Shown here: one piece after another, positions 1 to 64,000 of the stretch
Layout: every line of letters starts with the position of its first letter
Position numbering within the stretch: position 1 is the first letter of the stretch
Virus record (IMG/VR): IMGVR_UViG_3300042291_001568
Location: 32,001 to 96,000 of that record
From: a virus
DNA length: 64,000 nt
Direction: 5' to 3' (one strand)
Program-made: the position numbers and the translations under genes
The notes under the pieces: generated by a model
Database searches by the model: none
Told to the model about the DNA's origin: nothing
Seen by the model: only the letters and a program-made list of their open reading frames with translations

Positions 1-228
1 ACTCATGTTCAAATTCCAGGATCAATGTCTGCTCGAGTTGCGCATGGCAGAATTATTGGCTTTGACTTCTCACCAGCAGCGGCTTACGCAGGATACTTTG
101 GAGCAGAGATCAGCATCTCTGAAGGACCAGAGATCACAGCAGAAGCCTTCTGGGACATGGTGGCCAATAAATTGTCAGTCACACCTGACATGCAATCTGG
201 AGTAATTACCGCTTCTTGGATCTGCTGA
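1..228 (+). CDS. hypothetical protein, probably 5'-truncated by the window edge
   Basis: Frame 1 is open from base 1 to TGA at 226-228 and ends just before the first promoter motif at 246. Confidence 0.5.
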   Translation, partial: THVQIPGSMSARVAHGRIIGFDFSPAAAYAGYFGAEISISEGPEITAEAFWDMVANKLSVTPDMQSGVITASWIC

Positions 229-311
229 CCTTAGTTGTTCAAAAACTAAGGATGTTATAATTGATCTTATCAGGTAGGCACTCCGCCCACCTAACGACGA
301 AAGGACAAATA

Positions 312-476
312 ATGCTCGCAGGCAAACCATCCACCCGACTTCACGAAGTCATCGACTCATCGTTCCAGTACACGATGGTCGTCCACGCAGGAAGCAAGTC
401 AGCCTGCAACGCCTACTGGCTCGCTCAGGCAAGCCAGAAGCGCCAGGACCTCAAGGTCAGGGTCGCCAAGCGCTAA
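312..476 (+). CDS. small hypothetical protein (54 aa)
   Basis: ATG after promoter 246 and SD AAAGGA; C-terminal part of tracked ORF 261..476. Confidence 0.75.
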   Translation: MLAGKPSTRLHEVIDSSFQYTMVVHAGSKSACNAYWLAQASQKRQDLKVRVAKR

Positions 477-592
477 GGCGCTGGCGGCTTCGGCCTTGGC
501 CAAGTTTACAATTCCTAGTTCCAATGCCTCCTAAGTCTAGGCGGAACTAGGGATTGTATAATAGTCTTATACCTACAACGAAAGGACAAGAC

Positions 593-715
593 ATGCCAAC
601 AACTTGGAACTTTGACCTCCCATACGAGGCGCGCGACGAACACGAGGACGACGATTGGTGCGAAGGAGACGACGACTCCGAGCCGCGTCCATATTGGAAT
701 GGCGTCCCACACTAG
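593..715 (+). CDS. small acidic hypothetical protein (40 aa)
   Basis: Manually translated MPTTWNFDLPYEARDEHEDDDWCEGDDDSEPRPYWNGVPH; follows promoter 547 and SD AAAGGA. Confidence 0.7.
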   Translation: MPTTWNFDLPYEARDEHEDDDWCEGDDDSEPRPYWNGVPH

Positions 716-777
716 GGCCGCCAGGGCTTAGAACTAGAGAAGATATAATAGTCTTATCAACGACGAAGGGACACGAC

Positions 778-906
778 ATGGAAACAGCACACATCACAGA
801 CCAGACATGCGCCTGCGGATTCTCGTACCAGGATTGGATGGATTACGACGTCACTTGCGAAGCGCCAGAGAATGGCGATCTCCACTTATGGGAGCAGACC
901 AACTAA
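778..906 (+). CDS. small hypothetical protein, CxC/His, possible metal binding
   Basis: METAHITDQTCACGFSY...; follows promoter 734 and SD AAGGGA. Confidence 0.7.
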   Translation: METAHITDQTCACGFSYQDWMDYDVTCEAPENGDLHLWEQTN

Positions 907-955
907 AAACTCGGGATGTTATAATAATCTCATACCTACAACGAAGGGACACACG

Positions 956-1066
956 ATGATCAGGGCAATCAAACTCGGAATCAAAATATCACGCCAGCAG
1001 GGAATCCGCAAAGGGATCCAAGTTGGCCGCCACTTCTACCACTGGGCTCCAAAGGCCCGGTGGTAA
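956..1066 (+). CDS. small basic hypothetical protein (36 aa)
   Basis: Follows promoter 910 and SD AAGGGA. Confidence 0.65.
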   Translation: MIRAIKLGIKISRQQGIRKGIQVGRHFYHWAPKARW

Positions 1067-1113
1067 TCTAAGGATGTTATAATAATCTTATCAACGACGA
1101 AGGGACAAATCAA

Positions 1114-1365
1114 ATGAACACCAAATGGTGCTTACTCAAGACAAGTGACTCCGGCCCAATGGGACGCGGTCAGAGCAACAAAAAGAAAGTGTACGAGGTC
1201 ACCGTCACTGGAATGACTCTCGTATGCGAGTGGGGAATGGCAGAGAAGGCGCAACGACAAAGTTCAGTCGTGACCTACAGAAGCCACCAACACGCCCTTG
1301 CGGCCGCCTATACCAAGGTGCGGTCAAAGCAAGATCGGGGTTACCAGGTCGCGTACGCGGTCTAG
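1114..1365 (+). CDS. WGR-domain protein (paralogue 1)
   Basis: YEVTV...CEWG...AAAYTKVRSKQDRGY matches the WGR domain pattern; about 70% identical to 11714..11965 by manual alignment. Confidence 0.8.
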   Translation: MNTKWCLLKTSDSGPMGRGQSNKKKVYEVTVTGMTLVCEWGMAEKAQRQSSVVTYRSHQHALAAAYTKVRSKQDRGYQVAYAV

Positions 1366-1481
1366 GTAATCACTCCGGCGGGAAGGCTGCGATACCTCGA
1401 GCGGGTTCTTGGTTCAAAGCCTTCCATTCTGGAAACTAAGGATTGTATAATAGTCTCATACCTACAAATCAAGGAGAGATT

Positions 1482-1667
1482 ATGGTAAAGGTAAAATGGG
1501 GTAAAGGTGAAGTGGAAGTTAATTGTTCGGAAGAAGAATTAGCGGAAGTGTTATCGTGGGATAATGATATAATGTTGGGATGCTGGTTAGGTCTGGTAAA
1601 TGATAAAGGTCACGCGGCGGGTGTGGAATGGGCCAAAGAATATGACAAGATTCTGCGGGAGGGCTGA
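1482..1667 (+). CDS. small hypothetical protein (61 aa), very C-poor coding strand
   Basis: Follows promoter 1436 and SD AAGGAG. Confidence 0.7.
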   Translation: MVKVKWGKGEVEVNCSEEELAEVLSWDNDIMLGCWLGLVNDKGHAAGVEWAKEYDKILREG

Positions 1668-1723
1668 TCGTTGAATCTAAGGATTGTATAATAATCTTAT
1701 CAGCAAATGACAAAAGGACAACC

Positions 1724-1972
1724 ATGGAAACAGTGACAATTTGTGAATCAATTACCTGGGGCGGAACCAAAGAAGACGAGACGCTTCAAGATGTATTGGC
1801 CGACATTCAGAAAGCCGTACCTTCAGTGAAGATCACGCTTCTTGAAGCCCGCCCGTCGCACACCGGTGGATGGCCGATCTTTGAGTTGACCTTCAGCCGA
1901 GAGGATCTCTCATCACTTGCGGGCCTTTGGGAACTTGAGGTTGAGGATATCCTCGAGCGGGCTACGGCCTAA
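1724..1972 (+). CDS. hypothetical protein (82 aa)
   Basis: ORF track; follows promoter 1677 and SD AAAGGA. Confidence 0.75.
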   Translation: METVTICESITWGGTKEDETLQDVLADIQKAVPSVKITLLEARPSHTGGWPIFELTFSREDLSSLAGLWELEVEDILERATA

Positions 1973-2008
1973 GAGGTTTAACAATTCTAAGGATTGTATA
2001 ATGATTAC

Positions 2009-2161
2009 ATGACAACATACACCGTAACAATTCCACCATCCGCCCCACAAACAGTGTCCGCACCCGATCCGTATTCCGCTTACGAATCCGTATACAATTC
2101 CGCAATCCATTCCGTCAACCCAAAAAACTTTGACATCAACGATTACGTTACGACACCGTAA
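2009..2161 (+). CDS. leaderless small protein MTTYTVTIPP... (50 aa, paralogue 1)
   Basis: ATG 6 nt after TATAAT (1997-2002); paralogous to 10990..11142 (shared DPYxAYE and NPKxFDIxxYV). Confidence 0.75.
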   Translation: MTTYTVTIPPSAPQTVSAPDPYSAYESVYNSAIHSVNPKNFDINDYVTTP

Positions 2162-2239
2162 TCTGCGATCACGCTTCCACAGGGGCGAAAACTGTGGATT
2201 GTATAATGGTCTCATACCCACAACGACGAAAGAGGAAAA

Positions 2240-2473
2240 ATGAACACGAAAGAAACCCTGCTCGCAGCAATCGACCGTATCAAGGACAGCATCGACTTCT
2301 CTGATACATTCAGCGCGGTCTACGAGTCCACCTACCTGATTGGGAACGAACTCGCCCAAGACGAATTCACAATCCGCTTGGACAAAATTACCGAAGTCCT
2401 CAGCAACGACGACGACATCCTGGCATTCGCACTCGCCCTCAACGGAATCCGCGAGGAGGTTGCGGCCTTATAA
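2240..2473 (+). CDS. hypothetical protein (77 aa)
   Basis: ORF track; follows promoter 2192 and SD AGAGGA. Confidence 0.75.
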   Translation: MNTKETLLAAIDRIKDSIDFSDTFSAVYESTYLIGNELAQDEFTIRLDKITEVLSNDDDILAFALALNGIREEVAAL

Positions 2474-2510
2474 GCCTCGAGCGGAAACTCAGGATTGTAT
2501 AATAGTCTAC

Positions 2511-2672
2511 ATGAGGACAACAACAAAACAAAAAAAGCGAACAATCGCAAAATGGGACGAAGTCGATCGCCAAGGCTTCGCGGATGGCGGCCGCTTGCGG
2601 GCGCAAACGATCCCGAACAAAAAGCGAGTTGCGGCTCGCAAAGCCTGCCGGGACAAATCCCGGTGGGCGTAA
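2511..2672 (+). CDS. leaderless small basic protein (53 aa)
   Basis: ATG 7 nt after TATAAT (2498-2503); MRTTTKQKKRTIAKWDEVDRQGFADG... Confidence 0.7.
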   Translation: MRTTTKQKKRTIAKWDEVDRQGFADGGRLRAQTIPNKKRVAARKACRDKSRWA

Positions 2673-2736
2673 TGGCGCTCAAGATCTATGGATGATATAA
2701 TAATCTTATCAACAACGACGAAGGACAGATAACAAA

Positions 2737-2964
2737 ATGGAAGAAGCAACTGCGGCGCCCGGCCCAGCCATGGGCAAGGCAATCATAAAAGTCAACAACA
2801 CTGCCACAAAGCGCACGCGCAATCGCGTGAAAGAAGGTGGACCAGTCTTTGAGTTCTTTGACAATGCACACGCCAGACCTGGCGAACTATTGTTGCGGTC
2901 GCCAAAGACACAGTGGCTTGGGTGGCTACCAATAGATGAGATCGATTGGAAGCTTGATATTTGA
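2737..2964 (+). CDS. hypothetical protein (75 aa)
   Basis: ORF track; follows promoter 2686 and SD AAGGA. Confidence 0.7.
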   Translation: MEEATAAPGPAMGKAIIKVNNTATKRTRNRVKEGGPVFEFFDNAHARPGELLLRSPKTQWLGWLPIDEIDWKLDI

Positions 2965-3024
2965 ACTAAGGATTGTATAATAATCTTATCAACAACAACA
3001 ACTGAAAAAAGGACACACAACAAA

Positions 3025-3345
3025 ATGAAGACAGCAATGGTAATTGACACACAGGGACACGTGTCCACATTAGACATCTCAGTGCGCTCACTTGAGCAAA
3101 TGCAAGCTGCGGTCGGCGGATACGTCCAAGCGGTAGACATAGCCGACGACGTAACCTTGTGGTGCAACGAAGAAGGCAAAATGATGGGTCTCGAGCATAA
3201 TCCATTTGCTCAGCTCCTGTGGGATCGCACTTTCGGTGCGGGTACTGACTACATCGTCGGAACAGTGGTCATCACTGGTGGCGCGGACGATGAAGGCGAG
3301 ACTGTGGGACTGACAGCCGAGCAGGTAGCGTCGCTCGGGCTATAA
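3025..3345 (+). CDS. DUF3846-like protein
   Basis: LEQMQAAVGGYVQ...WCNEEGK..GL..N...IVGTVVITG matches the DUF3846 family pattern. Confidence 0.75.
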   Translation: MKTAMVIDTQGHVSTLDISVRSLEQMQAAVGGYVQAVDIADDVTLWCNEEGKMMGLEHNPFAQLLWDRTFGAGTDYIVGTVVITGGADDEGETVGLTAEQVASLGL

Positions 3346-3394
3346 GTTCTAAAGAAGATATAATTGAACTATCAACGAATGACAAGGACAACTC

Positions 3395-3586
3395 ATGACT
3401 GAGTACGAAGTTCACGTAGTCTTTCGTGTCACTGAAGAAGACAGCGGCATTGAGGAGCAAGTAGCCGAACGAGCATGGTCTTTCATCGAGCAGACTCTCG
3501 AGCCGACATCAATTGATGTGCTCAGTGTCAACGAGATTCCAGAAGCGCCTTCAGCAGAGATCATCGCATTCCCACGCGCTGACTAG
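3395..3586 (+). CDS. small acidic hypothetical protein
   Basis: ORF track; follows promoter 3349; its stop TAG overlaps the next motif. Confidence 0.7.
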   Translation: MTEYEVHVVFRVTEEDSGIEEQVAERAWSFIEQTLEPTSIDVLSVNEIPEAPSAEIIAFPRAD

Positions 3587-3632
3587 GGATTGTATAATTG
3601 AACTATCAACAGCAACGACAAAAGGACAGAAA

Positions 3633-3890
3633 ATGAAAGTATCGCCAAAAGACCTAGACAATTTGATCTTTGCTCTCGCGCCGCTAGACACTAAGGCGTT
3701 GCGTGACGCGCATCTCACCAGCTACGCTAAAGGAGAGTTGCGGTGCAAAGATGCCAACGTGCGCTATCGCTGGGATCTATACTGGACAGCAGTCTATCGT
3801 GGATTCTCGTTCAGCAAAGATACGTACAACGATGCGCACATTGACACAGCACTTCGTCATGCGGTCCCTTTACTAATCGATGTTATCTAA
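3633..3890 (+). CDS. hypothetical protein (85 aa)
   Basis: ATG after promoter 3583 and SD AAAGGA. Confidence 0.75.
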   Translation: MKVSPKDLDNLIFALAPLDTKALRDAHLTSYAKGELRCKDANVRYRWDLYWTAVYRGFSFSKDTYNDAHIDTALRHAVPLLIDVI

Positions 3891-3952
3891 TTAGGTAACA
3901 GCGCGGTAAGGTTCTACGGATTGTATAATAACTACATAGCAACGAAGGGACA

Positions 3953-4162
3953 ATGATGACAACCACATTTTACTCAAAAATAGAAACTCGGCGGTGCTCG
4001 CATTGCGGGTATAAAGGCGAAGTTGAAGTGCCCAACGCGGGCTTATTCAAACGCAGCTCAGGCGCGCTAATCCAAGAGGCTTTCCCAGACCTCAGCAAAG
4101 AACTCCGGGAGCAGCTAATGACTGGCACTCACCCCGAGTGCTGGGCAGAGATGTTTGGATAG
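3953..4162 (+). CDS. small putative Zn-binding protein
   Basis: CSHCG and HPEC motifs; follows promoter 3914. Confidence 0.75.
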   Translation: MMTTTFYSKIETRRCSHCGYKGEVEVPNAGLFKRSSGALIQEAFPDLSKELREQLMTGTHPECWAEMFG

Positions 4163-4208
4163 CTGCGGATTGTATAATTGTCTTATCAGCCAAAACAAAA
4201 GGACAACA

Positions 4209-4379
4209 ATGAGAACAGTAAATGACATCATGGAAGAGATCGAAGTTGGGATCATGGACGCCCAGTCCGACTACCCACACCTTAGCCTTGAAGACCTCAC
4301 AGGAGACGTGGTCCGCAGCATCGTTGTGGATTGCCACCCAGCTGTAGCCAGCGAAGTGCTACGGCGGTACGGTCTCTAG
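4209..4379 (+). CDS. small hypothetical protein (56 aa)
   Basis: Follows promoter 4163 and SD AAAGGA. Confidence 0.7.
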   Translation: MRTVNDIMEEIEVGIMDAQSDYPHLSLEDLTGDVVRSIVVDCHPAVASEVLRRYGL

Positions 4380-4397
4380 GGATTGTATAATAATCTT

Positions 4398-4637
4398 ATG
4401 GAAACAACAAAGACAAAAGACATCAAACAAGTAGACCTCATCGTCCATACCTCATGCGGTATAGCGTTCGAAGTCACTGACGTACTGACTGGAGAGTCCC
4501 TCACGGAAGGACGAATCAATTGGTGCACAGACGAAGACATTGAAGAAGATGAAGAGATTGAGTCACGCGGTTGGAACCACTTTCGCAAAAAGATTGCCAA
4601 GCAAGGTTGGACAATCAGAGAAGAAGTCTGGTCGTAG
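4398..4637 (+). CDS. leaderless hypothetical protein (79 aa)
   Basis: ATG 6 nt after TATAAT (4386-4391). Confidence 0.75.
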   Translation: METTKTKDIKQVDLIVHTSCGIAFEVTDVLTGESLTEGRINWCTDEDIEEDEEIESRGWNHFRKKIAKQGWTIREEVWS

Positions 4638-4691
4638 CTCTAACTAAGGATTGTATAATGGTCTTATCAACACAACGACAAAAGGAAACAC

Positions 4692-4871
4692 ATGCTAAAA
4701 AGTAGACACATCAGAAACACACGAGCGGCCGAGCGTAGACTTTACGCAATCGTCGCAAAAGCAAATGAGCTAAAAGCAGAGTCAGAAGAAGTCCGTGAGT
4801 ACCTGCGGGAAAACCATGAGTCAATTGAAGCAACATTGAAAGCGTTTGACGTAGCGGGTATTCGCTACTAA
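4692..4871 (+). CDS. small helical hypothetical protein (59 aa)
   Basis: Manually translated MLKSRHIRNTRAAERRLYAIV...; follows promoter 4644; its stop abuts the thyX ATG. Confidence 0.7.
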   Translation: MLKSRHIRNTRAAERRLYAIVAKANELKAESEEVREYLRENHESIEATLKAFDVAGIRY

Positions 4872-5567
4872 ATGAAAGAGCTAATCAACGTTGGCGGAGG
4901 ATTCGTTCGCTTGGACGCAGCGATGGCAGACGACATGTCTGTCGTCAATGCGGCCCGAGTGTCGTTTGCAAAGCAAAAGCAAGAGAACGAATGGATAGCA
5001 ATGTCAGAGGTTGACAAAGGTCTTGTCAACTTTCTCATGCGGGAGCGTCATGGAACTCCGTTTGAGCACAACGCTTTTCGCTTCCATGTCAAGTGCCCGG
5101 TCTTTGTTGCTCGTGAGTGGTTTCGTCACCGTATTGGATCATTCAATGAGTTTAGCGCGCGGTACTCAGAAGTTCCAAATGAGTTCTTCGTGCCGGCTGA
5201 AAGTGATGTTAGGACGCAAGTCGGCAAGCCAGGCGCATATCGCTTTGAGCCTGTAGATGCTGAATTGTCTCGTGAGACTGTAGAACTCATTCAAAAAAAC
5301 AATGAGCAAGCGTACGAAGCGTACCAGCACATGATAGTTCGTGGCGTAGCAAAAGAACTTGCTCGAGCGGTTCTACCTGTCTCAATGTATACACAATTCT
5401 ATTGGACAGTAAATGCGCGCTCGCTCATGAACTTTTTGTCGCTGAGACAGCACGAGTCCGCGCAACGCGATATTCGTGAGTACGCTAATGCGGTGTGCGA
5501 ACTTGCGTCGCCTGTGATGCCGGTTACGTTTGCGGCGTGGGAACAAAACGCTCGTATCGCGCCGTAA
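4872..5567 (+). CDS. thyX: FAD-dependent thymidylate synthase
   Basis: H.TPFEH, AREWFRHRIGSFNEFSARY (ThyX motif RHRx7S), KELARAVLP, NARSLMNFLSLR, AQRDIR. Confidence 0.96.
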   Translation: MKELINVGGGFVRLDAAMADDMSVVNAARVSFAKQKQENEWIAMSEVDKGLVNFLMRERHGTPFEHNAFRFHVKCPVFVAREWFRHRIGSFNEFSARYSEVPNEFFVPAESDVRTQVGKPGAYRFEPVDAELSRETVELIQKNNEQAYEAYQHMIVRGVAKELARAVLPVSMYTQFYWTVNARSLMNFLSLRQHESAQRDIREYANAVCELASPVMPVTFAAWEQNARIAP

Positions 5568-5590
5568 ACTCAGGATTGTATAATGATACT

Positions 5591-5764
5591 ATGAACAACG
5601 CGGACCTAGACAAAGCAATTGACTTCGCGGAGGGATACCAGAATACGTATCCTTTCTGCAAAAAGATGGCAATTCACTTCAATCGACTTGGGTACCTTAC
5701 AAGCAGCCAGGTTCAGACCCTACTTTCAATCAAAAAGGAACATGGGCTAAAAGCTCGGTTCTAG
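5591..5764 (+). CDS. leaderless hypothetical protein (57 aa)
   Basis: ATG 6 nt after TATAAT (5579-5584). Confidence 0.75.
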   Translation: MNNADLDKAIDFAEGYQNTYPFCKKMAIHFNRLGYLTSSQVQTLLSIKKEHGLKARF

Positions 5765-5812
5765 CTTCTTGGGATGATAAAGTAGCTAATAACAACATGG
5801 AAGGAAACCAAA

Positions 5813-5917
5813 ATGGAATTTGTAGTATCATTTGATAACACAGTGGCATCAGTGGCATGGGCTTTGACAGTCTTCTTGCTTGGTGGAATGGCAATTAGCA
5901 AGCGTCGGACAAAATAG
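5813..5917 (+). CDS. small membrane protein (34 aa)
   Basis: MEFVVSFDNTVASVAWALTVFLLGGMAISKRRTK; SD AAGGA; follows variant promoter 5768. Confidence 0.6.
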   Translation: MEFVVSFDNTVASVAWALTVFLLGGMAISKRRTK

Positions 5918-5918
5918 C

Positions 5919-6098
5919 ATGGAAGCATTAGAGATAAGCACGGCTGCAAAGCTCGCGCTCGCGACGCTTCCAGCAGTGGCCTTCGTATTAGTTATGCGCG
6001 GCTATGGCACTCTCGCAGAGTGCTCTTTGCAAAAGAAAGCAGAACTCGCTGGCAGTAAGCATCGCCACCCGACTAATGCAAATTACAAGGCTGGCTAA
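5919..6098 (+). CDS. small putative membrane protein (59 aa)
   Basis: Hydrophobic segment LALATLPAVAFVLVM; starts 1 nt after the previous stop. Confidence 0.55.
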   Translation: MEALEISTAAKLALATLPAVAFVLVMRGYGTLAECSLQKKAELAGSKHRHPTNANYKAG

Positions 6099-6176
6099 TT
6101 TTCTAGGGATGTTATTATAATCCTGTCAACCTTTACGGTAAGACAACAACAACGACAAACGACAAAGGACTAAGCT

Positions 6177-6692
6177 ATGGGAATGGATGTGTACGGAAGA
6201 AATGCTACGTCAGAAAAAGGCGAGTACTTTCGCAATAATGTTTGGTGGTGGAGACCACTGTGGAACTACTGTCTTGAAGTAGCTCCGGCACTATGCGGTG
6301 AAGTCGATGGCGACACTAATGGTGGCGATGGATTAGACGAAGATGGCGCACAAGAACTCAGCGCTATTCTAAAAGAGTGCCTTGCAACTGGGCACACCTT
6401 TGAATACGAAGACAAATACAACAAACACATCGCGGAGTTGCCACAAACAGACTGCGCGTATTGCGGTACGACTGGGATCCGCACTGACAAAGTAGGCGAA
6501 GAATTTGGAATGCCTGCTAAGCAACTGGAAGAAGCGCTTGCCGTCTTACTTGGCCGCACGCACGGCACTTGCAATGGTTGCGGTGGCGAAGGCAAGGTTG
6601 CTTCGTGGGAAGCTTCGTATCCATTCTCAGCAGAGAACGTTGAAGAGTTCGCAGAGTTTCTTGCGCAAAGCGGTGGCTTCTCAATTTGCTGA
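6177..6692 (+). CDS. hypothetical protein with DnaJ-type CxxCxGxG zinc-finger repeats
   Basis: CAYCGTTG and CNGCGGEG; follows promoter 6103 and SD AAAGGA. Confidence 0.8.
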   Translation: MGMDVYGRNATSEKGEYFRNNVWWWRPLWNYCLEVAPALCGEVDGDTNGGDGLDEDGAQELSAILKECLATGHTFEYEDKYNKHIAELPQTDCAYCGTTGIRTDKVGEEFGMPAKQLEEALAVLLGRTHGTCNGCGGEGKVASWEASYPFSAENVEEFAEFLAQSGGFSIC

Positions 6693-6799
6693 TCTAATGT
6701 CCCGACCTCGATAAGTTCTTACTGTGATAAGACTCGAGGTTGGACTTACAATCTAAGGATTGTATAATAGTACTATCAACAACAACAGGAGGACACGCT

Positions 6800-7009
6800 G
6801 TGGCACATTACGTAGACACGGTTCTTGAAGGACTCAAGGAGATTGGTCATACGGCCAAGAAACTGGGCATCGAGAAAGTAGCAGAAGCTGCAGGGATCAA
6901 ACCGAGAATGGTAAAGAAGTTCACGGTTGACCCGATGACATGCAACAATGCGGACATCAGAAAGATCACAGCCGCCGTCAAAGAACTAACAGAGGACAAA
7001 CCAGAATGA
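6800..7009 (+). CDS. small putative helix-turn-helix protein
   Basis: GTG start after SD GGAGGA; LGIEKVAEAAGIKPRMVKKF is HTH-like. Confidence 0.65.
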   Translation: MAHYVDTVLEGLKEIGHTAKKLGIEKVAEAAGIKPRMVKKFTVDPMTCNNADIRKITAAVKELTEDKPE

Positions 7010-7344
7010 CATCAGCAGAAGAAACAGTCATACGCCACATATCGCTCGGGGTATACGACAGTACGTTAGCGGACATAGAGAAAGCTCTAACAGAGCGACT
7101 CCGAGTCACGCGGCAGTCAAGAACTATCAAAGACTATGGCGTAGGCGACAAGGTCGTATTCAATAGCCTATGCGGTACACAGTACTTACAAGGAGCCACA
7201 GGGGTAGTTGTAGGCTTGAAGCAGAAAAAGTTGCTGGTCAAATTGGACAATCCAGTAGGACGATTTGTCCGCTATTCGTCAGATGGGAAAGTAGAGTCGT
7301 CGAGTATCAGTGTACCGACAAGCATCGTTGACATAGTAAGGTAG
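7006..7344 (+). CDS. hypothetical protein, possible SH3/KOW-like C-terminus
   Basis: ATGA overlap with the previous stop; YGVGDKVVFN...GVVVGLKQKKLLVKLD. Confidence 0.7.
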   Translation: MTSAEETVIRHISLGVYDSTLADIEKALTERLRVTRQSRTIKDYGVGDKVVFNSLCGTQYLQGATGVVVGLKQKKLLVKLDNPVGRFVRYSSDGKVESSSISVPTSIVDIVR

Positions 7345-7350
7345 TACTCA

Positions 7351-7938
7351 ATGACAACCATAGTGTGCGTACAAGGACCTAAGTGGGCAGTAGTCGGCTA
7401 CGACTCTCAAGTGACAGAAGAAGATGGTCGTCGCTACACGATGGCACGCGGTTCAACAAAGGTCGCAAGGAATGGCGAGTTTCTTCTCGGTGCTGCGGGT
7501 GATGTGCGAGCAATCAACATCCTTACGCACGCATTCTTTCCACCACAAGTCGGTGACTTAGTTGGAGTGCGGCTAGACAAATACATGACTAGCAAATTCA
7601 TTCCTTCATTGCGGACGTGCTTTGAAGCTCAAGGCTACGCAGCGTCAGGTAAAGACGAGCAAGCACAGTACGGATCAGATGTTCTTGCGGTAGTCAATGG
7701 AACTGTCTACGTCATTGGTGACGACTACTCGTGGGTACGAGATGCTGCGGGTGTGTACGCGCTGGGAACTGGCGGCGACTACGCATTAGGCAGTCTGCAT
7801 TCGTTCGGATTGCCAAAGCTCATGACAAAAGTGTCTGCGGCTCAAGATGCGGTGCGGCAATCTTTACAAATTGCTGCAAAACTAGATCCCGGGTCAGGAC
7901 CACCTTTCCATATTGTAAGCCAACTTGCTCCAAAATAG
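7351..7938 (+). CDS. HslV/proteasome beta-subunit-like Ntn-hydrolase (Thr protease)
   Basis: N-terminal MTTIV, D-S-Q-V-T, a Lys at the catalytic Lys33-like position (GSTKV), LLGAAGD, ALGTGGDYALG. Confidence 0.8.
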   Translation: MTTIVCVQGPKWAVVGYDSQVTEEDGRRYTMARGSTKVARNGEFLLGAAGDVRAINILTHAFFPPQVGDLVGVRLDKYMTSKFIPSLRTCFEAQGYAASGKDEQAQYGSDVLAVVNGTVYVIGDDYSWVRDAAGVYALGTGGDYALGSLHSFGLPKLMTKVSAAQDAVRQSLQIAAKLDPGSGPPFHIVSQLAPK

Positions 7939-7961
7939 ACGCAAACGAAAGAAGAATAGAC

Positions 7962-8207
7962 ATGAACGACGAAAATGACCTGATGAGTTGGAGAGACAAA
8001 GCTGCATGCATTGGTCGCCAAGAACTATTCTTTGAAGATCACAAAAGTACTACGGTGCGAAAGGCAAAAAGCGTATGCGCTACCTGTGCGGTGATTGACA
8101 ACTGTAGAGAGTACGCACTCGTCCATACTGAGTTTGGAGTCTGGGGCGGAATGACTGCAAACGAAAGGCGACGTATGTTGCGGGTACGCCGTAGGCAGCA
8201 AAAGTAG
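7962..8207 (+). CDS. whiB: WhiB-family Fe-S transcription factor
   Basis: W...AAC...LFF...AKSVCATC.V...C..YAL...FGVWGGMT..ER: four Cys plus GVWGG. Confidence 0.93.
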   Translation: MNDENDLMSWRDKAACIGRQELFFEDHKSTTVRKAKSVCATCAVIDNCREYALVHTEFGVWGGMTANERRRMLRVRRRQQK

Positions 8208-8279
8208 AATGAAATACTCAATAGCTCCGTTGACTTGTAGTATCGTGTATGACTTAGGACAATATGTACGGAGGAAGCA

Positions 8280-8435
8280 ATGTCAGAAAACTCAGAGAAG
8301 CGTAAGCCACAAAAGTGGAAGTGCCCTAAATGCGACAACACTATGATCACTTTTGTCGGCCTTAGTGAGAACCCTACTTGCCGCAATCCTTCTGCGCACT
8401 CAACTACGACCGTAGAAATGGAAGAAACTAAATGA
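8280..8435 (+). CDS. small zinc-finger protein (51 aa)
   Basis: WKCPKC...PTCRNPSAH; SD GGAGG. Confidence 0.65.
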   Translation: MSENSEKRKPQKWKCPKCDNTMITFVGLSENPTCRNPSAHSTTTVEMEETK

Positions 8436-8566
8436 TCTTTCTCGTACTTGCTTTCTTGTTTACGTTTGCGGCAATGTCAGTTCGCCTCGCTCGTAAAGAG
8501 AAGGTGCACGGTACGGCTCTTCTTGGGGTAGTCAGTCCTCAAAAAGATATTGACAAAAAATTGTAG
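8432..8566 (+). CDS. small membrane protein (44 aa)
   Basis: ATGA overlap; MIFLVLAFLFTFAAMSVRL is hydrophobic. Confidence 0.5.
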   Translation: MIFLVLAFLFTFAAMSVRLARKEKVHGTALLGVVSPQKDIDKKL

Positions 8567-8743
8567 TACTTATGTACTTTTCAGTATCTACGAAGTAGTA
8601 TAAGACCAATGACACACATGGATGCAGCAGCCTATGCGGTTCTCGATGAAGCAAAAGCGCTTATTGAAGAAGCAAGAAAGCAGCTTTCACTGATGCCAGA
8701 AGAAATACAAACAAAAACTACACTACGAAGGAGACAAACAAAC

Positions 8744-8926
8744 ATGTCAGAACTTACAGCACAGCGTGCGGGCGAACTCTACGCTCAAGGGCAATCAGTT
8801 ATTGAAGTAGCTCGAGCACATGGACTCTCGTACAGCCAGACTCGTAAGCTCATCGGAGCAAGCGGTACACCAATTCGCGATGCATCTGGTCGTCTCAAAG
8901 GACGTACCCGTAAGGCAACAGCGTAA
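8744..8926 (+). CDS. helix-turn-helix DNA-binding protein (in-frame upstream start at 8609 possible)
   Basis: ELYAQGQSVIEVARAHGLSYSQTRKLIGASGTPIR; SD AAGGAG before 8744. Confidence 0.75.
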   Translation: MSELTAQRAGELYAQGQSVIEVARAHGLSYSQTRKLIGASGTPIRDASGRLKGRTRKATA

Positions 8927-8928
8927 CT

Positions 8929-9099
8929 ATGCCAACTTGGTTCTCGCAATTGCGGAACTTAGTATGGACATCTGTTCTTGCGGTGATCATGGGTTTAGCA
9001 TCTGTGGTCACCGCAATTGCGGGTGGAAGTATTGAGGTAGTCGTTAGTCTCGCCTTGTTTGGAGCAATACTAAGCACCCTGTCCTCTAAGGTGCGCTAA
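8929..9099 (+). CDS. small two-TM membrane protein (56 aa)
   Basis: MPTWFSQLRNLVWTSVLAVIMGLASVVTAIAGGSIEVVVSLALFGAILSTLSSKVR. Confidence 0.6.
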   Translation: MPTWFSQLRNLVWTSVLAVIMGLASVVTAIAGGSIEVVVSLALFGAILSTLSSKVR

Positions 9100-9143
9100 C
9101 ACTCGGGAATGTATAGTAGTAGTTATACAACAGAGGAGTAAAC

Positions 9144-9317
9144 ATGGAACCAGAAGTATTCAAAGTAACAGTGACCAATAGCGATGGAGACGACATCGTC
9201 GCCTACGTCACCCCCGTACAGAAGCAAGCCTATGTTCGCTCGATGACAGAAGAGTACGGTCCTGCCGTAGTTGAGCCGATGATGATTGCGGACCTTCCTG
9301 AAGGCATAGAACTCTGA
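9144..9317 (+). CDS. small hypothetical protein (57 aa)
   Basis: MEPEVFKVTVTNSDGDDIVAYV...; SD GAGGAG; follows promoter 9102. Confidence 0.7.
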   Translation: MEPEVFKVTVTNSDGDDIVAYVTPVQKQAYVRSMTEEYGPAVVEPMMIADLPEGIEL

Positions 9318-9475
9318 TGGTCTGGCTAGAGCACTTGCGTATTGCGGGTGGGCCAACAACAATTGAAGACGACAAGCGCGAACTGCGCAAAGTCGCAAAG
9401 ATCGATGCCGACTGTAATGAACGCTTTATGCGGGACTTACTTGGTGACGACGAGTACGAAGACTGGGACAACTAG
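9317..9475 (+). CDS. small hypothetical protein (52 aa)
   Basis: TGATG coupling to the previous gene. Confidence 0.55.
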   Translation: MVWLEHLRIAGGPTTIEDDKRELRKVAKIDADCNERFMRDLLGDDEYEDWDN

Positions 9476-9524
9476 TCTTCGCATTCAATACTAAATGACA
9501 AAACGACAAATAAGGAGATAACAT

Positions 9525-9890
9525 ATGTGGGTATTTACCCAAGACGGATTCGTAAGCGTGGTGGACAACCATCAACGCAAGGGATTCCTTACAGCACGAT
9601 CACGTGATCGTCAATCGCTAATCGCTCTTTCAGAGATTGCAAGCTGCGAAATTGAGTTCACACCTATGCGGGACTATCAGTACCGTACTTTCGTAACTCG
9701 AGATCAGTATTCAGAATGGCTTGCATTGCAATCAGAAATGCTGAACTACGGCAACTTCAAAGATCAAGTGCATAAGACACTTGGCGACACGTACTACCAT
9801 GCATGCGGTGAAGTATGGCACGCAATGAACATGGTTCAAGATGACGAAGCCGCGCAGTGGACTAGAGATCGCTACGCTGCGAAAGCGTAA
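9525..9890 (+). CDS. conserved phage hypothetical protein
   Basis: MWVFTQDGFVSVV...DYQYR...LNYGNFK; SD AAGGAG. Confidence 0.8.
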   Translation: MWVFTQDGFVSVVDNHQRKGFLTARSRDRQSLIALSEIASCEIEFTPMRDYQYRTFVTRDQYSEWLALQSEMLNYGNFKDQVHKTLGDTYYHACGEVWHAMNMVQDDEAAQWTRDRYAAKA

Positions 9891-10014
9891 CGCAATGGAC
9901 TCGCACGATCAAGCAACACTAATACTTTGCGTTGCTTTGGCCTGCTGCGTTGCGGTGCTTCTATGCCTGTGACTCAGAGTTTCACATCTATTCTGAAGTC
10001 GGAATGGATGTGAA

Positions 10015-10248
10015 ATGACTGCCAATCGACTCAAGTATGAGTGCGCCGCATGCGGTGAGATGTTTGCGAAGACTTATGAGCACATGAGCCATTACATGGA
10101 GAAGCACGACGAAGGCTACATACCTCGTGGGCAGCGTCGCTTGCGTAAGGTTGCGTGCCGGAGCTGCGTCAAAGAAATGCCAGTCCCAAACTTAGAAGCT
10201 GGCGAGTGGTGGCGTTGTGAGTGCGGCTTTGAGCTTCCACGATCTTGA
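10015..10248 (+). CDS. C2H2 plus C4 zinc-finger protein
   Basis: CAAC...H..H followed by CRSC...CEC. Confidence 0.7.
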   Translation: MTANRLKYECAACGEMFAKTYEHMSHYMEKHDEGYIPRGQRRLRKVACRSCVKEMPVPNLEAGEWWRCECGFELPRS

Positions 10249-10329
10249 GGTAGCGGTTAGCTCGGGGCTAAAACTCGGGATGATAAAGTGTATCTATCAG
10301 CAAATGCTGGTAACGACAAAAGGATGATC

Positions 10330-10539
10330 ATGGAAACTATTACAATGAAGGGAGCCGTAGTTGCGGTTCTCACGCTCGGAAGCACTGTGCAAATCTGGGT
10401 GGCTTCGCCAACCGGTGACTCATCAGACTCACACATCTTTGAGATGCCAACAACGTCTGACTCACACGCACACGTCATTGCAAATATGTGGCGCAAAGCC
10501 TGGAATCTTCCAGCAGCTGACGCTCCTCTCGAGTTCTAA
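10330..10539 (+). CDS. hypothetical protein (69 aa)
   Basis: Follows promoter 10274 and SD AAAGGA. Confidence 0.7.
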   Translation: METITMKGAVVAVLTLGSTVQIWVASPTGDSSDSHIFEMPTTSDSHAHVIANMWRKAWNLPAADAPLEF

Positions 10540-10551
10540 TTTATAGTGGCC

Positions 10552-10709
10552 GAGTAACGCCGCAATACCTCATCGCGCTGAGCGGTGTCAAAGTTACTCA
10601 CTCAGCTAATATCTGCTCGCCCAGCTCGAGTTCTTCGTCGTACTTGGGCTGGCTGCTGAGCTAAAGTCAGGGGCTCGCAAGGACCTCCACCTTGCGGGCC
10701 TCACGACTT
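10552..10709 (+). ncRNA. candidate structured non-coding RNA (three hairpins)
   Basis: GAGTAAC 10552/GTTACTC 10593; CTCAGC 10601/GCTGAG 10655 enclosing CCAGCTCGAGT 10621/ACTTGGGCTGG 10642; GGCTCGCAAGG 10672/CCTTGCGGGCC 10690. The stem mismatches are G-U on the + strand. Confidence 0.45.
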
Positions 10710-10776
10710 CTCACCTTGTACGTCAAAAAACTCAGGATGGTACAATGTTCTTACCAACAAGGAAAGGACGAATGAC

Positions 10777-10947
10777 ATGCAGATTACAGAAGACAACTAC
10801 AACGACATCCAGTATGTGACAGCTCATGACGACTGCGGTACATGCCGCGGACACCTAGAGTTCGCACTCGCAAACTTCAAGCGCACACCATCGATTGAAT
10901 CGATGACTGGGGACAATGACTGCTTCGGTAAGGTCTACATCGCGTAG
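10777..10947 (+). CDS. small hypothetical protein with CxxC (56 aa)
   Basis: MQITEDNYNDIQYVTAHDDCGTCRGH...; follows promoter 10731 and SD AAAGGA. Confidence 0.65.
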   Translation: MQITEDNYNDIQYVTAHDDCGTCRGHLEFALANFKRTPSIESMTGDNDCFGKVYIA

Positions 10948-10989
10948 GCCTTATCGCGGTCATTATCTAAGGATTGTATAATTGGCTAC

Positions 10990-11142
10990 ATGACAACCTA
11001 CATAGTTACCATCACACCTAACAATCCACAAACCATAATCAGCGGCGATCCGTATACTGCGTACGAAATAGCGTACACTAACGATCCAGCCCCGATCAAT
11101 CCAAAAACTTTCGACATCGAAAATTACGTCAAACTCGCATAA
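10990..11142 (+). CDS. leaderless small protein MTTYIVTITP... (50 aa, paralogue 2)
   Basis: ATG 7 nt after TATAAT (10977-10982); same length as and homologous to 2009..2161. Confidence 0.75.
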   Translation: MTTYIVTITPNNPQTIISGDPYTAYEIAYTNDPAPINPKTFDIENYVKLA

Positions 11143-11268
11143 CACTCAAACCGCAAGGGCGACGGCGATTGCAACTCGCCGCCGCCATACGGCGATCAAA
11201 AACTGAGGATGATAAAGTGTACATATCAGCTAGGCACTCCGCCTGACTGAACGACGAAGGGACAAATA

Positions 11269-11598
11269 ATGGAAACACTACTCAACAAGCCAGTGATTGG
11301 CGAAGGAGCTACGGTCAGCTACTGCGCTGACTCGCACGCAATGACAATCATCGCGGTCAGCGATAACGGCAAGACAGTTACCGTTCAGCGGGATTCCGTC
11401 AAGCCAGCAGATCACGCAAACATCTACCGTGGCGCCAACTACAACAACATCTGGGTGACCACACCAGACCCAGCCGGAGCGACAATGGTCTTCACCCTCC
11501 GCCAGAATGGCAAGTACGTGGCGCAAGGTGAGCCAATGCGGTCAGGGACTAAGCTCCACATCGGCAGCCGCCACGAATACTACAGCTACGAGTTCTAA
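11269..11598 (+). CDS. hypothetical protein (109 aa)
   Basis: ORF track; follows promoter 11203 with a hairpin leader and SD AAGGGA. Confidence 0.8.
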   Translation: METLLNKPVIGEGATVSYCADSHAMTIIAVSDNGKTVTVQRDSVKPADHANIYRGANYNNIWVTTPDPAGATMVFTLRQNGKYVAQGEPMRSGTKLHIGSRHEYYSYEF

Positions 11599-11609
11599 GT
11601 AAGGACTCA

Positions 11610-11637
11610 GGGGCCAGGCTCGAGAGGGCCTGGCTCC
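11610..11637 (+). terminator. GC-rich hairpin, putative terminator
   Basis: GGGGCCAGGC/GCCTGGCTCC 10-bp stem immediately after the stop at 11598. Confidence 0.5.
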
Positions 11638-11713
11638 CCCTCCCGGGGGGAATCTAGGGATGATAAATTGATCTCATCAGCAAGGCGCTGGTAACGACGA
11701 AGGGACAAATACA

Positions 11714-11965
11714 ATGAATAAGAAATGGGCACTCCTCAAGGGATCAGATATCGGACCAATGGGCCGAGGACAATCCGGCAAAAAGAAGATCTACGAGGTC
11801 ACGGTGACAGACACCACACTCCACTGCTCGTGGGGAATGGCCGAGAAGACCAACCGCCAGTCAAGCACGCAGGTGTTCCGCACCAGCCAGCAAGCACTCG
11901 CAGCCGGGTACGCCAAGGTCAACAGCAAGATGGACCGCGGGTACGCAGTAGCCTACTCGGTCTGA
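11714..11965 (+). CDS. WGR-domain protein (paralogue 2)
   Basis: YEVTV...CSWG...AKVNSKMDRGY; about 70% identical to 1114..1365. Confidence 0.8.
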   Translation: MNKKWALLKGSDIGPMGRGQSGKKKIYEVTVTDTTLHCSWGMAEKTNRQSSTQVFRTSQQALAAGYAKVNSKMDRGYAVAYSV

Positions 11966-12215
11966 CCAGACCTCAACCCAAGGCCTCACCTCAGCAGCAA
12001 AGCTGGGGTGGGGCTCAGAGGCGCTCAGAAGCCCTGAGTGCCCTTGCGGTATCCACATCAGGTATTTAGGTAGCACGAGCACAGACCAAGTTCTAGGGCC
12101 TCTGGCAACACTCCAAAGCGAGGTGCCTTGCGGGCTAAGGTCCCAGGGCACAGTTCTAGGGATGATAAAGTACTACTATCAGCCAAACCGACTGGTAACG
12201 ACGAAAGAAGACAAA

Positions 12216-12377
12216 ATGACCACATACACAGTAATGATCGCCGATGGCGGTGGAAGCGAAGTTTACATCTCGGGCGTCACGCTCGAGCACGCCGAGACTC
12301 TTGTCGCGACGAACAAGCTTCAGAATGAAGTGAAGTACACAGGCAGCGTCCTGTACATCCGCGGACTCAAGAAATAA
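12216..12377 (+). CDS. small hypothetical protein (53 aa)
   Basis: Follows promoter 12156. Confidence 0.65.
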   Translation: MTTYTVMIADGGGSEVYISGVTLEHAETLVATNKLQNEVKYTGSVLYIRGLKK

Positions 12378-12395
12378 CCGACGAAAGGAAACAAC

Positions 12396-12956
12396 ATGAC
12401 AACATACGCACCACCATCAGAGAAGCAAGTGGCTTTCCTCAAGTCACTGCTCGGCACCCGTGAGGTTGACGAAGCGGTGAAGAGTGATTTGCTCGAGCAG
12501 TTAGAACTTGACGTCCTTGAGAAGCGCATCGCAAGTGAAGCGATTGACTCGCTACTCAAGTTGCCGAAGTTGCCGAAGTCAACCACGCCGTCGCCGTTCC
12601 AAGAACTACTGCGGAGCATTCCAAAGTCGCGGTACGCAATTCCGGTTGATGAACTCGAGTTGACAGATGCGACAGACTCCTTCACAGGCGACTTAGTATT
12701 TGTTGAACTCAAGGAGTACATGCAGACAATGTACATGCGCCAGTTACACGGTGCCCCAGGTGGCTTCAGTCGCTCGAAGCTCACAATAGAATCCGTGAAG
12801 GCGATCATCGCAATTGTTGCGACTGACCCATACAAGTACACTCGCATCTTCGGTGAGCACTACACATGTTGCGGGTCATGTGGAGCAGAGTTGACTGACA
12901 CCAAGTCACGTGAACTCATGCTTGGACCGGAGTGCCGCAAGAAGTTTGGGAGGTAG
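12396..12956 (+). CDS. DUF6011-like zinc-binding domain protein
   Basis: C-terminal CGSCGAELTD.KSRELMLGPEC; SD AAAGGA. Confidence 0.8.
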   Translation: MTTYAPPSEKQVAFLKSLLGTREVDEAVKSDLLEQLELDVLEKRIASEAIDSLLKLPKLPKSTTPSPFQELLRSIPKSRYAIPVDELELTDATDSFTGDLVFVELKEYMQTMYMRQLHGAPGGFSRSKLTIESVKAIIAIVATDPYKYTRIFGEHYTCCGSCGAELTDTKSRELMLGPECRKKFGR

Positions 12957-12960
12957 GAAC

Positions 12961-13281
12961 ATGAGCACATATTCAATCACGCGCGCAATTGACAAGGCCA
13001 TACTTCAATTTTGGTACTTGCGGGTGTCTATCCGAGTCGGACTTGTTGTTGCAGGTCTTGCAACGTTCATCGCGGTCATCGTATGGCAAGGCAATGACGA
13101 CAGCAAGTACCACTGTGACAATGGTGGCTTGGCAGTTGTCATTCATGAAGGCGACACACTTTGGGACATCGCCAAGCAGTACTGCACAGGCAGCACCGTG
13201 ACAGCGGTTGACGACTTGTACAAGATATACGGTTCCACCCTGTACCCAGGTCAGATCATTCATTTGACATCAACCGACTGA
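12961..13281 (+). CDS. membrane-anchored LysM-domain protein
   Basis: TM segment VGLVVAGLATFIAVIVW, then VIHEGDTLWDIAKQY...LYPGQIIHL (LysM). Confidence 0.85.
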   Translation: MSTYSITRAIDKAILQFWYLRVSIRVGLVVAGLATFIAVIVWQGNDDSKYHCDNGGLAVVIHEGDTLWDIAKQYCTGSTVTAVDDLYKIYGSTLYPGQIIHLTSTD

Positions 13282-13322
13282 CGCGGTCAACATACATGGC
13301 CTGACTCGTGTAGAATAAGTTC

Positions 13323-14753
13323 ATGGCCAAAAGCATAATGGAGCAACTCGCACTGCTTCCTGTCGATGAACAACGAGTGATACTCGATGGCATGGACATG
13401 GAACAATTGATGTGGGACTGGAGAGCATGGGCTCGCCCTGAGCAACTGCCACCGTCGGGAGACGATTGGGCAATCTGGTTGTACCTTGCGGGACGTGGCG
13501 CTGGCAAAACTCGAAGTGCTGCTGAATGGGTGCGTGACATGGCGAAGCGAACTGACAAAGGTCAATTGCGCTTTGCACTCGTTGCTCGTACTGCGGCTGA
13601 CGTTCGTGACGTCATCGTTGAAGGTGAGTCAGGTATCATCTCTGTTTCACCACCGAGCGAGCGTCCACTGTATGAGCCGTCAAAGCGACGACTCACTTGG
13701 CCGAACGGCAACACTGCAACATGCTTCACTGCTGATGAGCCTGACGGACTTCGTGGTCCGCAATTCCACTATGCTTGGGCTGACGAGATTGCTGCGTGGC
13801 GTCAATCACCTGATGCTGCGGGTATGACATCGTGGGACAACTTGCGTGTTGCTTGCCGTCTTGGTTCCTCACCTCAGATTATCTGCACCACCACACCAAA
13901 GCGAGTACCGATGCTGTACGCCCTGCTCACTGAAGCAGAGAAGACAGGCCGCGTAGTGGTGTCACGTGGTTCAACACTTGACAATGCGGGTAACCTCTCA
14001 GCAACGTACCTCGATGCAATCACAGGCGTGTACGCAGGTACTCGCCTTGCTGCACAGGAATTGTTTGGTGAGATGCTGAGTGATGTTGAAGGCGCACTCT
14101 GGACAATTGAATTGCTTGAACGCTCACGTGAGACTGCATTCCCAGTCGGCGCGCAACTTCGCTGCGTGGGTGTTGACCCATCAGTTGCTGAGAACCCACG
14201 TGACGAATGCGGGATTGTGGTATGCGCATCGAGTGGTGAGCGCGATCTATACAAGAGGCACGCTTGGGTACTTGAGGACGCATCAATCCATGGCTCACCT
14301 GAGCAGTGGGCGAACAAGGTAGTTGACATGGCTCGCAAGTACTCATGCCCAGTCGTGGCTGAAGTCAACCAAGGTGGTGCGCTCGTTACTAATGCGATCC
14401 TCGCGATTGACCCATCAATCAAAGTACTCGAGGTGCATTCAAAGTTCGGTAAAGCATTGCGGGCTGAGCCTGTGACACTCGCTTATGAACAGGGACGCAT
14501 CCACCACGTCAACTACCTGCCTGACCTTGAGTCACAGATGTGTTCATGGATTCCCGGTGAAGGTAAGTCACCTGACAGAGTCGACGCACTCGTGCACGCT
14601 CTCACAGCACTCGTGATCAAGCCACCGCCTGGTTTCGTAGGCGGTACGATCACAGCACGGTCGCCATCATCGAAGCGCATTGCAAGTTTGCGGGACAGCG
14701 TGCTCGGTGGAGGCAGAGGTGGTGCAAGAGTGTTCATACCTCGTACCAAGTAA
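13323..14753 (+). CDS. terL: terminase large subunit
   Basis: Walker A AGRGAGKTR, Walker B AWADEIAAW, nuclease VGVDPS, C-terminal PDRVDAL. The ATG lies 6 nt after TAGAAT (13311-13316), so it is probably leaderless. Confidence 0.95.
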   Translation: MAKSIMEQLALLPVDEQRVILDGMDMEQLMWDWRAWARPEQLPPSGDDWAIWLYLAGRGAGKTRSAAEWVRDMAKRTDKGQLRFALVARTAADVRDVIVEGESGIISVSPPSERPLYEPSKRRLTWPNGNTATCFTADEPDGLRGPQFHYAWADEIAAWRQSPDAAGMTSWDNLRVACRLGSSPQIICTTTPKRVPMLYALLTEAEKTGRVVVSRGSTLDNAGNLSATYLDAITGVYAGTRLAAQELFGEMLSDVEGALWTIELLERSRETAFPVGAQLRCVGVDPSVAENPRDECGIVVCASSGERDLYKRHAWVLEDASIHGSPEQWANKVVDMARKYSCPVVAEVNQGGALVTNAILAIDPSIKVLEVHSKFGKALRAEPVTLAYEQGRIHHVNYLPDLESQMCSWIPGEGKSPDRVDALVHALTALVIKPPPGFVGGTITARSPSSKRIASLRDSVLGGGRGGARVFIPRTK

Positions 14754-14785
14754 TCACGTATGCGGTGAGAGTATATGATGAAGCA

Positions 14786-15292
14786 ATGAACACTGACAAC
14801 ACTCATGAACACGATGCGCCTGTGGCAGTCGAGGTACCAGAAGTAATTGCTGTACCAGAAGTAATCGCCGAAGTAGAAGTACTCGCCGAAGTAGAAGCAC
14901 CTGCGGTACTCAATGTACCTGCTGAGCCACAAGCATCTGCGCCACTTGACAAGTTTGAACTACCATCGCCAGCACCTGATGCTTTCGTAAAGCGTGCAGG
15001 TGTAGTCGTTACCGGAGGTGCAACAGACTCCGTGTATCTTGACAAGTGCGTGTTCAAGAATACGGGTGCTCGCAAATCACTCTCAGTTCATCACCTTCAA
15101 CGTCGCCTCGTCGAGTTGGGTTACCACAACGCACTCGGAGATCCTGACGGCTGGTACGGTGACGATACTCGTGCTTGCGTTCATGCATTTCAGAAAGACA
15201 GCAACATTGATGGCGATGGCATTATGGATGCCACCACACTTGAAGCGTTGTTTGCTCGAGATCCACACGTGACCGTCGTACTCGTCAACTAA
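14786..15292 (+). CDS. peptidoglycan-binding domain protein with acidic low-complexity N-terminus
   Basis: VHHLQRRLVELGY...DGWYGDDTRACVHAFQKDSNIDGDGIMDATTLEAL (PG_binding_1 pattern); ATG 6 nt after TATGAT. Confidence 0.85.
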   Translation: MNTDNTHEHDAPVAVEVPEVIAVPEVIAEVEVLAEVEAPAVLNVPAEPQASAPLDKFELPSPAPDAFVKRAGVVVTGGATDSVYLDKCVFKNTGARKSLSVHHLQRRLVELGYHNALGDPDGWYGDDTRACVHAFQKDSNIDGDGIMDATTLEALFARDPHVTVVLVN

Positions 15293-15299
15293 TACTCTT

Positions 15300-15800
15300 G
15301 CGGGTGGGCCTCGCTCGCCTCACCACACTCGCCACACCTACTCGCCACGGTGAGTGCACGGTAAATGTATGCGCGGTTCATTGCGCGGTTCATTGTGAAG
15401 CACCTCACTCAGGCGCACGCCTTTCGTTTCAACTTTGCGATTGCGCACCTCACCCAACACGTGTGGCCACTCGCAATGCCATGCGGGTGACCTTTATGAA
15501 CACGCCTTCACATGCGGGCACACCTCACTCGCCATGCGGTGCACCTCATCACGTGCGCCTCACGCCTTCACGTGTACCTCACGTGTACCCCATCACGTGT
15601 ACCCCATCACACCTCATGCACGCCTCGTAGGCACCTCACCTGTGCACCAAACACGCGCACCACTGCCACACGCCTTCACGCCTCACTGGCACCCTCCGCG
15701 AGTGCCAAACACGTGTTCATGATGCCCACTTTTGGCCCTCTTCTGGGGGCCTCTCAGGGCCTCTCAGAAGGCCTCATTTTGACCTCACTTTTGGCCCTTG
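15300..15800. repeat. CAC-rich low-complexity non-coding region with short tandem repeats
   Basis: Recurrent CACCTCA, CACGCC and CACGTG; tandem CACGTGTACC(T/CC)CA(T) x3 at about 15570-15610; CACTTTTGGCCCT x2; GCCTCTCAG x2. Confidence 0.65.
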
Positions 15801-15809
15801 CTTTTGACG

Positions 15810-16139
15810 AAACCCTTGCAATCATTGGACATTAGACAGCCATATAACATAAGGGTTTGACGACTGCCTGTCATCAAACCATTGCAATCATTGGACCTTA
15901 GAAAGCCTTATGTTACAAGGGTTTGATGAAGGCACACCATGAAACCCTTGCTATCATTGGACATTAGAAAGCCTTATAGAGTAAGGCTTTGATGATGACA
16001 CCTCGTCAAACCATTGCAATCATTGGACATTAGAAGACCAATGATACCAACGGTTTCATGGCACCTTGCCCTCTAACCATTGCAATCATTGGCTTTCAGA
16101 AACCGTTATAACATAAGGGTTTCATGGAAACCAATCCCG
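15810..16139. repeat. five tandem 66-bp repeat units, each an imperfect 49-bp inverted repeat plus a 17-bp linker
   Basis: Units start at 15810, 15876, 15942, 16008, 16074; conserved AAACC(C/A)TTGCAATCATTGGACATTAGA ... (T/C)AAGGGTTT(G/C)A. Confidence 0.92.
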
Positions 16140-16300
16140 AGTGGACGCTCTATAACCGCTGCCCTCTCGCAGGCTAAAACCATTAACCATAATGTACTAT
16201 TTCTCTAGCTGTACAAATTCCCCAAAGCCTTTTTATCCTTAAGGTACAAATTCCTCTGTTGTACACAAGTTTTCCGCTGCGGCTATGATACGTTGAAGAC

Positions 16301-16849
16301 ATGGCCAAGCAAGTTCTTCCACATTCTGAGCGTGAGTTTCTCGCCGTCCTTAATGGTAATGAATTAAAAGCGCGAGTAAAGGCGCTTTCAAGTGCGGGTT
16401 GGTCACTTGGTGCGATTGCCGATGCGTTCACTCCTCCCAAGCAACGTTCATCCATCCGTGTATGGGCCACTGGCAATACGCAAACACGTCCCGACCATCC
16501 ACCTATTCCCTCAATCTCTTCCCCTTCTTCTCCGAGATCACGTTCTATCTTACCCGCAGCGGAAAAATCCGCCTCGGCGCATAAGCACAAGCGCGTCCGC
16601 CGTGCATACGATCCGACCAGTCCTTTGCTTACTCACGCCAAGCAACAACAAATACAAAAGCTCTCACCACTTGCGAGACAGTATAGAGCTCGAGCAAATC
16701 CAAATGGCGTCTACGCAAAGGCAAACGTTGAACTTACAGAACTATGTAAGGATCTATACTTCAAGCAAAATGTCTCTGTCCGAGAGCTTTCCGACGCCGC
16801 AGGTGTTACCTACAGGGCGATGGCTCGAAGAATTGGCGTAGGAAAGTAG
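16301..16849 (+). CDS. protein with two helix-turn-helix-like segments
   Basis: GWSLGAIADAF...RSSIRVW and LYFKQNVSVRELSDAAGVTYRAMARRI. Confidence 0.7.
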   Translation: MAKQVLPHSEREFLAVLNGNELKARVKALSSAGWSLGAIADAFTPPKQRSSIRVWATGNTQTRPDHPPIPSISSPSSPRSRSILPAAEKSASAHKHKRVRRAYDPTSPLLTHAKQQQIQKLSPLARQYRARANPNGVYAKANVELTELCKDLYFKQNVSVRELSDAAGVTYRAMARRIGVGK

Positions 16850-16852
16850 CTA

Positions 16853-17251
16853 ATGCAAATAAAATACGATGTCTTTCCTGCACAGGTTCTAGTTTGCCCG
16901 GCGCCTGAAGATAACCAATATGAAGCCTATAGCGCTCTTACCGTTCTTGACGGCAAGCAGATTGCACACTCGCGGAAAGTTGAAGCCGTACGAGTAGTGC
17001 TGTACGGCGGCAATGTTTTGATAGCAGGCGATGGTCAAAACGGACCGATGCTTATCTTTAAAGAAGGCTATAACGAAGAAACCCTAGACTTGACAACAGA
17101 ACGGAACAAAGGAACGTCTCGCCTAGTAACCACATCTGGAAAAGTAGTAATCTTCAGCAAAGACAACAACTGCGGCTGCGGCAGTATGCTGCGCGCATGG
17201 AATCCGTACGGAACCCTGTACTCAGTGAAGGACCCAACAGGAACAGAATGA
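16853..17251 (+). CDS. hypothetical protein
   Basis: ORF track; tightly coupled to its neighbours. Confidence 0.75.
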   Translation: MQIKYDVFPAQVLVCPAPEDNQYEAYSALTVLDGKQIAHSRKVEAVRVVLYGGNVLIAGDGQNGPMLIFKEGYNEETLDLTTERNKGTSRLVTTSGKVVIFSKDNNCGCGSMLRAWNPYGTLYSVKDPTGTE

Positions 17252-17532
17252 CTCGTATAATAGACTACACAATCATGGCTTTGGCCATTTACCGAATCAC
17301 AAGACTTGCCACAACTGACGTTGTCTTTAATAAGTATCGCAATCGTATTTGGAAAAAGTATCCAGCTTCCGAAGGCGGTTTGGGATACTTAATTACCTGC
17401 CCGTGGTGCGTCAGCATCTGGGTATCATTGCCTGCTGTAGTTATGTATAGAATAAACACTGACTGGACAGTTGTTGTATTAAGCATCTTTGCTTTTTCAA
17501 CTATCGTCGGGTTTCTTAACCGCGTTGATTGA
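17248..17532 (+). CDS. DUF1360-like membrane protein
   Basis: LAIYRITRL.TTD.VF...R...LGYLITCPWCVSIW pattern; ATGA overlap. Confidence 0.75.
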   Translation: MTRIIDYTIMALAIYRITRLATTDVVFNKYRNRIWKKYPASEGGLGYLITCPWCVSIWVSLPAVVMYRINTDWTVVVLSIFAFSTIVGFLNRVD

Positions 17533-17599
17533 CATACAAACACACTAAGCGTGTTAGTATGCCTTAGTCAACTCCGTTGTAACGACTATAGGAGATAAC

Positions 17600-19357
17600 G
17601 TGGGCGTTTTCCGCCGAGATTTTATTGAGCCAACACGCAGGACTGGCAAGCCTGTAGCACGATCATCCGCGCAGCCGACCTTTCCTTCTTCCCCAGGATA
17701 TTCTGTAGCACAGTCAGCACCATACTCAGCGCCACGAGCTTTGACAGCAGCGGCCGCACAGGTACGAGTCAATGACAAAGGCGAAGCCGAACAGTTTAAG
17801 AACCGTCGTGCCGCAAGCTCGTCTGCTTGGCAGTCAGAGGCTTGGGAATACTACGATGCCATTGGCGAAGTCAAGTACGCCTTTAACTTAGTTGCGTCAG
17901 TTGTTTCACGTATTCGTATTTATCCAGCAGTAATTGAAAACCAAGCTGAAACTCCAGTGTCGGTACGTAGCTCTTCTCAGATTGACCAGCGCTTAGCTGC
18001 AGCAGCCGAGCGCGCGCTTCTTCGTCTTGACTCAGCGTACGGTGGCCAAGCAGGATTGCTTCGAGATGCCGCGCTCAATATAAGCGTCACCGGCGAATGC
18101 TACTTAGTGCAAATGCCTGCGCAAATCGGATCTCAAATTCCTGAGTCGTGGGATATTCGCTCAGTTGATGAAGTACAAGTTGATGCAAAAAATACTTATG
18201 GAATTGTCGGTCGTAGGGACTTGCTCACTGGGAGTAACAACAGCGGTGGCGGAAATCGCAACAAGGGAATAGTTGCGCTGCCATCGACTTCGTTTGTTGG
18301 TCGCATCTGGCGCGCGCATCCACGATTTTCTGAAGAAGCCGACTCGTCACTTCGAGGACTGCTTGATCTTTGCGCAGAATTGTTGCTATTAAATAGAACG
18401 TTCCGTGCCACAGCTCGCTCACGCTTAAACGCTGGTGCGTTGTACCTTCCTGACGGACTCAGTGTTGCGGCATCTGCTGATCCTGATTATCCGTATGATG
18501 ACGAGAACAATATGAATCCAGGTATCACGGCTGAAGAAGCTGGCGACGAGTTTGAAGATCAACTCATTGATGCGATGACAACGCCAATTCGTGATGAAGA
18601 TTCTGCATCAGCAGTTGTTCCTTTGATTATCCGTGGTCCTGCTGAGCTTGGCGACAAGATTAAGCAATTCAAGTTTGAGCGCTCGTTTGACCCGGCGCTT
18701 GCGCAACGAGCTGATCGCGTCTTAGACAGAATTCTTCAAGGACTTGACGTTCCAAAAGATATCGTCACTGGTCTTGCGAATGTTCGCTATTCAAATGCAT
18801 TGCAAATTGACGAGTCACTGTACAAAGCACATATTGAACCGTTAATGCTACTTATCGCTGACGCACTTACAGTTGTTTACCTTCGTCCGTACCTTATTGC
18901 TAACGGTTTTGATGAAGGCGACGTAAGGCGTATCACCGTATGGTACGACCCAAGCGCCGTCGCAACTCGTAATGACAGAGCAGCTGACGCTGACTCCGGC
19001 TTTGATAGAAAAGCTATTTCGTTTGATACATGGAGGCGTGCACACGGTTTCAGCGAAGCAGATGCGCCGACACCGGATGAAGTCGCACTTCGTATGTTGT
19101 TTGAAAAAGGAAGCATTTCTCCAGAACTTACTGAGTCAATGATTGGCGCGTTCGCTCCAGAGATCATAAAAGCTACTAGAGCAGCTCAACAAGCTTCAAG
19201 CGTAGCTCCAATGCCCGCCAACATAATGGACATGTTGCAAGGTGGACAGCCAAGCGCCGCACCACCGCCAGAGCAACCTACACAAGGACCTCCACCAGAG
19301 ACGTTAGCAGAACCGCAAGTGGCCGTGGACTTAGGTCCTCAAGCGCCACCGCAGTAA
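17600..19357 (+). CDS. portal protein (actinophage cluster B-like)
   Basis: WQSEAWEYYDAIGEVKYAFNLVASVVSRIRIY..., GECYL, RIWR.HPR...ADS; 585 aa; downstream of terL. Confidence 0.85.
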   Translation: MGVFRRDFIEPTRRTGKPVARSSAQPTFPSSPGYSVAQSAPYSAPRALTAAAAQVRVNDKGEAEQFKNRRAASSSAWQSEAWEYYDAIGEVKYAFNLVASVVSRIRIYPAVIENQAETPVSVRSSSQIDQRLAAAAERALLRLDSAYGGQAGLLRDAALNISVTGECYLVQMPAQIGSQIPESWDIRSVDEVQVDAKNTYGIVGRRDLLTGSNNSGGGNRNKGIVALPSTSFVGRIWRAHPRFSEEADSSLRGLLDLCAELLLLNRTFRATARSRLNAGALYLPDGLSVAASADPDYPYDDENNMNPGITAEEAGDEFEDQLIDAMTTPIRDEDSASAVVPLIIRGPAELGDKIKQFKFERSFDPALAQRADRVLDRILQGLDVPKDIVTGLANVRYSNALQIDESLYKAHIEPLMLLIADALTVVYLRPYLIANGFDEGDVRRITVWYDPSAVATRNDRAADADSGFDRKAISFDTWRRAHGFSEADAPTPDEVALRMLFEKGSISPELTESMIGAFAPEIIKATRAAQQASSVAPMPANIMDMLQGGQPSAAPPPEQPTQGPPPETLAEPQVAVDLGPQAPPQ

Positions 19358-19376
19358 CATCGCGTAGGAGAACTAA

Positions 19377-20444
19377 GTGAACACGAACTGTCAGTCATGT
19401 GACATAGCATGCGTTTGCACAGCAGGTGCATGTGTTTGTATGCCAGAATGCACGTGCGGTTGCCGCGACGTGACTGGCGTGATTGTAATAACTGACGCCG
19501 CTGACGGATACACAAATGGTGGAATGCGTAGTGGCAAATACGTCATACCAGAAGAGAGCGAACTTGCAGATGCTCTCATTGAGATAACGCAAAGGTACGG
19601 CAAGTTCAATAGCGATGACACTGGTGTCTGGGCTGGATACACGCCAGGCGCGCAAAACGAATTAGCCAGCATCGGCGTTAAGTGCGGCAACTGCATTCTA
19701 TATGAAGGCGGCACTTCTTGTAAAATAATTGAAGCGCAAGTCGAGCCAGACGGGTATTGCCGTTTTGCGCTTATCCCAGATGGGACGGTAACCGCTGCAG
19801 CGTCTAAGCCCGCACCGAAAAAAGATCGCATACGTGGATCAGATACAAATAAAAAAGGATCTGCATCTGGCGGTAAAAAAATAGTTTTTTCTGACAAAGT
19901 AGAAAAGGCTTTATCAAACAAAGTAGAAGAGCATAATAAAAAAGCGTCTGAAGGAAGAAAAGCTACTCTTTCAATGCTCAAGGCAGTTTATCGCCGAGGC
20001 GCCGGTGCATTTTCAAGTTCGCACAGGCCAGGAGTTGGCCGTGACCAATGGGCAATGGCTCGCGTTAATGCGTATCTTCGTCTGCTAAGGACTGGCCGAC
20101 CAGCCAATCCAAACTACAAACAAGATAATGACCTTCTTCCTGCTAAGCATCCTAAGTCGTCGAGAAAAGATTTAGCGATTACAGCATCGGCAGCTGCAAG
20201 TGCTGAATTGATTGTTCACATAGAAAGTAAAGATGCGTACATGTCACCTGAGCATGCGATATTGCGCTTTACAGAATTCTCAGGACTAAACTACGACTCA
20301 GTTCCTATTTTTCGCGCAGCTTGGATGCGCGCTGTAGCTGCTAATGAAGATCCGTACGAAAGAACATCACAGTTGGCAATAACAATGTACAATAGTAAAG
20401 ACGCAGATCTGCTACCACGCAAAAAGACAGGCGATAAAAAATGA
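19377..20444 (+). CDS. head-module protein with Cys-rich N-terminus, HiPIP-like Cys motif and an AVYRRG..A...HRPG..QWAMARVN domain
   Basis: CQSCDIACVCTAGACVCMPECTCGC; KCGNC.LY...C......PDGYC; DNDLLPAKHP. Confidence 0.75.
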   Translation: MNTNCQSCDIACVCTAGACVCMPECTCGCRDVTGVIVITDAADGYTNGGMRSGKYVIPEESELADALIEITQRYGKFNSDDTGVWAGYTPGAQNELASIGVKCGNCILYEGGTSCKIIEAQVEPDGYCRFALIPDGTVTAAASKPAPKKDRIRGSDTNKKGSASGGKKIVFSDKVEKALSNKVEEHNKKASEGRKATLSMLKAVYRRGAGAFSSSHRPGVGRDQWAMARVNAYLRLLRTGRPANPNYKQDNDLLPAKHPKSSRKDLAITASAAASAELIVHIESKDAYMSPEHAILRFTEFSGLNYDSVPIFRAAWMRAVAANEDPYERTSQLAITMYNSKDADLLPRKKTGDKK

Positions 20445-23400
20445 GCAACTTGCATAATGGATCTAAATTACGCAAAAAAGATGTACACAGCATTCGTGAG
20501 GCAATTCTCTCGATGGTACAAGAAGCGAACCTTCGCACTCTTCCTGAGCGTAGGGTGTCTGACAAAGCGGCTATCACTGTTGCTAACAGGGATCTTGAAA
20601 AGACAAAAAACGCAAGTGTAGCAAAGCGCGAGTTTTCCGCGCTTCGAGCAGTTGGCTCGTTTATCTCTCTTGCAACGATTAACAAGGTAACTGAAGCATC
20701 GCTGCAAAATAGTGATCTATTGGCTATCGGACATCCTTTCTCAACAAAAGCACACAGCATGACCGCAGCTTCGCTGCGCAACGAGCGCGCTAAGTGGATT
20801 GCAGCTGACGAATACATCGACAGCTCAATACGCTCTTTGGTTATTAAAGCTCATGGATATGAAGAAAATTCAATGGAGCGAGCACATGCTTTTGCACGAC
20901 TCGCTGCAATGGGACCAGGATTCGTGCCAATCACTGCATCGATTGATCTCAATACTGCTACATCCGCGTACACCGAGTTCGTATTTGGCCTTGGCCTTGG
21001 CGGCAACTCAGATATGGCTAGAAGGCTTAGGGCGAAAATGCAACGCCGTGACCGCCTTGGACGTTTTGCATTTATGGGCGGTGGATTCTCGTTTAGCTTC
21101 CGCAGCAAAGATGGCAGGTTTAGCAAAGTATCTGGCCGTGTAGTTGGCGCATCTGGCGATCAAGATAGCATCGACATTGAAGTAAAGAATCATCCAAGAC
21201 TCGCTGACGGTATTTATGCTATGCCGTCATCTAGAGGTACCGCAGTTAGAGCCATTCTTGATGATGAAATCATTAAAGATCTGCCACAGGCTGACATTGA
21301 TATAGCAGCAGATGATGTATTTGTCGACGAAGCAAGTCTTACGCGAATGATGGCTCCGACTGGCTGGACCACAGAAGAATCGTCAACTCAAGGTGGCAAA
21401 GCAGTCAGCTGGGTTCACAAGAGTGAAGACGGTTACGAGGTCTATGACTCACCAGGCGATCCTTTCGGTCGCTTTCAATTGCGCAGAGAAAAAGGCAATG
21501 GCGCAAGACAACCTTTTCCAAAAGTTAAGTCATGGGCAGACGTTCAAAAGCAAGCAATTTCAGACCAAGATCTTTACAAAGACTATCTTGAAAAAGAGCA
21601 AATCAATCAAGATAAAAACAAAGCGTTTGATGAAGCAGCAAAGTCTGGTGAAGGCCCTCCTAGTAAGGCGCTTCCCGGCCGAGCTTGGGTCAAGCATGAA
21701 AACGGACAATGGTATGAGCGCGAGCTTGGTAGAAACTATGACGTTGCAGACGAAGAACTTCAGAAAATAGCTAAAGAAGCTACTGGACCATACCTCCCAC
21801 CGAAAGACAACGACTTCGGTAAAAAATACAAAACCTCAACAGGTAAGTGGAAAGAATGGGACGAAGGCAGTGATGAGTCTTGGCAGTACAAGCAGGATTA
21901 TCAAAAGCGTCTGAACGGTGAATACTCAAAACTTAAGCGTCTGCAAGAAGCGCAAAAGGCTGGACTGTTTGATCCAAAGTCAGACATCGCTACTGTGCGC
22001 GACATCAATGGCGACAGCTCAGTAGGCGAGCAACTCCGTAGCGCTATCACCGATACTGCGGCAGTGCGGTTTAACTATGATGGAAAATACGATGTTCAGT
22101 TCACTCCGAAAAGCTCGTATGTAAACAAAAAAACTGGCAAAACAAACTTTGTTGGTTTAGACACTAAAGGCGTACAACGCACGTATGCTGCTGACAAAAT
22201 TGCTCCACCAAAGTCGGCTGCAAAAACAGAAGTAAAAGCAACAATTCCAGATGCACCAGAAGCTCCACCTGTAGACACAACACCAGATGTTGTTGATCTC
22301 AAAGCTGCAATTGAAGGAATGAAACTTGGCGAAACTAAAGAATACGTTGCAGGTCTCGCAGCTAAAAAACAAAAAGTACGATTCAACTACAGCGGCTCAG
22401 AGCGGGTCGTTGAGCCGATTGAAGTATGGGTCAATGGCCAGACAGGCCGAATCAACCTACGCGCCATTGACAAAGACGTAAAGAAGAACTTTAGCTTTGA
22501 CAAGATTGAAGCACCTAAGCCTTCAGAGCGCGACATCGCACGTGACCAGCGCAACGCGGACCGCGTAGACGAAAACATCAACAACCCAGACAACTGGGAA
22601 CTAAAGCCAGTGGGGTACCCCGCCACGCGAAGTGAGTGGAACTACATTGGCCCACGGCCACGGTCCGAGGACAGCGTTGGTCCTTACATTTCGCCACCAC
22701 AGTCTGTTCTTGACAAGTATGCTAAAGACTTGTTTGGCCCTAAAGACGGCGGCCCTAACGTAGACGAAACTGACACAAGCACAGACTTCCCGATGAGTCC
22801 AGAAGAGCGTGCAGCAGCTAAGGCCCGACCTAGCGAGCGCGTGACAAATCTTGACGGACTAAAAGGCGATGAGCTTACAGCAGCCATTGATAAAGCAATA
22901 GCAGACAAAAAGCCACTTAAGTTTACATACCACGAAAAAGAGCGCCTGGTTCGCCCACTCGAAGTATGGACAAATCCAAAAACTGGAAAAGTCAACTTGC
23001 GTGCTGTTGAGGCCGATGCCGATACTGATAAGAACTTTACACTTGAAAAAATTGGCAAACCAGTTGATGAGAAAATCAAACAAATTGATGCCGATGACAT
23101 TATCAACATGCCACAAGAGCAGCTCGATGACGTTGTCGATGCGCTGTGGCCAGCAGCGGCTCCTTCACAGCAGGTAGCGCCAGAAGCAACAGGCCGTCGT
23201 ATTGTTGATGCATCAAGCAGCACTGCAGTTGAGCGCGTTGAATACGACCCAGCTACAAAAGAATTGTTCATTCAATTCAAGTCATCAAAAGATGGAAAGG
23301 GTGGTGGCGTTTACAAGTACAGCGACGTTGCTCCCGAGTTTGTAGACAGACTTGAAAGCGGATCAATTGGAAAAATGATTCCAGAACTCAAGAAGAATAA

Positions 23401-26400
23401 CTCTTCTGAGAAACTAGATGAATTCCCAGCAGGCGGAAGCGGAGGCCCAGGCGAGCCACCAGCAGGCGGCCCAGTCGTACCGGGGAACACCGGTGACGAT
23501 GCTGTTGATAAACTGCGCCAAGCACAGGCGCTCATCGCCGAAATGGAAGACTCGGGCGCGTTTGATGCTGCAAAAGTAGATGACGCAATAAAGCTTGTCA
23601 ATAGCGCATCAAGTGATTTTGATTCTTTCGTAAAGTCAAAGGATGCTGTCAACCAAGGCAACGCTGAAGGTCAAATTAAGAATCTTTTAGAAGAACTCGA
23701 CGATCTTAAGTCTAGAGAAGATGTTGATCTTGCTCCTAATTTTGATGACTATATTCTTGACGTTGAACTCGACGTCATAAGATTCGGCGAGTCAGACGAT
23801 GACGGCCCAGGCGAGCCACCAACAGGAGGACCATCAGCAGGCACCCCAGGTGACGATGCTGTTGATAAACTGCGCCAAGCACAGGCGCTCATCGCCGACT
23901 TGGAAGACTCAGGCAAGTACGATGCTAAAAAAGCAAATGCTGCAATAAAACTTGTCGAAGAAGCATCGAAAGATTTTGACTCGTTCTTGATGTCAAAGGA
24001 TGCTGTCAACCAAGGTGATGCTGAAGGTCAAATTAAGAATCTTTTAGAAGAACTTAAGGACCTTAGGAACAGAAAAGATGTTGATCTTGCTCCTAACTTC
24101 GATGACTACCTTCTCGATGTTGAGGCTGACATCATACGATTTAGCGAACTAGACGATGACGGCACGGGAGGCCCAGGTGCCCCAAGCGAGCCACCAGCAG
24201 GCGGCCCAGTCAATCCTGACAAGTACGAAACAGAGTACGGCTTTGACTATCCTAAAAAAGTTACCGACGAAAACGGCAACCAAGTCAGCCGCGTGATTGT
24301 CGATGTTGTCACAGAAGACATGTCGCTAGAAGAGATTGAAAGAGACTTCAAGAAAAAGTTCCCTGGTGGCGCGATGAAAGTTATTCGTCAACGCGGAACT
24401 AACGGTTGGCCCGAAGTGCAATACGACGTTCGTCCAGGAGACGAAGACAAACTCGGTAAGTGGTACAGCGGCGACCTTGAGCCTTATGACTATGCCGGTG
24501 ATGCCGACGCACTTGACGATGCCGATACTCGTAACTTGCCAACAGCTCAAGACTACATGGATGATCCAGCAGTTGCTGAAGATGCTGATGCCGGGTCGTT
24601 CTTTGATGAACCAATGTTTGATTCGCTATTTGATACGCCAGATGGCGCGTACAAACTTAATGTTTTCGAAGCGTATCGCCCAGTCGGAAGAACAACAGAA
24701 GACAGTGAAGATTTTACTGATGATCCAGACGTTCTTGCCACTAAGTTTGATGTAACAGAGCTTGGAAGAGCGCTGGCACAGGCAGTTCTTCCACTTACAA
24801 ATGACCAAGCCACAGGTTACGGAAACCTTCCATTTGAAAGCGGCGACGAGCCAGTAAAAGCTGAGGCGTTGTACGAGGCGCTTGGTGCAGCGAGAATGAC
24901 GCCAAACCTTGTTCTTGCTGGTCTATACGACTCGATGCTCGACCCAGAGCGTGGGCTAACTAATGTTGAGCGAATTACTGATGTTTCCCGCAATGACAGC
25001 TCGCTTGACAATGGCATTGATGATCCATTCACTGCTGAAATTCTTCCCGTGGCTGACCGCAGCGCAGAAATTGATGCTGCCATCGCGCTAAACGAAAAGA
25101 TTGGCTCGTATAGATACGCAAGCAACGGCGTTCAAAAAATGCGTGATCATTCTGAGAATAATCCTAAAATGCTGGATATTGCAAAGGACCTGACACAGCG
25201 AGAGGATGATGATGTTCAATTTGACACCATCAACCTTATTGACTTGTTAGATAAATATCTCCCGTGGGCTTCGAGTAGCGATGCCGATGAGCGCGACGCG
25301 TTTAGAGGCCTTTGGGGAATGATGATGTCGCTTGATGGAGGAAGTTCCATTGAAAGCGACTCACGATTTGAAGGATTTAGGCGAGAAATTCTTAGTTCGT
25401 TTGAACGAAGGAGTGGAAACCCAACTCTTGCGCAAGACGACTATGACGAGTTCGTTCTACAGTATGGTGGTTTTCCAGAGTTCGTAGCTGGCAAGAAAGC
25501 TATCGCCGATGGACAAGACGATCTGTCCGCTGAAACAAGCGCTGCAGCATTTTTTAGACTTGTCAAAGCAAGTTCCCGCCCGAATACTGCTCCATTGTGG
25601 AGGTCAATCGGCGTAGCGGAAGGCTCGAGCGAGTTTCAGAAGTACACAGTACCTGGATCACGATTTGACATGGACCCGCGTTCATTTACCGCGCAGTCGT
25701 TAGAAACTGGGACATTTGGCGACATAGCGTATTCGCCTACTGACAAAAAAATTGAACGAGTAATCTTTAAACTAGATCCGGGCGACGGAGATACTATTTC
25801 AGCTGAGTCCGTTTCTTGGTTCCCAGACGAGCGCGAAAATATTGCATTTGGTTCATTTGAAGTTATTGAAGTAACGCGGCAACCGTCGCAGCTTGGCAAG
25901 ACGCGTAATGACGATTACGTTGTCCGTATTCGTAAAGTTGATAGTGGCAATCAAACAGATGAGCAAAGCGCGCTGCCAGCGCCAGGGCAATTCTCCGAAG
26001 CAACGCAGCACGGAGACATTTCTGGTTGGACGCAGGTTGGCAATCAAGCAGGGTCTAACCCTGGAGGATTCTATGACGACCCAGCCGGGAACAGCTACTA
26101 CATTAAACAAGCAAGGTCACAGTCTCATGCGGACAATGAAGCTCTTGCATCGGCCTTCTACAAAGAGCTTGGAGTGCCAGCCGCTGAAGTTGGTTTTGGC
26201 GAAAAAGACGGAGTGTTGCATTTAGTCACTCCGTTGATTGATGGTGCTACACCAAACTTTGAAGAAAAAGTGTATGGCGGAGACAATGAATACGTCAAGA
26301 AAGTCCAAGACAACTTCGCAGTTGACGCGTGGCTTGCTAACTACGACATTGTTGGAATGGTCTATGACAACGTTGTTTCAGATGCAAACGGCGAGCCAGT

Positions 26401-29400
26401 AAGAGTTGATCCAGGCGGCGCGCTGATGTGGCGAGCTCAAGGCAAGCCAAAGCCATGGTTTGGTGACACTGTTGACGAGCTCGACAGCATGCGCGATCCA
26501 GATGTTAACGAGCAAGCAGCTAACGTATTTGGCACAATGAGCGATGATCAAATCAAAGCAAGCGCGCAAAAAGTTGCTAACCTTACGCCAGAAAGAATTG
26601 AAGAAATTATTGACTCGGTTGTCACAAGCCCAGACGATGCTGCACTTCTCAAGGAGCGGTTGCTAAACCGTCGTCAATACATTATGGATCGTTTTGGCTT
26701 TGAAGAGCCTACAGACGTTCTCGGTGAGCCACAATCAATTGCTTCAGAAATGGGCATTGCTTCTAAGGATCTTCAAGCAGGCGATGTCACAGTCGGCGAT
26801 TCATTCGTTATTGAGCGCATATTCACTGATGCAGATACTAAGAAAGGCAAGGTAAGCGTTCAAGGATACTTCCCTGGCCACGAGTCACAAGTTAAGCAGT
26901 GGAACGAAAACACAGTCATTATGGCAACACGAGGCGGACAGCTTCCTGCTAAAGGCGACGCACCAGCGTTACACAGACCAGTCGCGCCTGCCAAGCCGCA
27001 GCCTGCCGCTTTCACTGGCTCAATCGCAGATGAACTCTCTGGAGCTCAAAGCTGGGACGAAGTTCGCAGCATCCTACGTGGAAAAACAATCGTATTCTTT
27101 GACTACGAAACAACTGGATTCCCAGACAAGAAGACAGGCGACAAGAGCAGCAACCAACCAGCGCAACTTGGCGCAGTAAAAGTTGTTGATGGTCAGATAG
27201 TTGACCGTTTCAACTTGTTCATGAATCCAGAAGAGCCTCTTGGCGGTTGGTCGCGCGATAACCTTAAGGGCGCAGACGGCACTCCACTAACCGATGAGCA
27301 ACTTGCCACGGCACTGGACAAAGGCGAAGCGCATAGGCAGTTCATTGAATGGGCTGGCCAAGATGTGATTTTAGCAGCACACAACGCTCCATTTGACCTT
27401 GGCGTTATGAATGAAACGCTTGGCAAAAAAGGACTAGAGTACGCGCCAACCGGTGGAGTTATTGACACTCTCAAGCTTGCGCAAACAGTGATTGCATCAA
27501 AGAAAGCTGCAGCTCATCACGTAAACAAAGATCAAATTAAGACTGGAGACCCGAGTGGGCCAGATACCCACCGACTAGGCGACCTTGCATCTCACTTTGG
27601 CGTTGAACTTGGAGACGGGTGGCACACTGCAGATGCCGACTCTGAAGCAACGTCAAACGTCTTAAACTCTCTTATTGACTACGCAGCCGGAGCAGACGGT
27701 GGAGACACGTCGCTCCGCAGCGTTCTTGATGCGGGTGACAGCTACCAAAGCAACATGGCCGAGTTTGAGGCAAGAAGTGCACAGTTCAAAGATGAGCTAG
27801 CTAACTATGAAATACAAAAAGCAATTGCCGCAGCATGGAATTGTCGTGGTGGAACAGTTGCAAGTATCGCAGCTCTTATCGCAGCAATTGACGACCCAGA
27901 CTGCAACGTCCCGTCAATTGATGACCTTATCAAGGCAGCAACTCCTGGTGGTACAGACTTTGTAGATCCAGAAGGTCTTCATACAGGAGATTCTTCTACG
28001 GGAGACGCTTACACGCTAGAAGCAGAAGAAATCCCAGAGATGGACGGCGTTGAGCCTCCGTTTATTCCAGGAATTGAAGATCCAGACGATGAATTCCGTC
28101 CAAGCGATCAGCAGCAGGCAGTAGTTGAAGCTTTGTTTACTGGCGGCGACATTGTTATTCGCGCAGCCGCTGGCGCGGGCAAGACGAGCACACTAAAGAT
28201 CCTCGCACGACGACTACAAAAGCACAAGCCAAAAGAGCGCGTGGCGTACATTGCCTTTAACGCTACAGTTGCCGCTGAAGCTCGTGAATCGATGCCATCA
28301 AATGTTGAAGTACGCACCGCTGACTCTATTTCAGTCAACTGGACAAAACTGAACTTTCCAAAGTTGCATAAGAAAAAGGGCGCAAAAGATACGCTTTACA
28401 GCCCTAGTGACATAGCTACTCATCTTAAAGTTCCAGCGATGACTGGAATGGACAATAAAGGCAAGCCAGCAAAACTGCCAGTGTCAGAGTCTGTCAAAGA
28501 ATTGCGTAAGGCAATTTACCAATTTACCATCAGTGCTGATAAAGAAATAGGACCACAGCATTTTGACTCCGATGCAGTAGAAGCTTCAGACATACCAAAG
28601 CTTGTTGAGGCCGCAGAAAGATGGTGGGCAGACATCTTAAGCGAAAACGGAAAAATGCTGTTTAGCTTTCCGCACATGAAAAAGATGTGGGCGCTTTCAA
28701 ACCCAGATCTATCAGATGACAGTGGCGGGCTTAAGACTCCAGCAAGCGTTATTTTTATGGATGAAGCGCAAGACATTAACCCGGTCTTAGGCCGTGTTAT
28801 TGCAGCACAGACAGCCCAAAAAGTCTACGTTGGCGACGAAAACCAAGCTATCTACCAGTTCATGGGCGCAGAAGATGAGCTACAAAAAGTAACAGTTCAG
28901 CACGATCTTCCTCTTACTAAGTCATATCGTTTTGGCGAAGTAATCGCGAGAAACGCAAACAGGTATCTACGGTTTAAAGAACGGTTCCTCGGCGAAAAGA
29001 AGACTTTTGCTGTTGAGGGAGCAGGCAAGTTCCCTGGAGAAATAGTTGCGGCTGGGTCTATGAAAAACGCTCAAGCTGTGCTTGTTCGTTCAAACGCTGG
29101 CGCATTTAGAGAAGTGCGCACTGAACTTTTAAACGACAGAATAGTTGGAGTCACAAAAGGCTTCAAAGCAGACTTAGATAACTTCATCATAGCTGTTGAC
29201 TGGCTTCAAGCACCAGAGGCCACGCGGGGAAGTCGCCCAATGCGGGTTCCAGAGGAACTCCGCGGATACAAGAATTGGGCAGAAATTGTCGACGAAGCCG
29301 CTAAGGAAGGCGACAGCGACTTTAGCCGCAAGACACGAATCTTAGTTGACGACGTTGAACAACTTGGACTCGAAGAACTTAAGTCATTGGCCAGCCGCGT

Positions 29401-32400
29401 CAAAGTACTTAAAGGCAAAGTCAATACAAAAGTTGTCGATGACGGCTCTCTTCCTGATCTTCCAGACGACCTGTCACCAGGCGTTGAAGGAGATGTTGGC
29501 CGTGACATTACTTTCTCAGTTGAAGAAGATGCAATTGTTCTTAGAGGAAGCACATACGGTGTAAAAGATCAAATAAAAACAGCCAATGGTGGTCCAGCAA
29601 AATATGACGGTGACCGCAAAGCTTGGATTATTCCAGCCAAAACAGACAAAGCTCGCCAAGCAGGACTTGAAAAACTTCAAAAAGTTCTTGCACCAGAAAC
29701 AGTCGCAGAGGCGTCATACGTAGACGTAGTTGTTTCATCAGTTCACCAAGCCAAAGGCGCCGAGTGGGACGAAGTTCGCATGGGCAACGACTTCTTTGGG
29801 CCACGAAAGCCGAAGAAGTCTGACGGCGGCGAAGATGCCGATTGGATTATGCCAACCCCAGTTGAGCTCAACCTCGCGTACGTTGGCGTTACTCGAGCCA
29901 AGAAAACTCTTGACCCTGGCTCACTCAATTGGATTGATAGTTGGGTAAAATCAGATGACCCAGAAATTATGGGACTTGTTGACGGCGTGGTTGTTGCACC
30001 AGAAGCACCAGAAGCACCAGAAGCACCTACAGCAGCAAGTGAAGATGATTCAAGTGCGCCAACAACTTCTCCTGATGTTGACGATGAAGTAGCTGAAACT
30101 GCTGAAACAATAGAAAGTGTTGGAGAAGCTGTTGAAGGAACTAACGATCCATTTGGGCCTGGCGGTGAAGCGCCGTCAGCAGAGCAGCAGGCAAAAGATT
30201 TAGAAGATTCATTTAACGAGTTAAGCGACTATGCGGATTCACTTACTGATCCAGAAGGCGAAAACAACCTTAAGACAGGCGCAAAGAATAAAGTAAAGAA
30301 AGCGCAAAAAGATCTAAAGCAACTTCAAAAAGATCTTGAGGATGGAAGCATTACGCAAGCAGAGGCTACAACCAAGCTTCAGCAAATGATTGCTGAGTTC
30401 CCAGATAGCGACTCAAATACTGAAGAAGCTCTTGACATGTGGACTTACCGGCAGACAATGATAGATCTCGAATCTGTGCTTACGGGAGAGCGCTATATGC
30501 GCCCGACTGGGAAAGGACTTCCACCTAGAGATGCAGTTGACAGCAAAGGCCGACCAGTTGGCTTTTCAAAGAATGGAAAGTTTATTCGCCTCGGAACTCG
30601 AGTCCGCGACAAGTGGGGATTCTCTGGAACAGTTGATTCGTACAACGAAAACGACTGGATTAACGTCAATGTTAGATATGACATTGATCCACGAGATCCT
30701 GCCAAGGTAAAGAAAGGCAAGTGGGGTCCAGGAGTTGCGCGAGTCTCTAAGAATAGCCGCACTCTTACCGTCATCGAGCCCGGCGACCGTGAACCATGGA
30801 TTGACAACGGAAGCGTTCCTGAAAACAAAAAGCCAAAGCAAATAGAAGAGCAAACTAGAATTCATCTAGACATGCTCGAAAAACGTGGTGAAACCGCGTG
30901 GGACGGCTCCGAAAAAGATAGACAAGAGCCAGGCGGCGACCTCCCAAAAGCTGAGGCCCCGCAAGGGGCTACCGAGGCTCCTGAAGAAAGCAAAGCATCA
31001 AAAGCAGAATTCATAAAAAATTCTGACTTTGTTGACGTACTCGCAGAGTACTACACCACGGCTAAACAAGCGTTCAATAAAGGCACACTTACTAAAAAAG
31101 ATTGGGACAGAGTACAGTCTTATTTTGGCTCGGATTCAATAGCCGTTAACAACTTTTTACGTAGTGGGAAGCGGCTGTGGCTTACCAATGACAAAGATAC
31201 TATTGAAAACGTAATCAAATCTATTGACGATATTTTCGATGTTGCTGGTGTTGAATTGCCAGGAAATGTAATCGTATTCCGAGGCATTTACGATGCAGAT
31301 AAGCTCTTCCCAGATGGCGTAAAACCTGGCGACGTGTTTGACGATCTTGGGTACTCTTCTACAAGCATTAAATCTGATGTTGCACGGACCTTTACCAACA
31401 CTGATGAAACAGCAACAGTCTTAGCAATAACTGTTCCGAGCGGAACAAAAATGCTAGCAAACAATACAGCTATTCAGGCTGGTCAACAGAAGAAGGAAAA
31501 AGAGATTTTGCTGCCAAGAGGATTGACATTTAAGGTCACTTCTGTTACCGAGCGCACTAAGCCGAATAAAGCATATTCATTTTTGCCTGAAACGTACAGA
31601 GAAATAGCAGTTGAAATTGTCAGCACTCCTAACGCAAAAGCACCTAAAGCAGAAGAAATACCAGCACCTCCACCATGGAATCCTGACGTAGACGCACCGG
31701 AAGAAACAGCACCCACAGTTGCCAATGCAAAACCAAGCGTCGAGCTTGCAGCTGCTGCTGACGATGCGCGCGTATCATTAGATGCGTACTTTGATGAGAG
31801 CTTTGACAAGGACGATGTTGAGCAGGCAACTAATAGTTTTTCCTTAAAAAAGACTAGCCACGGACAAGCAGCAGACGCAGTCGTTTACCGCAAAGGCGCT
31901 GACGGTTTTGAAGTACTAATGATTTCAAGAGAGTACGGTCCGTTCCGTGGAGCAATGGCTTTGCCTGGTGGATTTAGAGACGGCGAAGAGTCATTCGCTG
32001 ACACAGCGGATAGGGAAATGGCCGAAGAAGTCGGCATAGTAGCCGCAGACGCGATCAAGCGCACTGACCTCGGCACAGTTCTTGACTCACCAGATTGGGA
32101 CCCACGTTTTGTAAAAGGAATGAGCGTAGGAGCTGTGGCGTATGAAGTCGATGGCGACAAGGTAGAAGTGACAGCAGGCGACGACGCTACTGGTGCTGTC
32201 TGGATCCCGGTACTGGATCTTGCCAATGGAAAATACCCTATCGCATTCGGGCACGCTACGTGGCTTGCAGAAGCTTTTAGAGACAATCGAAAGTACAATC
32301 GTAAGTTTGAAATAATAAAGCAAGCATCTAAAGAACGCAATACGCGATTGATTGAAAAAATCAATGCTGTCCGTTCTGATCTTAACGAACCGGTGTTCGA

Positions 32401-35400
32401 GCAATACGGACCAAAAGCACCAGATTGGGTACCAGAAGGGCCAGGAAGATGGCGTGGCGCAGCCTTGACAGTAGACAGCGATGGTGTCACTATCGCCAAT
32501 GGTACAGTGTTTGATGACGTTGAAAAACTCAAAAATGGATCATTGAAACCACCAGTGCTTCCATTCTTTGCCCCAATGGGGAGCGAAGATGCGAAGGACG
32601 GCGACGGATACTACTTTGCTAAATCTGGCAAGCGCTATTGGGGTCGCTGGGGTGCTGAAGGAGTCTTATTGCGCAAGCAAGGTGCTGGCGGCGAGGTGCA
32701 GTACCTACTTGGAAAGCGCGCAGATTGGATTTCATCTGGAGGTGGTAAGTGGGCTTATCCAGGCGGTGCGCACGGGACACAGTTCAACGCCGAGCGCGGT
32801 GGGACTACGGGAAGAGCTGAAATACTAGAAGAACTTGGTGTTGAATTGTCGCATCCACTAGTCAAAGGCAGAGAAACAACTGCGCTTACTTATGAAAATC
32901 CAATAGAACCTGATTGGACGTACAGAACAGTTATTATTGATGCATCAGATGACAACGTTAAGCAAGTACAGATTAGCGATAATGAAACCTCAGAAGTTGG
33001 CTGGTTCACGGCTGACCAAATAAAGGAAATGAATAGCCAAGGAATGCTTCATCCGTCGCTTAATAACAACATTGAAGAAATCTTAAAGCTGTCAGAAAAA
33101 ACACCAGTTGAAAAGCCAGTTAGAGACTGGAGTGGCCTAGACATAGAAAAAATGGAAACTCTACCTAGTGGCTTAGCTTCCAAAAAAGGCATATCAACAT
33201 TAGATGAATACTTTGAAGCTGAAGAAGCCTTTTATAGCCTCATTGCATTAGACCGAGAGTTCGATGCGGGGCAACTTGCGGCGATGATTACGCAATCTCT
33301 AGAGTCAAGTAATGCTAAAAAATCAATGCTTGATAGGTGGGAAAAAGATCACTCTATGTCGGCATCACTAGAAGATCAACTAACCGACTACATAGATAGC
33401 TCTGACAAAATCGGCAACTCACCTATTGCCCGTTGGTTTGAAACAGTAGACTCTGACGCGATCGATCAAAGACAACTCCAAATAGAAGCTGGGTACGAAA
33501 AATACTCGGGACTTGGTAAGATAATTGAAAGAACAGGCAGACCTAGAGTTATTCCAGACGTTGAACAAGACTTTACCAAGTCAAATTTTGCAGAAATTCC
33601 AAGTCTTATGGCTGCTGCTCAGGCTGTCGTAAACAAGAAGCGCGCAAGCGGAAGTCAAGAGGTTGCAATATCTGCGATGGTTGATAGCGGTGATATTGAA
33701 GATCTGGAAGTACGCGCATCAACAGTTGTAGACGAAAATGGAGAAAGAAAACTGCGACTGCGGTACACGCTTACCTCGTGGGCTGGTGTCGCTTTTGGCA
33801 ATCGTGTTGCTAAAGATCCTGACTATAGAAGAGATGTAGTGAAAATGCCAAGTTCTTTTCTGAATAGCAATAAAGACATTGTTCTAGACAGCGGCACTGC
33901 TGTGTGGCAATTTGATGAAGGAGTTTCCTATGTGTGGGATTCAGAAGACCTAGGTACCGTAGAAGATCAAAAAAGACCATTTACAATTACTTTTGTCCAA
34001 GCGTCTGACGACCCAAATCAAGAAGAACTATATCTGAGCACCAGTGCTCGTGCACCAAACGCTCTTCATAACCAAGTTGTCATTGATCTTCCGTTGGATG
34101 CGACAAATGCTGAAATAACAGATGCGCTAGGACTAGGCGGAGTGCGAGATCCGAGACCGACAACCCAAAAAGACCTAGAAATTGCGGTAGAAAATAGATT
34201 TCTTAGCCTTTTTGGAAAAATGACAGATGCAACTCAAAACGCTGAGTCGCAGGGGAAAAGACAAAGAATGCTAGACACGATTAAAGCTGACTGGGGCGTG
34301 TCGCCTAGCGATGTAACTGTGTCAGTGAGCTCTACTGGCCATATTGAGTACCGTATTCCAGAGGATGTTGCAATAGAAATAGAAAAGTCAACAGGTGTCA
34401 AGTACATGAACCACAGCATATTCACTTCCGCGTATATAAAAGATTATGAAAAACAAAACGAAAAAAAGCCAGGCTACATTGACTACCATAGCATGACTCC
34501 ACGTCAAAAAGCTGATGTAATTGCTGAAGGTCTTATGAAGTTGATAGAAGCCGGCGGACTTATGTCTACAGTCAGCCGTTATCAAGAAGGTCGGCAGTTT
34601 TTTGGAATGTCTTCTAACGAGGATATGGGCACTGGCGGCGCCGACTATGTATTCCTTACACCAGCAGATGACTTCGTGGGCTCTATCGGAACTCCATTTA
34701 GAGAAGAAGACGCAGCCATAGCATTTAATGCACGAAATCTGCTCCAAAGAATAGATATATACGCGAACAGGGACGATAAGTATGGCGAAAGAAGAGAGTC
34801 GCAAGACATTATTAGCAACATTGGAGTGTACACGCACGAATTCATGACAAAACACGGCGCGTCTCTTGATGATGCTAAGCACATGTCAGTGTCGCGGTTA
34901 GTGCGTGAGTCTTTGCTAAAAAAGCTAGCTCAAAAGAATATCAGCAAAATTGGCGGAAGAGACGTGGAAGAAGTTATTGTTGAAACTGGATCAAAAAGAA
35001 CTCAGGACATCATACAAAGTAATTCTGCTGGCAAAGATAACATTTTATTATTTAATAATTATTTGGAAAGTATTGACGCTGAGCCAGTTAACTTTAACGA
35101 GTATGTTGCTACAATAGAAGCGGCCTCAACATCTCTTGAGGGCCCAAGCTCGTCGTACAACAAAAAAACTATAACGTACTACCCGGCACCTGAAGGATCA
35201 GTTGTACTAGCTACTAGGCACGCTACTAGCCCTAACATGCTGCTAAAAGACGGTGACATGTTGATCGTTCGGCACCCAGATGGGACACTTTGGCAGTACC
35301 CGGCAATTTCTACAGGTGACTATTCTTGGGGAAGTGAGCCGAACGTGATGACTGATAGCGGCCTGGCAGCAACTATAACGGAACTAAGACTGCCTGTTCC

Positions 35401-35992
35401 AGATGCACCAGACTGGACTAGCAAGCAGTACGTACCTCTTGGAGTTCAAAAATACCCGAAAGAAACACAGCAAATAGCAGCTATTGAAAGTATCAAAAAA
35501 GGATTAGCTGATAAAACGATATCTAAAAGTTCTGCTATAGCAAAACTAATTGAACTTGCAGGAATGCCGATAACGCTTGCTTCACGAGCTGCTGTAGTTA
35601 CAGCGTTGGATGGAATGAAAGACGTAACAGACCCTATGACGTCTGCTGGTCAGCAATTAGAAAACATTCCAGCAAATCTATCGTCATTCATCGAGCGCAT
35701 GGAAACTAATAACTACATCGCGTCTCCAGCAATTCTTGAAATGACTTCTGGAGAAGACATAGGATCAACTAGAGTAGTGTATTCTATAAGAAAAGAAGCA
35801 ATAAGCAACGGGCAAGGCGGAAAGCAAATAGCAGTCATGGCAATGACAGCACTAGGCGGAATGTACTTTCCATTAGATCTAAAAACGGGACTAATTTTTG
35901 ACACTGAAAAAAGTATTGGTATATTCTCAAGCCGTGGTATAGAGTATAAGATAAGAGGATTGAGCCCTTCCGAACAGCACAAGTTGCTGTGA
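20441..35992 (+). CDS. giant polyvalent protein (5183 aa): 3 WYL-like, KTSC, 2 ADP-ribosyltransferase, kinase-like, DEDDh exonuclease, UvrD-like helicase, 2 NUDIX
   Basis: One 15.5-kb ORF. Motifs: FDYETTG/HNAPFD/HTADAD; AAAGAGKT/DEAQD/VGDENQAIY/SYRF/HQAKG/AYVGVTRA; FRG/YSSTS/EKE; PGG..DGEES..DTADREMAEEVG. Confidence 0.9.
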   Translation: MSNLHNGSKLRKKDVHSIREAILSMVQEANLRTLPERRVSDKAAITVANRDLEKTKNASVAKREFSALRAVGSFISLATINKVTEASLQNSDLLAIGHPFSTKAHSMTAASLRNERAKWIAADEYIDSSIRSLVIKAHGYEENSMERAHAFARLAAMGPGFVPITASIDLNTATSAYTEFVFGLGLGGNSDMARRLRAKMQRRDRLGRFAFMGGGFSFSFRSKDGRFSKVSGRVVGASGDQDSIDIEVKNHPRLADGIYAMPSSRGTAVRAILDDEIIKDLPQADIDIAADDVFVDEASLTRMMAPTGWTTEESSTQGGKAVSWVHKSEDGYEVYDSPGDPFGRFQLRREKGNGARQPFPKVKSWADVQKQAISDQDLYKDYLEKEQINQDKNKAFDEAAKSGEGPPSKALPGRAWVKHENGQWYERELGRNYDVADEELQKIAKEATGPYLPPKDNDFGKKYKTSTGKWKEWDEGSDESWQYKQDYQKRLNGEYSKLKRLQEAQKAGLFDPKSDIATVRDINGDSSVGEQLRSAITDTAAVRFNYDGKYDVQFTPKSSYVNKKTGKTNFVGLDTKGVQRTYAADKIAPPKSAAKTEVKATIPDAPEAPPVDTTPDVVDLKAAIEGMKLGETKEYVAGLAAKKQKVRFNYSGSERVVEPIEVWVNGQTGRINLRAIDKDVKKNFSFDKIEAPKPSERDIARDQRNADRVDENINNPDNWELKPVGYPATRSEWNYIGPRPRSEDSVGPYISPPQSVLDKYAKDLFGPKDGGPNVDETDTSTDFPMSPEERAAAKARPSERVTNLDGLKGDELTAAIDKAIADKKPLKFTYHEKERLVRPLEVWTNPKTGKVNLRAVEADADTDKNFTLEKIGKPVDEKIKQIDADDIINMPQEQLDDVVDALWPAAAPSQQVAPEATGRRIVDASSSTAVERVEYDPATKELFIQFKSSKDGKGGGVYKYSDVAPEFVDRLESGSIGKMIPELKKNNSSEKLDEFPAGGSGGPGEPPAGGPVVPGNTGDDAVDKLRQAQALIAEMEDSGAFDAAKVDDAIKLVNSASSDFDSFVKSKDAVNQGNAEGQIKNLLEELDDLKSREDVDLAPNFDDYILDVELDVIRFGESDDDGPGEPPTGGPSAGTPGDDAVDKLRQAQALIADLEDSGKYDAKKANAAIKLVEEASKDFDSFLMSKDAVNQGDAEGQIKNLLEELKDLRNRKDVDLAPNFDDYLLDVEADIIRFSELDDDGTGGPGAPSEPPAGGPVNPDKYETEYGFDYPKKVTDENGNQVSRVIVDVVTEDMSLEEIERDFKKKFPGGAMKVIRQRGTNGWPEVQYDVRPGDEDKLGKWYSGDLEPYDYAGDADALDDADTRNLPTAQDYMDDPAVAEDADAGSFFDEPMFDSLFDTPDGAYKLNVFEAYRPVGRTTEDSEDFTDDPDVLATKFDVTELGRALAQAVLPLTNDQATGYGNLPFESGDEPVKAEALYEALGAARMTPNLVLAGLYDSMLDPERGLTNVERITDVSRNDSSLDNGIDDPFTAEILPVADRSAEIDAAIALNEKIGSYRYASNGVQKMRDHSENNPKMLDIAKDLTQREDDDVQFDTINLIDLLDKYLPWASSSDADERDAFRGLWGMMMSLDGGSSIESDSRFEGFRREILSSFERRSGNPTLAQDDYDEFVLQYGGFPEFVAGKKAIADGQDDLSAETSAAAFFRLVKASSRPNTAPLWRSIGVAEGSSEFQKYTVPGSRFDMDPRSFTAQSLETGTFGDIAYSPTDKKIERVIFKLDPGDGDTISAESVSWFPDERENIAFGSFEVIEVTRQPSQLGKTRNDDYVVRIRKVDSGNQTDEQSALPAPGQFSEATQHGDISGWTQVGNQAGSNPGGFYDDPAGNSYYIKQARSQSHADNEALASAFYKELGVPAAEVGFGEKDGVLHLVTPLIDGATPNFEEKVYGGDNEYVKKVQDNFAVDAWLANYDIVGMVYDNVVSDANGEPVRVDPGGALMWRAQGKPKPWFGDTVDELDSMRDPDVNEQAANVFGTMSDDQIKASAQKVANLTPERIEEIIDSVVTSPDDAALLKERLLNRRQYIMDRFGFEEPTDVLGEPQSIASEMGIASKDLQAGDVTVGDSFVIERIFTDADTKKGKVSVQGYFPGHESQVKQWNENTVIMATRGGQLPAKGDAPALHRPVAPAKPQPAAFTGSIADELSGAQSWDEVRSILRGKTIVFFDYETTGFPDKKTGDKSSNQPAQLGAVKVVDGQIVDRFNLFMNPEEPLGGWSRDNLKGADGTPLTDEQLATALDKGEAHRQFIEWAGQDVILAAHNAPFDLGVMNETLGKKGLEYAPTGGVIDTLKLAQTVIASKKAAAHHVNKDQIKTGDPSGPDTHRLGDLASHFGVELGDGWHTADADSEATSNVLNSLIDYAAGADGGDTSLRSVLDAGDSYQSNMAEFEARSAQFKDELANYEIQKAIAAAWNCRGGTVASIAALIAAIDDPDCNVPSIDDLIKAATPGGTDFVDPEGLHTGDSSTGDAYTLEAEEIPEMDGVEPPFIPGIEDPDDEFRPSDQQQAVVEALFTGGDIVIRAAAGAGKTSTLKILARRLQKHKPKERVAYIAFNATVAAEARESMPSNVEVRTADSISVNWTKLNFPKLHKKKGAKDTLYSPSDIATHLKVPAMTGMDNKGKPAKLPVSESVKELRKAIYQFTISADKEIGPQHFDSDAVEASDIPKLVEAAERWWADILSENGKMLFSFPHMKKMWALSNPDLSDDSGGLKTPASVIFMDEAQDINPVLGRVIAAQTAQKVYVGDENQAIYQFMGAEDELQKVTVQHDLPLTKSYRFGEVIARNANRYLRFKERFLGEKKTFAVEGAGKFPGEIVAAGSMKNAQAVLVRSNAGAFREVRTELLNDRIVGVTKGFKADLDNFIIAVDWLQAPEATRGSRPMRVPEELRGYKNWAEIVDEAAKEGDSDFSRKTRILVDDVEQLGLEELKSLASRVKVLKGKVNTKVVDDGSLPDLPDDLSPGVEGDVGRDITFSVEEDAIVLRGSTYGVKDQIKTANGGPAKYDGDRKAWIIPAKTDKARQAGLEKLQKVLAPETVAEASYVDVVVSSVHQAKGAEWDEVRMGNDFFGPRKPKKSDGGEDADWIMPTPVELNLAYVGVTRAKKTLDPGSLNWIDSWVKSDDPEIMGLVDGVVVAPEAPEAPEAPTAASEDDSSAPTTSPDVDDEVAETAETIESVGEAVEGTNDPFGPGGEAPSAEQQAKDLEDSFNELSDYADSLTDPEGENNLKTGAKNKVKKAQKDLKQLQKDLEDGSITQAEATTKLQQMIAEFPDSDSNTEEALDMWTYRQTMIDLESVLTGERYMRPTGKGLPPRDAVDSKGRPVGFSKNGKFIRLGTRVRDKWGFSGTVDSYNENDWINVNVRYDIDPRDPAKVKKGKWGPGVARVSKNSRTLTVIEPGDREPWIDNGSVPENKKPKQIEEQTRIHLDMLEKRGETAWDGSEKDRQEPGGDLPKAEAPQGATEAPEESKASKAEFIKNSDFVDVLAEYYTTAKQAFNKGTLTKKDWDRVQSYFGSDSIAVNNFLRSGKRLWLTNDKDTIENVIKSIDDIFDVAGVELPGNVIVFRGIYDADKLFPDGVKPGDVFDDLGYSSTSIKSDVARTFTNTDETATVLAITVPSGTKMLANNTAIQAGQQKKEKEILLPRGLTFKVTSVTERTKPNKAYSFLPETYREIAVEIVSTPNAKAPKAEEIPAPPPWNPDVDAPEETAPTVANAKPSVELAAAADDARVSLDAYFDESFDKDDVEQATNSFSLKKTSHGQAADAVVYRKGADGFEVLMISREYGPFRGAMALPGGFRDGEESFADTADREMAEEVGIVAADAIKRTDLGTVLDSPDWDPRFVKGMSVGAVAYEVDGDKVEVTAGDDATGAVWIPVLDLANGKYPIAFGHATWLAEAFRDNRKYNRKFEIIKQASKERNTRLIEKINAVRSDLNEPVFEQYGPKAPDWVPEGPGRWRGAALTVDSDGVTIANGTVFDDVEKLKNGSLKPPVLPFFAPMGSEDAKDGDGYYFAKSGKRYWGRWGAEGVLLRKQGAGGEVQYLLGKRADWISSGGGKWAYPGGAHGTQFNAERGGTTGRAEILEELGVELSHPLVKGRETTALTYENPIEPDWTYRTVIIDASDDNVKQVQISDNETSEVGWFTADQIKEMNSQGMLHPSLNNNIEEILKLSEKTPVEKPVRDWSGLDIEKMETLPSGLASKKGISTLDEYFEAEEAFYSLIALDREFDAGQLAAMITQSLESSNAKKSMLDRWEKDHSMSASLEDQLTDYIDSSDKIGNSPIARWFETVDSDAIDQRQLQIEAGYEKYSGLGKIIERTGRPRVIPDVEQDFTKSNFAEIPSLMAAAQAVVNKKRASGSQEVAISAMVDSGDIEDLEVRASTVVDENGERKLRLRYTLTSWAGVAFGNRVAKDPDYRRDVVKMPSSFLNSNKDIVLDSGTAVWQFDEGVSYVWDSEDLGTVEDQKRPFTITFVQASDDPNQEELYLSTSARAPNALHNQVVIDLPLDATNAEITDALGLGGVRDPRPTTQKDLEIAVENRFLSLFGKMTDATQNAESQGKRQRMLDTIKADWGVSPSDVTVSVSSTGHIEYRIPEDVAIEIEKSTGVKYMNHSIFTSAYIKDYEKQNEKKPGYIDYHSMTPRQKADVIAEGLMKLIEAGGLMSTVSRYQEGRQFFGMSSNEDMGTGGADYVFLTPADDFVGSIGTPFREEDAAIAFNARNLLQRIDIYANRDDKYGERRESQDIISNIGVYTHEFMTKHGASLDDAKHMSVSRLVRESLLKKLAQKNISKIGGRDVEEVIVETGSKRTQDIIQSNSAGKDNILLFNNYLESIDAEPVNFNEYVATIEAASTSLEGPSSSYNKKTITYYPAPEGSVVLATRHATSPNMLLKDGDMLIVRHPDGTLWQYPAISTGDYSWGSEPNVMTDSGLAATITELRLPVPDAPDWTSKQYVPLGVQKYPKETQQIAAIESIKKGLADKTISKSSAIAKLIELAGMPITLASRAAVVTALDGMKDVTDPMTSAGQQLENIPANLSSFIERMETNNYIASPAILEMTSGEDIGSTRVVYSIRKEAISNGQGGKQIAVMAMTALGGMYFPLDLKTGLIFDTEKSIGIFSSRGIEYKIRGLSPSEQHKLL

Positions 35993-36023
35993 GTAAGACC
36001 AACGACAGACGAGGCACTATAGT

Positions 36024-36743
36024 ATGGTAGAGCAAAATAGTAAGCAAAAAACCAAGTGGCCTGAAGCGCTAAAAGAAGGCGACGTTTTGTACGCTATCAT
36101 GGGAGATGACGCTGTCGTCGAGTACCTAGTCTTTTCAAGCGTTGATAAGAAAATGACATACATTCGCGATAACGGAAATTGGACGCGAATTAGAGAAACT
36201 TTTTTTGAAGAAGTTGACGACCCTAGCTTAGTAAATGAGCCAGTTGATATTTCATTTATAGAAGAATTTGACAAAAAAGAAGCAAACGGCGAGCAAGCCG
36301 TGTTGTACGAAAAAGAAAACGCTGTCACTGCTGCGGCGCCAGACGCTTGCCCACCAGCGACACAGGATATTGGAATAAATCTAAAAAATCGCAAAAGAGC
36401 GATCAATAGAGCGGGGTACGGGCCATTAAATCCTGAAGAGCCAAATGAAGCTTTCTGGCAAAACAAAGCGTCGCTTTGGTCAATTAAGCCAGAAGAAGCT
36501 AAGACAAGTCTATGCGGTAACTGTGTAATGTTCACAGTTACTACTAAAATGAAAGAATGCATCGCTACAGGTATTTCACAGGGTGGATCTAGTTCTTCCG
36601 ACGCCTGGGACGCTATTGATGCTGCACAGCTTGGATATTGCGAAGCGTTTGACTTCAAATGCGCCGCCACGAGAACTTGTGATGCTTGGGTAACTGGCGG
36701 ACCAATTGATGATGCGAAAGGTACAAATAACAGCAATGATTAA
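36024..36743 (+). CDS. head-module protein with C-terminal Cys-rich domain
   Basis: CPPATQD...N.KNR...YGP.NP...CGNC..F...C...GYCE.FDFKCAATRTCDAW. Confidence 0.75.
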   Translation: MVEQNSKQKTKWPEALKEGDVLYAIMGDDAVVEYLVFSSVDKKMTYIRDNGNWTRIRETFFEEVDDPSLVNEPVDISFIEEFDKKEANGEQAVLYEKENAVTAAAPDACPPATQDIGINLKNRKRAINRAGYGPLNPEEPNEAFWQNKASLWSIKPEEAKTSLCGNCVMFTVTTKMKECIATGISQGGSSSSDAWDAIDAAQLGYCEAFDFKCAATRTCDAWVTGGPIDDAKGTNNSND

Positions 36744-39700
36744 CCTTTTTGGAACTTCTGGGAATTACTTACTATTTACTGATGGAAGTAGTGGAGTAAT
36801 CATCGACACCGCTACAAATACAGTCGATGCGACAGGATCTATTGAAAGTCTGTCATACGCTATGCCCTGGGCAAAAGAAGACATCTCAGCAGACAGCGTG
36901 GCACACGAATTAGCTCATGGCGCTCTTGCCGATCTACGAGTTCAGTCTCTTACTGCTTCAGCGCGATTGTACACAATACCTAAAGCTGCACAAGAAGAAG
37001 CAAAGCGCGGTCTTGCATGGAGAAAAGAGCACAAACGTGGCGGAACACCTGTCGGTGTAAACAGCGCGAGGACTCTTGCTGCAGGCGGACAAATCGGACT
37101 TGAGAAAGTAAGGCATATTGCAAAGTACTTTCCTCGTCACGAAGTTGACAAGAAAGGCGCAGGATACCGAGTAGACGAAAAAGGCTATCCTTCAGCAGGA
37201 AGAATTGCCTGGGCGCTTTGGGGTGGAGACGCTGCATGGCGCTGGGCTCAAGCGATCGTAGAACGTGAAAATAAAAATGCAGTTACGTCAGCAGGATACA
37301 TAAACGTATCAACAGAGACAGATTTGTACGCGCTTTCAATGTCGTACGATGCTGACCTCGCTGCGTTTAAGCAAGCAAGTCTTGCCAATGAGGGAGGACC
37401 AACGTTTGCGGTTCGTGTATCACGAGCAGACGACACTATTGACAGACTGTATTTAGTCAGTGAAGAAGGAGATGTTTCTGTCTGGGACTCAAAAGGTTGG
37501 GACAACCTAGGCCAGACTGATAACGACATTTTTTCCTGTGATAGGACACTAGATGAGCCAGAGTACTCTGATGCTTCGGCAGAGCACTATCTAATTGATC
37601 ACCAATCTGCATTGTCTATTTCAGCACAACTGCAGCAGAATCCTTTTACAAAAATATCTGTGGCAAGTCTTGACCCAGAAGAATATGAAGTATACGCGTC
37701 AGGCAAAGAAGAAGTAGACTGGGATTTCATTGACGCGATTACAGCTGCCGGTGAAGAATCAATTGGCGGAACTACCGCTGGGCCAGACGATGGGTACACA
37801 CCAGAGGAACGTTCAGCAAAAGCACGAAAGCAAGTCCGCGATAAAGGCGGCAAGTTTTCTAAAATGGGTGGCCGCGTTGTTGTCAACGGCGACTCAACAA
37901 CTCGTGGAGCTATCACTGGCATCGACGGTGCGAGCGGGAACGTTGTAGTAAAGCTAGACTCGGGCGTTTCGGTGCAAGTGCCTGCTACTCAGACTCAAGA
38001 TGAATCTTCATTTGAAAACCCAGACGTTCAACAGGGTGGACCATCTACTGGCGCACCGTTAGACACTTCAGGAATTCTTGGTCAGCCTAGGACGCCAATT
38101 GATAGGCCTAACGCAAAGATACCGGGAACTTTGCCAGCGTTGACTCCAAATGATCTTCAAAGTATTTTGTATAACTTCCCAGCGTGGGTAAAGCAACAGC
38201 GTGATGCCGCAGGCAGCGACACTTCAGCAGAAACTGGGCGACCTGTTGCAAAAACTAAAGATGATTACGCTAAAGAAAGAGAAGATTACTACAAAAAGCG
38301 AGAAAAAGAAACTGGCACTAAGTACGAGTTCCGTGAAGCCGACTTACGTGATCATCCGCTTACAAAAAAACTTTTTGCTGGGTCAAACAAGAAAAACAAT
38401 TTGTACTACAACCCAATTAGAGGGTCAGCACCGGCAGACGCAGTAGCGAAGCCTGAGCCTCAAGGTATTGGTGAGCCACTAACGCCAGAGACCAGCGATG
38501 TTCAGCCGTTGTACATGGCAATCGTATCGCCAGAAGATCCTTCAGCGGTTTTTGATCTTATTTGCCTTATTCCAGCGAATAGCAAATCAGTAGTGCCAAC
38601 AATTTTCAAGCGTGCTGACAGCAAATGGGTTCAAGACGACAAGATACTAGCGGACCTTACCTCAGCAACTCCTCCTCCAGTCGTGCCGCTAAGTGGAGAT
38701 GCTCTTGACAGCACGTTGCAACAGCTCGATGGGATAGTTGCGTCGGCGTTGCTCGCAGAAGGTGGACTAGATAGGAACAGAGGAAACGCAGAGAAGCTAC
38801 GTCATTATTGGCTATACGGTCGTGGCGCTATAAAGATTCGTTGGAATACTCCTGGAGACTGGACTCGTTGCTATCGTCACTTAATGAAATACATGGGTCC
38901 TCGTGCTAAAGGCTATTGCGCATTGCGCCATAAAGAAGCAACAGGCTTTTGGCCAGGCAGCAAATACAACATCGGTAAAAAGAACATCCGTGGCAGTGCT
39001 GCGCTAGAAGCTACGTTACTTAGTGAAGATGTCATCCTCGAGAAACTATTCCTACAAGCCACGGCCCAAAGCGCTCGAAACCGGGTTATCTTAGCTGCCG
39101 GTGCGTATGAAATCAATAGCAACACTGTGCAACCAGCGTCAACAGGCGCTAAGTTTTCAATACCTCTTGTAATACCAGAAGGTGTTGAAACTGGCGATGG
39201 CCGTATATTTAATGATAAAGCTATTACAATCAGAGAACTTCCACTGCCGCTTTTGTGGCAAATAGAAACAGCAGACGGTCATAACGGATCAGTAGTTGTC
39301 GGCAGGATTGACCACATGGAACGAATTGATGGCGGAATTGGCCTAGGAACTGGTGTGTTTGACACGAGCCCTCACGGTAAAGAAGCCGAAAGAATGGTTC
39401 GTGAAGGATTTATCCGTGGAGTTTCAGCCGATCTTGACAAGTTTGAAGCTGAAGAAGAAGAAGAAGAAAAAGAAGAAAAAATAGCCGATATTGAACTTGC
39501 AAAAACAAAAAAGAAAGCAAAGAAAATTGGCGGAGACAAAATCAACATAACTCAAGCAAGAGTAATGGCGGTTACCATAGTACCTAAGCCCGCGTTTGAA
39601 GAGTGCGCAATATATATTGTCAACTCAGAAGAATACGGCAATAACCAGGAGGAAATAATGGAAGCACTTCCAGACGGAATTTACATCGATGATGACATTG

Positions 39701-41385
39701 ATCCAATCGATGCGCAGTCACTCGTAGCTTGTGGCATTTTAGCCGGGGCAATTCCAACTGTCCCACCAGCAGATTGGTTTGAAAACCCAAAGCTTAAAGG
39801 ACCAACGCCGCTTAGTGTAGACGATCTCGGCCGTGTGTTTGGCCACATCGCATCTTGGCAAACTGATCATATTGGGATGTCTCGCGGAACACGAGCACCA
39901 AAGAGCCGTAGTGGATACGCTTACTTCCACACTGGCGTGATTAGGGCAGATGACGGCAAAGACTACCCAGTCGGCCAGCTCACACTCGCAGGTGGACATG
40001 CTTCTCTGGAAGCAAGTGCAGTTGACGCGGCTCGCCACTACGACGACACCGGTTCTGCTATTGCTGATGTTCACGCTGGTGAAGATCAGTTCGGTATTTG
40101 GGTTGCTGGCGGTTTGCGCCCAGGCGCATCTCCTGAGCAAATCCGAGCACTCCGTGCATCGGCACCGTCAGGCGACTGGCGACCAATCGGAGGCCAACTC
40201 GAGCTTGTTGCTGTTTGCCAAGTAAACGTTCCCGGTTTCCCAATTGCACGAGCTCGAGTAGCCTCTGGCCAAGTGTACGCACTTGTCGCAGCCGGTGCTG
40301 CTGTTCTTGCAAAGATGAAAAACGATCCGCTTACTGAGCTCTCACAACGCATTGAGACTTTAGAAAGCAAAGAGCGTTTGTCTCTTAATGCAGAAGTTGA
40401 CGCTCTTCGTTCGCGAATGGCTGATGCAAAAGTAGCTAAGCATGCGCAGCTAACTGCTAAGGCCAAAGAACTTGCCAATCGGATATACGCAGATGAGGTA
40501 ACCGAAGAAGAGCTGGAGACACTCGGATACATTTCACGAGAAAAGCGCCAGAAGCTTGCCGCAGAAAAGAAAGCTCTTCCAGACGGCTCGTACCCAATTG
40601 ACAACGTTGATGATCTAAAGAATGCAATACAAGCGTATGGACGTTCTAAGCCAAACAAACGCTCAGCAGTTCGTAGGCACATCGTGCGTAGAGCACGTGG
40701 ACTTGACAAAGCAGACTTGATCCCAGATAAGTGGAAAGAAGCCTCAGTACTTCAGGAAGATGCCGCAGAGATTAGAGCACGAGTTGCCTCTGCCAAGGAG
40801 GGGCTTTTAGCGACCATGGCCGTAACTAGTGAAAATGCAGAAAAAACCACAAACGTAGAAGCAGTTTTTTCGCAGAAGTATGTCTCTGGAGTTAACCAAC
40901 CAAGAGACTCAAAAGGCATGTTCCGTACGGTACTTGCTCGATTAAAGGACGACCTTGGCGCCTCTGGGCTTCAAGACGTAGTAGAAAAAGTAGAGAGTGC
41001 AGAAGGCCTAGATGATGCTGGAAACTACGACGCAGCTATTGCTGCTGCGCAAGACCTTTTAGGCGTAATTGACAGGCTTGACTCGGGCGCACTTGACGCT
41101 ACAGCGCTAGAAAGCGTTAGATCTACGGCCCGTTCCCTAGGTCAAGTGATTTCTAATCTTCCACTTGCATTTGGTGCAGACGCTCAAAAGGTCAGGTACA
41201 GCGATCTTCCCCCAGTTCTTAGAAACTTGATTGACGAAATGGTCAAAAGAGTTGAAAAGAAAATTGGGCAAAAAGATGCTGATGAAGTAACTAAGAAGCT
41301 AAAGAACTACCAGTCTGGCGGAGACATGTATTCACAGAGTGAGGTCTCTTCTGAGATGAGTACTCTATTAAGACTTTTAACATAA
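36736..41385 (+). CDS. multidomain capsid maturation protease fusion (about 1549 aa)
   Basis: PEGVETGDGRIF...LPLPLLWQ...GHNGSVVVGRID...GVSADLD; second domain WFENPKL.GPTP...GRVFGHIA.W...SGDWR; KALPDGSYPI (DUF6582-like); immediately upstream of the capsid gene. Confidence 0.8.
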   Translation: MINLFGTSGNYLLFTDGSSGVIIDTATNTVDATGSIESLSYAMPWAKEDISADSVAHELAHGALADLRVQSLTASARLYTIPKAAQEEAKRGLAWRKEHKRGGTPVGVNSARTLAAGGQIGLEKVRHIAKYFPRHEVDKKGAGYRVDEKGYPSAGRIAWALWGGDAAWRWAQAIVERENKNAVTSAGYINVSTETDLYALSMSYDADLAAFKQASLANEGGPTFAVRVSRADDTIDRLYLVSEEGDVSVWDSKGWDNLGQTDNDIFSCDRTLDEPEYSDASAEHYLIDHQSALSISAQLQQNPFTKISVASLDPEEYEVYASGKEEVDWDFIDAITAAGEESIGGTTAGPDDGYTPEERSAKARKQVRDKGGKFSKMGGRVVVNGDSTTRGAITGIDGASGNVVVKLDSGVSVQVPATQTQDESSFENPDVQQGGPSTGAPLDTSGILGQPRTPIDRPNAKIPGTLPALTPNDLQSILYNFPAWVKQQRDAAGSDTSAETGRPVAKTKDDYAKEREDYYKKREKETGTKYEFREADLRDHPLTKKLFAGSNKKNNLYYNPIRGSAPADAVAKPEPQGIGEPLTPETSDVQPLYMAIVSPEDPSAVFDLICLIPANSKSVVPTIFKRADSKWVQDDKILADLTSATPPPVVPLSGDALDSTLQQLDGIVASALLAEGGLDRNRGNAEKLRHYWLYGRGAIKIRWNTPGDWTRCYRHLMKYMGPRAKGYCALRHKEATGFWPGSKYNIGKKNIRGSAALEATLLSEDVILEKLFLQATAQSARNRVILAAGAYEINSNTVQPASTGAKFSIPLVIPEGVETGDGRIFNDKAITIRELPLPLLWQIETADGHNGSVVVGRIDHMERIDGGIGLGTGVFDTSPHGKEAERMVREGFIRGVSADLDKFEAEEEEEEKEEKIADIELAKTKKKAKKIGGDKINITQARVMAVTIVPKPAFEECAIYIVNSEEYGNNQEEIMEALPDGIYIDDDIDPIDAQSLVACGILAGAIPTVPPADWFENPKLKGPTPLSVDDLGRVFGHIASWQTDHIGMSRGTRAPKSRSGYAYFHTGVIRADDGKDYPVGQLTLAGGHASLEASAVDAARHYDDTGSAIADVHAGEDQFGIWVAGGLRPGASPEQIRALRASAPSGDWRPIGGQLELVAVCQVNVPGFPIARARVASGQVYALVAAGAAVLAKMKNDPLTELSQRIETLESKERLSLNAEVDALRSRMADAKVAKHAQLTAKAKELANRIYADEVTEEELETLGYISREKRQKLAAEKKALPDGSYPIDNVDDLKNAIQAYGRSKPNKRSAVRRHIVRRARGLDKADLIPDKWKEASVLQEDAAEIRARVASAKEGLLATMAVTSENAEKTTNVEAVFSQKYVSGVNQPRDSKGMFRTVLARLKDDLGASGLQDVVEKVESAEGLDDAGNYDAAIAAAQDLLGVIDRLDSGALDATALESVRSTARSLGQVISNLPLAFGADAQKVRYSDLPPVLRNLIDEMVKRVEKKIGQKDADEVTKKLKNYQSGGDMYSQSEVSSEMSTLLRLLT

Positions 41386-41404
41386 CTATACAGTTAGTTA
41401 TGTT

Positions 41405-41521
41405 ACTATAAAACATAGGTGAGTGCCTCTAACGCTTCGGCGAGTATGAGTCCCTCTCCTTGGACAGAAACCCGAGACGTTCCGATAAGCGGAATGTCAT
41501 GACTGGCCCGAAGGAGGGACA
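41405..41521 (+). promoter_or_regulatory. structured 5' leader of the major capsid gene that can sequester the SD
   Basis: GTCCCTCTCCTT (41450-41461) is complementary to AAGGAGGGAC (41511-41520) apart from a 2-nt bulge; inner hairpin 41476-41498; CGC-TTCG-GCG tetraloop hairpin. Confidence 0.55.
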
Positions 41522-43369
41522 GTGGACCGTATCAAGCAAATGCTCGACACAATTACAGAGCTGACCGATGAACAAGTCATCGAGCTGCAATCTGCTATTG
41601 TGTCAGAGTTCGAGACGGTCGAAGGCGAAGCTCCTACCACACAATCAGTAGATACCATGACTACACTTGCAGACATGCTTGACATCGTACGCGAAGAAGC
41701 GTCACGCCGGGAGGCTCTTGCACAAGAGCTGACCGCACGTGCGTCTGAAGCCGCAATGCGAGTCAAGGGCGAAGCAGAAGAAATGGACCCTGCAATGGAA
41801 GAAGAAACAGAAGCTCCTGCAATGGAAGAGGAAGAAATTCCAACTCCAGCAGAAGAAGAAGAAGAAGCTCCAATGGCAGAGGCATCAACTGCGACTGAGG
41901 AAGTAGCAGAACTTTCGACTACAGAAGTAGAAACAGCAGAAGTCGCTGTTGAGGCACCAGCACAAGTAGAACTTGTTGCCGATGTTTCAGTAGAAGCCGA
42001 AGCAAGCACAACACAAGAAAATTCAATTGCTCCAGAGGTGGAGCAGGAAGGCCAGGAGGCAGAAACAATGACCGCCGCCGTAGAAAACGAGAGCATGGAA
42101 GTAGAAATCCAAGCTCCAGCCGACCGTCGACCTATCCAGGTTACAGAAGCAGCTCCGGTGACAATCACCGCAGGTGCAGACATTCCAGGATACACGGCCG
42201 GTGCAAGCATCAGTGACGCTAACGAAGTTGCAGCAGCCATGTCTTCACGTTTGCACGGTCTTCGCCGTGTTAAGGGTGGCGACGGTGAGCAACACATCGT
42301 AGCATCATTCACAACACAGTATCCAGAGTCACGTGTTCTTTCACAGGACACAGACAGCAACGTAGCAAAGATTAAGGCACTCACTTCACCAGCAGCACTC
42401 GTTGCTTCCGGTGGCCATTCCACACCATTCGAGGTCAAGTATGACATCTTTGGTTTTGGAACAACTGAGCGCCCAATCCGCGACTCGCTTCCGCGCTTTT
42501 CGGCAGACCGTGGCGGTATCCGCTATATTCTTCCTCCAGTGCTCAGCGATTACGCAAACGCTGTTGACGTATGGACAGCTGCAAACGATGCAGCAGGTAC
42601 ACCAGACCCAGCAACAAAAGCAAGTTTGACAGTGTCAGCAGCAACAGAAACAACTGTTGCAACCGACGCAGTTACCTTGCAATTGAAGTTCGGTAACTTG
42701 ATGACACGTGCATACCCAGAGTTGATTGCTCGACACAACGAACTTGCTCTTGTACAGCACGCTCGCGAAGCTGAGCAGTATCTTGCAAGCAAGCTAACCG
42801 CAGGATCCACAGCAGTCACAAGCACCAGCCTCATCGGTGTTGCTCGCGACTTCTTGGTTCAAGTTGGCCGTTCAGCAACAGCAATGCGTAGCCGTCATCG
42901 TCTCGACCCAGCACAACAATTGCGAGTAATTGCTCCATCATGGATCAAAGACGCAATGGTTGCCGACCTTACGTTGGCAGCTCCTGGCGACAGCACAATG
43001 AGTGCAGCTGGTGAAATTGATGGATACCTCGCATCACGCGGCGTAAACATTACTTTCAGCTCCGACCTCAACGTCTTCGGCTCACAAGGCGCCGCAGCAA
43101 TGCTTGAGTTCCCAGACACATTCACATGGTACCTCTTCGCTGAAGGAACATTCTTGTTCCTTGACGGTGGAACATTGGACCTTGGAATCATCCGCGACTC
43201 TACTCTTGTAGGAACCAACGATTACAAAATGTTCGTTGAAACCTTTGAAGGTATTGCGAAGATGGGTGTTGAGTCACTCGTTGTTACCTCCACAATCAGC
43301 GTCAACGGCGTGGCAGCAGCCCTCCGTGACACAACTGGTGGAGCAACAGCCGCAGCAGTTGAGTACTAA
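41522..43369 (+). CDS. major capsid protein with N-terminal scaffold-like acidic region
   Basis: ALVASGG..TPFEVKYDIFG...RPIRDSLPRF.A.RGGI.Y; Glu/Ala-rich N-terminal 200 aa; strong SD. Confidence 0.9.
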   Translation: MDRIKQMLDTITELTDEQVIELQSAIVSEFETVEGEAPTTQSVDTMTTLADMLDIVREEASRREALAQELTARASEAAMRVKGEAEEMDPAMEEETEAPAMEEEEIPTPAEEEEEAPMAEASTATEEVAELSTTEVETAEVAVEAPAQVELVADVSVEAEASTTQENSIAPEVEQEGQEAETMTAAVENESMEVEIQAPADRRPIQVTEAAPVTITAGADIPGYTAGASISDANEVAAAMSSRLHGLRRVKGGDGEQHIVASFTTQYPESRVLSQDTDSNVAKIKALTSPAALVASGGHSTPFEVKYDIFGFGTTERPIRDSLPRFSADRGGIRYILPPVLSDYANAVDVWTAANDAAGTPDPATKASLTVSAATETTVATDAVTLQLKFGNLMTRAYPELIARHNELALVQHAREAEQYLASKLTAGSTAVTSTSLIGVARDFLVQVGRSATAMRSRHRLDPAQQLRVIAPSWIKDAMVADLTLAAPGDSTMSAAGEIDGYLASRGVNITFSSDLNVFGSQGAAAMLEFPDTFTWYLFAEGTFLFLDGGTLDLGIIRDSTLVGTNDYKMFVETFEGIAKMGVESLVVTSTISVNGVAAALRDTTGGATAAAVEY

Positions 43370-43393
43370 ACCATACTGATAGCGTATCGCGAC

Positions 43394-43419
43394 GGGGGTG
43401 CCCAGCAATGGGCATCCCC
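43394..43419 (+). terminator. hairpin terminator after the capsid gene
   Basis: GGGGGTGCCC-agcaat-GGGCATCCCC 10-bp stem. Confidence 0.65.
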
Positions 43420-43469
43420 AATGCGAGCAATTAAGCATCGTGAAGATTTTAGGTTAGGAACCAAAATAT

Positions 43470-44570
43470 ATGGCTTTTAGAGGAATTTTTCCGGCACCAA
43501 ACATTGAACCAACTGAATTTGGTCTATTTGCTGTAGCCAAACCTTCTGCACCTGCAGATGAAAAAATTGAAGACAAATGGACACGCGGATTTTCGCAAGA
43601 ATACGACACGCAGCCGAGCTATGTACGCACATGGGACGAAACATCGTCAACATCATATGTTGTAGCAGACAGGCATACGGCGCCTCTTTACAGAGAAATT
43701 AAGCCAATTTTTATTGAAGTAGAAGACTTCCACTCAACATTCAGTCTTACTGGTGAAGATCGCTTTGCGCGAGTTCTGTCGCAGCTCGAAGCTACTTCTC
43801 AAAAAGCGTTGGAATACGAACTTTGGGACGGTGAAATTGCTCTTGCCGAAGGTCTTCCAAATATGTTTTTGTCAAAGCCTGGCGTGACAGTGATTCACAA
43901 TGAAGCAGCGCACGGCAGTGCATACTCAGCTCGTAGAGCTCTTTCACTTCTTGAGCATTACGCAGGCGAGCAGTCGCCTGCCGGAGAGCACGGCGTGGTT
44001 CACTTGACACGCGATGCTTTTGTTTTGTTGACAAGTAACAATCAACTCTTTATGGACACTACAAACAAGCAGCATATGCAAACTGCTTCTGGTGCACCAG
44101 TCGTTATTGGCTCAGGCTACAGCGGCAACGGCCCACACGTTGCCATTAGCACTATTGCAGTTGCAACAAACGTTGCTACTATTGTTACTTCATCTGCTCA
44201 TTACATGAAAGTTGGAGAATCTTTCAAGGTAACTACAAACGCAGGTGGTACTGCATTTGACGGTACGTGGACAGTAAAAGCTGTGACAAACACCACAACT
44301 TTTACTGCAGATATCACTGCAGGCAATCAGTCAGCAACTGCAACAGCTGGATACGTCCAAATGCAAGGTGACGACGATACTAAGTGGATTTACATGACTG
44401 GGACTGTCCAAGCACATCTTGGAAAGTCTGAAGTAGTAAATGAAACTTTGGCACAGGGATATGATGTCTCTGGTAATGATAACGACATGAGGATTAAAGC
44501 AACTCGGGCAGCCGTAGCGTACTTTGATCCGTCAATTCACTTGACAATCAAAGTGGATTTGACAGCGTAG
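43470..44570 (+). CDS. putative capsid decoration/minor head protein with inserted beta-module
   Basis: Follows the MCP; PTEFGLFAVA N-terminus as in cluster B-like post-capsid genes; insert VATIVTSSAH...FDGTWTV...TTFT. Confidence 0.65.
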   Translation: MAFRGIFPAPNIEPTEFGLFAVAKPSAPADEKIEDKWTRGFSQEYDTQPSYVRTWDETSSTSYVVADRHTAPLYREIKPIFIEVEDFHSTFSLTGEDRFARVLSQLEATSQKALEYELWDGEIALAEGLPNMFLSKPGVTVIHNEAAHGSAYSARRALSLLEHYAGEQSPAGEHGVVHLTRDAFVLLTSNNQLFMDTTNKQHMQTASGAPVVIGSGYSGNGPHVAISTIAVATNVATIVTSSAHYMKVGESFKVTTNAGGTAFDGTWTVKAVTNTTTFTADITAGNQSATATAGYVQMQGDDDTKWIYMTGTVQAHLGKSEVVNETLAQGYDVSGNDNDMRIKATRAAVAYFDPSIHLTIKVDLTA

Positions 44571-44624
44571 AATGGACATTAACAAGTGACAAGCAACAAA
44601 ATATCTAACAAGGAGAAAGCTTAA

Positions 44625-45674
44625 ATGTCAACTCAAGACTACGCCGCGAGTATCCAGGGTGTATCAATTCGTGTGACACGTCTTGATGCCGCTGGCAGCT
44701 TGCTTAACAACCCAGGTGACAGTTACACGACGTCGGCATTTATGCGGATGTCGTTCACACCAGAATACGAGGAAGGCGATGAAATCACAGAAAAGTCAGC
44801 AAATGGCGTTATCTGTGTTTCGTACAAAGCACCTGACACTTTAAAGAGAGTAACTCTTGAAGTAGCCATTTGCGAGCCAGACCCAGAACTTACTAACCTT
44901 ATGTCCGGTGGTCTTTTGCTTCGCAAGAACCTTGGAACATTCGCGTCTGCTAACCGCCAATCAATCGGTTGGTCATCACCGGCAGTTGGAGATGATCCAT
45001 CTGGTAACGGCGTCGCAATTGAATGTTGGTCATTCGCAGTTAAGGATGGAAAGCGTGCAGCAACAATGCCGTACTTCCACTGGGTTTTCCCATACGTCAA
45101 GCTTCGTCAGTCAGGCGACCGCGTCATTGAAAACGGAATGCTTGCAACTACGTTTGAAGGATACGGCCTTGGCAATGAGGCATTCAACATGGGTCTCGAC
45201 AATCGCTGGGAATTCCCAGTTGCTACAGAGCGTCCATACTCGTATGCACGAAGCGAATGGGCACCGACCGGCCGCAAGGGCTTTTACGAATGGCACGCAG
45301 ATCTTACAAAAACGATCTCGAACAGCGCCCGTACTGGTTCAACAGCAACAATCACGACTTCATCAGCACATGGTTTCCGTGTAGGAGACAGCGTGACAAT
45401 TGCAGGTACAAACGGCAACACACCTCTTCATGGTACATACACCATTGCGACTGTACCAACAACAACAACATTCACCTACGCCACAACAACAACCGGAACA
45501 ATTACGTCCGCTGCTGATACTGGTACGGCACTTGTTCCTGCAAACAGTTGGGCAGTCACTGACTTCCTTTCGCAGGGTTCAACAACTACTTACAACACAC
45601 CTGGAAACGTGGACTACAACGCCGATGCCGCGATTGACTTTATCATCGCATCGTCAGACGATCCAACATCATAA
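44625..45674 (+). CDS. major tail (tube) protein
   Basis: IRVTRLDAAG...F..MSFTPEYEEGDEITEKSANG.IC...PD.LK....EV.ICEPDPEL; C-terminal beta-module. Confidence 0.88.
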   Translation: MSTQDYAASIQGVSIRVTRLDAAGSLLNNPGDSYTTSAFMRMSFTPEYEEGDEITEKSANGVICVSYKAPDTLKRVTLEVAICEPDPELTNLMSGGLLLRKNLGTFASANRQSIGWSSPAVGDDPSGNGVAIECWSFAVKDGKRAATMPYFHWVFPYVKLRQSGDRVIENGMLATTFEGYGLGNEAFNMGLDNRWEFPVATERPYSYARSEWAPTGRKGFYEWHADLTKTISNSARTGSTATITTSSAHGFRVGDSVTIAGTNGNTPLHGTYTIATVPTTTTFTYATTTTGTITSAADTGTALVPANSWAVTDFLSQGSTTTYNTPGNVDYNADAAIDFIIASSDDPTS

Positions 45675-45690
45675 GGAAAAAGCACGTAGA

Positions 45691-45743
45691 CAACGGACTG
45701 CGAGTTGCCTGTATAGAATTACAGTGTAACGCGCAGTCCGTTG
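45691..45743. other. long intergenic hairpin with TAGAAT in its loop
   Basis: Perfect 12-bp arms CAACGGACTGCG/CGCAGTCCGTTG plus inner GTTGC/GTAAC and CTGTA/TACAG. Confidence 0.7.
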
Positions 45744-45771
45744 AGCGTTCAGACAAAGACGAAAGGCCGCG

Positions 45772-47148
45772 ATGTCAAATCTGTGGATAACTCCAGAAGA
45801 ACTCGGCGACTACGCAGAATCAGAATACGCCTATGAAGCTGCAAAATCTGCTTCTAATCTTCTTTGGGCGTTGTCTGGTAGAAAGTACAGTGGAACTACT
45901 ACAGTAACTGAGCGCTATGTATGCGTCAACAGGTTGTATCGCTATGGCGCTTCGCTGCGAAATTCTTCTCCACAGCTTCTAAACGGTGAAGTGTACAACA
46001 TTCCAACAAATGATTTTGACTACATGTACGACACAACTTCTGACGGAAGCTCGGCCTCTCGGCGAGTAAAACTTAGAGGCAGGCCAGTTCAGACAATTCA
46101 TACTATTAGAAATGTTGCAGGCGACATTGTTGACCCATCTACTTATTATTTAGTAGACCACTCGACACTGCAAGCTACGGCAGGCCAAGCGTGGGTTCCT
46201 TGCGACATTGAAGTAACGTACTCGTATGGTATTGATCCTCCAACGCTTGGCAGAATGGCTGCAAGAACACTTGCACTCGAGTTTGCTAAATTGTGGAATG
46301 GCGCCGATGACTGCATTCTTCCACAAAGAGTGACGTCTATTTCTCGTCAAGGCGTGTCATACACCTTACTTGACAATCAAGACTTCATTGACGAAATGCG
46401 CACCGGACTGTATCCTGTTGACATTTTTTTAAAGTCTGTTAACCCCGACAATGCACGAGCCAAGGCACGTGTGTTTTCGCCAGACATTGCAAAAGCAAGA
46501 CGGTACACTCCTAAGGCTCTTAGAGAAGGCGTAAGTGAGTTAGACATTGCAGTGCCGGCAGCAACAACTGGAACTGCTTCATCTAGCGTTTCTTTAGCAT
46601 CGTTGAACGCTCAGTTTTTAGTAACTGAGGGAGGGTGGACGCCTTACGCGATTTTGCGAAGCTACTCAGAAAATAAGTCGGTAACACTAACTGGAGCAGT
46701 GACTACAGTTGACCCGACTCCTACAGCAATCAACTTAGCAACACGGTCAATAGTCTCTAACGTAGCAATAATGACTACATCCGCTGCTCATAATTTGTAC
46801 GTCGGAACATCAATAACAATTGCCAACGCACACGCTACTTTTAATGGAACGTACACCGTACTGAGCGTACTTAACTCTACAACATTTACCTACACAAAAA
46901 CTAACGCAAATATAGCGGAAGTAGCGTCGGCAGGAACAGTATCCGCAGCTAGTGACACTAGACTGGTGACTACTGTAGGATACGCCGACGCATATAGCGC
47001 TATCGGGAAAGTAGACCCAGGCACGTACGACGTGTATGCCGACAAGGGAACTGCGCCAAATATAGAAACCGTTCATATTGGGACTGGCAACCTCACAATA
47101 GCCTTGGCACCCACTGCGGTAACTGCTATCGTTATTGGAGGAAGTTAA
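45772..47148 (+). CDS. head-to-tail adaptor with C-terminal extension
   Basis: AASNLLWALSGRKYSG, LPQRVTSISRQGVSYT, RTGL..VD.FL..VNP. Confidence 0.8.
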   Translation: MSNLWITPEELGDYAESEYAYEAAKSASNLLWALSGRKYSGTTTVTERYVCVNRLYRYGASLRNSSPQLLNGEVYNIPTNDFDYMYDTTSDGSSASRRVKLRGRPVQTIHTIRNVAGDIVDPSTYYLVDHSTLQATAGQAWVPCDIEVTYSYGIDPPTLGRMAARTLALEFAKLWNGADDCILPQRVTSISRQGVSYTLLDNQDFIDEMRTGLYPVDIFLKSVNPDNARAKARVFSPDIAKARRYTPKALREGVSELDIAVPAATTGTASSSVSLASLNAQFLVTEGGWTPYAILRSYSENKSVTLTGAVTTVDPTPTAINLATRSIVSNVAIMTTSAAHNLYVGTSITIANAHATFNGTYTVLSVLNSTTFTYTKTNANIAEVASAGTVSAASDTRLVTTVGYADAYSAIGKVDPGTYDVYADKGTAPNIETVHIGTGNLTIALAPTAVTAIVIGGS

Positions 47149-47651
47149 TGCCAATAGTTGACACGACTACAATACCGAGCGAAGCAAAAAATGCAAAAGA
47201 CTTGCTTGATGGCGTTCTTGACACAATTGTTTCAGTGTTTAGCTCGTATAGCGTGCCCCTGCCGTCTCGTCAGTATTGGACAGTAGGCGAGCAAGCAATA
47301 GATTGCGAGCAGCTGACAGTTACTTTGATTCAGATATACTTAGGAGCGCCTGGCGACCAAGCATCAAGTCCTCAAAAATGTAACGTTCCTAGAAGCGCAG
47401 TAATGACTGTTTCTCTTGCTAGAGAAATACCGACTGTAGGGCAGAACGGAAGGCCACCGTCTTACGATAAAATAGCCCAGGCTGCAGAAATATCGGCAAT
47501 AGATGCGTGGGTCCTTATGGAGTCAATTAACGTATTAGATCAATGGGAGCCGGGATCTTTTGGCGTAGGAGTCATAGCCACCGTAGATATTCCACCCCCA
47601 GAAGGTGGATTCCAACTTGTAAACATGCAATTGACAATGGCGATTCCGTAA
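47148..47651 (+). CDS. putative neck/tail completion protein
   Basis: Position; LP.RQY...G....DCEQL.V pattern. Confidence 0.55.
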   Translation: MPIVDTTTIPSEAKNAKDLLDGVLDTIVSVFSSYSVPLPSRQYWTVGEQAIDCEQLTVTLIQIYLGAPGDQASSPQKCNVPRSAVMTVSLAREIPTVGQNGRPPSYDKIAQAAEISAIDAWVLMESINVLDQWEPGSFGVGVIATVDIPPPEGGFQLVNMQLTMAIP

Positions 47652-48049
47652 TGGCTGAATACACTAAAATCTATTACGTGTCAAATAAGCTGGGAACGTA
47701 CCAGTTGCTGAAGTCTCCTGTAGGTGATGTCGGAATCCATCTAATGAAGATTGGCGAAAAAATCAAATTTGCTGCAAAACGCCAAGTTGGAAAAAATACT
47801 GGACTTTTAGCAGCAAGTATCGGTATGTCGCAGTCGCTCACACCTACTGGGCAGCAAGTAAAAATTGGCTCTCCAGTGAGCTACGCTCTCGTCCACCACG
47901 AAGGATCTCGTCCGCATATGATTCGTGCAAATGGTGGAATGCTTAGATTTACTTCAAAAGGACGAGTGGTGTACCGCAGGGCAGTGATGCACCCAGGCAC
48001 TCGGCCAAACAGGTACTTGTCGGACCACCTGTGGTATGTGTACAGGTAA
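47651..48049 (+). CDS. HK97 gp10-like tail completion protein
   Basis: GKNTGLLAASI, YALVHHEGSRPH.IR, VMHPGTRPNRYL. Confidence 0.65.
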   Translation: MAEYTKIYYVSNKLGTYQLLKSPVGDVGIHLMKIGEKIKFAAKRQVGKNTGLLAASIGMSQSLTPTGQQVKIGSPVSYALVHHEGSRPHMIRANGGMLRFTSKGRVVYRRAVMHPGTRPNRYLSDHLWYVYR

Positions 48050-48117
48050 CTACCGCACATGTAGTATGATATATAAGTAATAGTCATAAAGACATTAACC
48101 AGATACGGAGAAAAAAC

Positions 48118-48471
48118 ATGGCAAGATACAAAGACTTTGGAAGCGGCAGCGACACACCGGCGCCACCGCTGACATTTAAGATCTATGATGAAGAGTTTTC
48201 TTGTAGAACAGAAATGCAAGGAAAAGCGCTTCTTGATTTGGTCGCCAAATCAACAGGAGCCTCGGACAATCCAGGCGAGTCAGCAAAAGTAATTTCAGAG
48301 TTTTTTGCTCTTGTTCTTTTGCCCGAAAGCAATGATCGTTTTAACGCGCTTACTAAAGACCCAGACCGCATTGTCACCGTAGAAACACTTGGTGAAATTG
48401 TTGGTTGGCTCGTGGAGCAGTATTCTGACCGCCCTACGCAACGGCCAGAGGTTTTGCCGAGTGGGCAATAG
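48118..48471 (+). CDS. tail assembly chaperone
   Basis: Two genes upstream of the tape measure; size and acidic helical composition. Confidence 0.7.
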   Translation: MARYKDFGSGSDTPAPPLTFKIYDEEFSCRTEMQGKALLDLVAKSTGASDNPGESAKVISEFFALVLLPESNDRFNALTKDPDRIVTVETLGEIVGWLVEQYSDRPTQRPEVLPSGQ

Positions 48472-48857
48472 ATCTTTGGCCGTACATCAATGGTAAAGCC
48501 TTAGTATCTGGCATTAGTCTAGGAAATCTAGACATGTCAGATATGGTCGATGTTCTCCACTATTTCTTTGAAACGGACTCGACTAGCCTAGTCTCTGGCG
48601 AACAGCAAGAAGCGCAGGACTCTGTGCGTACTGCAATCTACCGCACCTTTTACAATACTGAGTACAAGTACGGGACAAACAAAAATAAAAATAACAATCT
48701 ATTGCCGCCAGAGTATGACGAATTTGAAGACAAAGAATCTCTACCTAACGCATTTGATCCGTTAAAAGGCACAACTAAGAGCTATACCCCAAGTACGTCA
48801 TTTGATCCCGAGCTGGCTAAGCCTTTCGGCAGCATACTTGACGAGCCATTAAAATAG
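48429..48857 (+). CDS. tail assembly chaperone second frame (-1 frame open from 48429; first ATG at 48534)
   Basis: -1 frame reads FAEWAIDLWPYINGKALVSGISLGNLDMSDMVDVLHYFFE, with no ATG/GTG/TTG before 48534. Confidence 0.6.
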   Translation, partial: PPYATARGFAEWAIDLWPYINGKALVSGISLGNLDMSDMVDVLHYFFETDSTSLVSGEQQEAQDSVRTAIYRTFYNTEYKYGTNKNKNNNLLPPEYDEFEDKESLPNAFDPLKGTTKSYTPSTSFDPELAKPFGSILDEPLK

Positions 48858-48918
48858 GCATTCTTCTTTTGATTTAGAATAGCTATGAAGCATGACGCTG
48901 TGAAAGGAGGAAAATGAC

Positions 48919-51900
48919 GTGGCCGTTGTCGGTACCGCATATGTAGTTGTTCAAGCAATAACTACAGGCTTTACACAGCAAGTTCAGAACGCACTGCAAG
49001 GGCTTAATCAGCAGGGGTCAACATCTGGCAACTCTGTAGGCAAGTCATTTTCTAGAGGCGCAGCATCAGGGCTAAGTAGCGCTGATGATGCAGCGCTTGA
49101 ACTTTATAAACGTCTCAATTTACTAATTGAGAAAAGTTATGTTATGTCAGCGGCTGGCGTTGCATTAGCCCAGGTGTTATCTACAGTAGCCTCGGGTTTA
49201 GTAGTTTTAGTAGCGCAGGTTGGAGCAGCAGCGCCTGCGTTAATAGTTCTCCCAAGCATGTTTACAGCAATAGCGCAGGCTGCTATAACGATGAAAATGG
49301 CCTTTAAAGGCATAGGCGCCGCTGTCGGCAGTATAAATAAAGGCAGTAAAGGCGTAAGTCAAATGCCAGCGCTGCTCGAGGCAGCATCGGCTGCTAAGGA
49401 CAGGCTCACTAGGGCTAAACGATCCGTCATAAAAGCAGGCGAAAGGATAATTGAAGTCTACGACGACGAGCTTGAAAGAATCGAGCAGCTCAAGTTCAGT
49501 AGCGAAGGCGCAGCGCTTAGTCAAAAGAAAGCAGCGATAGAACTAGAAAAAGCAAGAGAGACTCTTGCTCGTGTTCAAGACCTTCCGCCGAACTCTCGCG
49601 CGCGCAGGTCTGCTGAACTTGCATTTGCTGAAGCTGACTTAAACTATAGACAAGCAGTAGACAGAAACAAAGATCTCTCCAAAGAAGTAGACAAAGTAAC
49701 GCAAAACGGGACCTTAAACAAAGACCAGCAAGTCAAAAACAGTAAAGCGTATAAAGACGCAGTAGAGGCTGAAACAGACGCAGTATACGAGAGAGAAAAA
49801 GCCCAAGAGGCAAAAAATAAAGCCGATGCGAAAGTTGCCAGTGGCGGAAGTGGCGGTGGAGCCGACCCGATGGCAGACCTCGGGGAATCAGCAAAAGAAT
49901 TTGCAAAATATCTTGCAAGTCTAAAACCACTAATTGACGATCTTAGAGTAAAAATACAAGATACTCTTTTTCCAAAGCTAAAAGATGCAATAGAGATTTT
50001 GGTTAAAAGCGGACTATTTGAGATACTCAATGAAAAATTAGCAGACACTGGTACTGCTATTGGCAACGCTGCCATAGACTTTGCAAAGCTTTTTAGCAAT
50101 CCTACAAACCTTAAAAACTTTAGCGATGTCCTAGACACTAACAACAGATCCATAGGAAAAATGGGAACTGTTATGGGCAACTTGGTGACTAGCTTTATTA
50201 CGCTTCTAGACGCTGCATCTCCTTTAATTGACAGATTTACTGACTGGGTAGTCGTTCTTACGGATGGCTGGAAAAAAACGTTAGACGCAAAGAATGCCTC
50301 CGGCGACTTGACCACTATGTTCAACAATGCCGGTGACGTTGCGGCACAGCTTGGCGACATATTTGGAAATCTTTTTGGCGCCATCATGAACATCGGTAAA
50401 GCAGCGACTGGTCCCGGCAGCGGCGGGCAATTGCTCTTCGACTTTTTAGAAGAGGCAACGGCAAAGTTTAAAGAATGGACTGGAGGAGCACTAAAAGACG
50501 GAAGTCTTGAGGCGTTCTTTAAGACTACAACTGAAAACTTTATAAAATTACTAGAAATTATTGGCATAGTAGTTGGCGCAATTTTAAAGACAGGCGATGA
50601 CCCAGGAGTTAGCAAATTCTTTGACAGCCTCAAGATAGCAGTTCAAACTCTTGCCGATGCTTTAGGCAAATTGTCAGAAGGCGGTATTGCTGAAGGATTC
50701 GGTAAGTTCATCGAAAATATGGCAGGATTTTTCGCAGCTACAGCAGAGTCCGGCAGCATTAAAACGTATTTTAGCGTACTTAACACCGCGCTTGGTTTGC
50801 TTGTTACCATTATGTCTACTCCAGCCTTCCAAACCTTATTTGGAGTACTCGCGACAGTGCATGGCGCGCGACTAGCTTTTAACAGGTTAGGCAAATCAGT
50901 AGACTTTGTCACTGGGTACATGAAAGGCGCTAAACTTAGCGCTCAGTTGTTTACCGGCAACTTTACCCAGGGCTTCAAGAATGCCTACAACGTCACTGGA
51001 AAGTTTTCTACAGCATTAAAGGCTGGAATTACACAGACTAAGGCGTATGAGAAAGCGCAAAAAATCTTGTGGGACGCCCAAAAGTACGGAAAAATGGCAT
51101 TTGATGGCGTCAAAGGCGCGTTGACCAAAATGGGCACTGCTATTAAAACCAGTACAATCTACACAAAACTTGCTGGAGCAGCTACTAAAGTGTGGGCCGG
51201 TATCCAAGCCGCGTTTAATGCAATCATGGCAGGAAACCCAATAGCTTTGATAATCATAGGAATTATTGCATTGATTGCAATTGTCATAATCATGTATAAA
51301 AAGTTTGAATGGTTCCGCGACTTTGTACACACAGTCTTTGACGCTCTCAAAACTGGGTTTAACGCTGTGTGGGAATTCATTAAAGTAATCGGCGAAAAAA
51401 TAGGTTCATTTTTTGCAGCAATCTGGGGCGGCATTAAAGACGCGTGGGACGCTGTGTGGCCTGTTCTTGTGATTGCGTTTAAGGTAGCCGTAGGCTTATT
51501 AATGCTTCCGTTTGTGCTTATGGGAATAGCTATAGCCGCAATATGGACTGCAATTAAAGTCGCGTTTGATTTAGTATGGCCGCTGATCTGGGGTGCAATT
51601 AAGTTTGCTTGGGAAAGCATCATTAAGCCAATCTTTGATCTAATGCTATCGCTCTTCACTACAGTATGGAATGGCATTAAGGCAGCATTTAATCTTGTAT
51701 GGGACGGCATTAAGTTTGCGATAGATCTTTACTGGAACTACTACATAAAGCCTATTTTTGACTTGATGCTTACCGTCTTTAAGCTCGCATGGGATGGAAT
51801 TAAAGCCGCATTTACTTTAGTATGGGACATAATTAAAGCAGCAATCAGCACAGGCTGGGGAATAATTAAGCCAATCTTTGAAGCCTTTGGTAAAATCTTT

Positions 51901-52398
51901 GGCGCTGTTTGGGACGGTATTAAGAAAGCATTCCAAACAGCATGGGACTTTATTACAAAAGCCGTTGACGGCGCTAAAACAATATTTAGCGGAATTGGCG
52001 ATGTAATTATTAAAGCTTTTAAGTCGGCGATTAACTTTATTATTAGAGCATGGAATGCTATCGAGTTTAAGGTTCCGTCTGTGACATTGTTCGGAAAGAC
52101 AATTGGCGGATTCACTCTTGGCCTTCCAGACATTCCAGAACTTGCCGAAGGTGGAGTTATTAGGCCGTCGCAAGGTGGGACACTCGCTCGTATCGGTGAG
52201 GCCGGCAGGGCAGAAAGAATTGAGCCACTCGACGCAAATGGTCTTTCAAAAAGAGACAAAGCTCTCATCACGATGTTGTCTGGTGGCGCTGGTGGAATAA
52301 ACATCACAGTTAATCCATCACCAGGCATGGATGAAGTAGAATTAGCATCGTTGGTGTCAAGGCAGCTTGCGTTCCAACTTCGCAGAGGAGCTGCATAG
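48919..52398 (+). CDS. tape measure protein
   Basis: MAVVGTAYVVV N-terminus, 1159 aa, Ala-rich coiled coil, periodic W/F repeats (AWDGIKAAF..VWD). Confidence 0.93.
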   Translation: MAVVGTAYVVVQAITTGFTQQVQNALQGLNQQGSTSGNSVGKSFSRGAASGLSSADDAALELYKRLNLLIEKSYVMSAAGVALAQVLSTVASGLVVLVAQVGAAAPALIVLPSMFTAIAQAAITMKMAFKGIGAAVGSINKGSKGVSQMPALLEAASAAKDRLTRAKRSVIKAGERIIEVYDDELERIEQLKFSSEGAALSQKKAAIELEKARETLARVQDLPPNSRARRSAELAFAEADLNYRQAVDRNKDLSKEVDKVTQNGTLNKDQQVKNSKAYKDAVEAETDAVYEREKAQEAKNKADAKVASGGSGGGADPMADLGESAKEFAKYLASLKPLIDDLRVKIQDTLFPKLKDAIEILVKSGLFEILNEKLADTGTAIGNAAIDFAKLFSNPTNLKNFSDVLDTNNRSIGKMGTVMGNLVTSFITLLDAASPLIDRFTDWVVVLTDGWKKTLDAKNASGDLTTMFNNAGDVAAQLGDIFGNLFGAIMNIGKAATGPGSGGQLLFDFLEEATAKFKEWTGGALKDGSLEAFFKTTTENFIKLLEIIGIVVGAILKTGDDPGVSKFFDSLKIAVQTLADALGKLSEGGIAEGFGKFIENMAGFFAATAESGSIKTYFSVLNTALGLLVTIMSTPAFQTLFGVLATVHGARLAFNRLGKSVDFVTGYMKGAKLSAQLFTGNFTQGFKNAYNVTGKFSTALKAGITQTKAYEKAQKILWDAQKYGKMAFDGVKGALTKMGTAIKTSTIYTKLAGAATKVWAGIQAAFNAIMAGNPIALIIIGIIALIAIVIIMYKKFEWFRDFVHTVFDALKTGFNAVWEFIKVIGEKIGSFFAAIWGGIKDAWDAVWPVLVIAFKVAVGLLMLPFVLMGIAIAAIWTAIKVAFDLVWPLIWGAIKFAWESIIKPIFDLMLSLFTTVWNGIKAAFNLVWDGIKFAIDLYWNYYIKPIFDLMLTVFKLAWDGIKAAFTLVWDIIKAAISTGWGIIKPIFEAFGKIFGAVWDGIKKAFQTAWDFITKAVDGAKTIFSGIGDVIIKAFKSAINFIIRAWNAIEFKVPSVTLFGKTIGGFTLGLPDIPELAEGGVIRPSQGGTLARIGEAGRAERIEPLDANGLSKRDKALITMLSGGAGGINITVNPSPGMDEVELASLVSRQLAFQLRRGAA

Positions 52399-52427
52399 AT
52401 TATGATTATTTATAACCACACGGTTGA

Positions 52428-54752
52428 ATGGAGACTACGGTGACAACATATTTGATAGACGGCGTGACACAGCTGCCGGAGACTGGGGCCACAGGCTGGG
52501 GTACGACGCTTAATGCTGCAATTGCTGCCATTGACAGTCGTTTTACATGGGTCAATAATGCCGCAACGATTACTTCAGTCCCTGCAGGCAACCTCACCGG
52601 GACTACTCTTCCGGCCACAATTGTAACATCGAGCCTTACAAGCGTCGGCTCTCTTGCGTCGCTGACCGTGTCTGGAAACGCAACTATAGCAGGACTACTA
52701 ACTGGCGCTACAACTTTTGCTCTTGTCAATACGACAGCAACAACTGTCAACTTTGCTGGCGCAGCGACAACGCTCAACATTGGCGCTGGTACCGGAACTA
52801 CGACTGTGAATAACGCACTTGTTGTCGCTGGAAACCTTACTGTAAACGGCACTACAACAACAGTCAATAGCACAACGCTTACTGTAGATGATAAAAACAT
52901 TGTCCTAGCAGATACAGCTTCTCCCACAGACGTTGGCGCCGACGGCGGTGGCATTACGCTCAAAGGCACAACCGACAAAACACTTAACTGGGTAGATGCA
53001 ACAGACGCTTGGACTTCATCTGAGCACTTGAATCTCGCCGCTGGAAAAGCTTTCTATATTAGCGGCTCTGGCGTTCTTAGCTCAACCACACTTGGATCTG
53101 GAGTCACTGGTTCTTCACTTACCAGCGTCGGAACAATTTCGTCTGGCACGTGGAACGGCACTGTAGTCACTGGTCAATACGGCGGCACAGGTGTTGCAAA
53201 CACGGGCAAGACAATTACTCTTGGTGGGAACTTAGTAACGTCAGGTGCGTTTGCTACAACTATCACAGCAACTGCTACAACTAACGTAACTCTTCCAACT
53301 ACTGGAACTCTTGCTACAACAGCAGATACGACTTATGTCGGAACAACCGCAGTTACTCTTAGCAGAGCATCTGCTGACCTCGCGCTTACTGGAATTTCGA
53401 GTGTCACGCTTCCAGGTTCATCATCTGGTACGGCACAAATCGTAGCATCAGCCGCTGCTGGAACTGGCACAGTGATTACTTTGCCTTCTGCATCTGGAAC
53501 AGTTGTAACGACTGGAGATACTGGGTCAGTCACAGGCACAATGTTGGCTGGATCTATTGCAGATACGAAGCTTAGCACAATTGCAACGGTTGGAAAAGTA
53601 AGTAACTCTGCTACAACAGCAACCGACGCGAACACCACCAGCGCAATCGTTGCACGCGATGCGTCAGGTAACTTCGCCGCTGGAACAATTACTGCGGCGC
53701 TAACTGGCAATGCATCGACAGCGACAACCCTTGCCACTGCAAGAACGATCAACGGTGTTTCATTCAACGGTTCCGCTGACATAACAATTGCAGTGGCGAG
53801 TATTGATGACATTGGCGACGTAACAATTACCAGTGCTACGGCCGGCCAATTCCTTAAGTGGAACGGCACTGCATGGATTAACGACGCAGTTAGCGGTGCT
53901 ACTGTTGCTACCCTTGACGACATCACAGATGTAACAATTACGTCAGTTGCCTCTGGCCAATTCCTCAAGTGGAACGGCACCGTATGGGTAAACGACGCGA
54001 TTGATTTAGGTACAGACACTACAGGTTCATATGTAGCATCATTGGTTGCTGGGACAGGTGTAACGCTCACCAATAACTCAGGTGAAGGCGCTACCCCGAC
54101 TGTAGCCGTTGATACTACGACAATTGCACCTCTGGCTTCACCAACATTCACTGGCACGCCATTAGCGCCAACTGCTGCTGCTGGAACAAATAATACTCAA
54201 ATTGCAACAACTGCTTATGCAGATGCGGCAGTAGCAGCACTTGTGGACTCTGCTCCAGCAACATTGAACACACTTGACGAACTAGCAGCAGCGCTTGGAG
54301 ATGACACAAACTTTGCTACTACAACGGCAACTGCAATTGGATTAAAAGCACCTCTTGCTTCACCGACATTCACTGGCACCGTAACTGGAAGCCCTACCGC
54401 TGGAACAACAACAACTGGTGCCAGCGGTATTGGGTATATGGGACTGCCACAAAACTCCGCAACTACAGGTGCTTATGGAATAGTTGCTGCTGATGCTGGG
54501 CTACATATTTATTCAACTGCAACTCGCACGGTAACTATTCCTGCCAATGCAACGATTGCAATGCCTATTGGTTCAACTGTTGTGTTTGTTGCTGGAACAG
54601 GAGCAACAGTAACAATCGCAATTACATCAGACACTATGTATTTGGCTGGTACTGGAGCGACTGGTTCTAGAACTCTTGCGGCATTCGGAGTAGCAACTGC
54701 CGTAAAGATAACATCAACATCATGGATAATCAGTGGAAATGGATTGACCTAA
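52428..54752 (+). CDS. tail fibre-like/minor tail protein
   Basis: Thr/Gly/Ala-rich; duplicated DDIxDVTITS..xGQFLKWNGTxWxND; ASPTFTG.P.APTA..GTN.TQIATTAY. Confidence 0.75.
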   Translation: METTVTTYLIDGVTQLPETGATGWGTTLNAAIAAIDSRFTWVNNAATITSVPAGNLTGTTLPATIVTSSLTSVGSLASLTVSGNATIAGLLTGATTFALVNTTATTVNFAGAATTLNIGAGTGTTTVNNALVVAGNLTVNGTTTTVNSTTLTVDDKNIVLADTASPTDVGADGGGITLKGTTDKTLNWVDATDAWTSSEHLNLAAGKAFYISGSGVLSSTTLGSGVTGSSLTSVGTISSGTWNGTVVTGQYGGTGVANTGKTITLGGNLVTSGAFATTITATATTNVTLPTTGTLATTADTTYVGTTAVTLSRASADLALTGISSVTLPGSSSGTAQIVASAAAGTGTVITLPSASGTVVTTGDTGSVTGTMLAGSIADTKLSTIATVGKVSNSATTATDANTTSAIVARDASGNFAAGTITAALTGNASTATTLATARTINGVSFNGSADITIAVASIDDIGDVTITSATAGQFLKWNGTAWINDAVSGATVATLDDITDVTITSVASGQFLKWNGTVWVNDAIDLGTDTTGSYVASLVAGTGVTLTNNSGEGATPTVAVDTTTIAPLASPTFTGTPLAPTAAAGTNNTQIATTAYADAAVAALVDSAPATLNTLDELAAALGDDTNFATTTATAIGLKAPLASPTFTGTVTGSPTAGTTTTGASGIGYMGLPQNSATTGAYGIVAADAGLHIYSTATRTVTIPANATIAMPIGSTVVFVAGTGATVTIAITSDTMYLAGTGATGSRTLAAFGVATAVKITSTSWIISGNGLT

Positions 54753-55402
54753 TGGCTGGCGTACTAGGTGGTCTAATTGGAAGCACGAAAGGCAGGACTG
54801 TACCAACTGCTCCAACTTCATTAAGTGCTGCTCCTGGAGTCAATGTTGCTACGATTTCTTTTACTGCACCTTCAAGTGACGGTGGTTCTGCTATCACGAA
54901 CTACCAATACTCGTTTAACAACTCAACTTTTACTGCGCTAAGTCCTGTTGATACAACAAGTCCAGTAAGTATTACTGGTTTAGGTGAAAATACTGCTTAC
55001 ACTCTTTATTTAAGGGCTGTTAATGCTAATGGGGTAGGGGATTCTTCAGCAGGAGTATCGTTTACGCAATACAGTAAACCTCAGGCAACCAACCCATTCA
55101 GCATGGATGGGTTCATTGTTTATGACAACCCTACAATTTTTTATGTTGATATAACCCCTCAAAATTCGGGTGTTACTGTATCAAGTCCTACTATTCAGCG
55201 AAGCACGACAGAAAATTTTGCATCTGTCACATCTTTTGCCGCAACACCATCTTCTTTTTCAAGCGGATTTTCAAGCACTAGGGTTTCTGCATCAATAACC
55301 TTTCCTACCAATTCCATCTATTATTGGCTAAGACCAACATTTACTATTGCTGGTGAGACTTTCATTGGCAACAGCAATATCCGAGTTACCGCCGACTACT
55401 AA
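54752..55402 (+). CDS. fibronectin type III domain protein
   Basis: PTAPTSLSA......ISFTAPSSDGGSAITNYQYS...ITGL...TAY..YLRAVNANGVG. Confidence 0.85.
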   Translation: MAGVLGGLIGSTKGRTVPTAPTSLSAAPGVNVATISFTAPSSDGGSAITNYQYSFNNSTFTALSPVDTTSPVSITGLGENTAYTLYLRAVNANGVGDSSAGVSFTQYSKPQATNPFSMDGFIVYDNPTIFYVDITPQNSGVTVSSPTIQRSTTENFASVTSFAATPSSFSSGFSSTRVSASITFPTNSIYYWLRPTFTIAGETFIGNSNIRVTADY

Positions 55403-55508
55403 TGAAGCAGCAAGGATACTAAACAATGACAATTTTAAAGCAATACGATAGCGGTACTTCACAGTGTGCTATCTATTTTGCTATGGTCTACGTAAAGAAA
55501 GCTAGACT

Positions 55509-56714
55509 ATGCCTACTTTAGCAACTCCGTACTACGGCACCTCAACATACGGCACTGGTGAGTACCTTGAGGCTGCATCGCTAGGAGTAGAAACCACCGC
55601 TGTAGACAACACGCTAAGAGTAGTTCCAGCGCCACTATTTACCGGGCTAAAGCTACAGGCAGATGTCAAGCTTGGTACTCTGGTGCTAAATACAATTGAT
55701 GCCAACAACGTAGTGTGGGTATGCACTGACATTGAAGGCTGGTGGGTGCATCCAGACCCAGAAGTTCCTGACATTGCTCGTGGTTGGGGAGATGGTTCTT
55801 ACGATGTTAAAGGCCGATGGCAAGCTAGGCAACTGACGCTTTCAGGTGTTTTTCTTACACCAGACGGTGACAGTGTTGCTGCTGCTCGTAATACACTAAT
55901 TTCAGCAACAAGCCTTGTACACACTGGCGCATGGCTAGTTGTGAACGAAGATCCACCACGTGCTTCATACGTTCGTCTTAGCGGACGGCCAGACATTACT
56001 ACGGTTAATCCGCGTGGGCGTACTGAATTCTCAATAGGCTTGCGAGCTGCTGACCCAATCAAGTACGAATGGATTGATGCAAATGAAGAAGGATACTCGC
56101 TGACTACTGTCTTGTGCAAAAGCGCATCGCCCGCCAGAACAGGTACTACTACAATTACTAATGTCGGCAACACTGCGGTATCGGCAGTCTTTGAAGTTAC
56201 AGGGCCAATTACTGGCCCGGCTACTATTTACAATCAAACTACTGATGAGTTGCTTATTATTGCTGATAGCCTTCGTGCTGGTGTAAGCAAGGCAACTACG
56301 TTTAGATCGCTTACAAGCAACGTCGCGACACTTACTACTTCAACAACTCACGGCTTATCTGCTGGCGACATTGTTACTGTAGCTGGGATAGATAGCACAT
56401 TCAATGGCGAGCACGAAGTATTGAGTGTTCCGACGACAACAACCTTTACGTATGCTAAGACCGCTACAAACGTTGCAAACACATCAACCACGAGCGGAAC
56501 AGTGGTCCGCGATACAGACGTTCTAGAAGTAGATACGTACGATCACGAGGTGGCTCTTAACGGAATAGTAGCTGGCAACCGTTCAATGGTTGACACTCTT
56601 GTTGACTGGATACGCTTGGACCCAGGCGCTAACGTTTTACAATTTACAGATGAGGGTAACGCAAATAGCACAGCATCATTGTCTGTATACTATCGCTCTG
56701 GCTGGATAGGTTAA
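55509..56714 (+). CDS. distal tail (Dit-like) minor tail protein with inserted beta-module
   Basis: IEGWW..PDP...D......DG........ARQLTLSG, AADPIKY, WIRLDPG.N, YYRSGW. Confidence 0.75.
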   Translation: MPTLATPYYGTSTYGTGEYLEAASLGVETTAVDNTLRVVPAPLFTGLKLQADVKLGTLVLNTIDANNVVWVCTDIEGWWVHPDPEVPDIARGWGDGSYDVKGRWQARQLTLSGVFLTPDGDSVAAARNTLISATSLVHTGAWLVVNEDPPRASYVRLSGRPDITTVNPRGRTEFSIGLRAADPIKYEWIDANEEGYSLTTVLCKSASPARTGTTTITNVGNTAVSAVFEVTGPITGPATIYNQTTDELLIIADSLRAGVSKATTFRSLTSNVATLTTSTTHGLSAGDIVTVAGIDSTFNGEHEVLSVPTTTTFTYAKTATNVANTSTTSGTVVRDTDVLEVDTYDHEVALNGIVAGNRSMVDTLVDWIRLDPGANVLQFTDEGNANSTASLSVYYRSGWIG

Positions 56715-56753
56715 GTTTATGCCAGAGCACGACGCAAAACGGAGAAGACACAA

Positions 56754-59126
56754 ATGCCATCATCAGTTACCATAGCGCCAAATTATAGGTACTTTACAGT
56801 AGACCTGTTAAGCAACGCGCTAATTGCTGAAATACCGTTTAAGGGTGTTAAGTACGAAAGAGCGCTAAAGTCTGCTGGCTCTTTTAGTGGATCAATACCT
56901 ATCATAGATGACACTAGCTCTATGGATTTGTATGAAAGCACAATGCCAGGTAAAACAGCACTGTATGTAGTTCGTGACAGTGTCTGCGTTTGGGGCGGAA
57001 TCATTTGGAGTCGCGCATACGATGTCGGTCAAAAGATGCTGAGCGTAAACGCATCTGAGTTTACTAGCTATTTGTACCATAGGAATATCTGGAAAACGTA
57101 TAGTCACGAATTTGAAGCCACGCTTGTTGCTAGCAGTGGAGTTGTGCAGGTAACTATTGACGATGGTGAGTATGAACCACCAGCGCTTTCGTCTGTGCGA
57201 GTGTTTTTCTATGAAGTAAGTGATATGTCGCATAACGGGTACTACGAAGTAAAAAGCAGTCCTGCCCCAACTGCAAACGTTTTCTACGTAGACATGCCAA
57301 GTCTGCCAAACGGAACTTACACACTATGTACTGTTGTTATCCGCTCGGATACATACGATTACGTTCGGCAGCTAATGGACAACACGTTTACAGATTTTGT
57401 ATCTATCATGTTTGACAATACAGAAATAGAGCCCGCACTTGCTGAAGAGTACTCAGTCACCAATATAGTAAGAACTTCTAACGTTGCGACAATCACTGTT
57501 GACACTACGCATGACGCTATTATTGGGCAGGTAGTTCAAATCCAAGACGTAGACAGCGCACTAAACGGTTTTCACGAAGTCACCGCAGTACCTGACGACT
57601 ACCGAGTATCGTTTGCGTCGTCTGGCTCTAACATTGCATCAACTGCAAAATCAGCAGTATCGCGAAGCGTAACGCATAAGCAATTAACAACGTATGTTGC
57701 AACCTTAACTACGTCTGTAGCGCATGGATTCACAGTCGGGGCTAAAGTAGTTGTCACTGCGGTCGATGCATCTGACGCGACACAAGCTGTTTTTGATGGT
57801 GAGTATCCAATTACAGCAGTAACTTCTACTACGTTTAGCTACATCAGCTCAGGCGTTGACGATATCGCACTAACTGCAACTAGCAATTGGTCTGCTACAG
57901 AAACGCCAACAGCGACAGTCGCTCCGTATATGTATGTACCGACGTACGGGCCATTTCCATACAGCGCAGACATTGGCTTAGGGTTGATTGCCGAAAACAT
58001 GGCGCCACAGTATCCGACTACTGCGCAAATAACTGCTGCTGGTCTTCCAGCTACGCTGTACCCAACTTCGCCAACACCTGTTGTTGCTGGCAATATCGTT
58101 TTGACTGCACGACCGTTATATACAAACACAGATGGAACAATAAGCACGCTATATAGTGAGTCTTCGCTTATCGGCGGATATGAAGTTGTATACCCAAGAA
58201 TAATAAATGGGCGACTGTGGACTAGCGCAGATGCTTCAGCATACGCCACGACTACAGGCCAACACCTTGGAAAATTTGCCAGCGGAAATACTGTAGACGC
58301 TTCGGCGTACGCTGAGGCATTGCACACTCTTCAAGAGCAGTGGATGGACTTGATTACATATGAAAAGTCAACTACTACGTATAGTGGAAAAAACGTAGAA
58401 AACAAAACGTATAGAGGATACGAGCTGCTTTCTGTAGGCGAAGAGCTTGACAATTACTCTGACACTGTTGATGGTTTTGAGTTTAGAGTTGATTGCGACT
58501 ATGATTATGAAACTGGGTCTTTTTCTAAGACGCTAGTTCTTATGCCTATTGACTACCCGAATCCGCCAGACCCAGGCGAGGCATCACCGCCAAGTCGCTT
58601 TGGAGCAGACAAACTTGTGTTTGAGTATCCTGGTAACATTTCTAACGTAAAAATGGACGAGTCGGCAGAAAATGCAGCAACTAGATTTTTTGTTGTTGGC
58701 AACATTGGTGATCTTGGCGAAGACGCAAGTCAACCGTACGCCGCTGCTTCAGCAAAAGACATGTTGAATGCTGGCTGGCCAATTCTCGATGCAGAAGAAA
58801 GTGTAGACTACGAAAGCGAAGAAAAACTATATAAGTACGCAGCCAGGTACCTTGCAGAGCATCGGCCACCAATTTCAGATTTTAACGTAAGCGTGAATGG
58901 ATCATTAGACCCAGTAATCGGAACGTACGCTCCCGGTGACTGGTGCTCAATAATTGTTGACGACACGTTTGTTCGTCAGCGCCTAGCTAGTGATCTTGAG
59001 CCGCGCGACACAGTCATTGTTAGAAAAATAAATTCGTTTTCGGTTAGCGTACCAGACACTCCAACATTTCCAGAGCAGGTAGAGCTCGACCTAATATCAG
59101 AACCAGAGGTGGACAAACGTGGCTAG
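56754..59126 (+). CDS. baseplate hub/minor tail protein with inserted beta-modules
   Basis: YRYFTVDLLSN..IAEIP..GV.Y...L...GSFSG, VVRD..CVWGGIIW, FEYPGNI, PGDW. Confidence 0.75.
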   Translation: MPSSVTIAPNYRYFTVDLLSNALIAEIPFKGVKYERALKSAGSFSGSIPIIDDTSSMDLYESTMPGKTALYVVRDSVCVWGGIIWSRAYDVGQKMLSVNASEFTSYLYHRNIWKTYSHEFEATLVASSGVVQVTIDDGEYEPPALSSVRVFFYEVSDMSHNGYYEVKSSPAPTANVFYVDMPSLPNGTYTLCTVVIRSDTYDYVRQLMDNTFTDFVSIMFDNTEIEPALAEEYSVTNIVRTSNVATITVDTTHDAIIGQVVQIQDVDSALNGFHEVTAVPDDYRVSFASSGSNIASTAKSAVSRSVTHKQLTTYVATLTTSVAHGFTVGAKVVVTAVDASDATQAVFDGEYPITAVTSTTFSYISSGVDDIALTATSNWSATETPTATVAPYMYVPTYGPFPYSADIGLGLIAENMAPQYPTTAQITAAGLPATLYPTSPTPVVAGNIVLTARPLYTNTDGTISTLYSESSLIGGYEVVYPRIINGRLWTSADASAYATTTGQHLGKFASGNTVDASAYAEALHTLQEQWMDLITYEKSTTTYSGKNVENKTYRGYELLSVGEELDNYSDTVDGFEFRVDCDYDYETGSFSKTLVLMPIDYPNPPDPGEASPPSRFGADKLVFEYPGNISNVKMDESAENAATRFFVVGNIGDLGEDASQPYAAASAKDMLNAGWPILDAEESVDYESEEKLYKYAARYLAEHRPPISDFNVSVNGSLDPVIGTYAPGDWCSIIVDDTFVRQRLASDLEPRDTVIVRKINSFSVSVPDTPTFPEQVELDLISEPEVDKRG

Positions 59127-60807
59127 TAACAGACGACGCAGCACTAAATCGCTTGGAAAAGTAGTAACGAACATGCAGTCTAGACTTAGGTTCGTGCAAA
59201 AACGACCGGTGCCTAGGCGAGTTGGAAAGCGTGTAGTTTCTTCAGCGAATATTAAAAAAGACGCAGTCACACCTGTAGAACTCGCGCCCGACTCTGTAAC
59301 ACCAGAAGCTCTGGCACCCGACTCTGTAACGCAAGACGCAATTGCACCTGGAGCTGTCTCAGACACTGAATTAGCATTAGGCGCAGGCGGTGCAGACACT
59401 ACATTTAGTGGCTCTCAGCCTGTGAACCCTGCAGTCGGCGACGTGTGGTTTGACTCGTCGGACAGTCTCAAACTAAAACGCTACGACGGAACCAACTGGG
59501 TTTCGATGCGAGACCTTGGCATTGCTGCTGCTCAAGCTGGTGCAGACGCTGCTTCCACTGCAGCTGCTGCAGCGCAGACTACAGCAGACGGCAAGAATAA
59601 AGTATACAGGCAAACGGCAGAGCCTACAGGAGGAACGTACGCCGAAGGCGACTTGTGGTTTGACACCGATGACAACAACAAGATCTACCGACGCACTAGC
59701 TCTGCGTGGACAGCAGTTCAACTTGGCGGAGAAGCTCTCGCAAACATCAATGCAAACAAGATTACAGCAGGAACTATTGATGCAAGTGTTATTACAGTTT
59801 CTAATCTAAATGCCGGAAATCTTACTGCTGGCACAATTGCGGCAGCAAGAATTACGTCAACAAGCATTTCAGCTGCTGACATTAATGCTGACAGACTTAC
59901 TGCTGGAACAATTGCATCAGCAAGAATTACGTCGACAAGTATCTCCGCTGCTGACATCAACGCTGACAGAATCACTGCTGGAACTCTTACTGGACGCGCT
60001 ATCAACAATGGAAGCGGAACTTTTAGTGTTGACACTGCTGGAAATCTCACCGCGACTTCGGCAAGTATCACTGGCACGATAAACTCATCTGGAGGAACTA
60101 TTGCCGGCTGGAACATTTCAGGCGGCGGATTCACGACCGGAGGGACTTATGCTTCTGGCGGCGTCACCTATCCAATCGCAGCGTTGCTTTCCAACGGATC
60201 ATTCGTTGCTTATCAATTTAACGATGCCAAGCCAGGATCTTTCGTCGTAGATGTTGACAACGGAGTGCTGCTGAACGCAGTATCTCTTAGGTCAACAAGT
60301 ACAGGTGGATCAAAGTCCGCATGGTATCCGTATTATGACAATAACGCGAACCTTGGAACGTCAGGTTTTAGATGGAAGAATGTCTTCGCAGTCAACACCG
60401 CAATCAGCGCGTCAGATGCTCGTCTTAAAACAGAAATCAAAACTACTGATCTTGGTCTTAATTTTATTGAAAAGCTGCGACCAGTGTCGTATAAGTGGGT
60501 GTCGGAAGGAAATAGGCCAGTTCTTGACGAAGATGGCAAAGAAGTTAGAGACCCTATTACGAATATCACTCCTGTTGAATCAATTGGTCCTGGCCTTAGA
60601 ACTCTTTATGGACTAATAGCTCAAGAAGTTCGCCAAGCTGTAGCAGATCTTGGAATAGATCCTTCTGATTTTGGCCCGTGGACTCTTAGTAATGTAGATG
60701 ATCCAGACTCTTCTCAAGGCTTAAAATACGATCAATTCATACCAATGCTAATTAAGGCAGTTCAAGAACTTTCTGCAAAAGTCAAAGAATTAGAAAGTAA
60801 CCAGTAA
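59119..60807 (+). CDS. tail fibre/spike with C-terminal intramolecular chaperone (peptidase S74-like)
   Basis: INADxxTAGT repeats; SDARLKTEI...LNFIEKLRPVSYKW...GLIAQEV...LKYDQFIP.LIKAVQELSAKV. Confidence 0.9.
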   Translation: MASNRRRSTKSLGKVVTNMQSRLRFVQKRPVPRRVGKRVVSSANIKKDAVTPVELAPDSVTPEALAPDSVTQDAIAPGAVSDTELALGAGGADTTFSGSQPVNPAVGDVWFDSSDSLKLKRYDGTNWVSMRDLGIAAAQAGADAASTAAAAAQTTADGKNKVYRQTAEPTGGTYAEGDLWFDTDDNNKIYRRTSSAWTAVQLGGEALANINANKITAGTIDASVITVSNLNAGNLTAGTIAAARITSTSISAADINADRLTAGTIASARITSTSISAADINADRITAGTLTGRAINNGSGTFSVDTAGNLTATSASITGTINSSGGTIAGWNISGGGFTTGGTYASGGVTYPIAALLSNGSFVAYQFNDAKPGSFVVDVDNGVLLNAVSLRSTSTGGSKSAWYPYYDNNANLGTSGFRWKNVFAVNTAISASDARLKTEIKTTDLGLNFIEKLRPVSYKWVSEGNRPVLDEDGKEVRDPITNITPVESIGPGLRTLYGLIAQEVRQAVADLGIDPSDFGPWTLSNVDDPDSSQGLKYDQFIPMLIKAVQELSAKVKELESNQ

Positions 60808-60865
60808 CTATGCTAAACATGGTTAGAATTTCAATAACAAGCACGACACGAGAAACGACAACAAA

Positions 60866-61348
60866 ATGATTCAAGTTAAAGACGGCGCACGCACACTACA
60901 GTTCAACGGGACATTACTCGGCAAGTCCTCGTCATATCGTAAGGACTCGCTGCGGTGGATTGAGTTTGAACTCTATAAAACAGAAAACGGGTCATACGTA
61001 CTTTCACGTATTGGCGTTTCAGTTATTTACCATTGCGCAGCATGTCACTTAGTAAAGCGCTACAGCCTTCAGGACATTCCAGTAAATGATGTACCAAAAG
61101 ATCGGGTGCAACTGCTTGTCCCGTGCGATGTGTGCACTCCATCATTCGCTGCAGAATTGATCTTCCCAGAAAAAAATAGGTACTGGGCCCAAGTAAGTGA
61201 CGACCCAAGCGCCGTGCTAGATGCTCTATATAAATACGACAATGGCGGGGCTCGCTATTTGACGAATGTAGCGCAAAGGCTACTTGAACAAGCCGCCTCG
61301 CTCGACAAAGGAATTGAGTCTGTCTACAAAATTGAGATGATCCCGTAG
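60866..61348 (+). CDS. hypothetical protein with CxxC pairs
   Basis: ORF track; RTLQF.G.LLG...W.E.ELYKT..G.YV; CAAC and CDVC. Confidence 0.75.
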   Translation: MIQVKDGARTLQFNGTLLGKSSSYRKDSLRWIEFELYKTENGSYVLSRIGVSVIYHCAACHLVKRYSLQDIPVNDVPKDRVQLLVPCDVCTPSFAAELIFPEKNRYWAQVSDDPSAVLDALYKYDNGGARYLTNVAQRLLEQAASLDKGIESVYKIEMIP

Positions 61349-61400
61349 CCAGCGCTTTTTGTTGTTATATTAGAAACAGCAAAGACGAAAGACGGTTTCA

Positions 61401-62222
61401 ATGTTCATAGTTATAGAAGGCTCAGACGGCTCTGGCAAAAGCTCTCTTACAGACGAGGTTTCCCGCCAGTTAGCGGACAGATACCCCGACTTTCATATCA
61501 CGCGTTTCCACAAAGGGCGCCCAGAAGAAGAGTCTCGCAGGTGGGTTCTTAACGATTGGGTAATGTCGATTGAAAACATTAACTGGTTTGAGGCCGTCGC
61601 TGTAGCGGACAGATGGCATTGGGGCGAAGCAACATACGCACCGGTAAAGCGGCCTCACACGTGTAAAGACGCCTTCGGTCTTCTTGGCGTAGCTGGTTGG
61701 CGCTGGACAGAGTGGTTTATGGCGTCACGGGGTATTGCGCAATTCTGGCTTTATCAACCTTTAGATGTAATCAAAACTAGGGTGGCTATTCGTGGAGATG
61801 ATTTTGTAAAACTAGATGAACTCGAGAAAATCGTAGATCTATATGAACAGACTTCTCAGGAAGTTTTCAGTCTTGCTGGCAAACTGACTCCTCGCGCTGA
61901 CAGCGTTGCCTCCATTGACTTGCTTGCTCAATATGTCATACACCGCGCAGAAGAAGTACACGATGAGGCCAAAAAGTTAGCGCAATTTGGCGAGTACATC
62001 GGGTCTCCAAACCCTAAAATTCTTTACATCGGTAGCTGGGACACTAATGGCAGCATTCTTCCATGCTTCCCAGCAGAAGGAAGCTCAGAAGAAGCGCTTA
62101 TTGAGTCATTGCCAGATACTGTGTGGCGAAGCGCTGGTGTAGTCAATCAGAACAATATGTCTGTTGGAAGGCTAACCAGCCTTATCACAATTCTTGGCAA
62201 TCCCGAGATTGAAAGGATATAG
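61401..62222 (+). CDS. thymidylate-kinase-like dNMP kinase with C-terminal extension
   Basis: FIVIEGSDGSGKSS (P-loop); DRWHWGE..Y. Confidence 0.8.
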   Translation: MFIVIEGSDGSGKSSLTDEVSRQLADRYPDFHITRFHKGRPEEESRRWVLNDWVMSIENINWFEAVAVADRWHWGEATYAPVKRPHTCKDAFGLLGVAGWRWTEWFMASRGIAQFWLYQPLDVIKTRVAIRGDDFVKLDELEKIVDLYEQTSQEVFSLAGKLTPRADSVASIDLLAQYVIHRAEEVHDEAKKLAQFGEYIGSPNPKILYIGSWDTNGSILPCFPAEGSSEEALIESLPDTVWRSAGVVNQNNMSVGRLTSLITILGNPEIERI

Positions 62223-62227
62223 CAATA

Positions 62228-63082
62228 ATGGATGTAAAGGTAAAAACGATTGAGATTGAAGACGGCGTAAACGGCTACGTTGATCTTGTTCAACACGTGT
62301 TAAAGCACGGCGAGCATGTCGCGCCTAGAGGAATGAATACTAGAGAAATAGAAGATGCTACTATTTATATTTCAGACGTCAGAGCCGCGCTTCCTTTAGG
62401 TGTAAACCGAGGCACTGTTCCAGGTATCGGTGCTGTTGAAGCATGCCAATTGATGTCAGGGCTAAGCATTCCGCAATTGGTGATTGACATTGGTCCGCAG
62501 TTTGCCAATTACACGGAGGACGACGGGCTATTTCACGGCTCGTACGGAACAAGAACAAAAGGTCAATACGATGTGATGATTGAAAGACTACGCAAAGACC
62601 CAGATACGAGACAAGCAGTAGTCACTATTTGGAATCCTGAGCGTGACATGCTTGAAAAGAAGCGCGACTACCCTTGCACAATTTTGCATCAGTTCCGTAT
62701 CCGCAATAACAAGCTTAACATGAGCGTATATATGCGATCAAATGACGTGTGGCTTGGCGCCGCATACGATTTCTTTCAATTCACACGAGTGCAATTGGCT
62801 ATGTGCTCCGTTCTTGGTATTGAGCCAGGTGCCTATGCCCACCACGTCGGTTCTCTTCACATTTACGAAAACAACTATGAAGCAGCGGACGCTCTTAGAA
62901 AAACAAGCAATGTTGAAGTACCGCCAGAAATAACAGGAAGATCGTGGCGTGAAGTCGAAGCTTCTGCATCTTTAGCGTTGTACGCAACTACGCACCCAGA
63001 CACACTTGAACGTTTATCACCAGCCGAGCGGTGGTACGCAGACGCAATGATCAAAGCAATAGACAAGAACAAAGGAAAATAA
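62228..63082 (+). CDS. ThyA-family enzyme, probable dCMP hydroxymethylase/methylase
   Basis: TRQAVV.IW, catalytic PCT, YMRSNDVWLGAAYD (Asp at the E. coli ThyA N177 position), HHVGSLHIY. Confidence 0.85.
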   Translation: MDVKVKTIEIEDGVNGYVDLVQHVLKHGEHVAPRGMNTREIEDATIYISDVRAALPLGVNRGTVPGIGAVEACQLMSGLSIPQLVIDIGPQFANYTEDDGLFHGSYGTRTKGQYDVMIERLRKDPDTRQAVVTIWNPERDMLEKKRDYPCTILHQFRIRNNKLNMSVYMRSNDVWLGAAYDFFQFTRVQLAMCSVLGIEPGAYAHHVGSLHIYENNYEAADALRKTSNVEVPPEITGRSWREVEASASLALYATTHPDTLERLSPAERWYADAMIKAIDKNKGK

Positions 63083-63084
63083 AT

Positions 63085-63258
63085 ATGGACGACAAGTTCA
63101 ACTCAACACCGATGAAAGATGCTGCGGTAAGCATGCATGAGTTGTATGAAACACTTAAAGAAGCAGGATTCTCTAGACGAGAAGCTCTCGAGCTGGTTTC
63201 TAAAATAATGACATCCGCAGTTAGTGACGCAATTAGACACAGTCAGGACGACCAATAG
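63085..63258 (+). CDS. small hypothetical protein
   Basis: MHELYETLKEAGFSRREALEL; SD AAAGGA. Confidence 0.65.
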   Translation: MDDKFNSTPMKDAAVSMHELYETLKEAGFSRREALELVSKIMTSAVSDAIRHSQDDQ

Positions 63259-63731
63259 TGACGGACACACGTCCTTCGTGGGACGAGACATGGCTCGCTG
63301 TAGCCGAAACTATAAGCAAACGCTCTAGATGCTCTCGCGCTCAGATGGGCGCTGTCATTGTTTCTCACGATCAGCACATTGTGTCAACTGGATACAACGG
63401 GCCGGCGGCTACTTGGCCAGAAGCTGGTGACTGTATGAACTGGTGCGAACGAGCTCAGGGCAAAACTCCACTAGACAATATGTACGACGGCTGTCCAGCA
63501 ATTCACGCCGAAGCAAACGCTCTTTTGTACGTAGACCGCTCTGTAAGTGAGTTTGGAACTATATACATAACAAGCGCACCGTGCACGCAATGCGCTAAAC
63601 TTATTTCTAACTCTGGCATATACCGAGTTGTATGCCGACTTCGCCAGGCAGATATGCATCGGCGTCCGTACGACGTTATTGACTACCTGATAAAGTGCGG
63701 CATTGAAGTATTAGCTATCGAGGACAAATGA
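63258..63731 (+). CDS. deoxycytidylate (dCMP) deaminase family protein
   Basis: RPSWD, RSRC.R..MGAVI, TGYNG, HAEANAL, PCTQCAK. Confidence 0.92.
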   Translation: MTDTRPSWDETWLAVAETISKRSRCSRAQMGAVIVSHDQHIVSTGYNGPAATWPEAGDCMNWCERAQGKTPLDNMYDGCPAIHAEANALLYVDRSVSEFGTIYITSAPCTQCAKLISNSGIYRVVCRLRQADMHRRPYDVIDYLIKCGIEVLAIEDK

Positions 63732-64000
63732 CAACAACAGACTTATCAAACGTACAACTACACTTAGTAGACTCGGCCGAAAAAGCTACTCAGTTTCTTG
63801 AGTGGTTGAGCCAGCGGCGTCCGCACAACGCGCTTGCCGTTGACACTGAAACTGGCGAGCTTCCAGGCAATCCTCGGGACCACGCATTTTCTCCATGGCA
63901 TGGTCGTCTTCGTTTAGTCCAGGTTGGCGACGGTGAGCAAGGTTGGTCTATTCCGTGGGACGAATGGAAAGGTGTCTTCTACGAAGGCATGGATAAGTTT
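63728..64000 (+). CDS. family A DNA polymerase, N-terminal 3'-5' exonuclease domain (3'-truncated)
   Basis: ATGA overlap; LAVDTETG (Exo I), RLRLVQVGD; runs off the window end. Confidence 0.75.
   Translation, partial: MTTTDLSNVQLHLVDSAEKATQFLEWLSQRRPHNALAVDTETGELPGNPRDHAFSPWHGRLRLVQVGDGEQGWSIPWDEWKGVFYEGMDKF

Follow-up and report, generated by a model that had tools for sequence, protein, structure and literature searches.

A repeated promoter without a -35 box precedes nearly every gene of a small-gene array in an uncultured lake phage of actinobacteria

Introduction

The locus described here raises two linked questions: how dozens of small genes packed almost end to end are each provided with transcription signals, and which polymerase reads the repeat that stands in front of them. 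The source is an uncultured lake phage of actinobacteria, in which nearly every one of some 60 small genes lies behind its own copy of one strong promoter. The window analyzed is a 64-kb stretch of DNA comprising bases 32001-96000 of a 116,822-bp viral contig (IMG/VR), and unit coordinates are given as window positions. The array layout is real and common to a whole clade of phages. It resembles known phage early-gene arrays, and its promoter design is unusual.

Extent and packing of the array

Scanning both strands of the window with a 16-mer pattern and at most two mismatches returned 29 + strand matches within 246-12171. Shuffled sequence yielded 2.99 +/- 1.66 matches, with a maximum of 8, which bears out the 29 copies described in a first-pass annotation of this DNA. 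Outside the array, the same search found only three matches in the window, all on the - strand. The extent of the array had been understated: a genome-wide scan gives 60 copies (60/60 on the + strand) over 26.6 kb, from genome position 17,523 to 44,171, which is twice as long. The window cuts through the array, and 14.5 kb of it lie left of the window edge. In total, 60 promoters serve about 70 genes within 27 kb, and the cargo comprises about 60 small, mostly unknown genes.

Packing is tight, with 18 of the 28 inter-unit junctions in the window measuring 30 nt or less. The motif had been said to overlap or abut the preceding stop codon, and it does so: the stops at 3583 and 4376 lie inside its CTAG, and the stop at 4162 adjoins it. 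The proposed rule of one promoter for one small gene describes most units (Table 1). The exceptions are the promoters at 4644, 6753, and 9102, which have more than one gene behind them, and probably those at 5768 and 12156.

Table 1. Promoter units of the array within the window, and the gene that follows the last unit
Feature	Position	Strand	Description
Unit	246..476	+	Promoter 246-261; 44-nt leader with 5' hairpin; 54-aa ORF 312-476
Unit	547..715	+	Promoter 547; 24-nt leader; 40-aa ORF 593-715
Unit	734..906	+	Promoter 734 (2 mismatches); 42-aa ORF 778-906
Unit	910..1066	+	Promoter 910; 36-aa ORF 956-1066
Unit	1068..1365	+	Promoter 1068; 83-aa WGR-domain ORF 1114-1365, one of three paralogues
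Unit	1436..1667	+	Promoter 1436; 61-aa ORF 1482-1667
Unit	1677..1972	+	Promoter 1677; 82-aa ORF 1724-1972
Leaderless unit	1987..2161	+	Promoter 1987; ATG at predicted +1 (2009); 50 aa; paralogue of unit 10967
Unit	2192..2473	+	Promoter 2192; 77-aa ORF 2240-2473
Leaderless unit	2488..2672	+	Promoter 2488; ATG 2511 (7 nt after hexamer); 53 aa
Unit	2686..2964	+	Promoter 2686; 75-aa ORF 2737-2964
Unit	2966..3345	+	Promoter 2966; 106-aa DUF3846 ORF 3025-3345
Unit	3349..3586	+	Promoter 3349; 63-aa ORF 3395-3586; stop is TAG of next motif
Unit	3583..3890	+	Promoter 3583; 85-aa ORF 3633-3890
Unit	3914..4162	+	Promoter 3914; 69-aa ORF 3953-4162, adjoins next motif
Unit	4163..4379	+	Promoter 4163; 56-aa ORF 4209-4379; stop inside next motif
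Leaderless unit	4376..4637	+	Promoter 4376; ATG at predicted +1 (4398); 79 aa
Two-gene unit	4644..5567	+	Promoter 4644; 59-aa ORF 4692-4871, then ThyX 4872-5567
Leaderless unit	5569..5764	+	Promoter 5569; ATG at predicted +1 (5591); 57 aa
Unit	5768..5917	+	Weaker -10 (TAAAGT behind TG); 34-aa ORF 5813-5917
Unit	6103..6692	+	Promoter 6103 (-10 TATTAT); 52-nt leader; 171-aa ORF 6177-6692
Operon unit	6753..8207	+	Promoter 6753; ORFs 6800-7009, 7006-7344, HslV-like 7351-7938, WhiB 7962-8207
Operon unit	9102..10248	+	Degenerate promoter 9102 (-10 TATAGT); ORFs 9144-9317, 9317-9475, 9525-9890, 10015-10248
Unit	10274..10539	+	TG + TAAAGT -10; 5'-hairpin leader; 69-aa ORF 10330-10539; then 191-nt gap with stable fold (z -4.6)
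Unit	10731..10947	+	Promoter 10731 (-10 TACAAT); 56-aa ORF 10777-10947
Leaderless unit	10967..11142	+	Promoter 10967; ATG 10990; 50 aa
Unit	11203..11598	+	TAAAGT -10; 5'-hairpin leader; 109-aa ORF 11269-11598
Unit	11654..11965	+	TAAATT -10; 5'-hairpin leader; 83-aa WGR paralogue 11714-11965; then hairpin-rich 190-nt gap (z -5.0)
Last unit of array	12156..12377	+	Promoter 12156; 53-aa ORF 12216-12377
DUF6011 gene	12396-12956	+	Next after last unit; without own promoter

Promoter anatomy, start site, and leaders

The repeat is a promoter of about 28 bp composed of a -10 hexamer, a G at -14 or -13, a block from -22 to -16, and an A at +1. Across the logo of 60 copies, C-22, T-21, G-17, A-16, T-12, A-11, and T-7 are invariant (60/60), G-18 occurs in 58/60, and A+1 in 50/60, while positions -20, -19, -14, and -13 are free to vary beside their invariant neighbors. 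The hexamer has the near-consensus form TAnnnT and is exactly TATAAT in 52 of the 60 copies. Off the array TATAAT is scarce, with 5 occurrences on the + and 7 on the - strand in 89 kb versus 54 in the array.

A -35 signal was looked for in the logo at -47 to -26, where information stays at or below 0.25 bit everywhere, and none was found. A standard promoter scanner placed a -35-like hexamer at 3 of the 29 window copies, which is chance level, and 206 promoters from other contigs, chosen without use of positions -22 and -21, hold no -35 information. Upstream of the block, the logo shows only three A/T-rich bases at -25 to -23. The block, at -22 to -15, had been described as neither a standard -35 box nor a TGn element. 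The first part of that description stands and the second is overstated, for a canonical T-15 G-14 occurs in 18/60 copies and a G at -13 in 35/60, and the element is therefore partly an extended -10. The form TTG, with its G one base nearer the hexamer, occurs in 28/60, and 56/60 have a G at -14 or -13.

The start site can be fixed from sequence alone by a sharp peak of ATG codons 6 nt past the hexamer. Among 314 promoters on 25 related contigs, 59 have ATG at 6 nt and 11 at 7 nt, against 0-5 at any other distance; ATG-opened ORFs of at least 40 aa number 47 and 11 at these two spacings. Units with a G at +3 open long ORFs exactly at +1. This peak of leaderless genes supports a predicted start 6-7 nt after the hexamer.

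About one sixth of the units are leaderless, with ATG exactly at the predicted +1, and most units have a 24-nt leader with a AAAGGACA ribosome site. The Shine-Dalgarno leader previously called usual is so in its core, since AARGGAC occurs in 33 of 46 leaders, and not in its full 13-nt form, found in only about 10 of the 46. All 46 contain GGA, followed by C in 39/46 and next by A in 42/46, and the commonest spacing from the leader motif to ATG is 10 nt. About 7 of the 16 longer gaps fold stably (z below -3), and terminator-like sites occur at chance level. Two cassettes appear to carry RNAs.

Conservation among relatives and cassette duplication

In the terminase tree, all -35-less arrays fall into one clade (support 100/98). 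Arrays and leader are the same in a separate clade (L104, L111, L115), whose promoters combine TTGACA with TG-n-TATAAT across a spacer of 17-18 nt. Textbook TTGACA/-10 promoters thus occupy the same layout there, so the -35-less design is probably a derived variant. This separate clade, the clade-wide character of the design, and the leaderless units go beyond what the first-pass annotation had described. Cultured relatives GodonK and Cece are without such an array.

C-22, T-21, G-17, and A-16 are common to the whole -35-less clade, and in the 206-promoter set the same positions are conserved across 25 contigs; the clade consensus at about -25 to -15 is roughly A-W-C-T-A-R-R-G-A-W. The block is invariant within a genome and differs between close relatives at -19, -18, and -15. 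It reads CTARGG in the present phage, CTAAAG in phage DSL-LC01, and CTACAA, CTGAGC, or CCAGAG elsewhere. Other likely promoters of the same genome lie off the array and lack the block, among them those of the gene at 8609 and of terminase, which is leaderless. Basal recognition therefore does not require the block, which may be the mark of a regulated promoter class.

Duplicated cassettes comprise three WGR copies and two other paralogue pairs; their homology begins a little ahead of the promoter and ends with the stop codon. Compared with DSL-LC01, the cassettes stand in a scrambled order, and among 82 related loci nucleotide identity reaches at most 82%. The paralogues and the scrambled order fit cassette shuffling, in line with the gain and shuffling proposed earlier.

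Comparison with known systems

The early promoter set of the SPO1 host-takeover module, in a large Gram-positive phage, serves small takeover genes at the start of infection. Together with the promoter-early stem-loop (PeSL) cassettes of T4-type phages, it had been suggested as an analogue, and both are apt working models. PeSLs place about 50 repeated strong promoters per genome before ORFan genes in plastic regions, as here, and their repeat likewise includes the upstream stop codon, ribosome site, and start codon (Arbiol 2010, PMC2839356; Comeau 2014, PMC4122927). They are thought to mediate cassette shuffling, and a breakpoint role has been shown for them. However, PeSLs belong to a different host phylum and virus family. 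Their repeat combines a -35 box for sigma-70 with an AT-rich tract upstream, and a stem-loop terminator is obligatory, whereas most junctions here cannot accommodate a hairpin and no more than about seven gaps fold stably. The array does not belong to the PeSL family because most of its units have neither a -35 nor a stem-loop.

Kayvirus genomes have 58 early promoters for 193 genes in 31 units, with the form TTGACW, a 17-nt spacer, and TRTGN-TATANT (PMC7698491). Dozens of near-consensus host-polymerase promoters for small host-takeover genes would be common to both systems, a likeness that for polymerase and timing we infer. Unlike Kayvirus and SPO1, the present array lacks a -35, is predicted to yield leaderless mRNAs, and has nearly one promoter per gene.

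Promoters that dispense with the -35 box offer another comparison. A Z-element at -22 to -18 can replace the -35 when the -10 is strong; the published examples, AACCT and AACAT, come from two T7 promoters, with no known consensus (Yuzenkova 2011, PMC3173786). In the extended -10 promoters of P23-45, TG stands at -15/-14 and the -35 contact is dispensable (PMC3950348). The array shares with -10/Z-element promoters a strong -10, no -35, and a conserved spacer element around -22 to -18 (C-22 and T-21 60/60, G-18 58/60). By sequence the element differs from AACCT/AACAT, as -22 to -18 reads CTARG and extends to -16, while AAWCT lies 3 bp further upstream.

Short conserved sequences before many genes are also known in actinobacteriophages, namely Cluster A stoperators, Cluster K/EF start-associated sequences, and Cluster O leaderless SigA-like promoters, and leaderless starts have been predicted there before (PMC4351075, PMC7302621). 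A genome has 8-35 of those motifs, which do not amount to a complete promoter recurring gene by gene. In its unusual conservation and its place at the ribosome-binding site of many genes, the AAAGGACA leader is similar to a start-associated sequence, and the Cluster EF motif shares GAAAGGAC. Identity with Cluster A stoperators fails: asymmetry and orientation fit, but every copy is fused to a -10.

Which polymerase reads the promoters

The reader of the promoters, their early timing, and the role of the block we infer. We lean, at slightly better than even confidence, towards the repeats being working promoters for the host primary-sigma (SigA-type) RNA polymerase, needing no -35, with one self-contained cassette behind each. 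In mycobacteria and corynebacteria, genome-wide mapping of start sites shows -10-only promoters and many leaderless mRNAs. The host enzyme would act without phage help, recognizing the near-perfect -10 hexamer and the G at -14 or -13. The conserved block at about -25 to -15 would occupy the place where a -35 contact is otherwise needed, covering -22 to -18, the spacer position where the polymerase beta-prime zipper has been shown to stand in for the -35 contact on strong -10 promoters, and transcription would begin with the A found 7 nt past the hexamer. Each cassette, formed by a promoter, a 24-nt leader or none, and one small ORF with its stop, would be self-sufficient. Since every gene carries its own signals, a cassette could be copied, dropped, or relocated with no polar effect. 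As most junctions could not accommodate a terminator, transcripts would continue from unit to unit and accumulate down the array, broken off only at a few hairpin-rich gaps. By analogy with other phages, the cargo would be a set of mostly unknown small proteins, probably produced early for takeover or disarming of the host.

Some observations count against this reading. The block matches neither published Z-element and is absent from other likely promoters of the genome, and its shifts between close relatives are more easily explained by a co-evolving phage protein than by a conserved host enzyme. The main alternative, possible yet distinctly less probable, is a promoter class private to the phage, in which host sigma region 2 reads the -10 and an unrecognised phage-encoded or injected factor reads the block at -22 to -16. 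Such a factor, an activator or a sigma mimic without region 4, could replace the -35 contact, keeping phage genes on and turning -35-dependent host promoters down. The constancy of the block per genome, its shifts between close relatives, and its absence from non-array promoters agree with this, and the separate clade uses a -35, so the switch coincides with a changed recognition mode. Precedents exist in P23-45 gp39, which spares extended -10 promoters (PMC3950348), and in D29 gp53, a region 2/3-only sigma mimic missed by ordinary sigma models (preprint 10.64898/2026.10.05.756390). WhiB, HTH, and zinc-ribbon proteins are conserved in 23-28 of 28 clade loci. However, the genes expressed first cannot depend on a protein not yet made unless it is injected, and the clade-wide C-22, T-21, G-17, and A-16 fit a common, conserved reader. 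No candidate protein is linked to the motif, and searches of the genome (87% complete) found no Sigma70 r2, r3, or r4 domain, T7-type polymerase, or D29 gp53 family member, although sigma mimics can escape Pfam models.

It seems unlikely that the repeat is instead a composite in which an asymmetric site, superimposed on a plain -10 promoter, lets a phage repressor shut the whole array off together. An arrangement of this kind could serve an early-to-late switch or prophage immunity, as Cluster A mycobacteriophage stoperators do. The sites are asymmetric, in one orientation, between genes, in dozens of copies, and lineage-variable, like stoperators (properties summarised in PMC4351075). DSL-LC01 was called apparently lysogenic in its paper and has a recombinase, and an HTH gene lies in the conserved backbone with its own different promoter. 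Stoperators, however, are not paired with a -10, which every copy is here; that precisely this clade has lost its -35 speaks for a positive role of the block, and no repressor has been identified.

That recombination (gene conversion or PeSL-like mobile cassettes) mainly created the uniformity, with the block kept by homogenisation and not by function, is very improbable: neighboring promoters differ slightly less than random pairs do (8.58 vs 9.47 differences, reached in 2/5000 permutations), and the extent of cassette homology and the scrambled order would suit it, but the likeness is weak and confined to lag 1, and conservation is position-specific across contigs, with variable positions beside invariant ones.

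Implications

The clade provides several hundred natural, aligned, strong promoters without a -35 box and with a conserved element at the spacer position. The Z-element contact of the polymerase core at that position was proposed in 2011 and never given a consensus (PMC3173786). The -35 promoters of the separate clade form a matched set with which to ask how actinobacterial transcription makes up for a missing -35 contact. As compact parts, the promoter, the leader, and the leaderless variants could also be tried in actinobacterial gene expression.

In uncultured lake phages the motif moreover offers an easy way to spot self-contained, probably early genes, marking about 60 mostly unknown small proteins per genome. 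In archaeal viruses, anti-defence genes have already been located through conserved early regulatory sequences (PMC11065993). If a phage factor does read the block, this clade of lake actinophages could silence -35-dependent host transcription while keeping about 60 genes of its own switched on.

Extent of the array

The promoter-cassette array is real, clade-wide, and highly regular. Scanning with the 16-mer pattern proposed in the first-pass annotation (CTnnGGATnn-TATAAT, up to two mismatches) returned 29 same-strand matches against 3.0 ± 1.7 expected from shuffled sequence, which bears out the 29 copies originally counted. The rest of the 64-kb window holds three matches, all on the opposite strand. 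The 12-kb extent first assigned to the array is real but takes in just its right-hand 45%: a scan of the whole source contig, an IMG/VR viral record that is linear, 116,822 bp long, and an estimated 87% complete, places 60 copies on the + strand over 26.6 kb. The hexamer TATAAT occurs 54 times inside the array, compared with five copies on the + strand and seven on the - strand of the other 89 kb. This near-confinement is consistent with counter-selection of stray strong -10 sequences in a system that relies mostly on the -10.

Other words recur in the same DNA. CTCGAG is enriched within the array (25 of 46 sites in 24% of the genome), and the CTCGAG-containing word CTCGAGCGG is found there four times. 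A second, bipartite motif, CCGGCCTG followed after about 18 nt by ATGACGGG, has zero copies in the window and occurs to its left, in tandem clusters of two or three within array gaps otherwise without genes. Some of these clusters terminate right at a cassette promoter, and the motif may represent binding sites or a further class of promoter.

Coordinates of the array and associated features
Feature	Position	Details
Motif copies in window	window 246-12171	+ strand
Motif copies in whole contig	genome 17,523-44,171	+ strand
WGR-domain proteins (83-84 aa), own cassette each	window 1114-1365, 11714-11965; genome 19150-19404	genome copy in L002, a locus of this genome left of the window
5'-end leader hairpins	window 268-292, 10296-10311, 11225-11251, 11676-11692, 12178-12196	AUCAGC...GCUGGU type
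Leaderless ATG at predicted +1	window 2009, 4398, 5591	
Leaderless ATG one base downstream of predicted +1	window 2511, 10990	
Stop codons inside next motif	window 3584-3586, 4377-4379	
ORF end abutting next motif	window 4162	
Gaps folding far better than shuffles	window 10540-10730, 11966-12155	
Promoter-poor conserved backbone	window 6753-10250	HslV-like protease, WhiB, zinc-ribbon protein, HTH protein, small hydrophobic (possibly membrane) protein, 121-aa protein, zinc-finger protein
Likely promoter of terminase gene	window 13290-13325	TAGAAT 6 nt 5' of ATG at 13323
Likely promoter of gene at 8609	window 8560-8611	TAGTAT 7 nt 5' of ATG
GTAGTA-type words	window around 8540-8600	
WhiB gene	window 7962-8207	
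Zinc-protein genes	window 8280-8435, 10015-10248	
HTH protein gene	window 8609-8926	
CTCGAGCGG	window 1396, 1952, 2476, 5362	
Canonical promoter copies without credible downstream ORF	genome 29536-29740, 31784-31933	just left of the window
Bipartite motif	genome 17132-31590	L002-L009, loci left of the window

Promoter anatomy and predicted transcript start

Alignment of all 60 array copies shows C-22, T-21, G-17, A-16, T-12, A-11, and T-7 to be invariant, with G-18 in 58 copies and TATAAT as the hexamer in 52. Positions -25 to -23 are A/T-rich, -20, -19, -14, and -13 are variable, and the six bases 3' of the hexamer tend to RRTCTY, followed by A as the seventh base in 50 copies. Between -47 and -26 the alignment carries zero information, and a standard -35/-10 scanner reported a -35-like hexamer at three of the 29 window copies, no better than in shuffles. 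The conserved upstream block (-22 to -16; first delimited as -22 to -15) had been described as neither a -35 nor a TGn element, and the latter part of that description is only partly right: 18 of 60 copies carry the canonical T-15 G-14, 28 carry TTG, and 56 have G at -14 or -13. Retention of the motif's TAR solely as a stop codon was rejected as the main cause, as 11 of 60 upstream ORFs end on this TAG or TAA, and C at -20 in 12 copies also disfavours it. Assignment of the GG to sigma-54 or another alternative sigma factor was likewise rejected in view of the perfect primary-sigma -10 and spacing.

Leaderless genes require that the transcript begin at the start codon and hence report the start site. 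The set compared was 314 non-redundant promoters of this type, drawn from this genome plus 24 related sequences. In 59 of them an ATG follows the hexamer by 6 nt (47 of these open ORFs of at least 40 aa) and in 11 by 7 nt (all 11 do so); each remaining spacing between 0 and 15 nt accounts for 0-5 cases. This peak would set +1 seven or eight bases past the hexamer, the predicted position being that expected of a primary-sigma promoter, and it is the closest sequence-only substitute for start-site mapping.

Likely promoters of another kind precede the terminase gene and the gene at window position 8609. Both are without the array's upstream block, and both genes are predicted to be leaderless. 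The GTAGTA-type words repeated near the latter may act as operator sites for the HTH protein encoded there.

Organization of the units

A leader is present in 46 units, most commonly 24 nt long, and contains a conserved AAAGGACA whose A stands 10 nt upstream of the ATG. Conservation of AAAGGACA exceeds what ribosome pairing demands, and the motif resembles start-associated sequences of Cluster K and EF actinophages (PMC7302621). About nine units are leaderless and have no ribosome site. Six others possess a longer leader with a hairpin at the extreme 5' end of the predicted mRNA, together with a weaker, TAAAGT-type -10. Relatives retain this hairpin with altered paired bases (CAAGC/GCUUG, CAGGC/GCCUG), which suggests a conserved 5' stabiliser.

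The units are packed end to end, as first described: of 28 junctions counted across the window, 18 measure 30 nt or less, and a number of upstream ORFs end inside or against the next motif. Most junctions therefore have no space for a terminator, and a consensus terminator scan stayed at chance level. Among the 16 longer gaps, approximately seven are much more stably folded than shuffled sequence. The one-promoter-one-gene rule of the first-pass annotation holds for most of the 29 copies, but two or more genes lie behind those at 4644, 6753, and 9102, and probably also behind those at 5768 and 12156. Two canonical promoter copies just left of the window have no credible downstream ORF.

Distribution among relatives

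Megablast of the 12.5-kb stretch returned no hit among 50,697 phage records. By terminase protein search, the nearest record is Actinomycetia phage DSL-LC01 (84% amino-acid identity), a metagenome-assembled genome from Dishui Lake whose paper says nothing of promoters (PMC10611076). It carries 34 copies of the -35-less design, in which CTAAAG replaces the CTARGG of the present phage; the pre-start sequence differs and the leader is identical in type. One 32-kb IMG/VR contig holds 68 copies within 26 kb. Across 80 terminase relatives, each taken with 10 kb of upstream DNA, those of at least 79% identity have -35-less arrays with a lineage-specific version of the block. In 206 relatives' promoters, selected without use of -22 and -21, the consensus reads A-24, W-23, C-22 (176/206), T-21 (160), A-20, R-19, R-18, G-17 (174), and A-16 (142), and there is no -35 signal.

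Three more distant IMG/VR loci at 72-75% identity (L104, L111, and L115) display similar arrays with the same AAAGGA leader, built on canonical promoters with TTGACA, a 17-18 nt spacer, and TG-n-TATAAT or TATACT. A midpoint-rooted tree of terminases groups every -35-less array in a single clade (support 100/98) and puts the -35 arrays in another (100/100). The arrays of L104, L111, and L115 can serve as natural controls for those without a -35. The cultured Gordonia phage GodonK and Microbacterium phage Cece lack the repeat array; their genes are overlapping and operon-style, and they have virtually no TATAAT (a single copy, on the minus strand of Cece). A ThyX search for the host in 185,579 genomes produced only distant non-actinobacterial matches.

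Recognition of the upstream block

From the tree and the promoter alignments, the -35-less design would most simply be derived from a promoter array of ordinary host type, which is the strongest argument for the host's primary-sigma polymerase as the enzyme. We lean towards this polymerase reading the array promoters alone, with no phage factor. Within the limits of the models, the 87%-complete contig contains no Sigma70 region 2, 3, or 4 domain and no T7-type polymerase, and a Pfam family search of it found no D29 gp53-like protein. The block occupies the spacer stretch contacted by the beta-prime zipper of the polymerase core. The corresponding Z-element of T7 A1 was mapped to -22 to -18 by Yuzenkova et al. 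and can stand in for the -35 contact if the -10 is strong; a -10/Z promoter class was predicted, for which no consensus could be given (PMC3173786). The arrays match that class in position and context, but not in sequence.

Several observations weigh against host-only recognition. The likely promoters of the terminase gene and the gene at 8609 are without the block. Within any one genome the block never varies, but close relatives differ in it at a few positions. Precedents exist as well: phages are known to disable sigma region 4 and thereby favour promoters needing no -35, as with P23-45 gp39 (PMC3950348), and a mycobacteriophage sigma mimic consisting of regions 2 and 3 alone has just been reported (preprint 10.64898/2026.10.05.756390). 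Recognition of the block by a phage factor is less likely in our estimation, and a role as a shut-off operator appears quite improbable.

Cargo and possible cassette movement

About 40 cargo proteins were scanned with Pfam and PHROGs, and few have names: WGR, represented by three paralogous cassettes, DUF3846, ThyX, WhiB, LysM, DUF6011, a weak HTH, and an HslV-like protease. A promoter-poor backbone lies inside the array, and its genes recur in the -35-less clade (23-28 of 28 loci). Upstream of the terminase in L104, L111, and L115, one backbone protein was detected (the 121-aa protein, in L104). Promoter type and analogy with T4, SPO1, and Kayvirus, the last with 58 early promoters (PMC7698491), suggest that the cargo is expressed early.

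The three WGR cassettes are 66-70% identical, and two further paralogue pairs occur in the array. In an alignment of the WGR cassettes, homology begins about 25 nt 5' of the promoter and ends at the stop codon, with none past it, and a short GC-rich CCCC...GGGG hairpin precedes each of the three proteins. WGR homologues are present in 16 related loci, with two copies in DSL-LC01, whose cassette homologues are collinear at both array edges and scrambled mid-array. In some relatives, cassette homologues lie on the opposite strand. Adjacent promoters of the array are slightly more similar than random pairs. This pattern would fit gain, loss, and movement at the level of the cassette. Against the 82 related loci, alignments range from 65 to 82% identity, and most span a single gene. 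By definition (PMC2839356), a PeSL combines a -35 and a -10 with an AT-rich tract and a stem-loop; membership was ruled out, as the array units have no -35 and mostly no stem-loop. The units would work like PeSLs but are not PeSLs.

Significance

Promoter-cassette arrays of this sort are already known in other phages. Three features taken together are new: a promoter design with a conserved spacer block instead of a -35 and frequent leaderless starts, a count of promoters that nearly equals the count of genes, and a separate clade whose matching arrays use ordinary promoters. The array merits a bench test.

Follow-up and report, generated by a model that had tools for sequence, protein, structure and literature searches.

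A giant polyvalent protein in the head module of an uncultured actinobacterial phage and a candidate module for its loading into the capsid

Between the portal and capsid genes of an uncultured actinobacterial phage lies a single gene long enough to raise the question of what a protein of this size does there, and whether it travels with the virion. The window analysed here is a 64,000-nucleotide stretch of a 116.8-kb virus record (IMG/VR record IMGVR_UViG_3300042291_001568, positions 32,001 to 96,000). The gene is one uninterrupted ORF at 20441..35992 on the + strand (as are all features described below), which encodes 5183 aa with a mass of 567 kDa and a pI of 4.7 and takes up 24% of the window and 13% of the record. 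The continuous 15.5-kb frame that the first-pass annotation had placed in the head module is thus confirmed.

The portal gene (17600..19357; phrog_776, E 2e-104) is followed by a gene for a 355-aa DUF5824 protein (19377..20444), which directly precedes the giant gene and whose stop codon overlaps the giant's start in an ATGA, an arrangement that indicates probable translational coupling of the two. Downstream of the giant come a 239-aa ORF (p239), a 1559-aa protease/scaffold-like protein (36706..41385) and then the major capsid protein (41522..43369; phrog_777). The protease/scaffold label of the 1559-aa protein is based on PHROG and SEA-PHAGES annotation: it matches phrog_18402 (1e-57) and phrog_859, its PHROGs being identical to those of Mimi gp80, a 'capsid maturation protease', and Pfam and PDB searches with it returned no match. 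By eye, the consensus of the major capsid protein (alignment A4) has ~200 helical residues at its N-terminus, followed by acidic low-complexity sequence.

Defined by the first ~390 residues of the giant, the family has 355 representatives (50% clustering) and 363 IMG/VR contigs, with a median length of ~2600 aa and a maximum of 7004 aa; literature searches found no published description of it. Among the 150 best relatives, three exceed the giant in length (5248, 5306 and 7004 aa) and several family members have nearly its domain order, so the earlier view that this size and combination of domains are highly unusual is not supported. Judged by their sequences, hundreds of uncultured relatives appear to have similar genes, and the giant is notable without being unique. 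Among the same 150 relatives, the N-terminus is present in 150, the W1380-1700 block in 101, the C-terminal domain C2 in 48, the second ADP-ribosyltransferase (ART2) in 3 and the first NUDIX domain in 1, while the minimal complete forms (~1900-2070 aa) hold, of the window's domains, only the N-terminus and the W1380-1700 block. These two regions are the family core, around which the set of enzymes is variable.

The position of the gene is likewise retained. The order portal, (DUF5824), giant was found in 80 of the 80 IMG/VR loci examined, with the DUF5824 gene detected in 78, and all loci that reach beyond the giant have a homologue of the 1559-aa protein downstream, most of them with a p239 homologue as well. 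Giants at the same post-portal position also occur in Actinomycetia phage DSL-LC01, in Arthrobacter phage Mimi (gp77) and in Microbacterium phage Pumpernickel (gp82), and ENA contigs with a 4732-aa relative keep the same arrangement.

The family-defining region (residues ~10-390 of the giant) is N-terminal in every one of the 355 representatives. It opens with a helical domain (residues 12-170; 20474..20950; AF2 model, pLDDT 80.6), continues with a candidate capsid-targeting module (residues 187-277; 20999..21271), in which a basic helix with QRRDRxGRF precedes an SH3-like barrel, and closes on its C-terminal side with a second beta domain and long helix (residues 294-401; 21320..21643). Foldseek searches of the N-terminal model against the PDB and BFVD gave no significant match, and a VIA-wide search gave SH3/Tudor/KOW barrel matches at background level only (Z 5-6.5). 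Nothing credible, MuF and min_cap2 included, was found by Pfam at E ≤ 5 in residues 1-420; neither MuF, LPD nor another known head-incorporation domain was detectable in the giant (Pfam; N-terminal fold searches at background level), and a MuF or min_cap2 profile match is absent from the upstream 355-aa protein too.

What the giant does have is a module of ~80 residues (basic helix, QxRDxxGRF motif, SH3-like barrel) in common with the 1559-aa protein (hhalign 96.6%, E 6.4e-10, 80 columns), where the copy lies at residues ~362-441 (DNA ~37789-38028). Profile-profile comparison alone detected this relationship; a plain HMM built from the copy in the 1559-aa protein, run on its own genome, missed that of the giant. 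The DSL-LC01 and Mimi pairs also carry the motif in both proteins, whereas the motif scan of Pumpernickel found it in gp82 only; of the IMG/VR homologues of the 1559-aa protein whose sequence spans the motif region, 8 of 12 have it. In relatives, this interval holds additional smaller genes whose products have the module at or close to the N-terminus and, after it, a PI3/4-CotH-HipA-like kinase, an ADPrib_exo_Tox ART or DUF3626. It is possible, and we put it forward tentatively, that the module is a portable capsid-loading tag used across a large actinobacterial phage clade, which would bring any protein bearing it into the prohead, to be ejected later. Under this proposal the tag would be carried by the protease/scaffold protein, by effectors with a single enzyme and by polyvalent proteins as long as 7004 aa.

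After the N-terminal region, the first half of the chain strings together three WYL-like repeats, a KTSC domain, a duplicated helical unit, domain A, a first ADP-ribosyltransferase (ART1) and a kinase-like domain, and the second half a DEDDh exonuclease, a UvrD-type helicase, an Alt/VIP2-type ART, two NUDIX domains and C2. All of the domains named in the first-pass annotation found support, the WYL, KTSC, exonuclease, helicase, second ART and NUDIX domains from Pfam and the first ART and the kinase from predicted fold. The WYL-like repeats (residues 540-597, 644-701 and 824-881; 22058..23083) score 27.7 bits with the Pfam WYL profile against a cut-off of 21.8, and their internal similarity reaches z 6-26 versus shuffles. 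The KTSC domain (residues 926-973; 23216..23359) has a Pfam E of 8.8e-08 and a score of 32.2 against a gathering score of 25. Next comes a tandemly duplicated 119-aa helical unit with GPGEPP linkers on either side (23444..24163), recognised by TRF (period 357, 2.0 copies, 81% matches) and 73% identical at the amino acid level. The linkers ascribed to the chain hold up for the most part: eight Pro/Gly/Glu/Ala-rich segments lie between named regions, except that one (2225-2245) falls inside the exonuclease call.

Within the W1380-1700 block, the most widely shared part after the N-terminus, invariant and near-invariant columns are concentrated in the confidently folded domain A (residues 1389-1520; 24605..25000), and no standalone homologues of the block were found. 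Pfam has no model for the core of the family, the N-terminal region and domain A included, or for C2; in a Pfam search of nine unassigned segments at E ≤ 5, nothing credible came up for residues 1381-1700, 1691-1880 or 1881-2110, and neither ART1 nor the kinase-like domain has a Pfam match. These last two domains were recognised from an AlphaFold model of their region (pLDDT 85.9). ART1 (residues 1583-1835; 25187..25945), of the R-S-ExE type, aligns with toxins over 154-170 residues at VIA Z scores (Tre1 9.3, Vis 8.4, C2-I 8.1) that are only modestly above background; R1721, E1797 and E1799 are invariant in 17 of 17 relatives, and S1748 is kept in 13 of 18. An R-S-E ADP-ribosyltransferase fold with a predicted catalytic Arg and Glu-x-Glu is supported by the model.

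The kinase-like domain (residues 1856-2087; 26006..26701) is atypical, resembling CtkA, CotH, PI4KII and HipA. Its model matches CtkA with a VIA Z of 15.3 over 207 residues (rmsd 3.2; Foldseek E 9.2e-06), and the elements that mark the PKL fold can be placed on it, namely a Gly-rich loop, a Lys, a putative catalytic Asp/Asn and a putative metal-binding Asp. The G-loop, K1889, E1900, D1962, N1967 and D1990 are invariant in 17 of 17 relatives. Homologues of this domain (n = 84), two of which (P0066 and P0075) have HipA_C matches, occur in multidomain proteins with Phage_Mu_F, with Phage_min_cap2, or with Phage_portal_3 together with Acb1, NUDIX and ART.

In the second half of the chain, the DEDDh 3'-5' exonuclease of DnaQ/PolC-exo type (residues 2218-2407; 27092..27661) matches Pfam RNase_T (E 9e-15, 56 bits), is supported by PDB PolC and NCBIfam, and has complete motifs (Exo I D2221/E2223, Exo II D2319, Exo III H2395-x4-D2400). 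The SF1 UvrD/Rep-type helicase (residues 2556-3157; 28106..29911; Pfam UvrD-helicase, AAA_19 and UvrD_C) matches phrog_1967 at E 3.7e-71 and FBH1 at E 4e-19. Both of its RecA-like halves are present, with motifs I (GxGKT/S), II (DExx, here DEAQD), III (GDxxQxIY) and VI (VxxTRAK). Residues 3161-3540 yielded nothing credible in Pfam at E ≤ 5. ART2, of VIP2/C3/Alt type (residues 3546-3714; 31076..31582), has a Pfam ADPrib_exo_Tox match (E 1.4e-20, 73.9 bits against a cut-off of 23.4) and an 8.7e-14 match to the Alt-like phrog_802. A motif scan located its STS at 3639-3641 and its ExE (EKE) at 3686-3688, and reading of the translation suggests the Arg of 'VFRG' as its candidate catalytic residue. 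NUDIX 1 (residues 3808-3947; 31862..32281) has an exact canonical box at 3844-3866 (Gx5Ex7REUxEExGU), its nearest relatives being the ADP-ribose pyrophosphatases of NadM-Nudix proteins, and NUDIX 2 (residues 4053-4206; 32597..33058) has a variant box, RAEILEELG, and resembles RenU (6uuf, E 5e-18). The pair is of ADP-ribose/NADH-pyrophosphatase type. An NCBIfam search of the giant added no further domains.

The C-terminal part consists of C2 (residues 4365-4856; 33533..35008) and a C3 tail (residues 4860-5183; 35018..35989) found in only 3 of the 150 best relatives; Pfam at E ≤ 5 gave nothing credible for residues 4211-5183. In mid-size family members C2 is C-terminal or nearly so, ending a few to ~130 residues before the end of the ORF in L029, L049, L051, L053 and L057, and its alignment has 60 invariant columns. 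A PDB profile search and a Pfam scan of seven members gave no match, hhalign comparisons of C2 with the ART1/kinase alignment and with an ART-PolyVal protein were negative, and no standalone homologues were found. Protein-atlas leads for C2 were all sub-threshold (0.81-0.89) and are not evidence; several of them are ART-like (OspC, DarT/PARP, ART-PolyVal, Arr).

Assignment of the giant to the polyvalent proteins of phage head modules is well supported. At least 10 domain types occur in one chain encoded between the portal and the protease/capsid genes, and the catalytic motifs of its enzyme domains are intact. Of the hallmark domains of polyvalent proteins, an Alt-like ART is present; MuF, LPD, ArdC-N and ART-PolyVal have no Pfam match. 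Profile searches back most of the domain calls made from the translation, and the motif scan and the invariance in 17 relatives speak against degenerate catalytic residues. Like the polyvalent proteins of Iyer, Burroughs, Anand, de Souza and Aravind (2017; PMC5512222), the giant unites many effector domains in one chain of more than 2000 aa, has ART, kinase, helicase and NUDIX in common with them, lies among virion genes and differs from its relatives in domain content. Those proteins have 2-15 effector domains per polypeptide, and it is predicted that they are packaged and enter the recipient cell together with the DNA (PMC5512222). However, the giant has no match to the Pfam families that came out of that work (LPDs, ART-PolyVal, PBECR, MuF). 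Its kinase is CtkA/HipA/PI4K-like and is found in actinophage-type genomes; the kinase clade of the 2017 paper is by description mainly from Verrucomicrobia-Chlamydia and Bacteroidetes (PMC5512222).

Other systems offer parallels for particular parts of the protein. MuF/SPP1 gp7-toxin fusions (PF04233, PF06152) are similarly encoded just after the portal gene, with an N-terminal head part followed by variable effectors, and MuF/min_cap2 fusions elsewhere carry the giant's kinase domain with ART or NUDIX alongside; the giant, in contrast, is without MuF/min_cap2, its candidate tag being the basic-helix/SH3-like module. T4 Alt, of ~75 kDa, has one enzyme domain and a short N-terminal peptide tag that is removed by gp21; the giant's candidate tag is instead a folded module of ~80-90 residues, and its likeness to Alt lies in the matches of ART2 to PHROG 802 and ADPrib_exo_Tox. 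Alt is a packaged and injected ART, and a tag shared by several prohead-loaded proteins would parallel the T4 capsid-targeting sequence (PMC5512222). P1 DarB, which contains a helicase and acts against restriction, and the N4 virion RNA polymerase are giant capsid-carried enzymes that are delivered to the cell (PMC5512222). No sequence relationship of the giant to either was found, and compared with them it is larger, has far more activities and has a helicase of the SF1 UvrD type.

The same-locus giants of cultured or named relatives are of lesser length, and fewer enzymes can be recognised in them. The 3289-aa giant of DSL-LC01 shares the N-terminus (43%), W1380-2087 (46%) and C2 (30%), the 2709-aa Mimi gp77, annotated as 'DNA helicase', has the module and the helicase (35%) in common, and the 2235-aa Pumpernickel gp82 has the module. 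Pfam found no significant domain in the DSL-LC01 giant and only the helicase in gp77, and the literature found on DSL-LC01 does not discuss same-locus giants.

We consider it probable, from the sequence and its context, that the giant is an effector package loaded into the capsid and ejected from it. Packaging has been proposed for polyvalent proteins whose genes lie among those of the virion (PMC5512222), and for the giant virion delivery is made more credible by its post-portal position in 80 of 80 loci, the ATGA coupling and the homology of its module to the protease/scaffold-like protein. It is strengthened too because relatives have smaller kinase, ART and DUF3626 genes headed by this module, and because fusions of the kinase domain to Phage_Mu_F, Phage_min_cap2 and portal domains occur in other phages. 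The giant would be produced alongside the head proteins, its translation coupled to that of the post-portal gene, and recruited into the procapsid by its N-terminal module, that shared with the protease/scaffold-like protein. The prohead protease might then cleave it at its flexible linkers, and it would leave the capsid with the DNA at ejection. Some observations weigh against this reading: Pfam detected no known head-incorporation domain in the giant, the fold matches of the N-terminal model are at background level, the protease/scaffold label of the 1559-aa protein comes from PHROG and SEA-PHAGES annotation, and, to our knowledge, a chain of 567 kDa exceeds any ejected phage protein (N4 virion RNA polymerase has ~380 kDa) and would need unfolding or cleavage for passage through the tail. 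Once in the cell, both ARTs and the kinase could modify host proteins, as do T4 Alt and T7 gp0.7, the exonuclease-helicase pair could have DNA ends or nucleic acids linked to defence as its substrates, and the NUDIX domains could hydrolyse ADP-ribose- or NAD-derived nucleotides.

A packaged giant might instead serve delivery of the phage genome, as a pilot or DNA-end protein and not for host takeover, with the helicase and exonuclease handling incoming DNA and the N-terminus, domain A and C2 acting as structural parts of the head interior. This would suit the distribution of its parts, in that the most widely conserved of them (N-terminus, W1380-1700 and C2) are non-enzymatic or have no assigned function, minimal forms keep only the N-terminus and W1380-1700 of the window's domains, and the cultured relative Mimi gp77 retains the module and the helicase. 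Yet the chain also has toxin- and effector-type domains (two ARTs, a HipA/CtkA-like kinase) with intact, conserved catalytic residues, stand-alone kinase and ART genes are headed by the same module, and the MuF and portal fusions of the kinase domain resemble those of effector cargo, all of which leads us to regard a role confined to genome delivery as unlikely.

Slightly less likely still, in our estimation, is that the giant stays out of the virion as a late-expressed cytoplasmic multi-enzyme protein, one version of which would make its VIP2-like ART a toxin against protists that graze on infected cells. The VIP2-like ARTs of freshwater actinophages, which have been interpreted as such 'Trojan horse' toxins, provide a published precedent (PMC6802176), and Pfam detected no known packaging domain in the giant. 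Against this, neither a translocation (B) component nor a secretion signal was noticed, the ART sits in a chain with domains of bacterial-target type (DnaQ-like exonuclease, UvrD helicase, HipA-like kinase) and matches an Alt-like PHROG, all 80 loci examined have the gene at its place between the portal and the protease/capsid genes, and the module is shared with the protease/scaffold-like protein. Fusion of several genes by assembly or annotation errors would be a natural concern for an uncultured metagenomic virus record, but we consider it hardly credible and have rejected it: the same domain opens over 100 independent relatives of 2000-7004 aa, and the longest relatives have their shared domains in nearly the same order; the 4732-aa relative is identical across two separate assemblies; and the frame is open for 15.5 kb, in which promoter- and terminator-like sites are not more frequent than in shuffles.

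Ultimately, phage proteins that enter with the DNA work ahead of phage gene expression and are thus prime candidates for countering host defences, and the giant, which combines a pair of ARTs and a kinase of toxin type with an exonuclease, a helicase and two NUDIX domains, is among the richest examples. The presence of an ART within a head-module effector chain in this clade suggests bacteria, not protists, as the target, which bears on the 'Trojan horse' reading of such enzymes. The shared module offers a concrete hypothesis for cargo loading, for which Mimi and Pumpernickel are cultured relatives. If the module does act as a tag, these giants would be the largest virion-delivered effector proteins known, and the module itself would be a new counterpart of the T4 capsid-targeting sequence and of MuF.

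The giant is encoded, exactly as the first-pass annotation had it, by one uninterrupted open reading frame (20441..35992, + strand; 5183 codons open, zero stops), with a predicted mass of 567 kDa and pI of 4.7; as the source IMG/VR record, of which the window covers bases 32001-96000, spans 116,822 bp (CheckV completeness 87%), this gene takes up 13% of the genome. It lies in the order terminase large subunit (13323-14753), peptidoglycan-binding protein, portal (17600-19357; phrog_776), 355-aa DUF5824 protein (19377-20444), giant, 239-aa ORF (36024-36743), 1559-aa protein (36706-41385), major capsid protein (41522-43369; phrog_777), and major tail protein, its ATG overlapping the stop of the 355-aa gene (ATGA). 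Portal, DUF5824 protein, and giant follow in this order in 80/80 IMG/VR loci compared (DUF5824 gene detected in 78/80), with the terminase large subunit upstream and homologues of the 239-aa and 1559-aa proteins downstream wherever a locus reaches so far; complete giant ORFs in these loci run from about 1900 to 2700 aa. In the cultured or named relatives DSL-LC01 (3289 aa), Mimi (gp77, 2709 aa), and Pumpernickel (gp82, 2235 aa), a giant gene past the portal occupies the same place, its product sharing partial similarity with that of the window. The proposed location between portal and capsid protease thus holds, "protease" being an annotation label.

Three WhiB-family genes in the genome (G000:C1 3386-3586, 39989-40177, and 110195-110398; one falls inside the window, at about 7989-8177) and the closest relatives with names (Actinomycetia phage DSL-LC01 first, large Microbacterium and Arthrobacter phages next) point to an actinobacterial host. 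Promoter-like and terminator-like sites within the giant ORF are no more numerous than in shuffles. The best sigma-70-like site of the region (35898-35925; 11/12 matches, extended -10 TG) falls in the final 100 nt of that ORF, ~100 nt 5' of the 239-aa gene; taken as a whole, such sites occur at chance level. Both small flanking genes encode Cys-rich proteins (the 355-aa protein at its N-terminus, the 239-aa protein at its C-terminus); the ORF found there in DSL-LC01 bears the annotation high-potential iron-sulfur protein, and locus L093 carries a ferritin-like gene between the portal and DUF5824 genes.

Pfam, PHROGs, NCBIfam, and PDB sequence searches of the giant support WYL, with three mutually similar WYL-like repeats (residues 540-597, 644-701, and 824-881), a KTSC domain (926-973), a DnaQ/PolC-type DEDDh exonuclease (2218-2407), a UvrD-type SF1 helicase (2556-3157), the second ADP-ribosyltransferase (ART2; ADPrib_exo_Tox, 3546-3714, also matching the Alt-like PHROG 802), and two NUDIX domains, nearest respectively to the ADP-ribose pyrophosphatase half of NadM-Nudix proteins and to RenU. 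Exo I-III are present in the exonuclease, motifs I, II, III, and VI in the helicase, and STS and ExE in ART2; the NUDIX1 box is canonical and that of NUDIX2 differs by one residue. Eight Pro/Gly/Glu/Ala-rich segments separate named regions, of which one (2225-2245) falls within the exonuclease call. Just past the helicase, a perfect 9-nt repeat (GCACCAGAA; 29996-30027, 3.6 copies) codes for an Ala-Pro-Glu linker. A recent tandem duplication within the giant gene at 23444-24163 (2.0 copies with a period of 357 nt, 81% identical in nt and 73% in aa), its helical unit flanked by GPGEPP linkers, suggests that the gene grows by internal duplication besides domain gain.

The first ADP-ribosyltransferase (ART1) and the kinase-like domain drew no Pfam support. 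In the fold predicted for residues 1380-2110 from a 31-sequence alignment of related loci (pLDDT 85.9), the structural matches of residues 1583-1835 are ART toxins (Tre1, Z 9.3; Vis, 8.4; C2-I, 8.1) and those of residues 1856-2087 are atypical kinases (CtkA, Z 15.3; CotH, 13.8; PI4KII-alpha, 13.1; HipA, 11.8; Foldseek E 9e-6 versus CtkA); two homologues of the kinase domain match HipA_C directly. Among 17 relatives carrying these domains, R1721, E1797, and E1799 of ART1 are invariant, as are the kinase Gly-loop, K1889, E1900, D1962, N1967, D1969, D1976, N1977, and D1990, consistent with the R-S-E ART and kinase-like domain called from motifs. With sequence searches, motifs, fold matches, and linker segments taken together, every earlier domain call stands, including the VIP2-like ART and the Pro/Glu linkers; catalytic residues are intact rather than degenerate, and the observation as a whole is confirmed. 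Domain A (1389-1520), residues 3165-3540, C2 (4365-4856), and C3 (4860-5183) are uncharacterised; an alignment of seven C2 sequences shows 60 invariant columns, and C2 drew no match in profile searches and language-model leads to ART-like families that all fall below threshold.

Multidomain proteins hold 84 homologues of the kinase domain, with partners including Phage_Mu_F and Phage_min_cap2. Phage_portal_3 shares one chain with anti-CBASS Acb1, a NUDIX domain, this kinase-like domain, and an ADPrib_exo_Tox ART in a metagenomic protein of 1822 aa (P0048), in effect a portal towing an effector train. Metagenomic proteins P0010-P0017 (~1500 aa) carry the kinase-like domain twice in tandem, and most have a precomputed DRAT-type ADP-ribosyltransferase match, confirmed at the P0010 C-terminus.

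Searched exhaustively with HMMER, residues 1-420 find 355 representatives after clustering at 50%, of which 124 reach E<=1e-30, and the matched segment is N-terminal in every target; 363 IMG/VR contigs encode a relative of this N-terminus. The best 150 have a median length of 2617 aa, with 15 above 4000 aa and five above 5000 aa (5031, 5081, 5248, 5306, and 7004 aa). When the window's domains are compared with these 150 by BLASTP, the N-terminus (150/150) and the 1380-1700 block (101/150) form a conserved core; the other parts vary (kinase 51, C2 48, exonuclease 45, ART1 35, WYL 32, helicase 24, NUDIX2 14, KTSC 5, ART2 3, NUDIX1 1). The claim that size and domain combination are unusual finds no support, since the 7004-aa relative has all of the giant's domains plus more, and the 4732-aa P0110 has nearly the same domain order.

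The AlphaFold model of residues 1-420 (pLDDT 80.6) comprises a helical domain (12-170), a low-confidence basic stretch (174-200), beta barrels (215-350), and a long helix (365-401), with no convincing match among solved and predicted viral structures. The motif of the basic stretch, roughly A-R-x-x-R-A-x-x-Q-R-R-D-R-x-G-R-F, reappears in the 1559-aa protein (residue ~378), in the corresponding DSL-LC01 proteins, and N-terminally in Mimi gp77, Mimi gp79, and Pumpernickel gp82; giant and 1559-aa homologue both bear it in 8 of the 12 IMG/VR loci where the latter extends over the motif region. Comparing the profiles of the two families (96.6% probability, E 6.4e-10, 80 columns) pairs residues 187-277 of the giant with a stretch of the 1559-aa protein at roughly 362-441, showing the two modules to be homologous at the profile level. 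Some relatives have further genes in the same interval in which the module, placed N-terminally or close to that end, precedes varying cargo: L004 has a PI3/4-CotH-HipA-like kinase, L044 an ADPrib_exo_Tox ART, and DSL-LC01 and L068 have DUF3626. Head-region proteins with module and DUF3626 cargo lie at L001:26106-27506 and L068:6636-11408; the DSL-LC01 copy is annotated "cytoplasmic protein".

Over its C-terminal half, the 1559-aa protein matches PHROGs 859, 18402 ("head maturation protease"), and 29860, as does Mimi gp80, an annotated capsid maturation protease; the protein is the fusion equivalent of Mimi gp79 and gp80, and Pumpernickel gp84 is 44% identical over its full length. As it has no Pfam or PDB sequence match, it is called a protease on the strength of PHROG and SEA-PHAGES annotation. 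DSL-LC01 annotation divides the counterpart among three separate ORFs, labelled "capsid maturation protease". In the alignment consensus, the major capsid protein reads as a conserved helical start, a long acidic Glu/Ala/Pro-rich low-complexity stretch, and a conserved body; its N-terminal part could be a delta-like or scaffold-contact region and is a candidate partner of the basic module.

We consider it fairly likely that the module draws whichever protein bears it into the procapsid and that the chain exits with the DNA, either whole or after cleavage, because (i) the same module is present in a protein that has to lie within the prohead, (ii) the module acts like a tag on different cargo, (iii) the same kinase domain is fused elsewhere to known portal-associated head proteins, (iv) ART2 is Alt-like, and (v) polyvalent proteins, multidomain chains predicted to be packaged and delivered, are a precedent (PMC5512222). 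Against packaging, no known packaging domain was found in the giant, and the putative protease/scaffold identity of the 1559-aa protein comes from annotation. To our knowledge, the giant's size would also be unprecedented for an ejected protein.

The giant might instead be packaged as a pilot or structural protein serving genome delivery; set beside its intact catalytic residues, this seems unlikely. That it is a late enzyme outside the virion, including the "Trojan horse" reading of VIP2-like ARTs published for freshwater actinophages (PMC6802176), is, alongside the module shared with the 1559-aa protein, quite improbable. An assembly artefact has next to no likelihood: the frame is open throughout, and P0110 is found as an identical copy with the same neighbours in two separate assemblies.

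In the favoured reading of recruitment and ejection, the module would carry the giant into the procapsid, and the protein, intact or cleaved, would leave the capsid together with the DNA. ART1, ART2, and the kinase may then modify host proteins, if T4 Alt, the T7 kinase, and toxin kinases of the HipA family serve as analogues; the exonuclease-helicase pair may act on DNA ends or defence-related nucleic acids, and the NUDIX domains may hydrolyse ADP-ribose- or NAD-derived nucleotides, all as suggested by family membership. The earlier interpretation of a virion-delivered package is partly supported and sharpened, keeping its domain anatomy and head-module position and losing its singularity. 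Ultimately, the giant is a polyvalent protein with a family-specific N-terminus and a candidate loading tag, and not a singular oddity.
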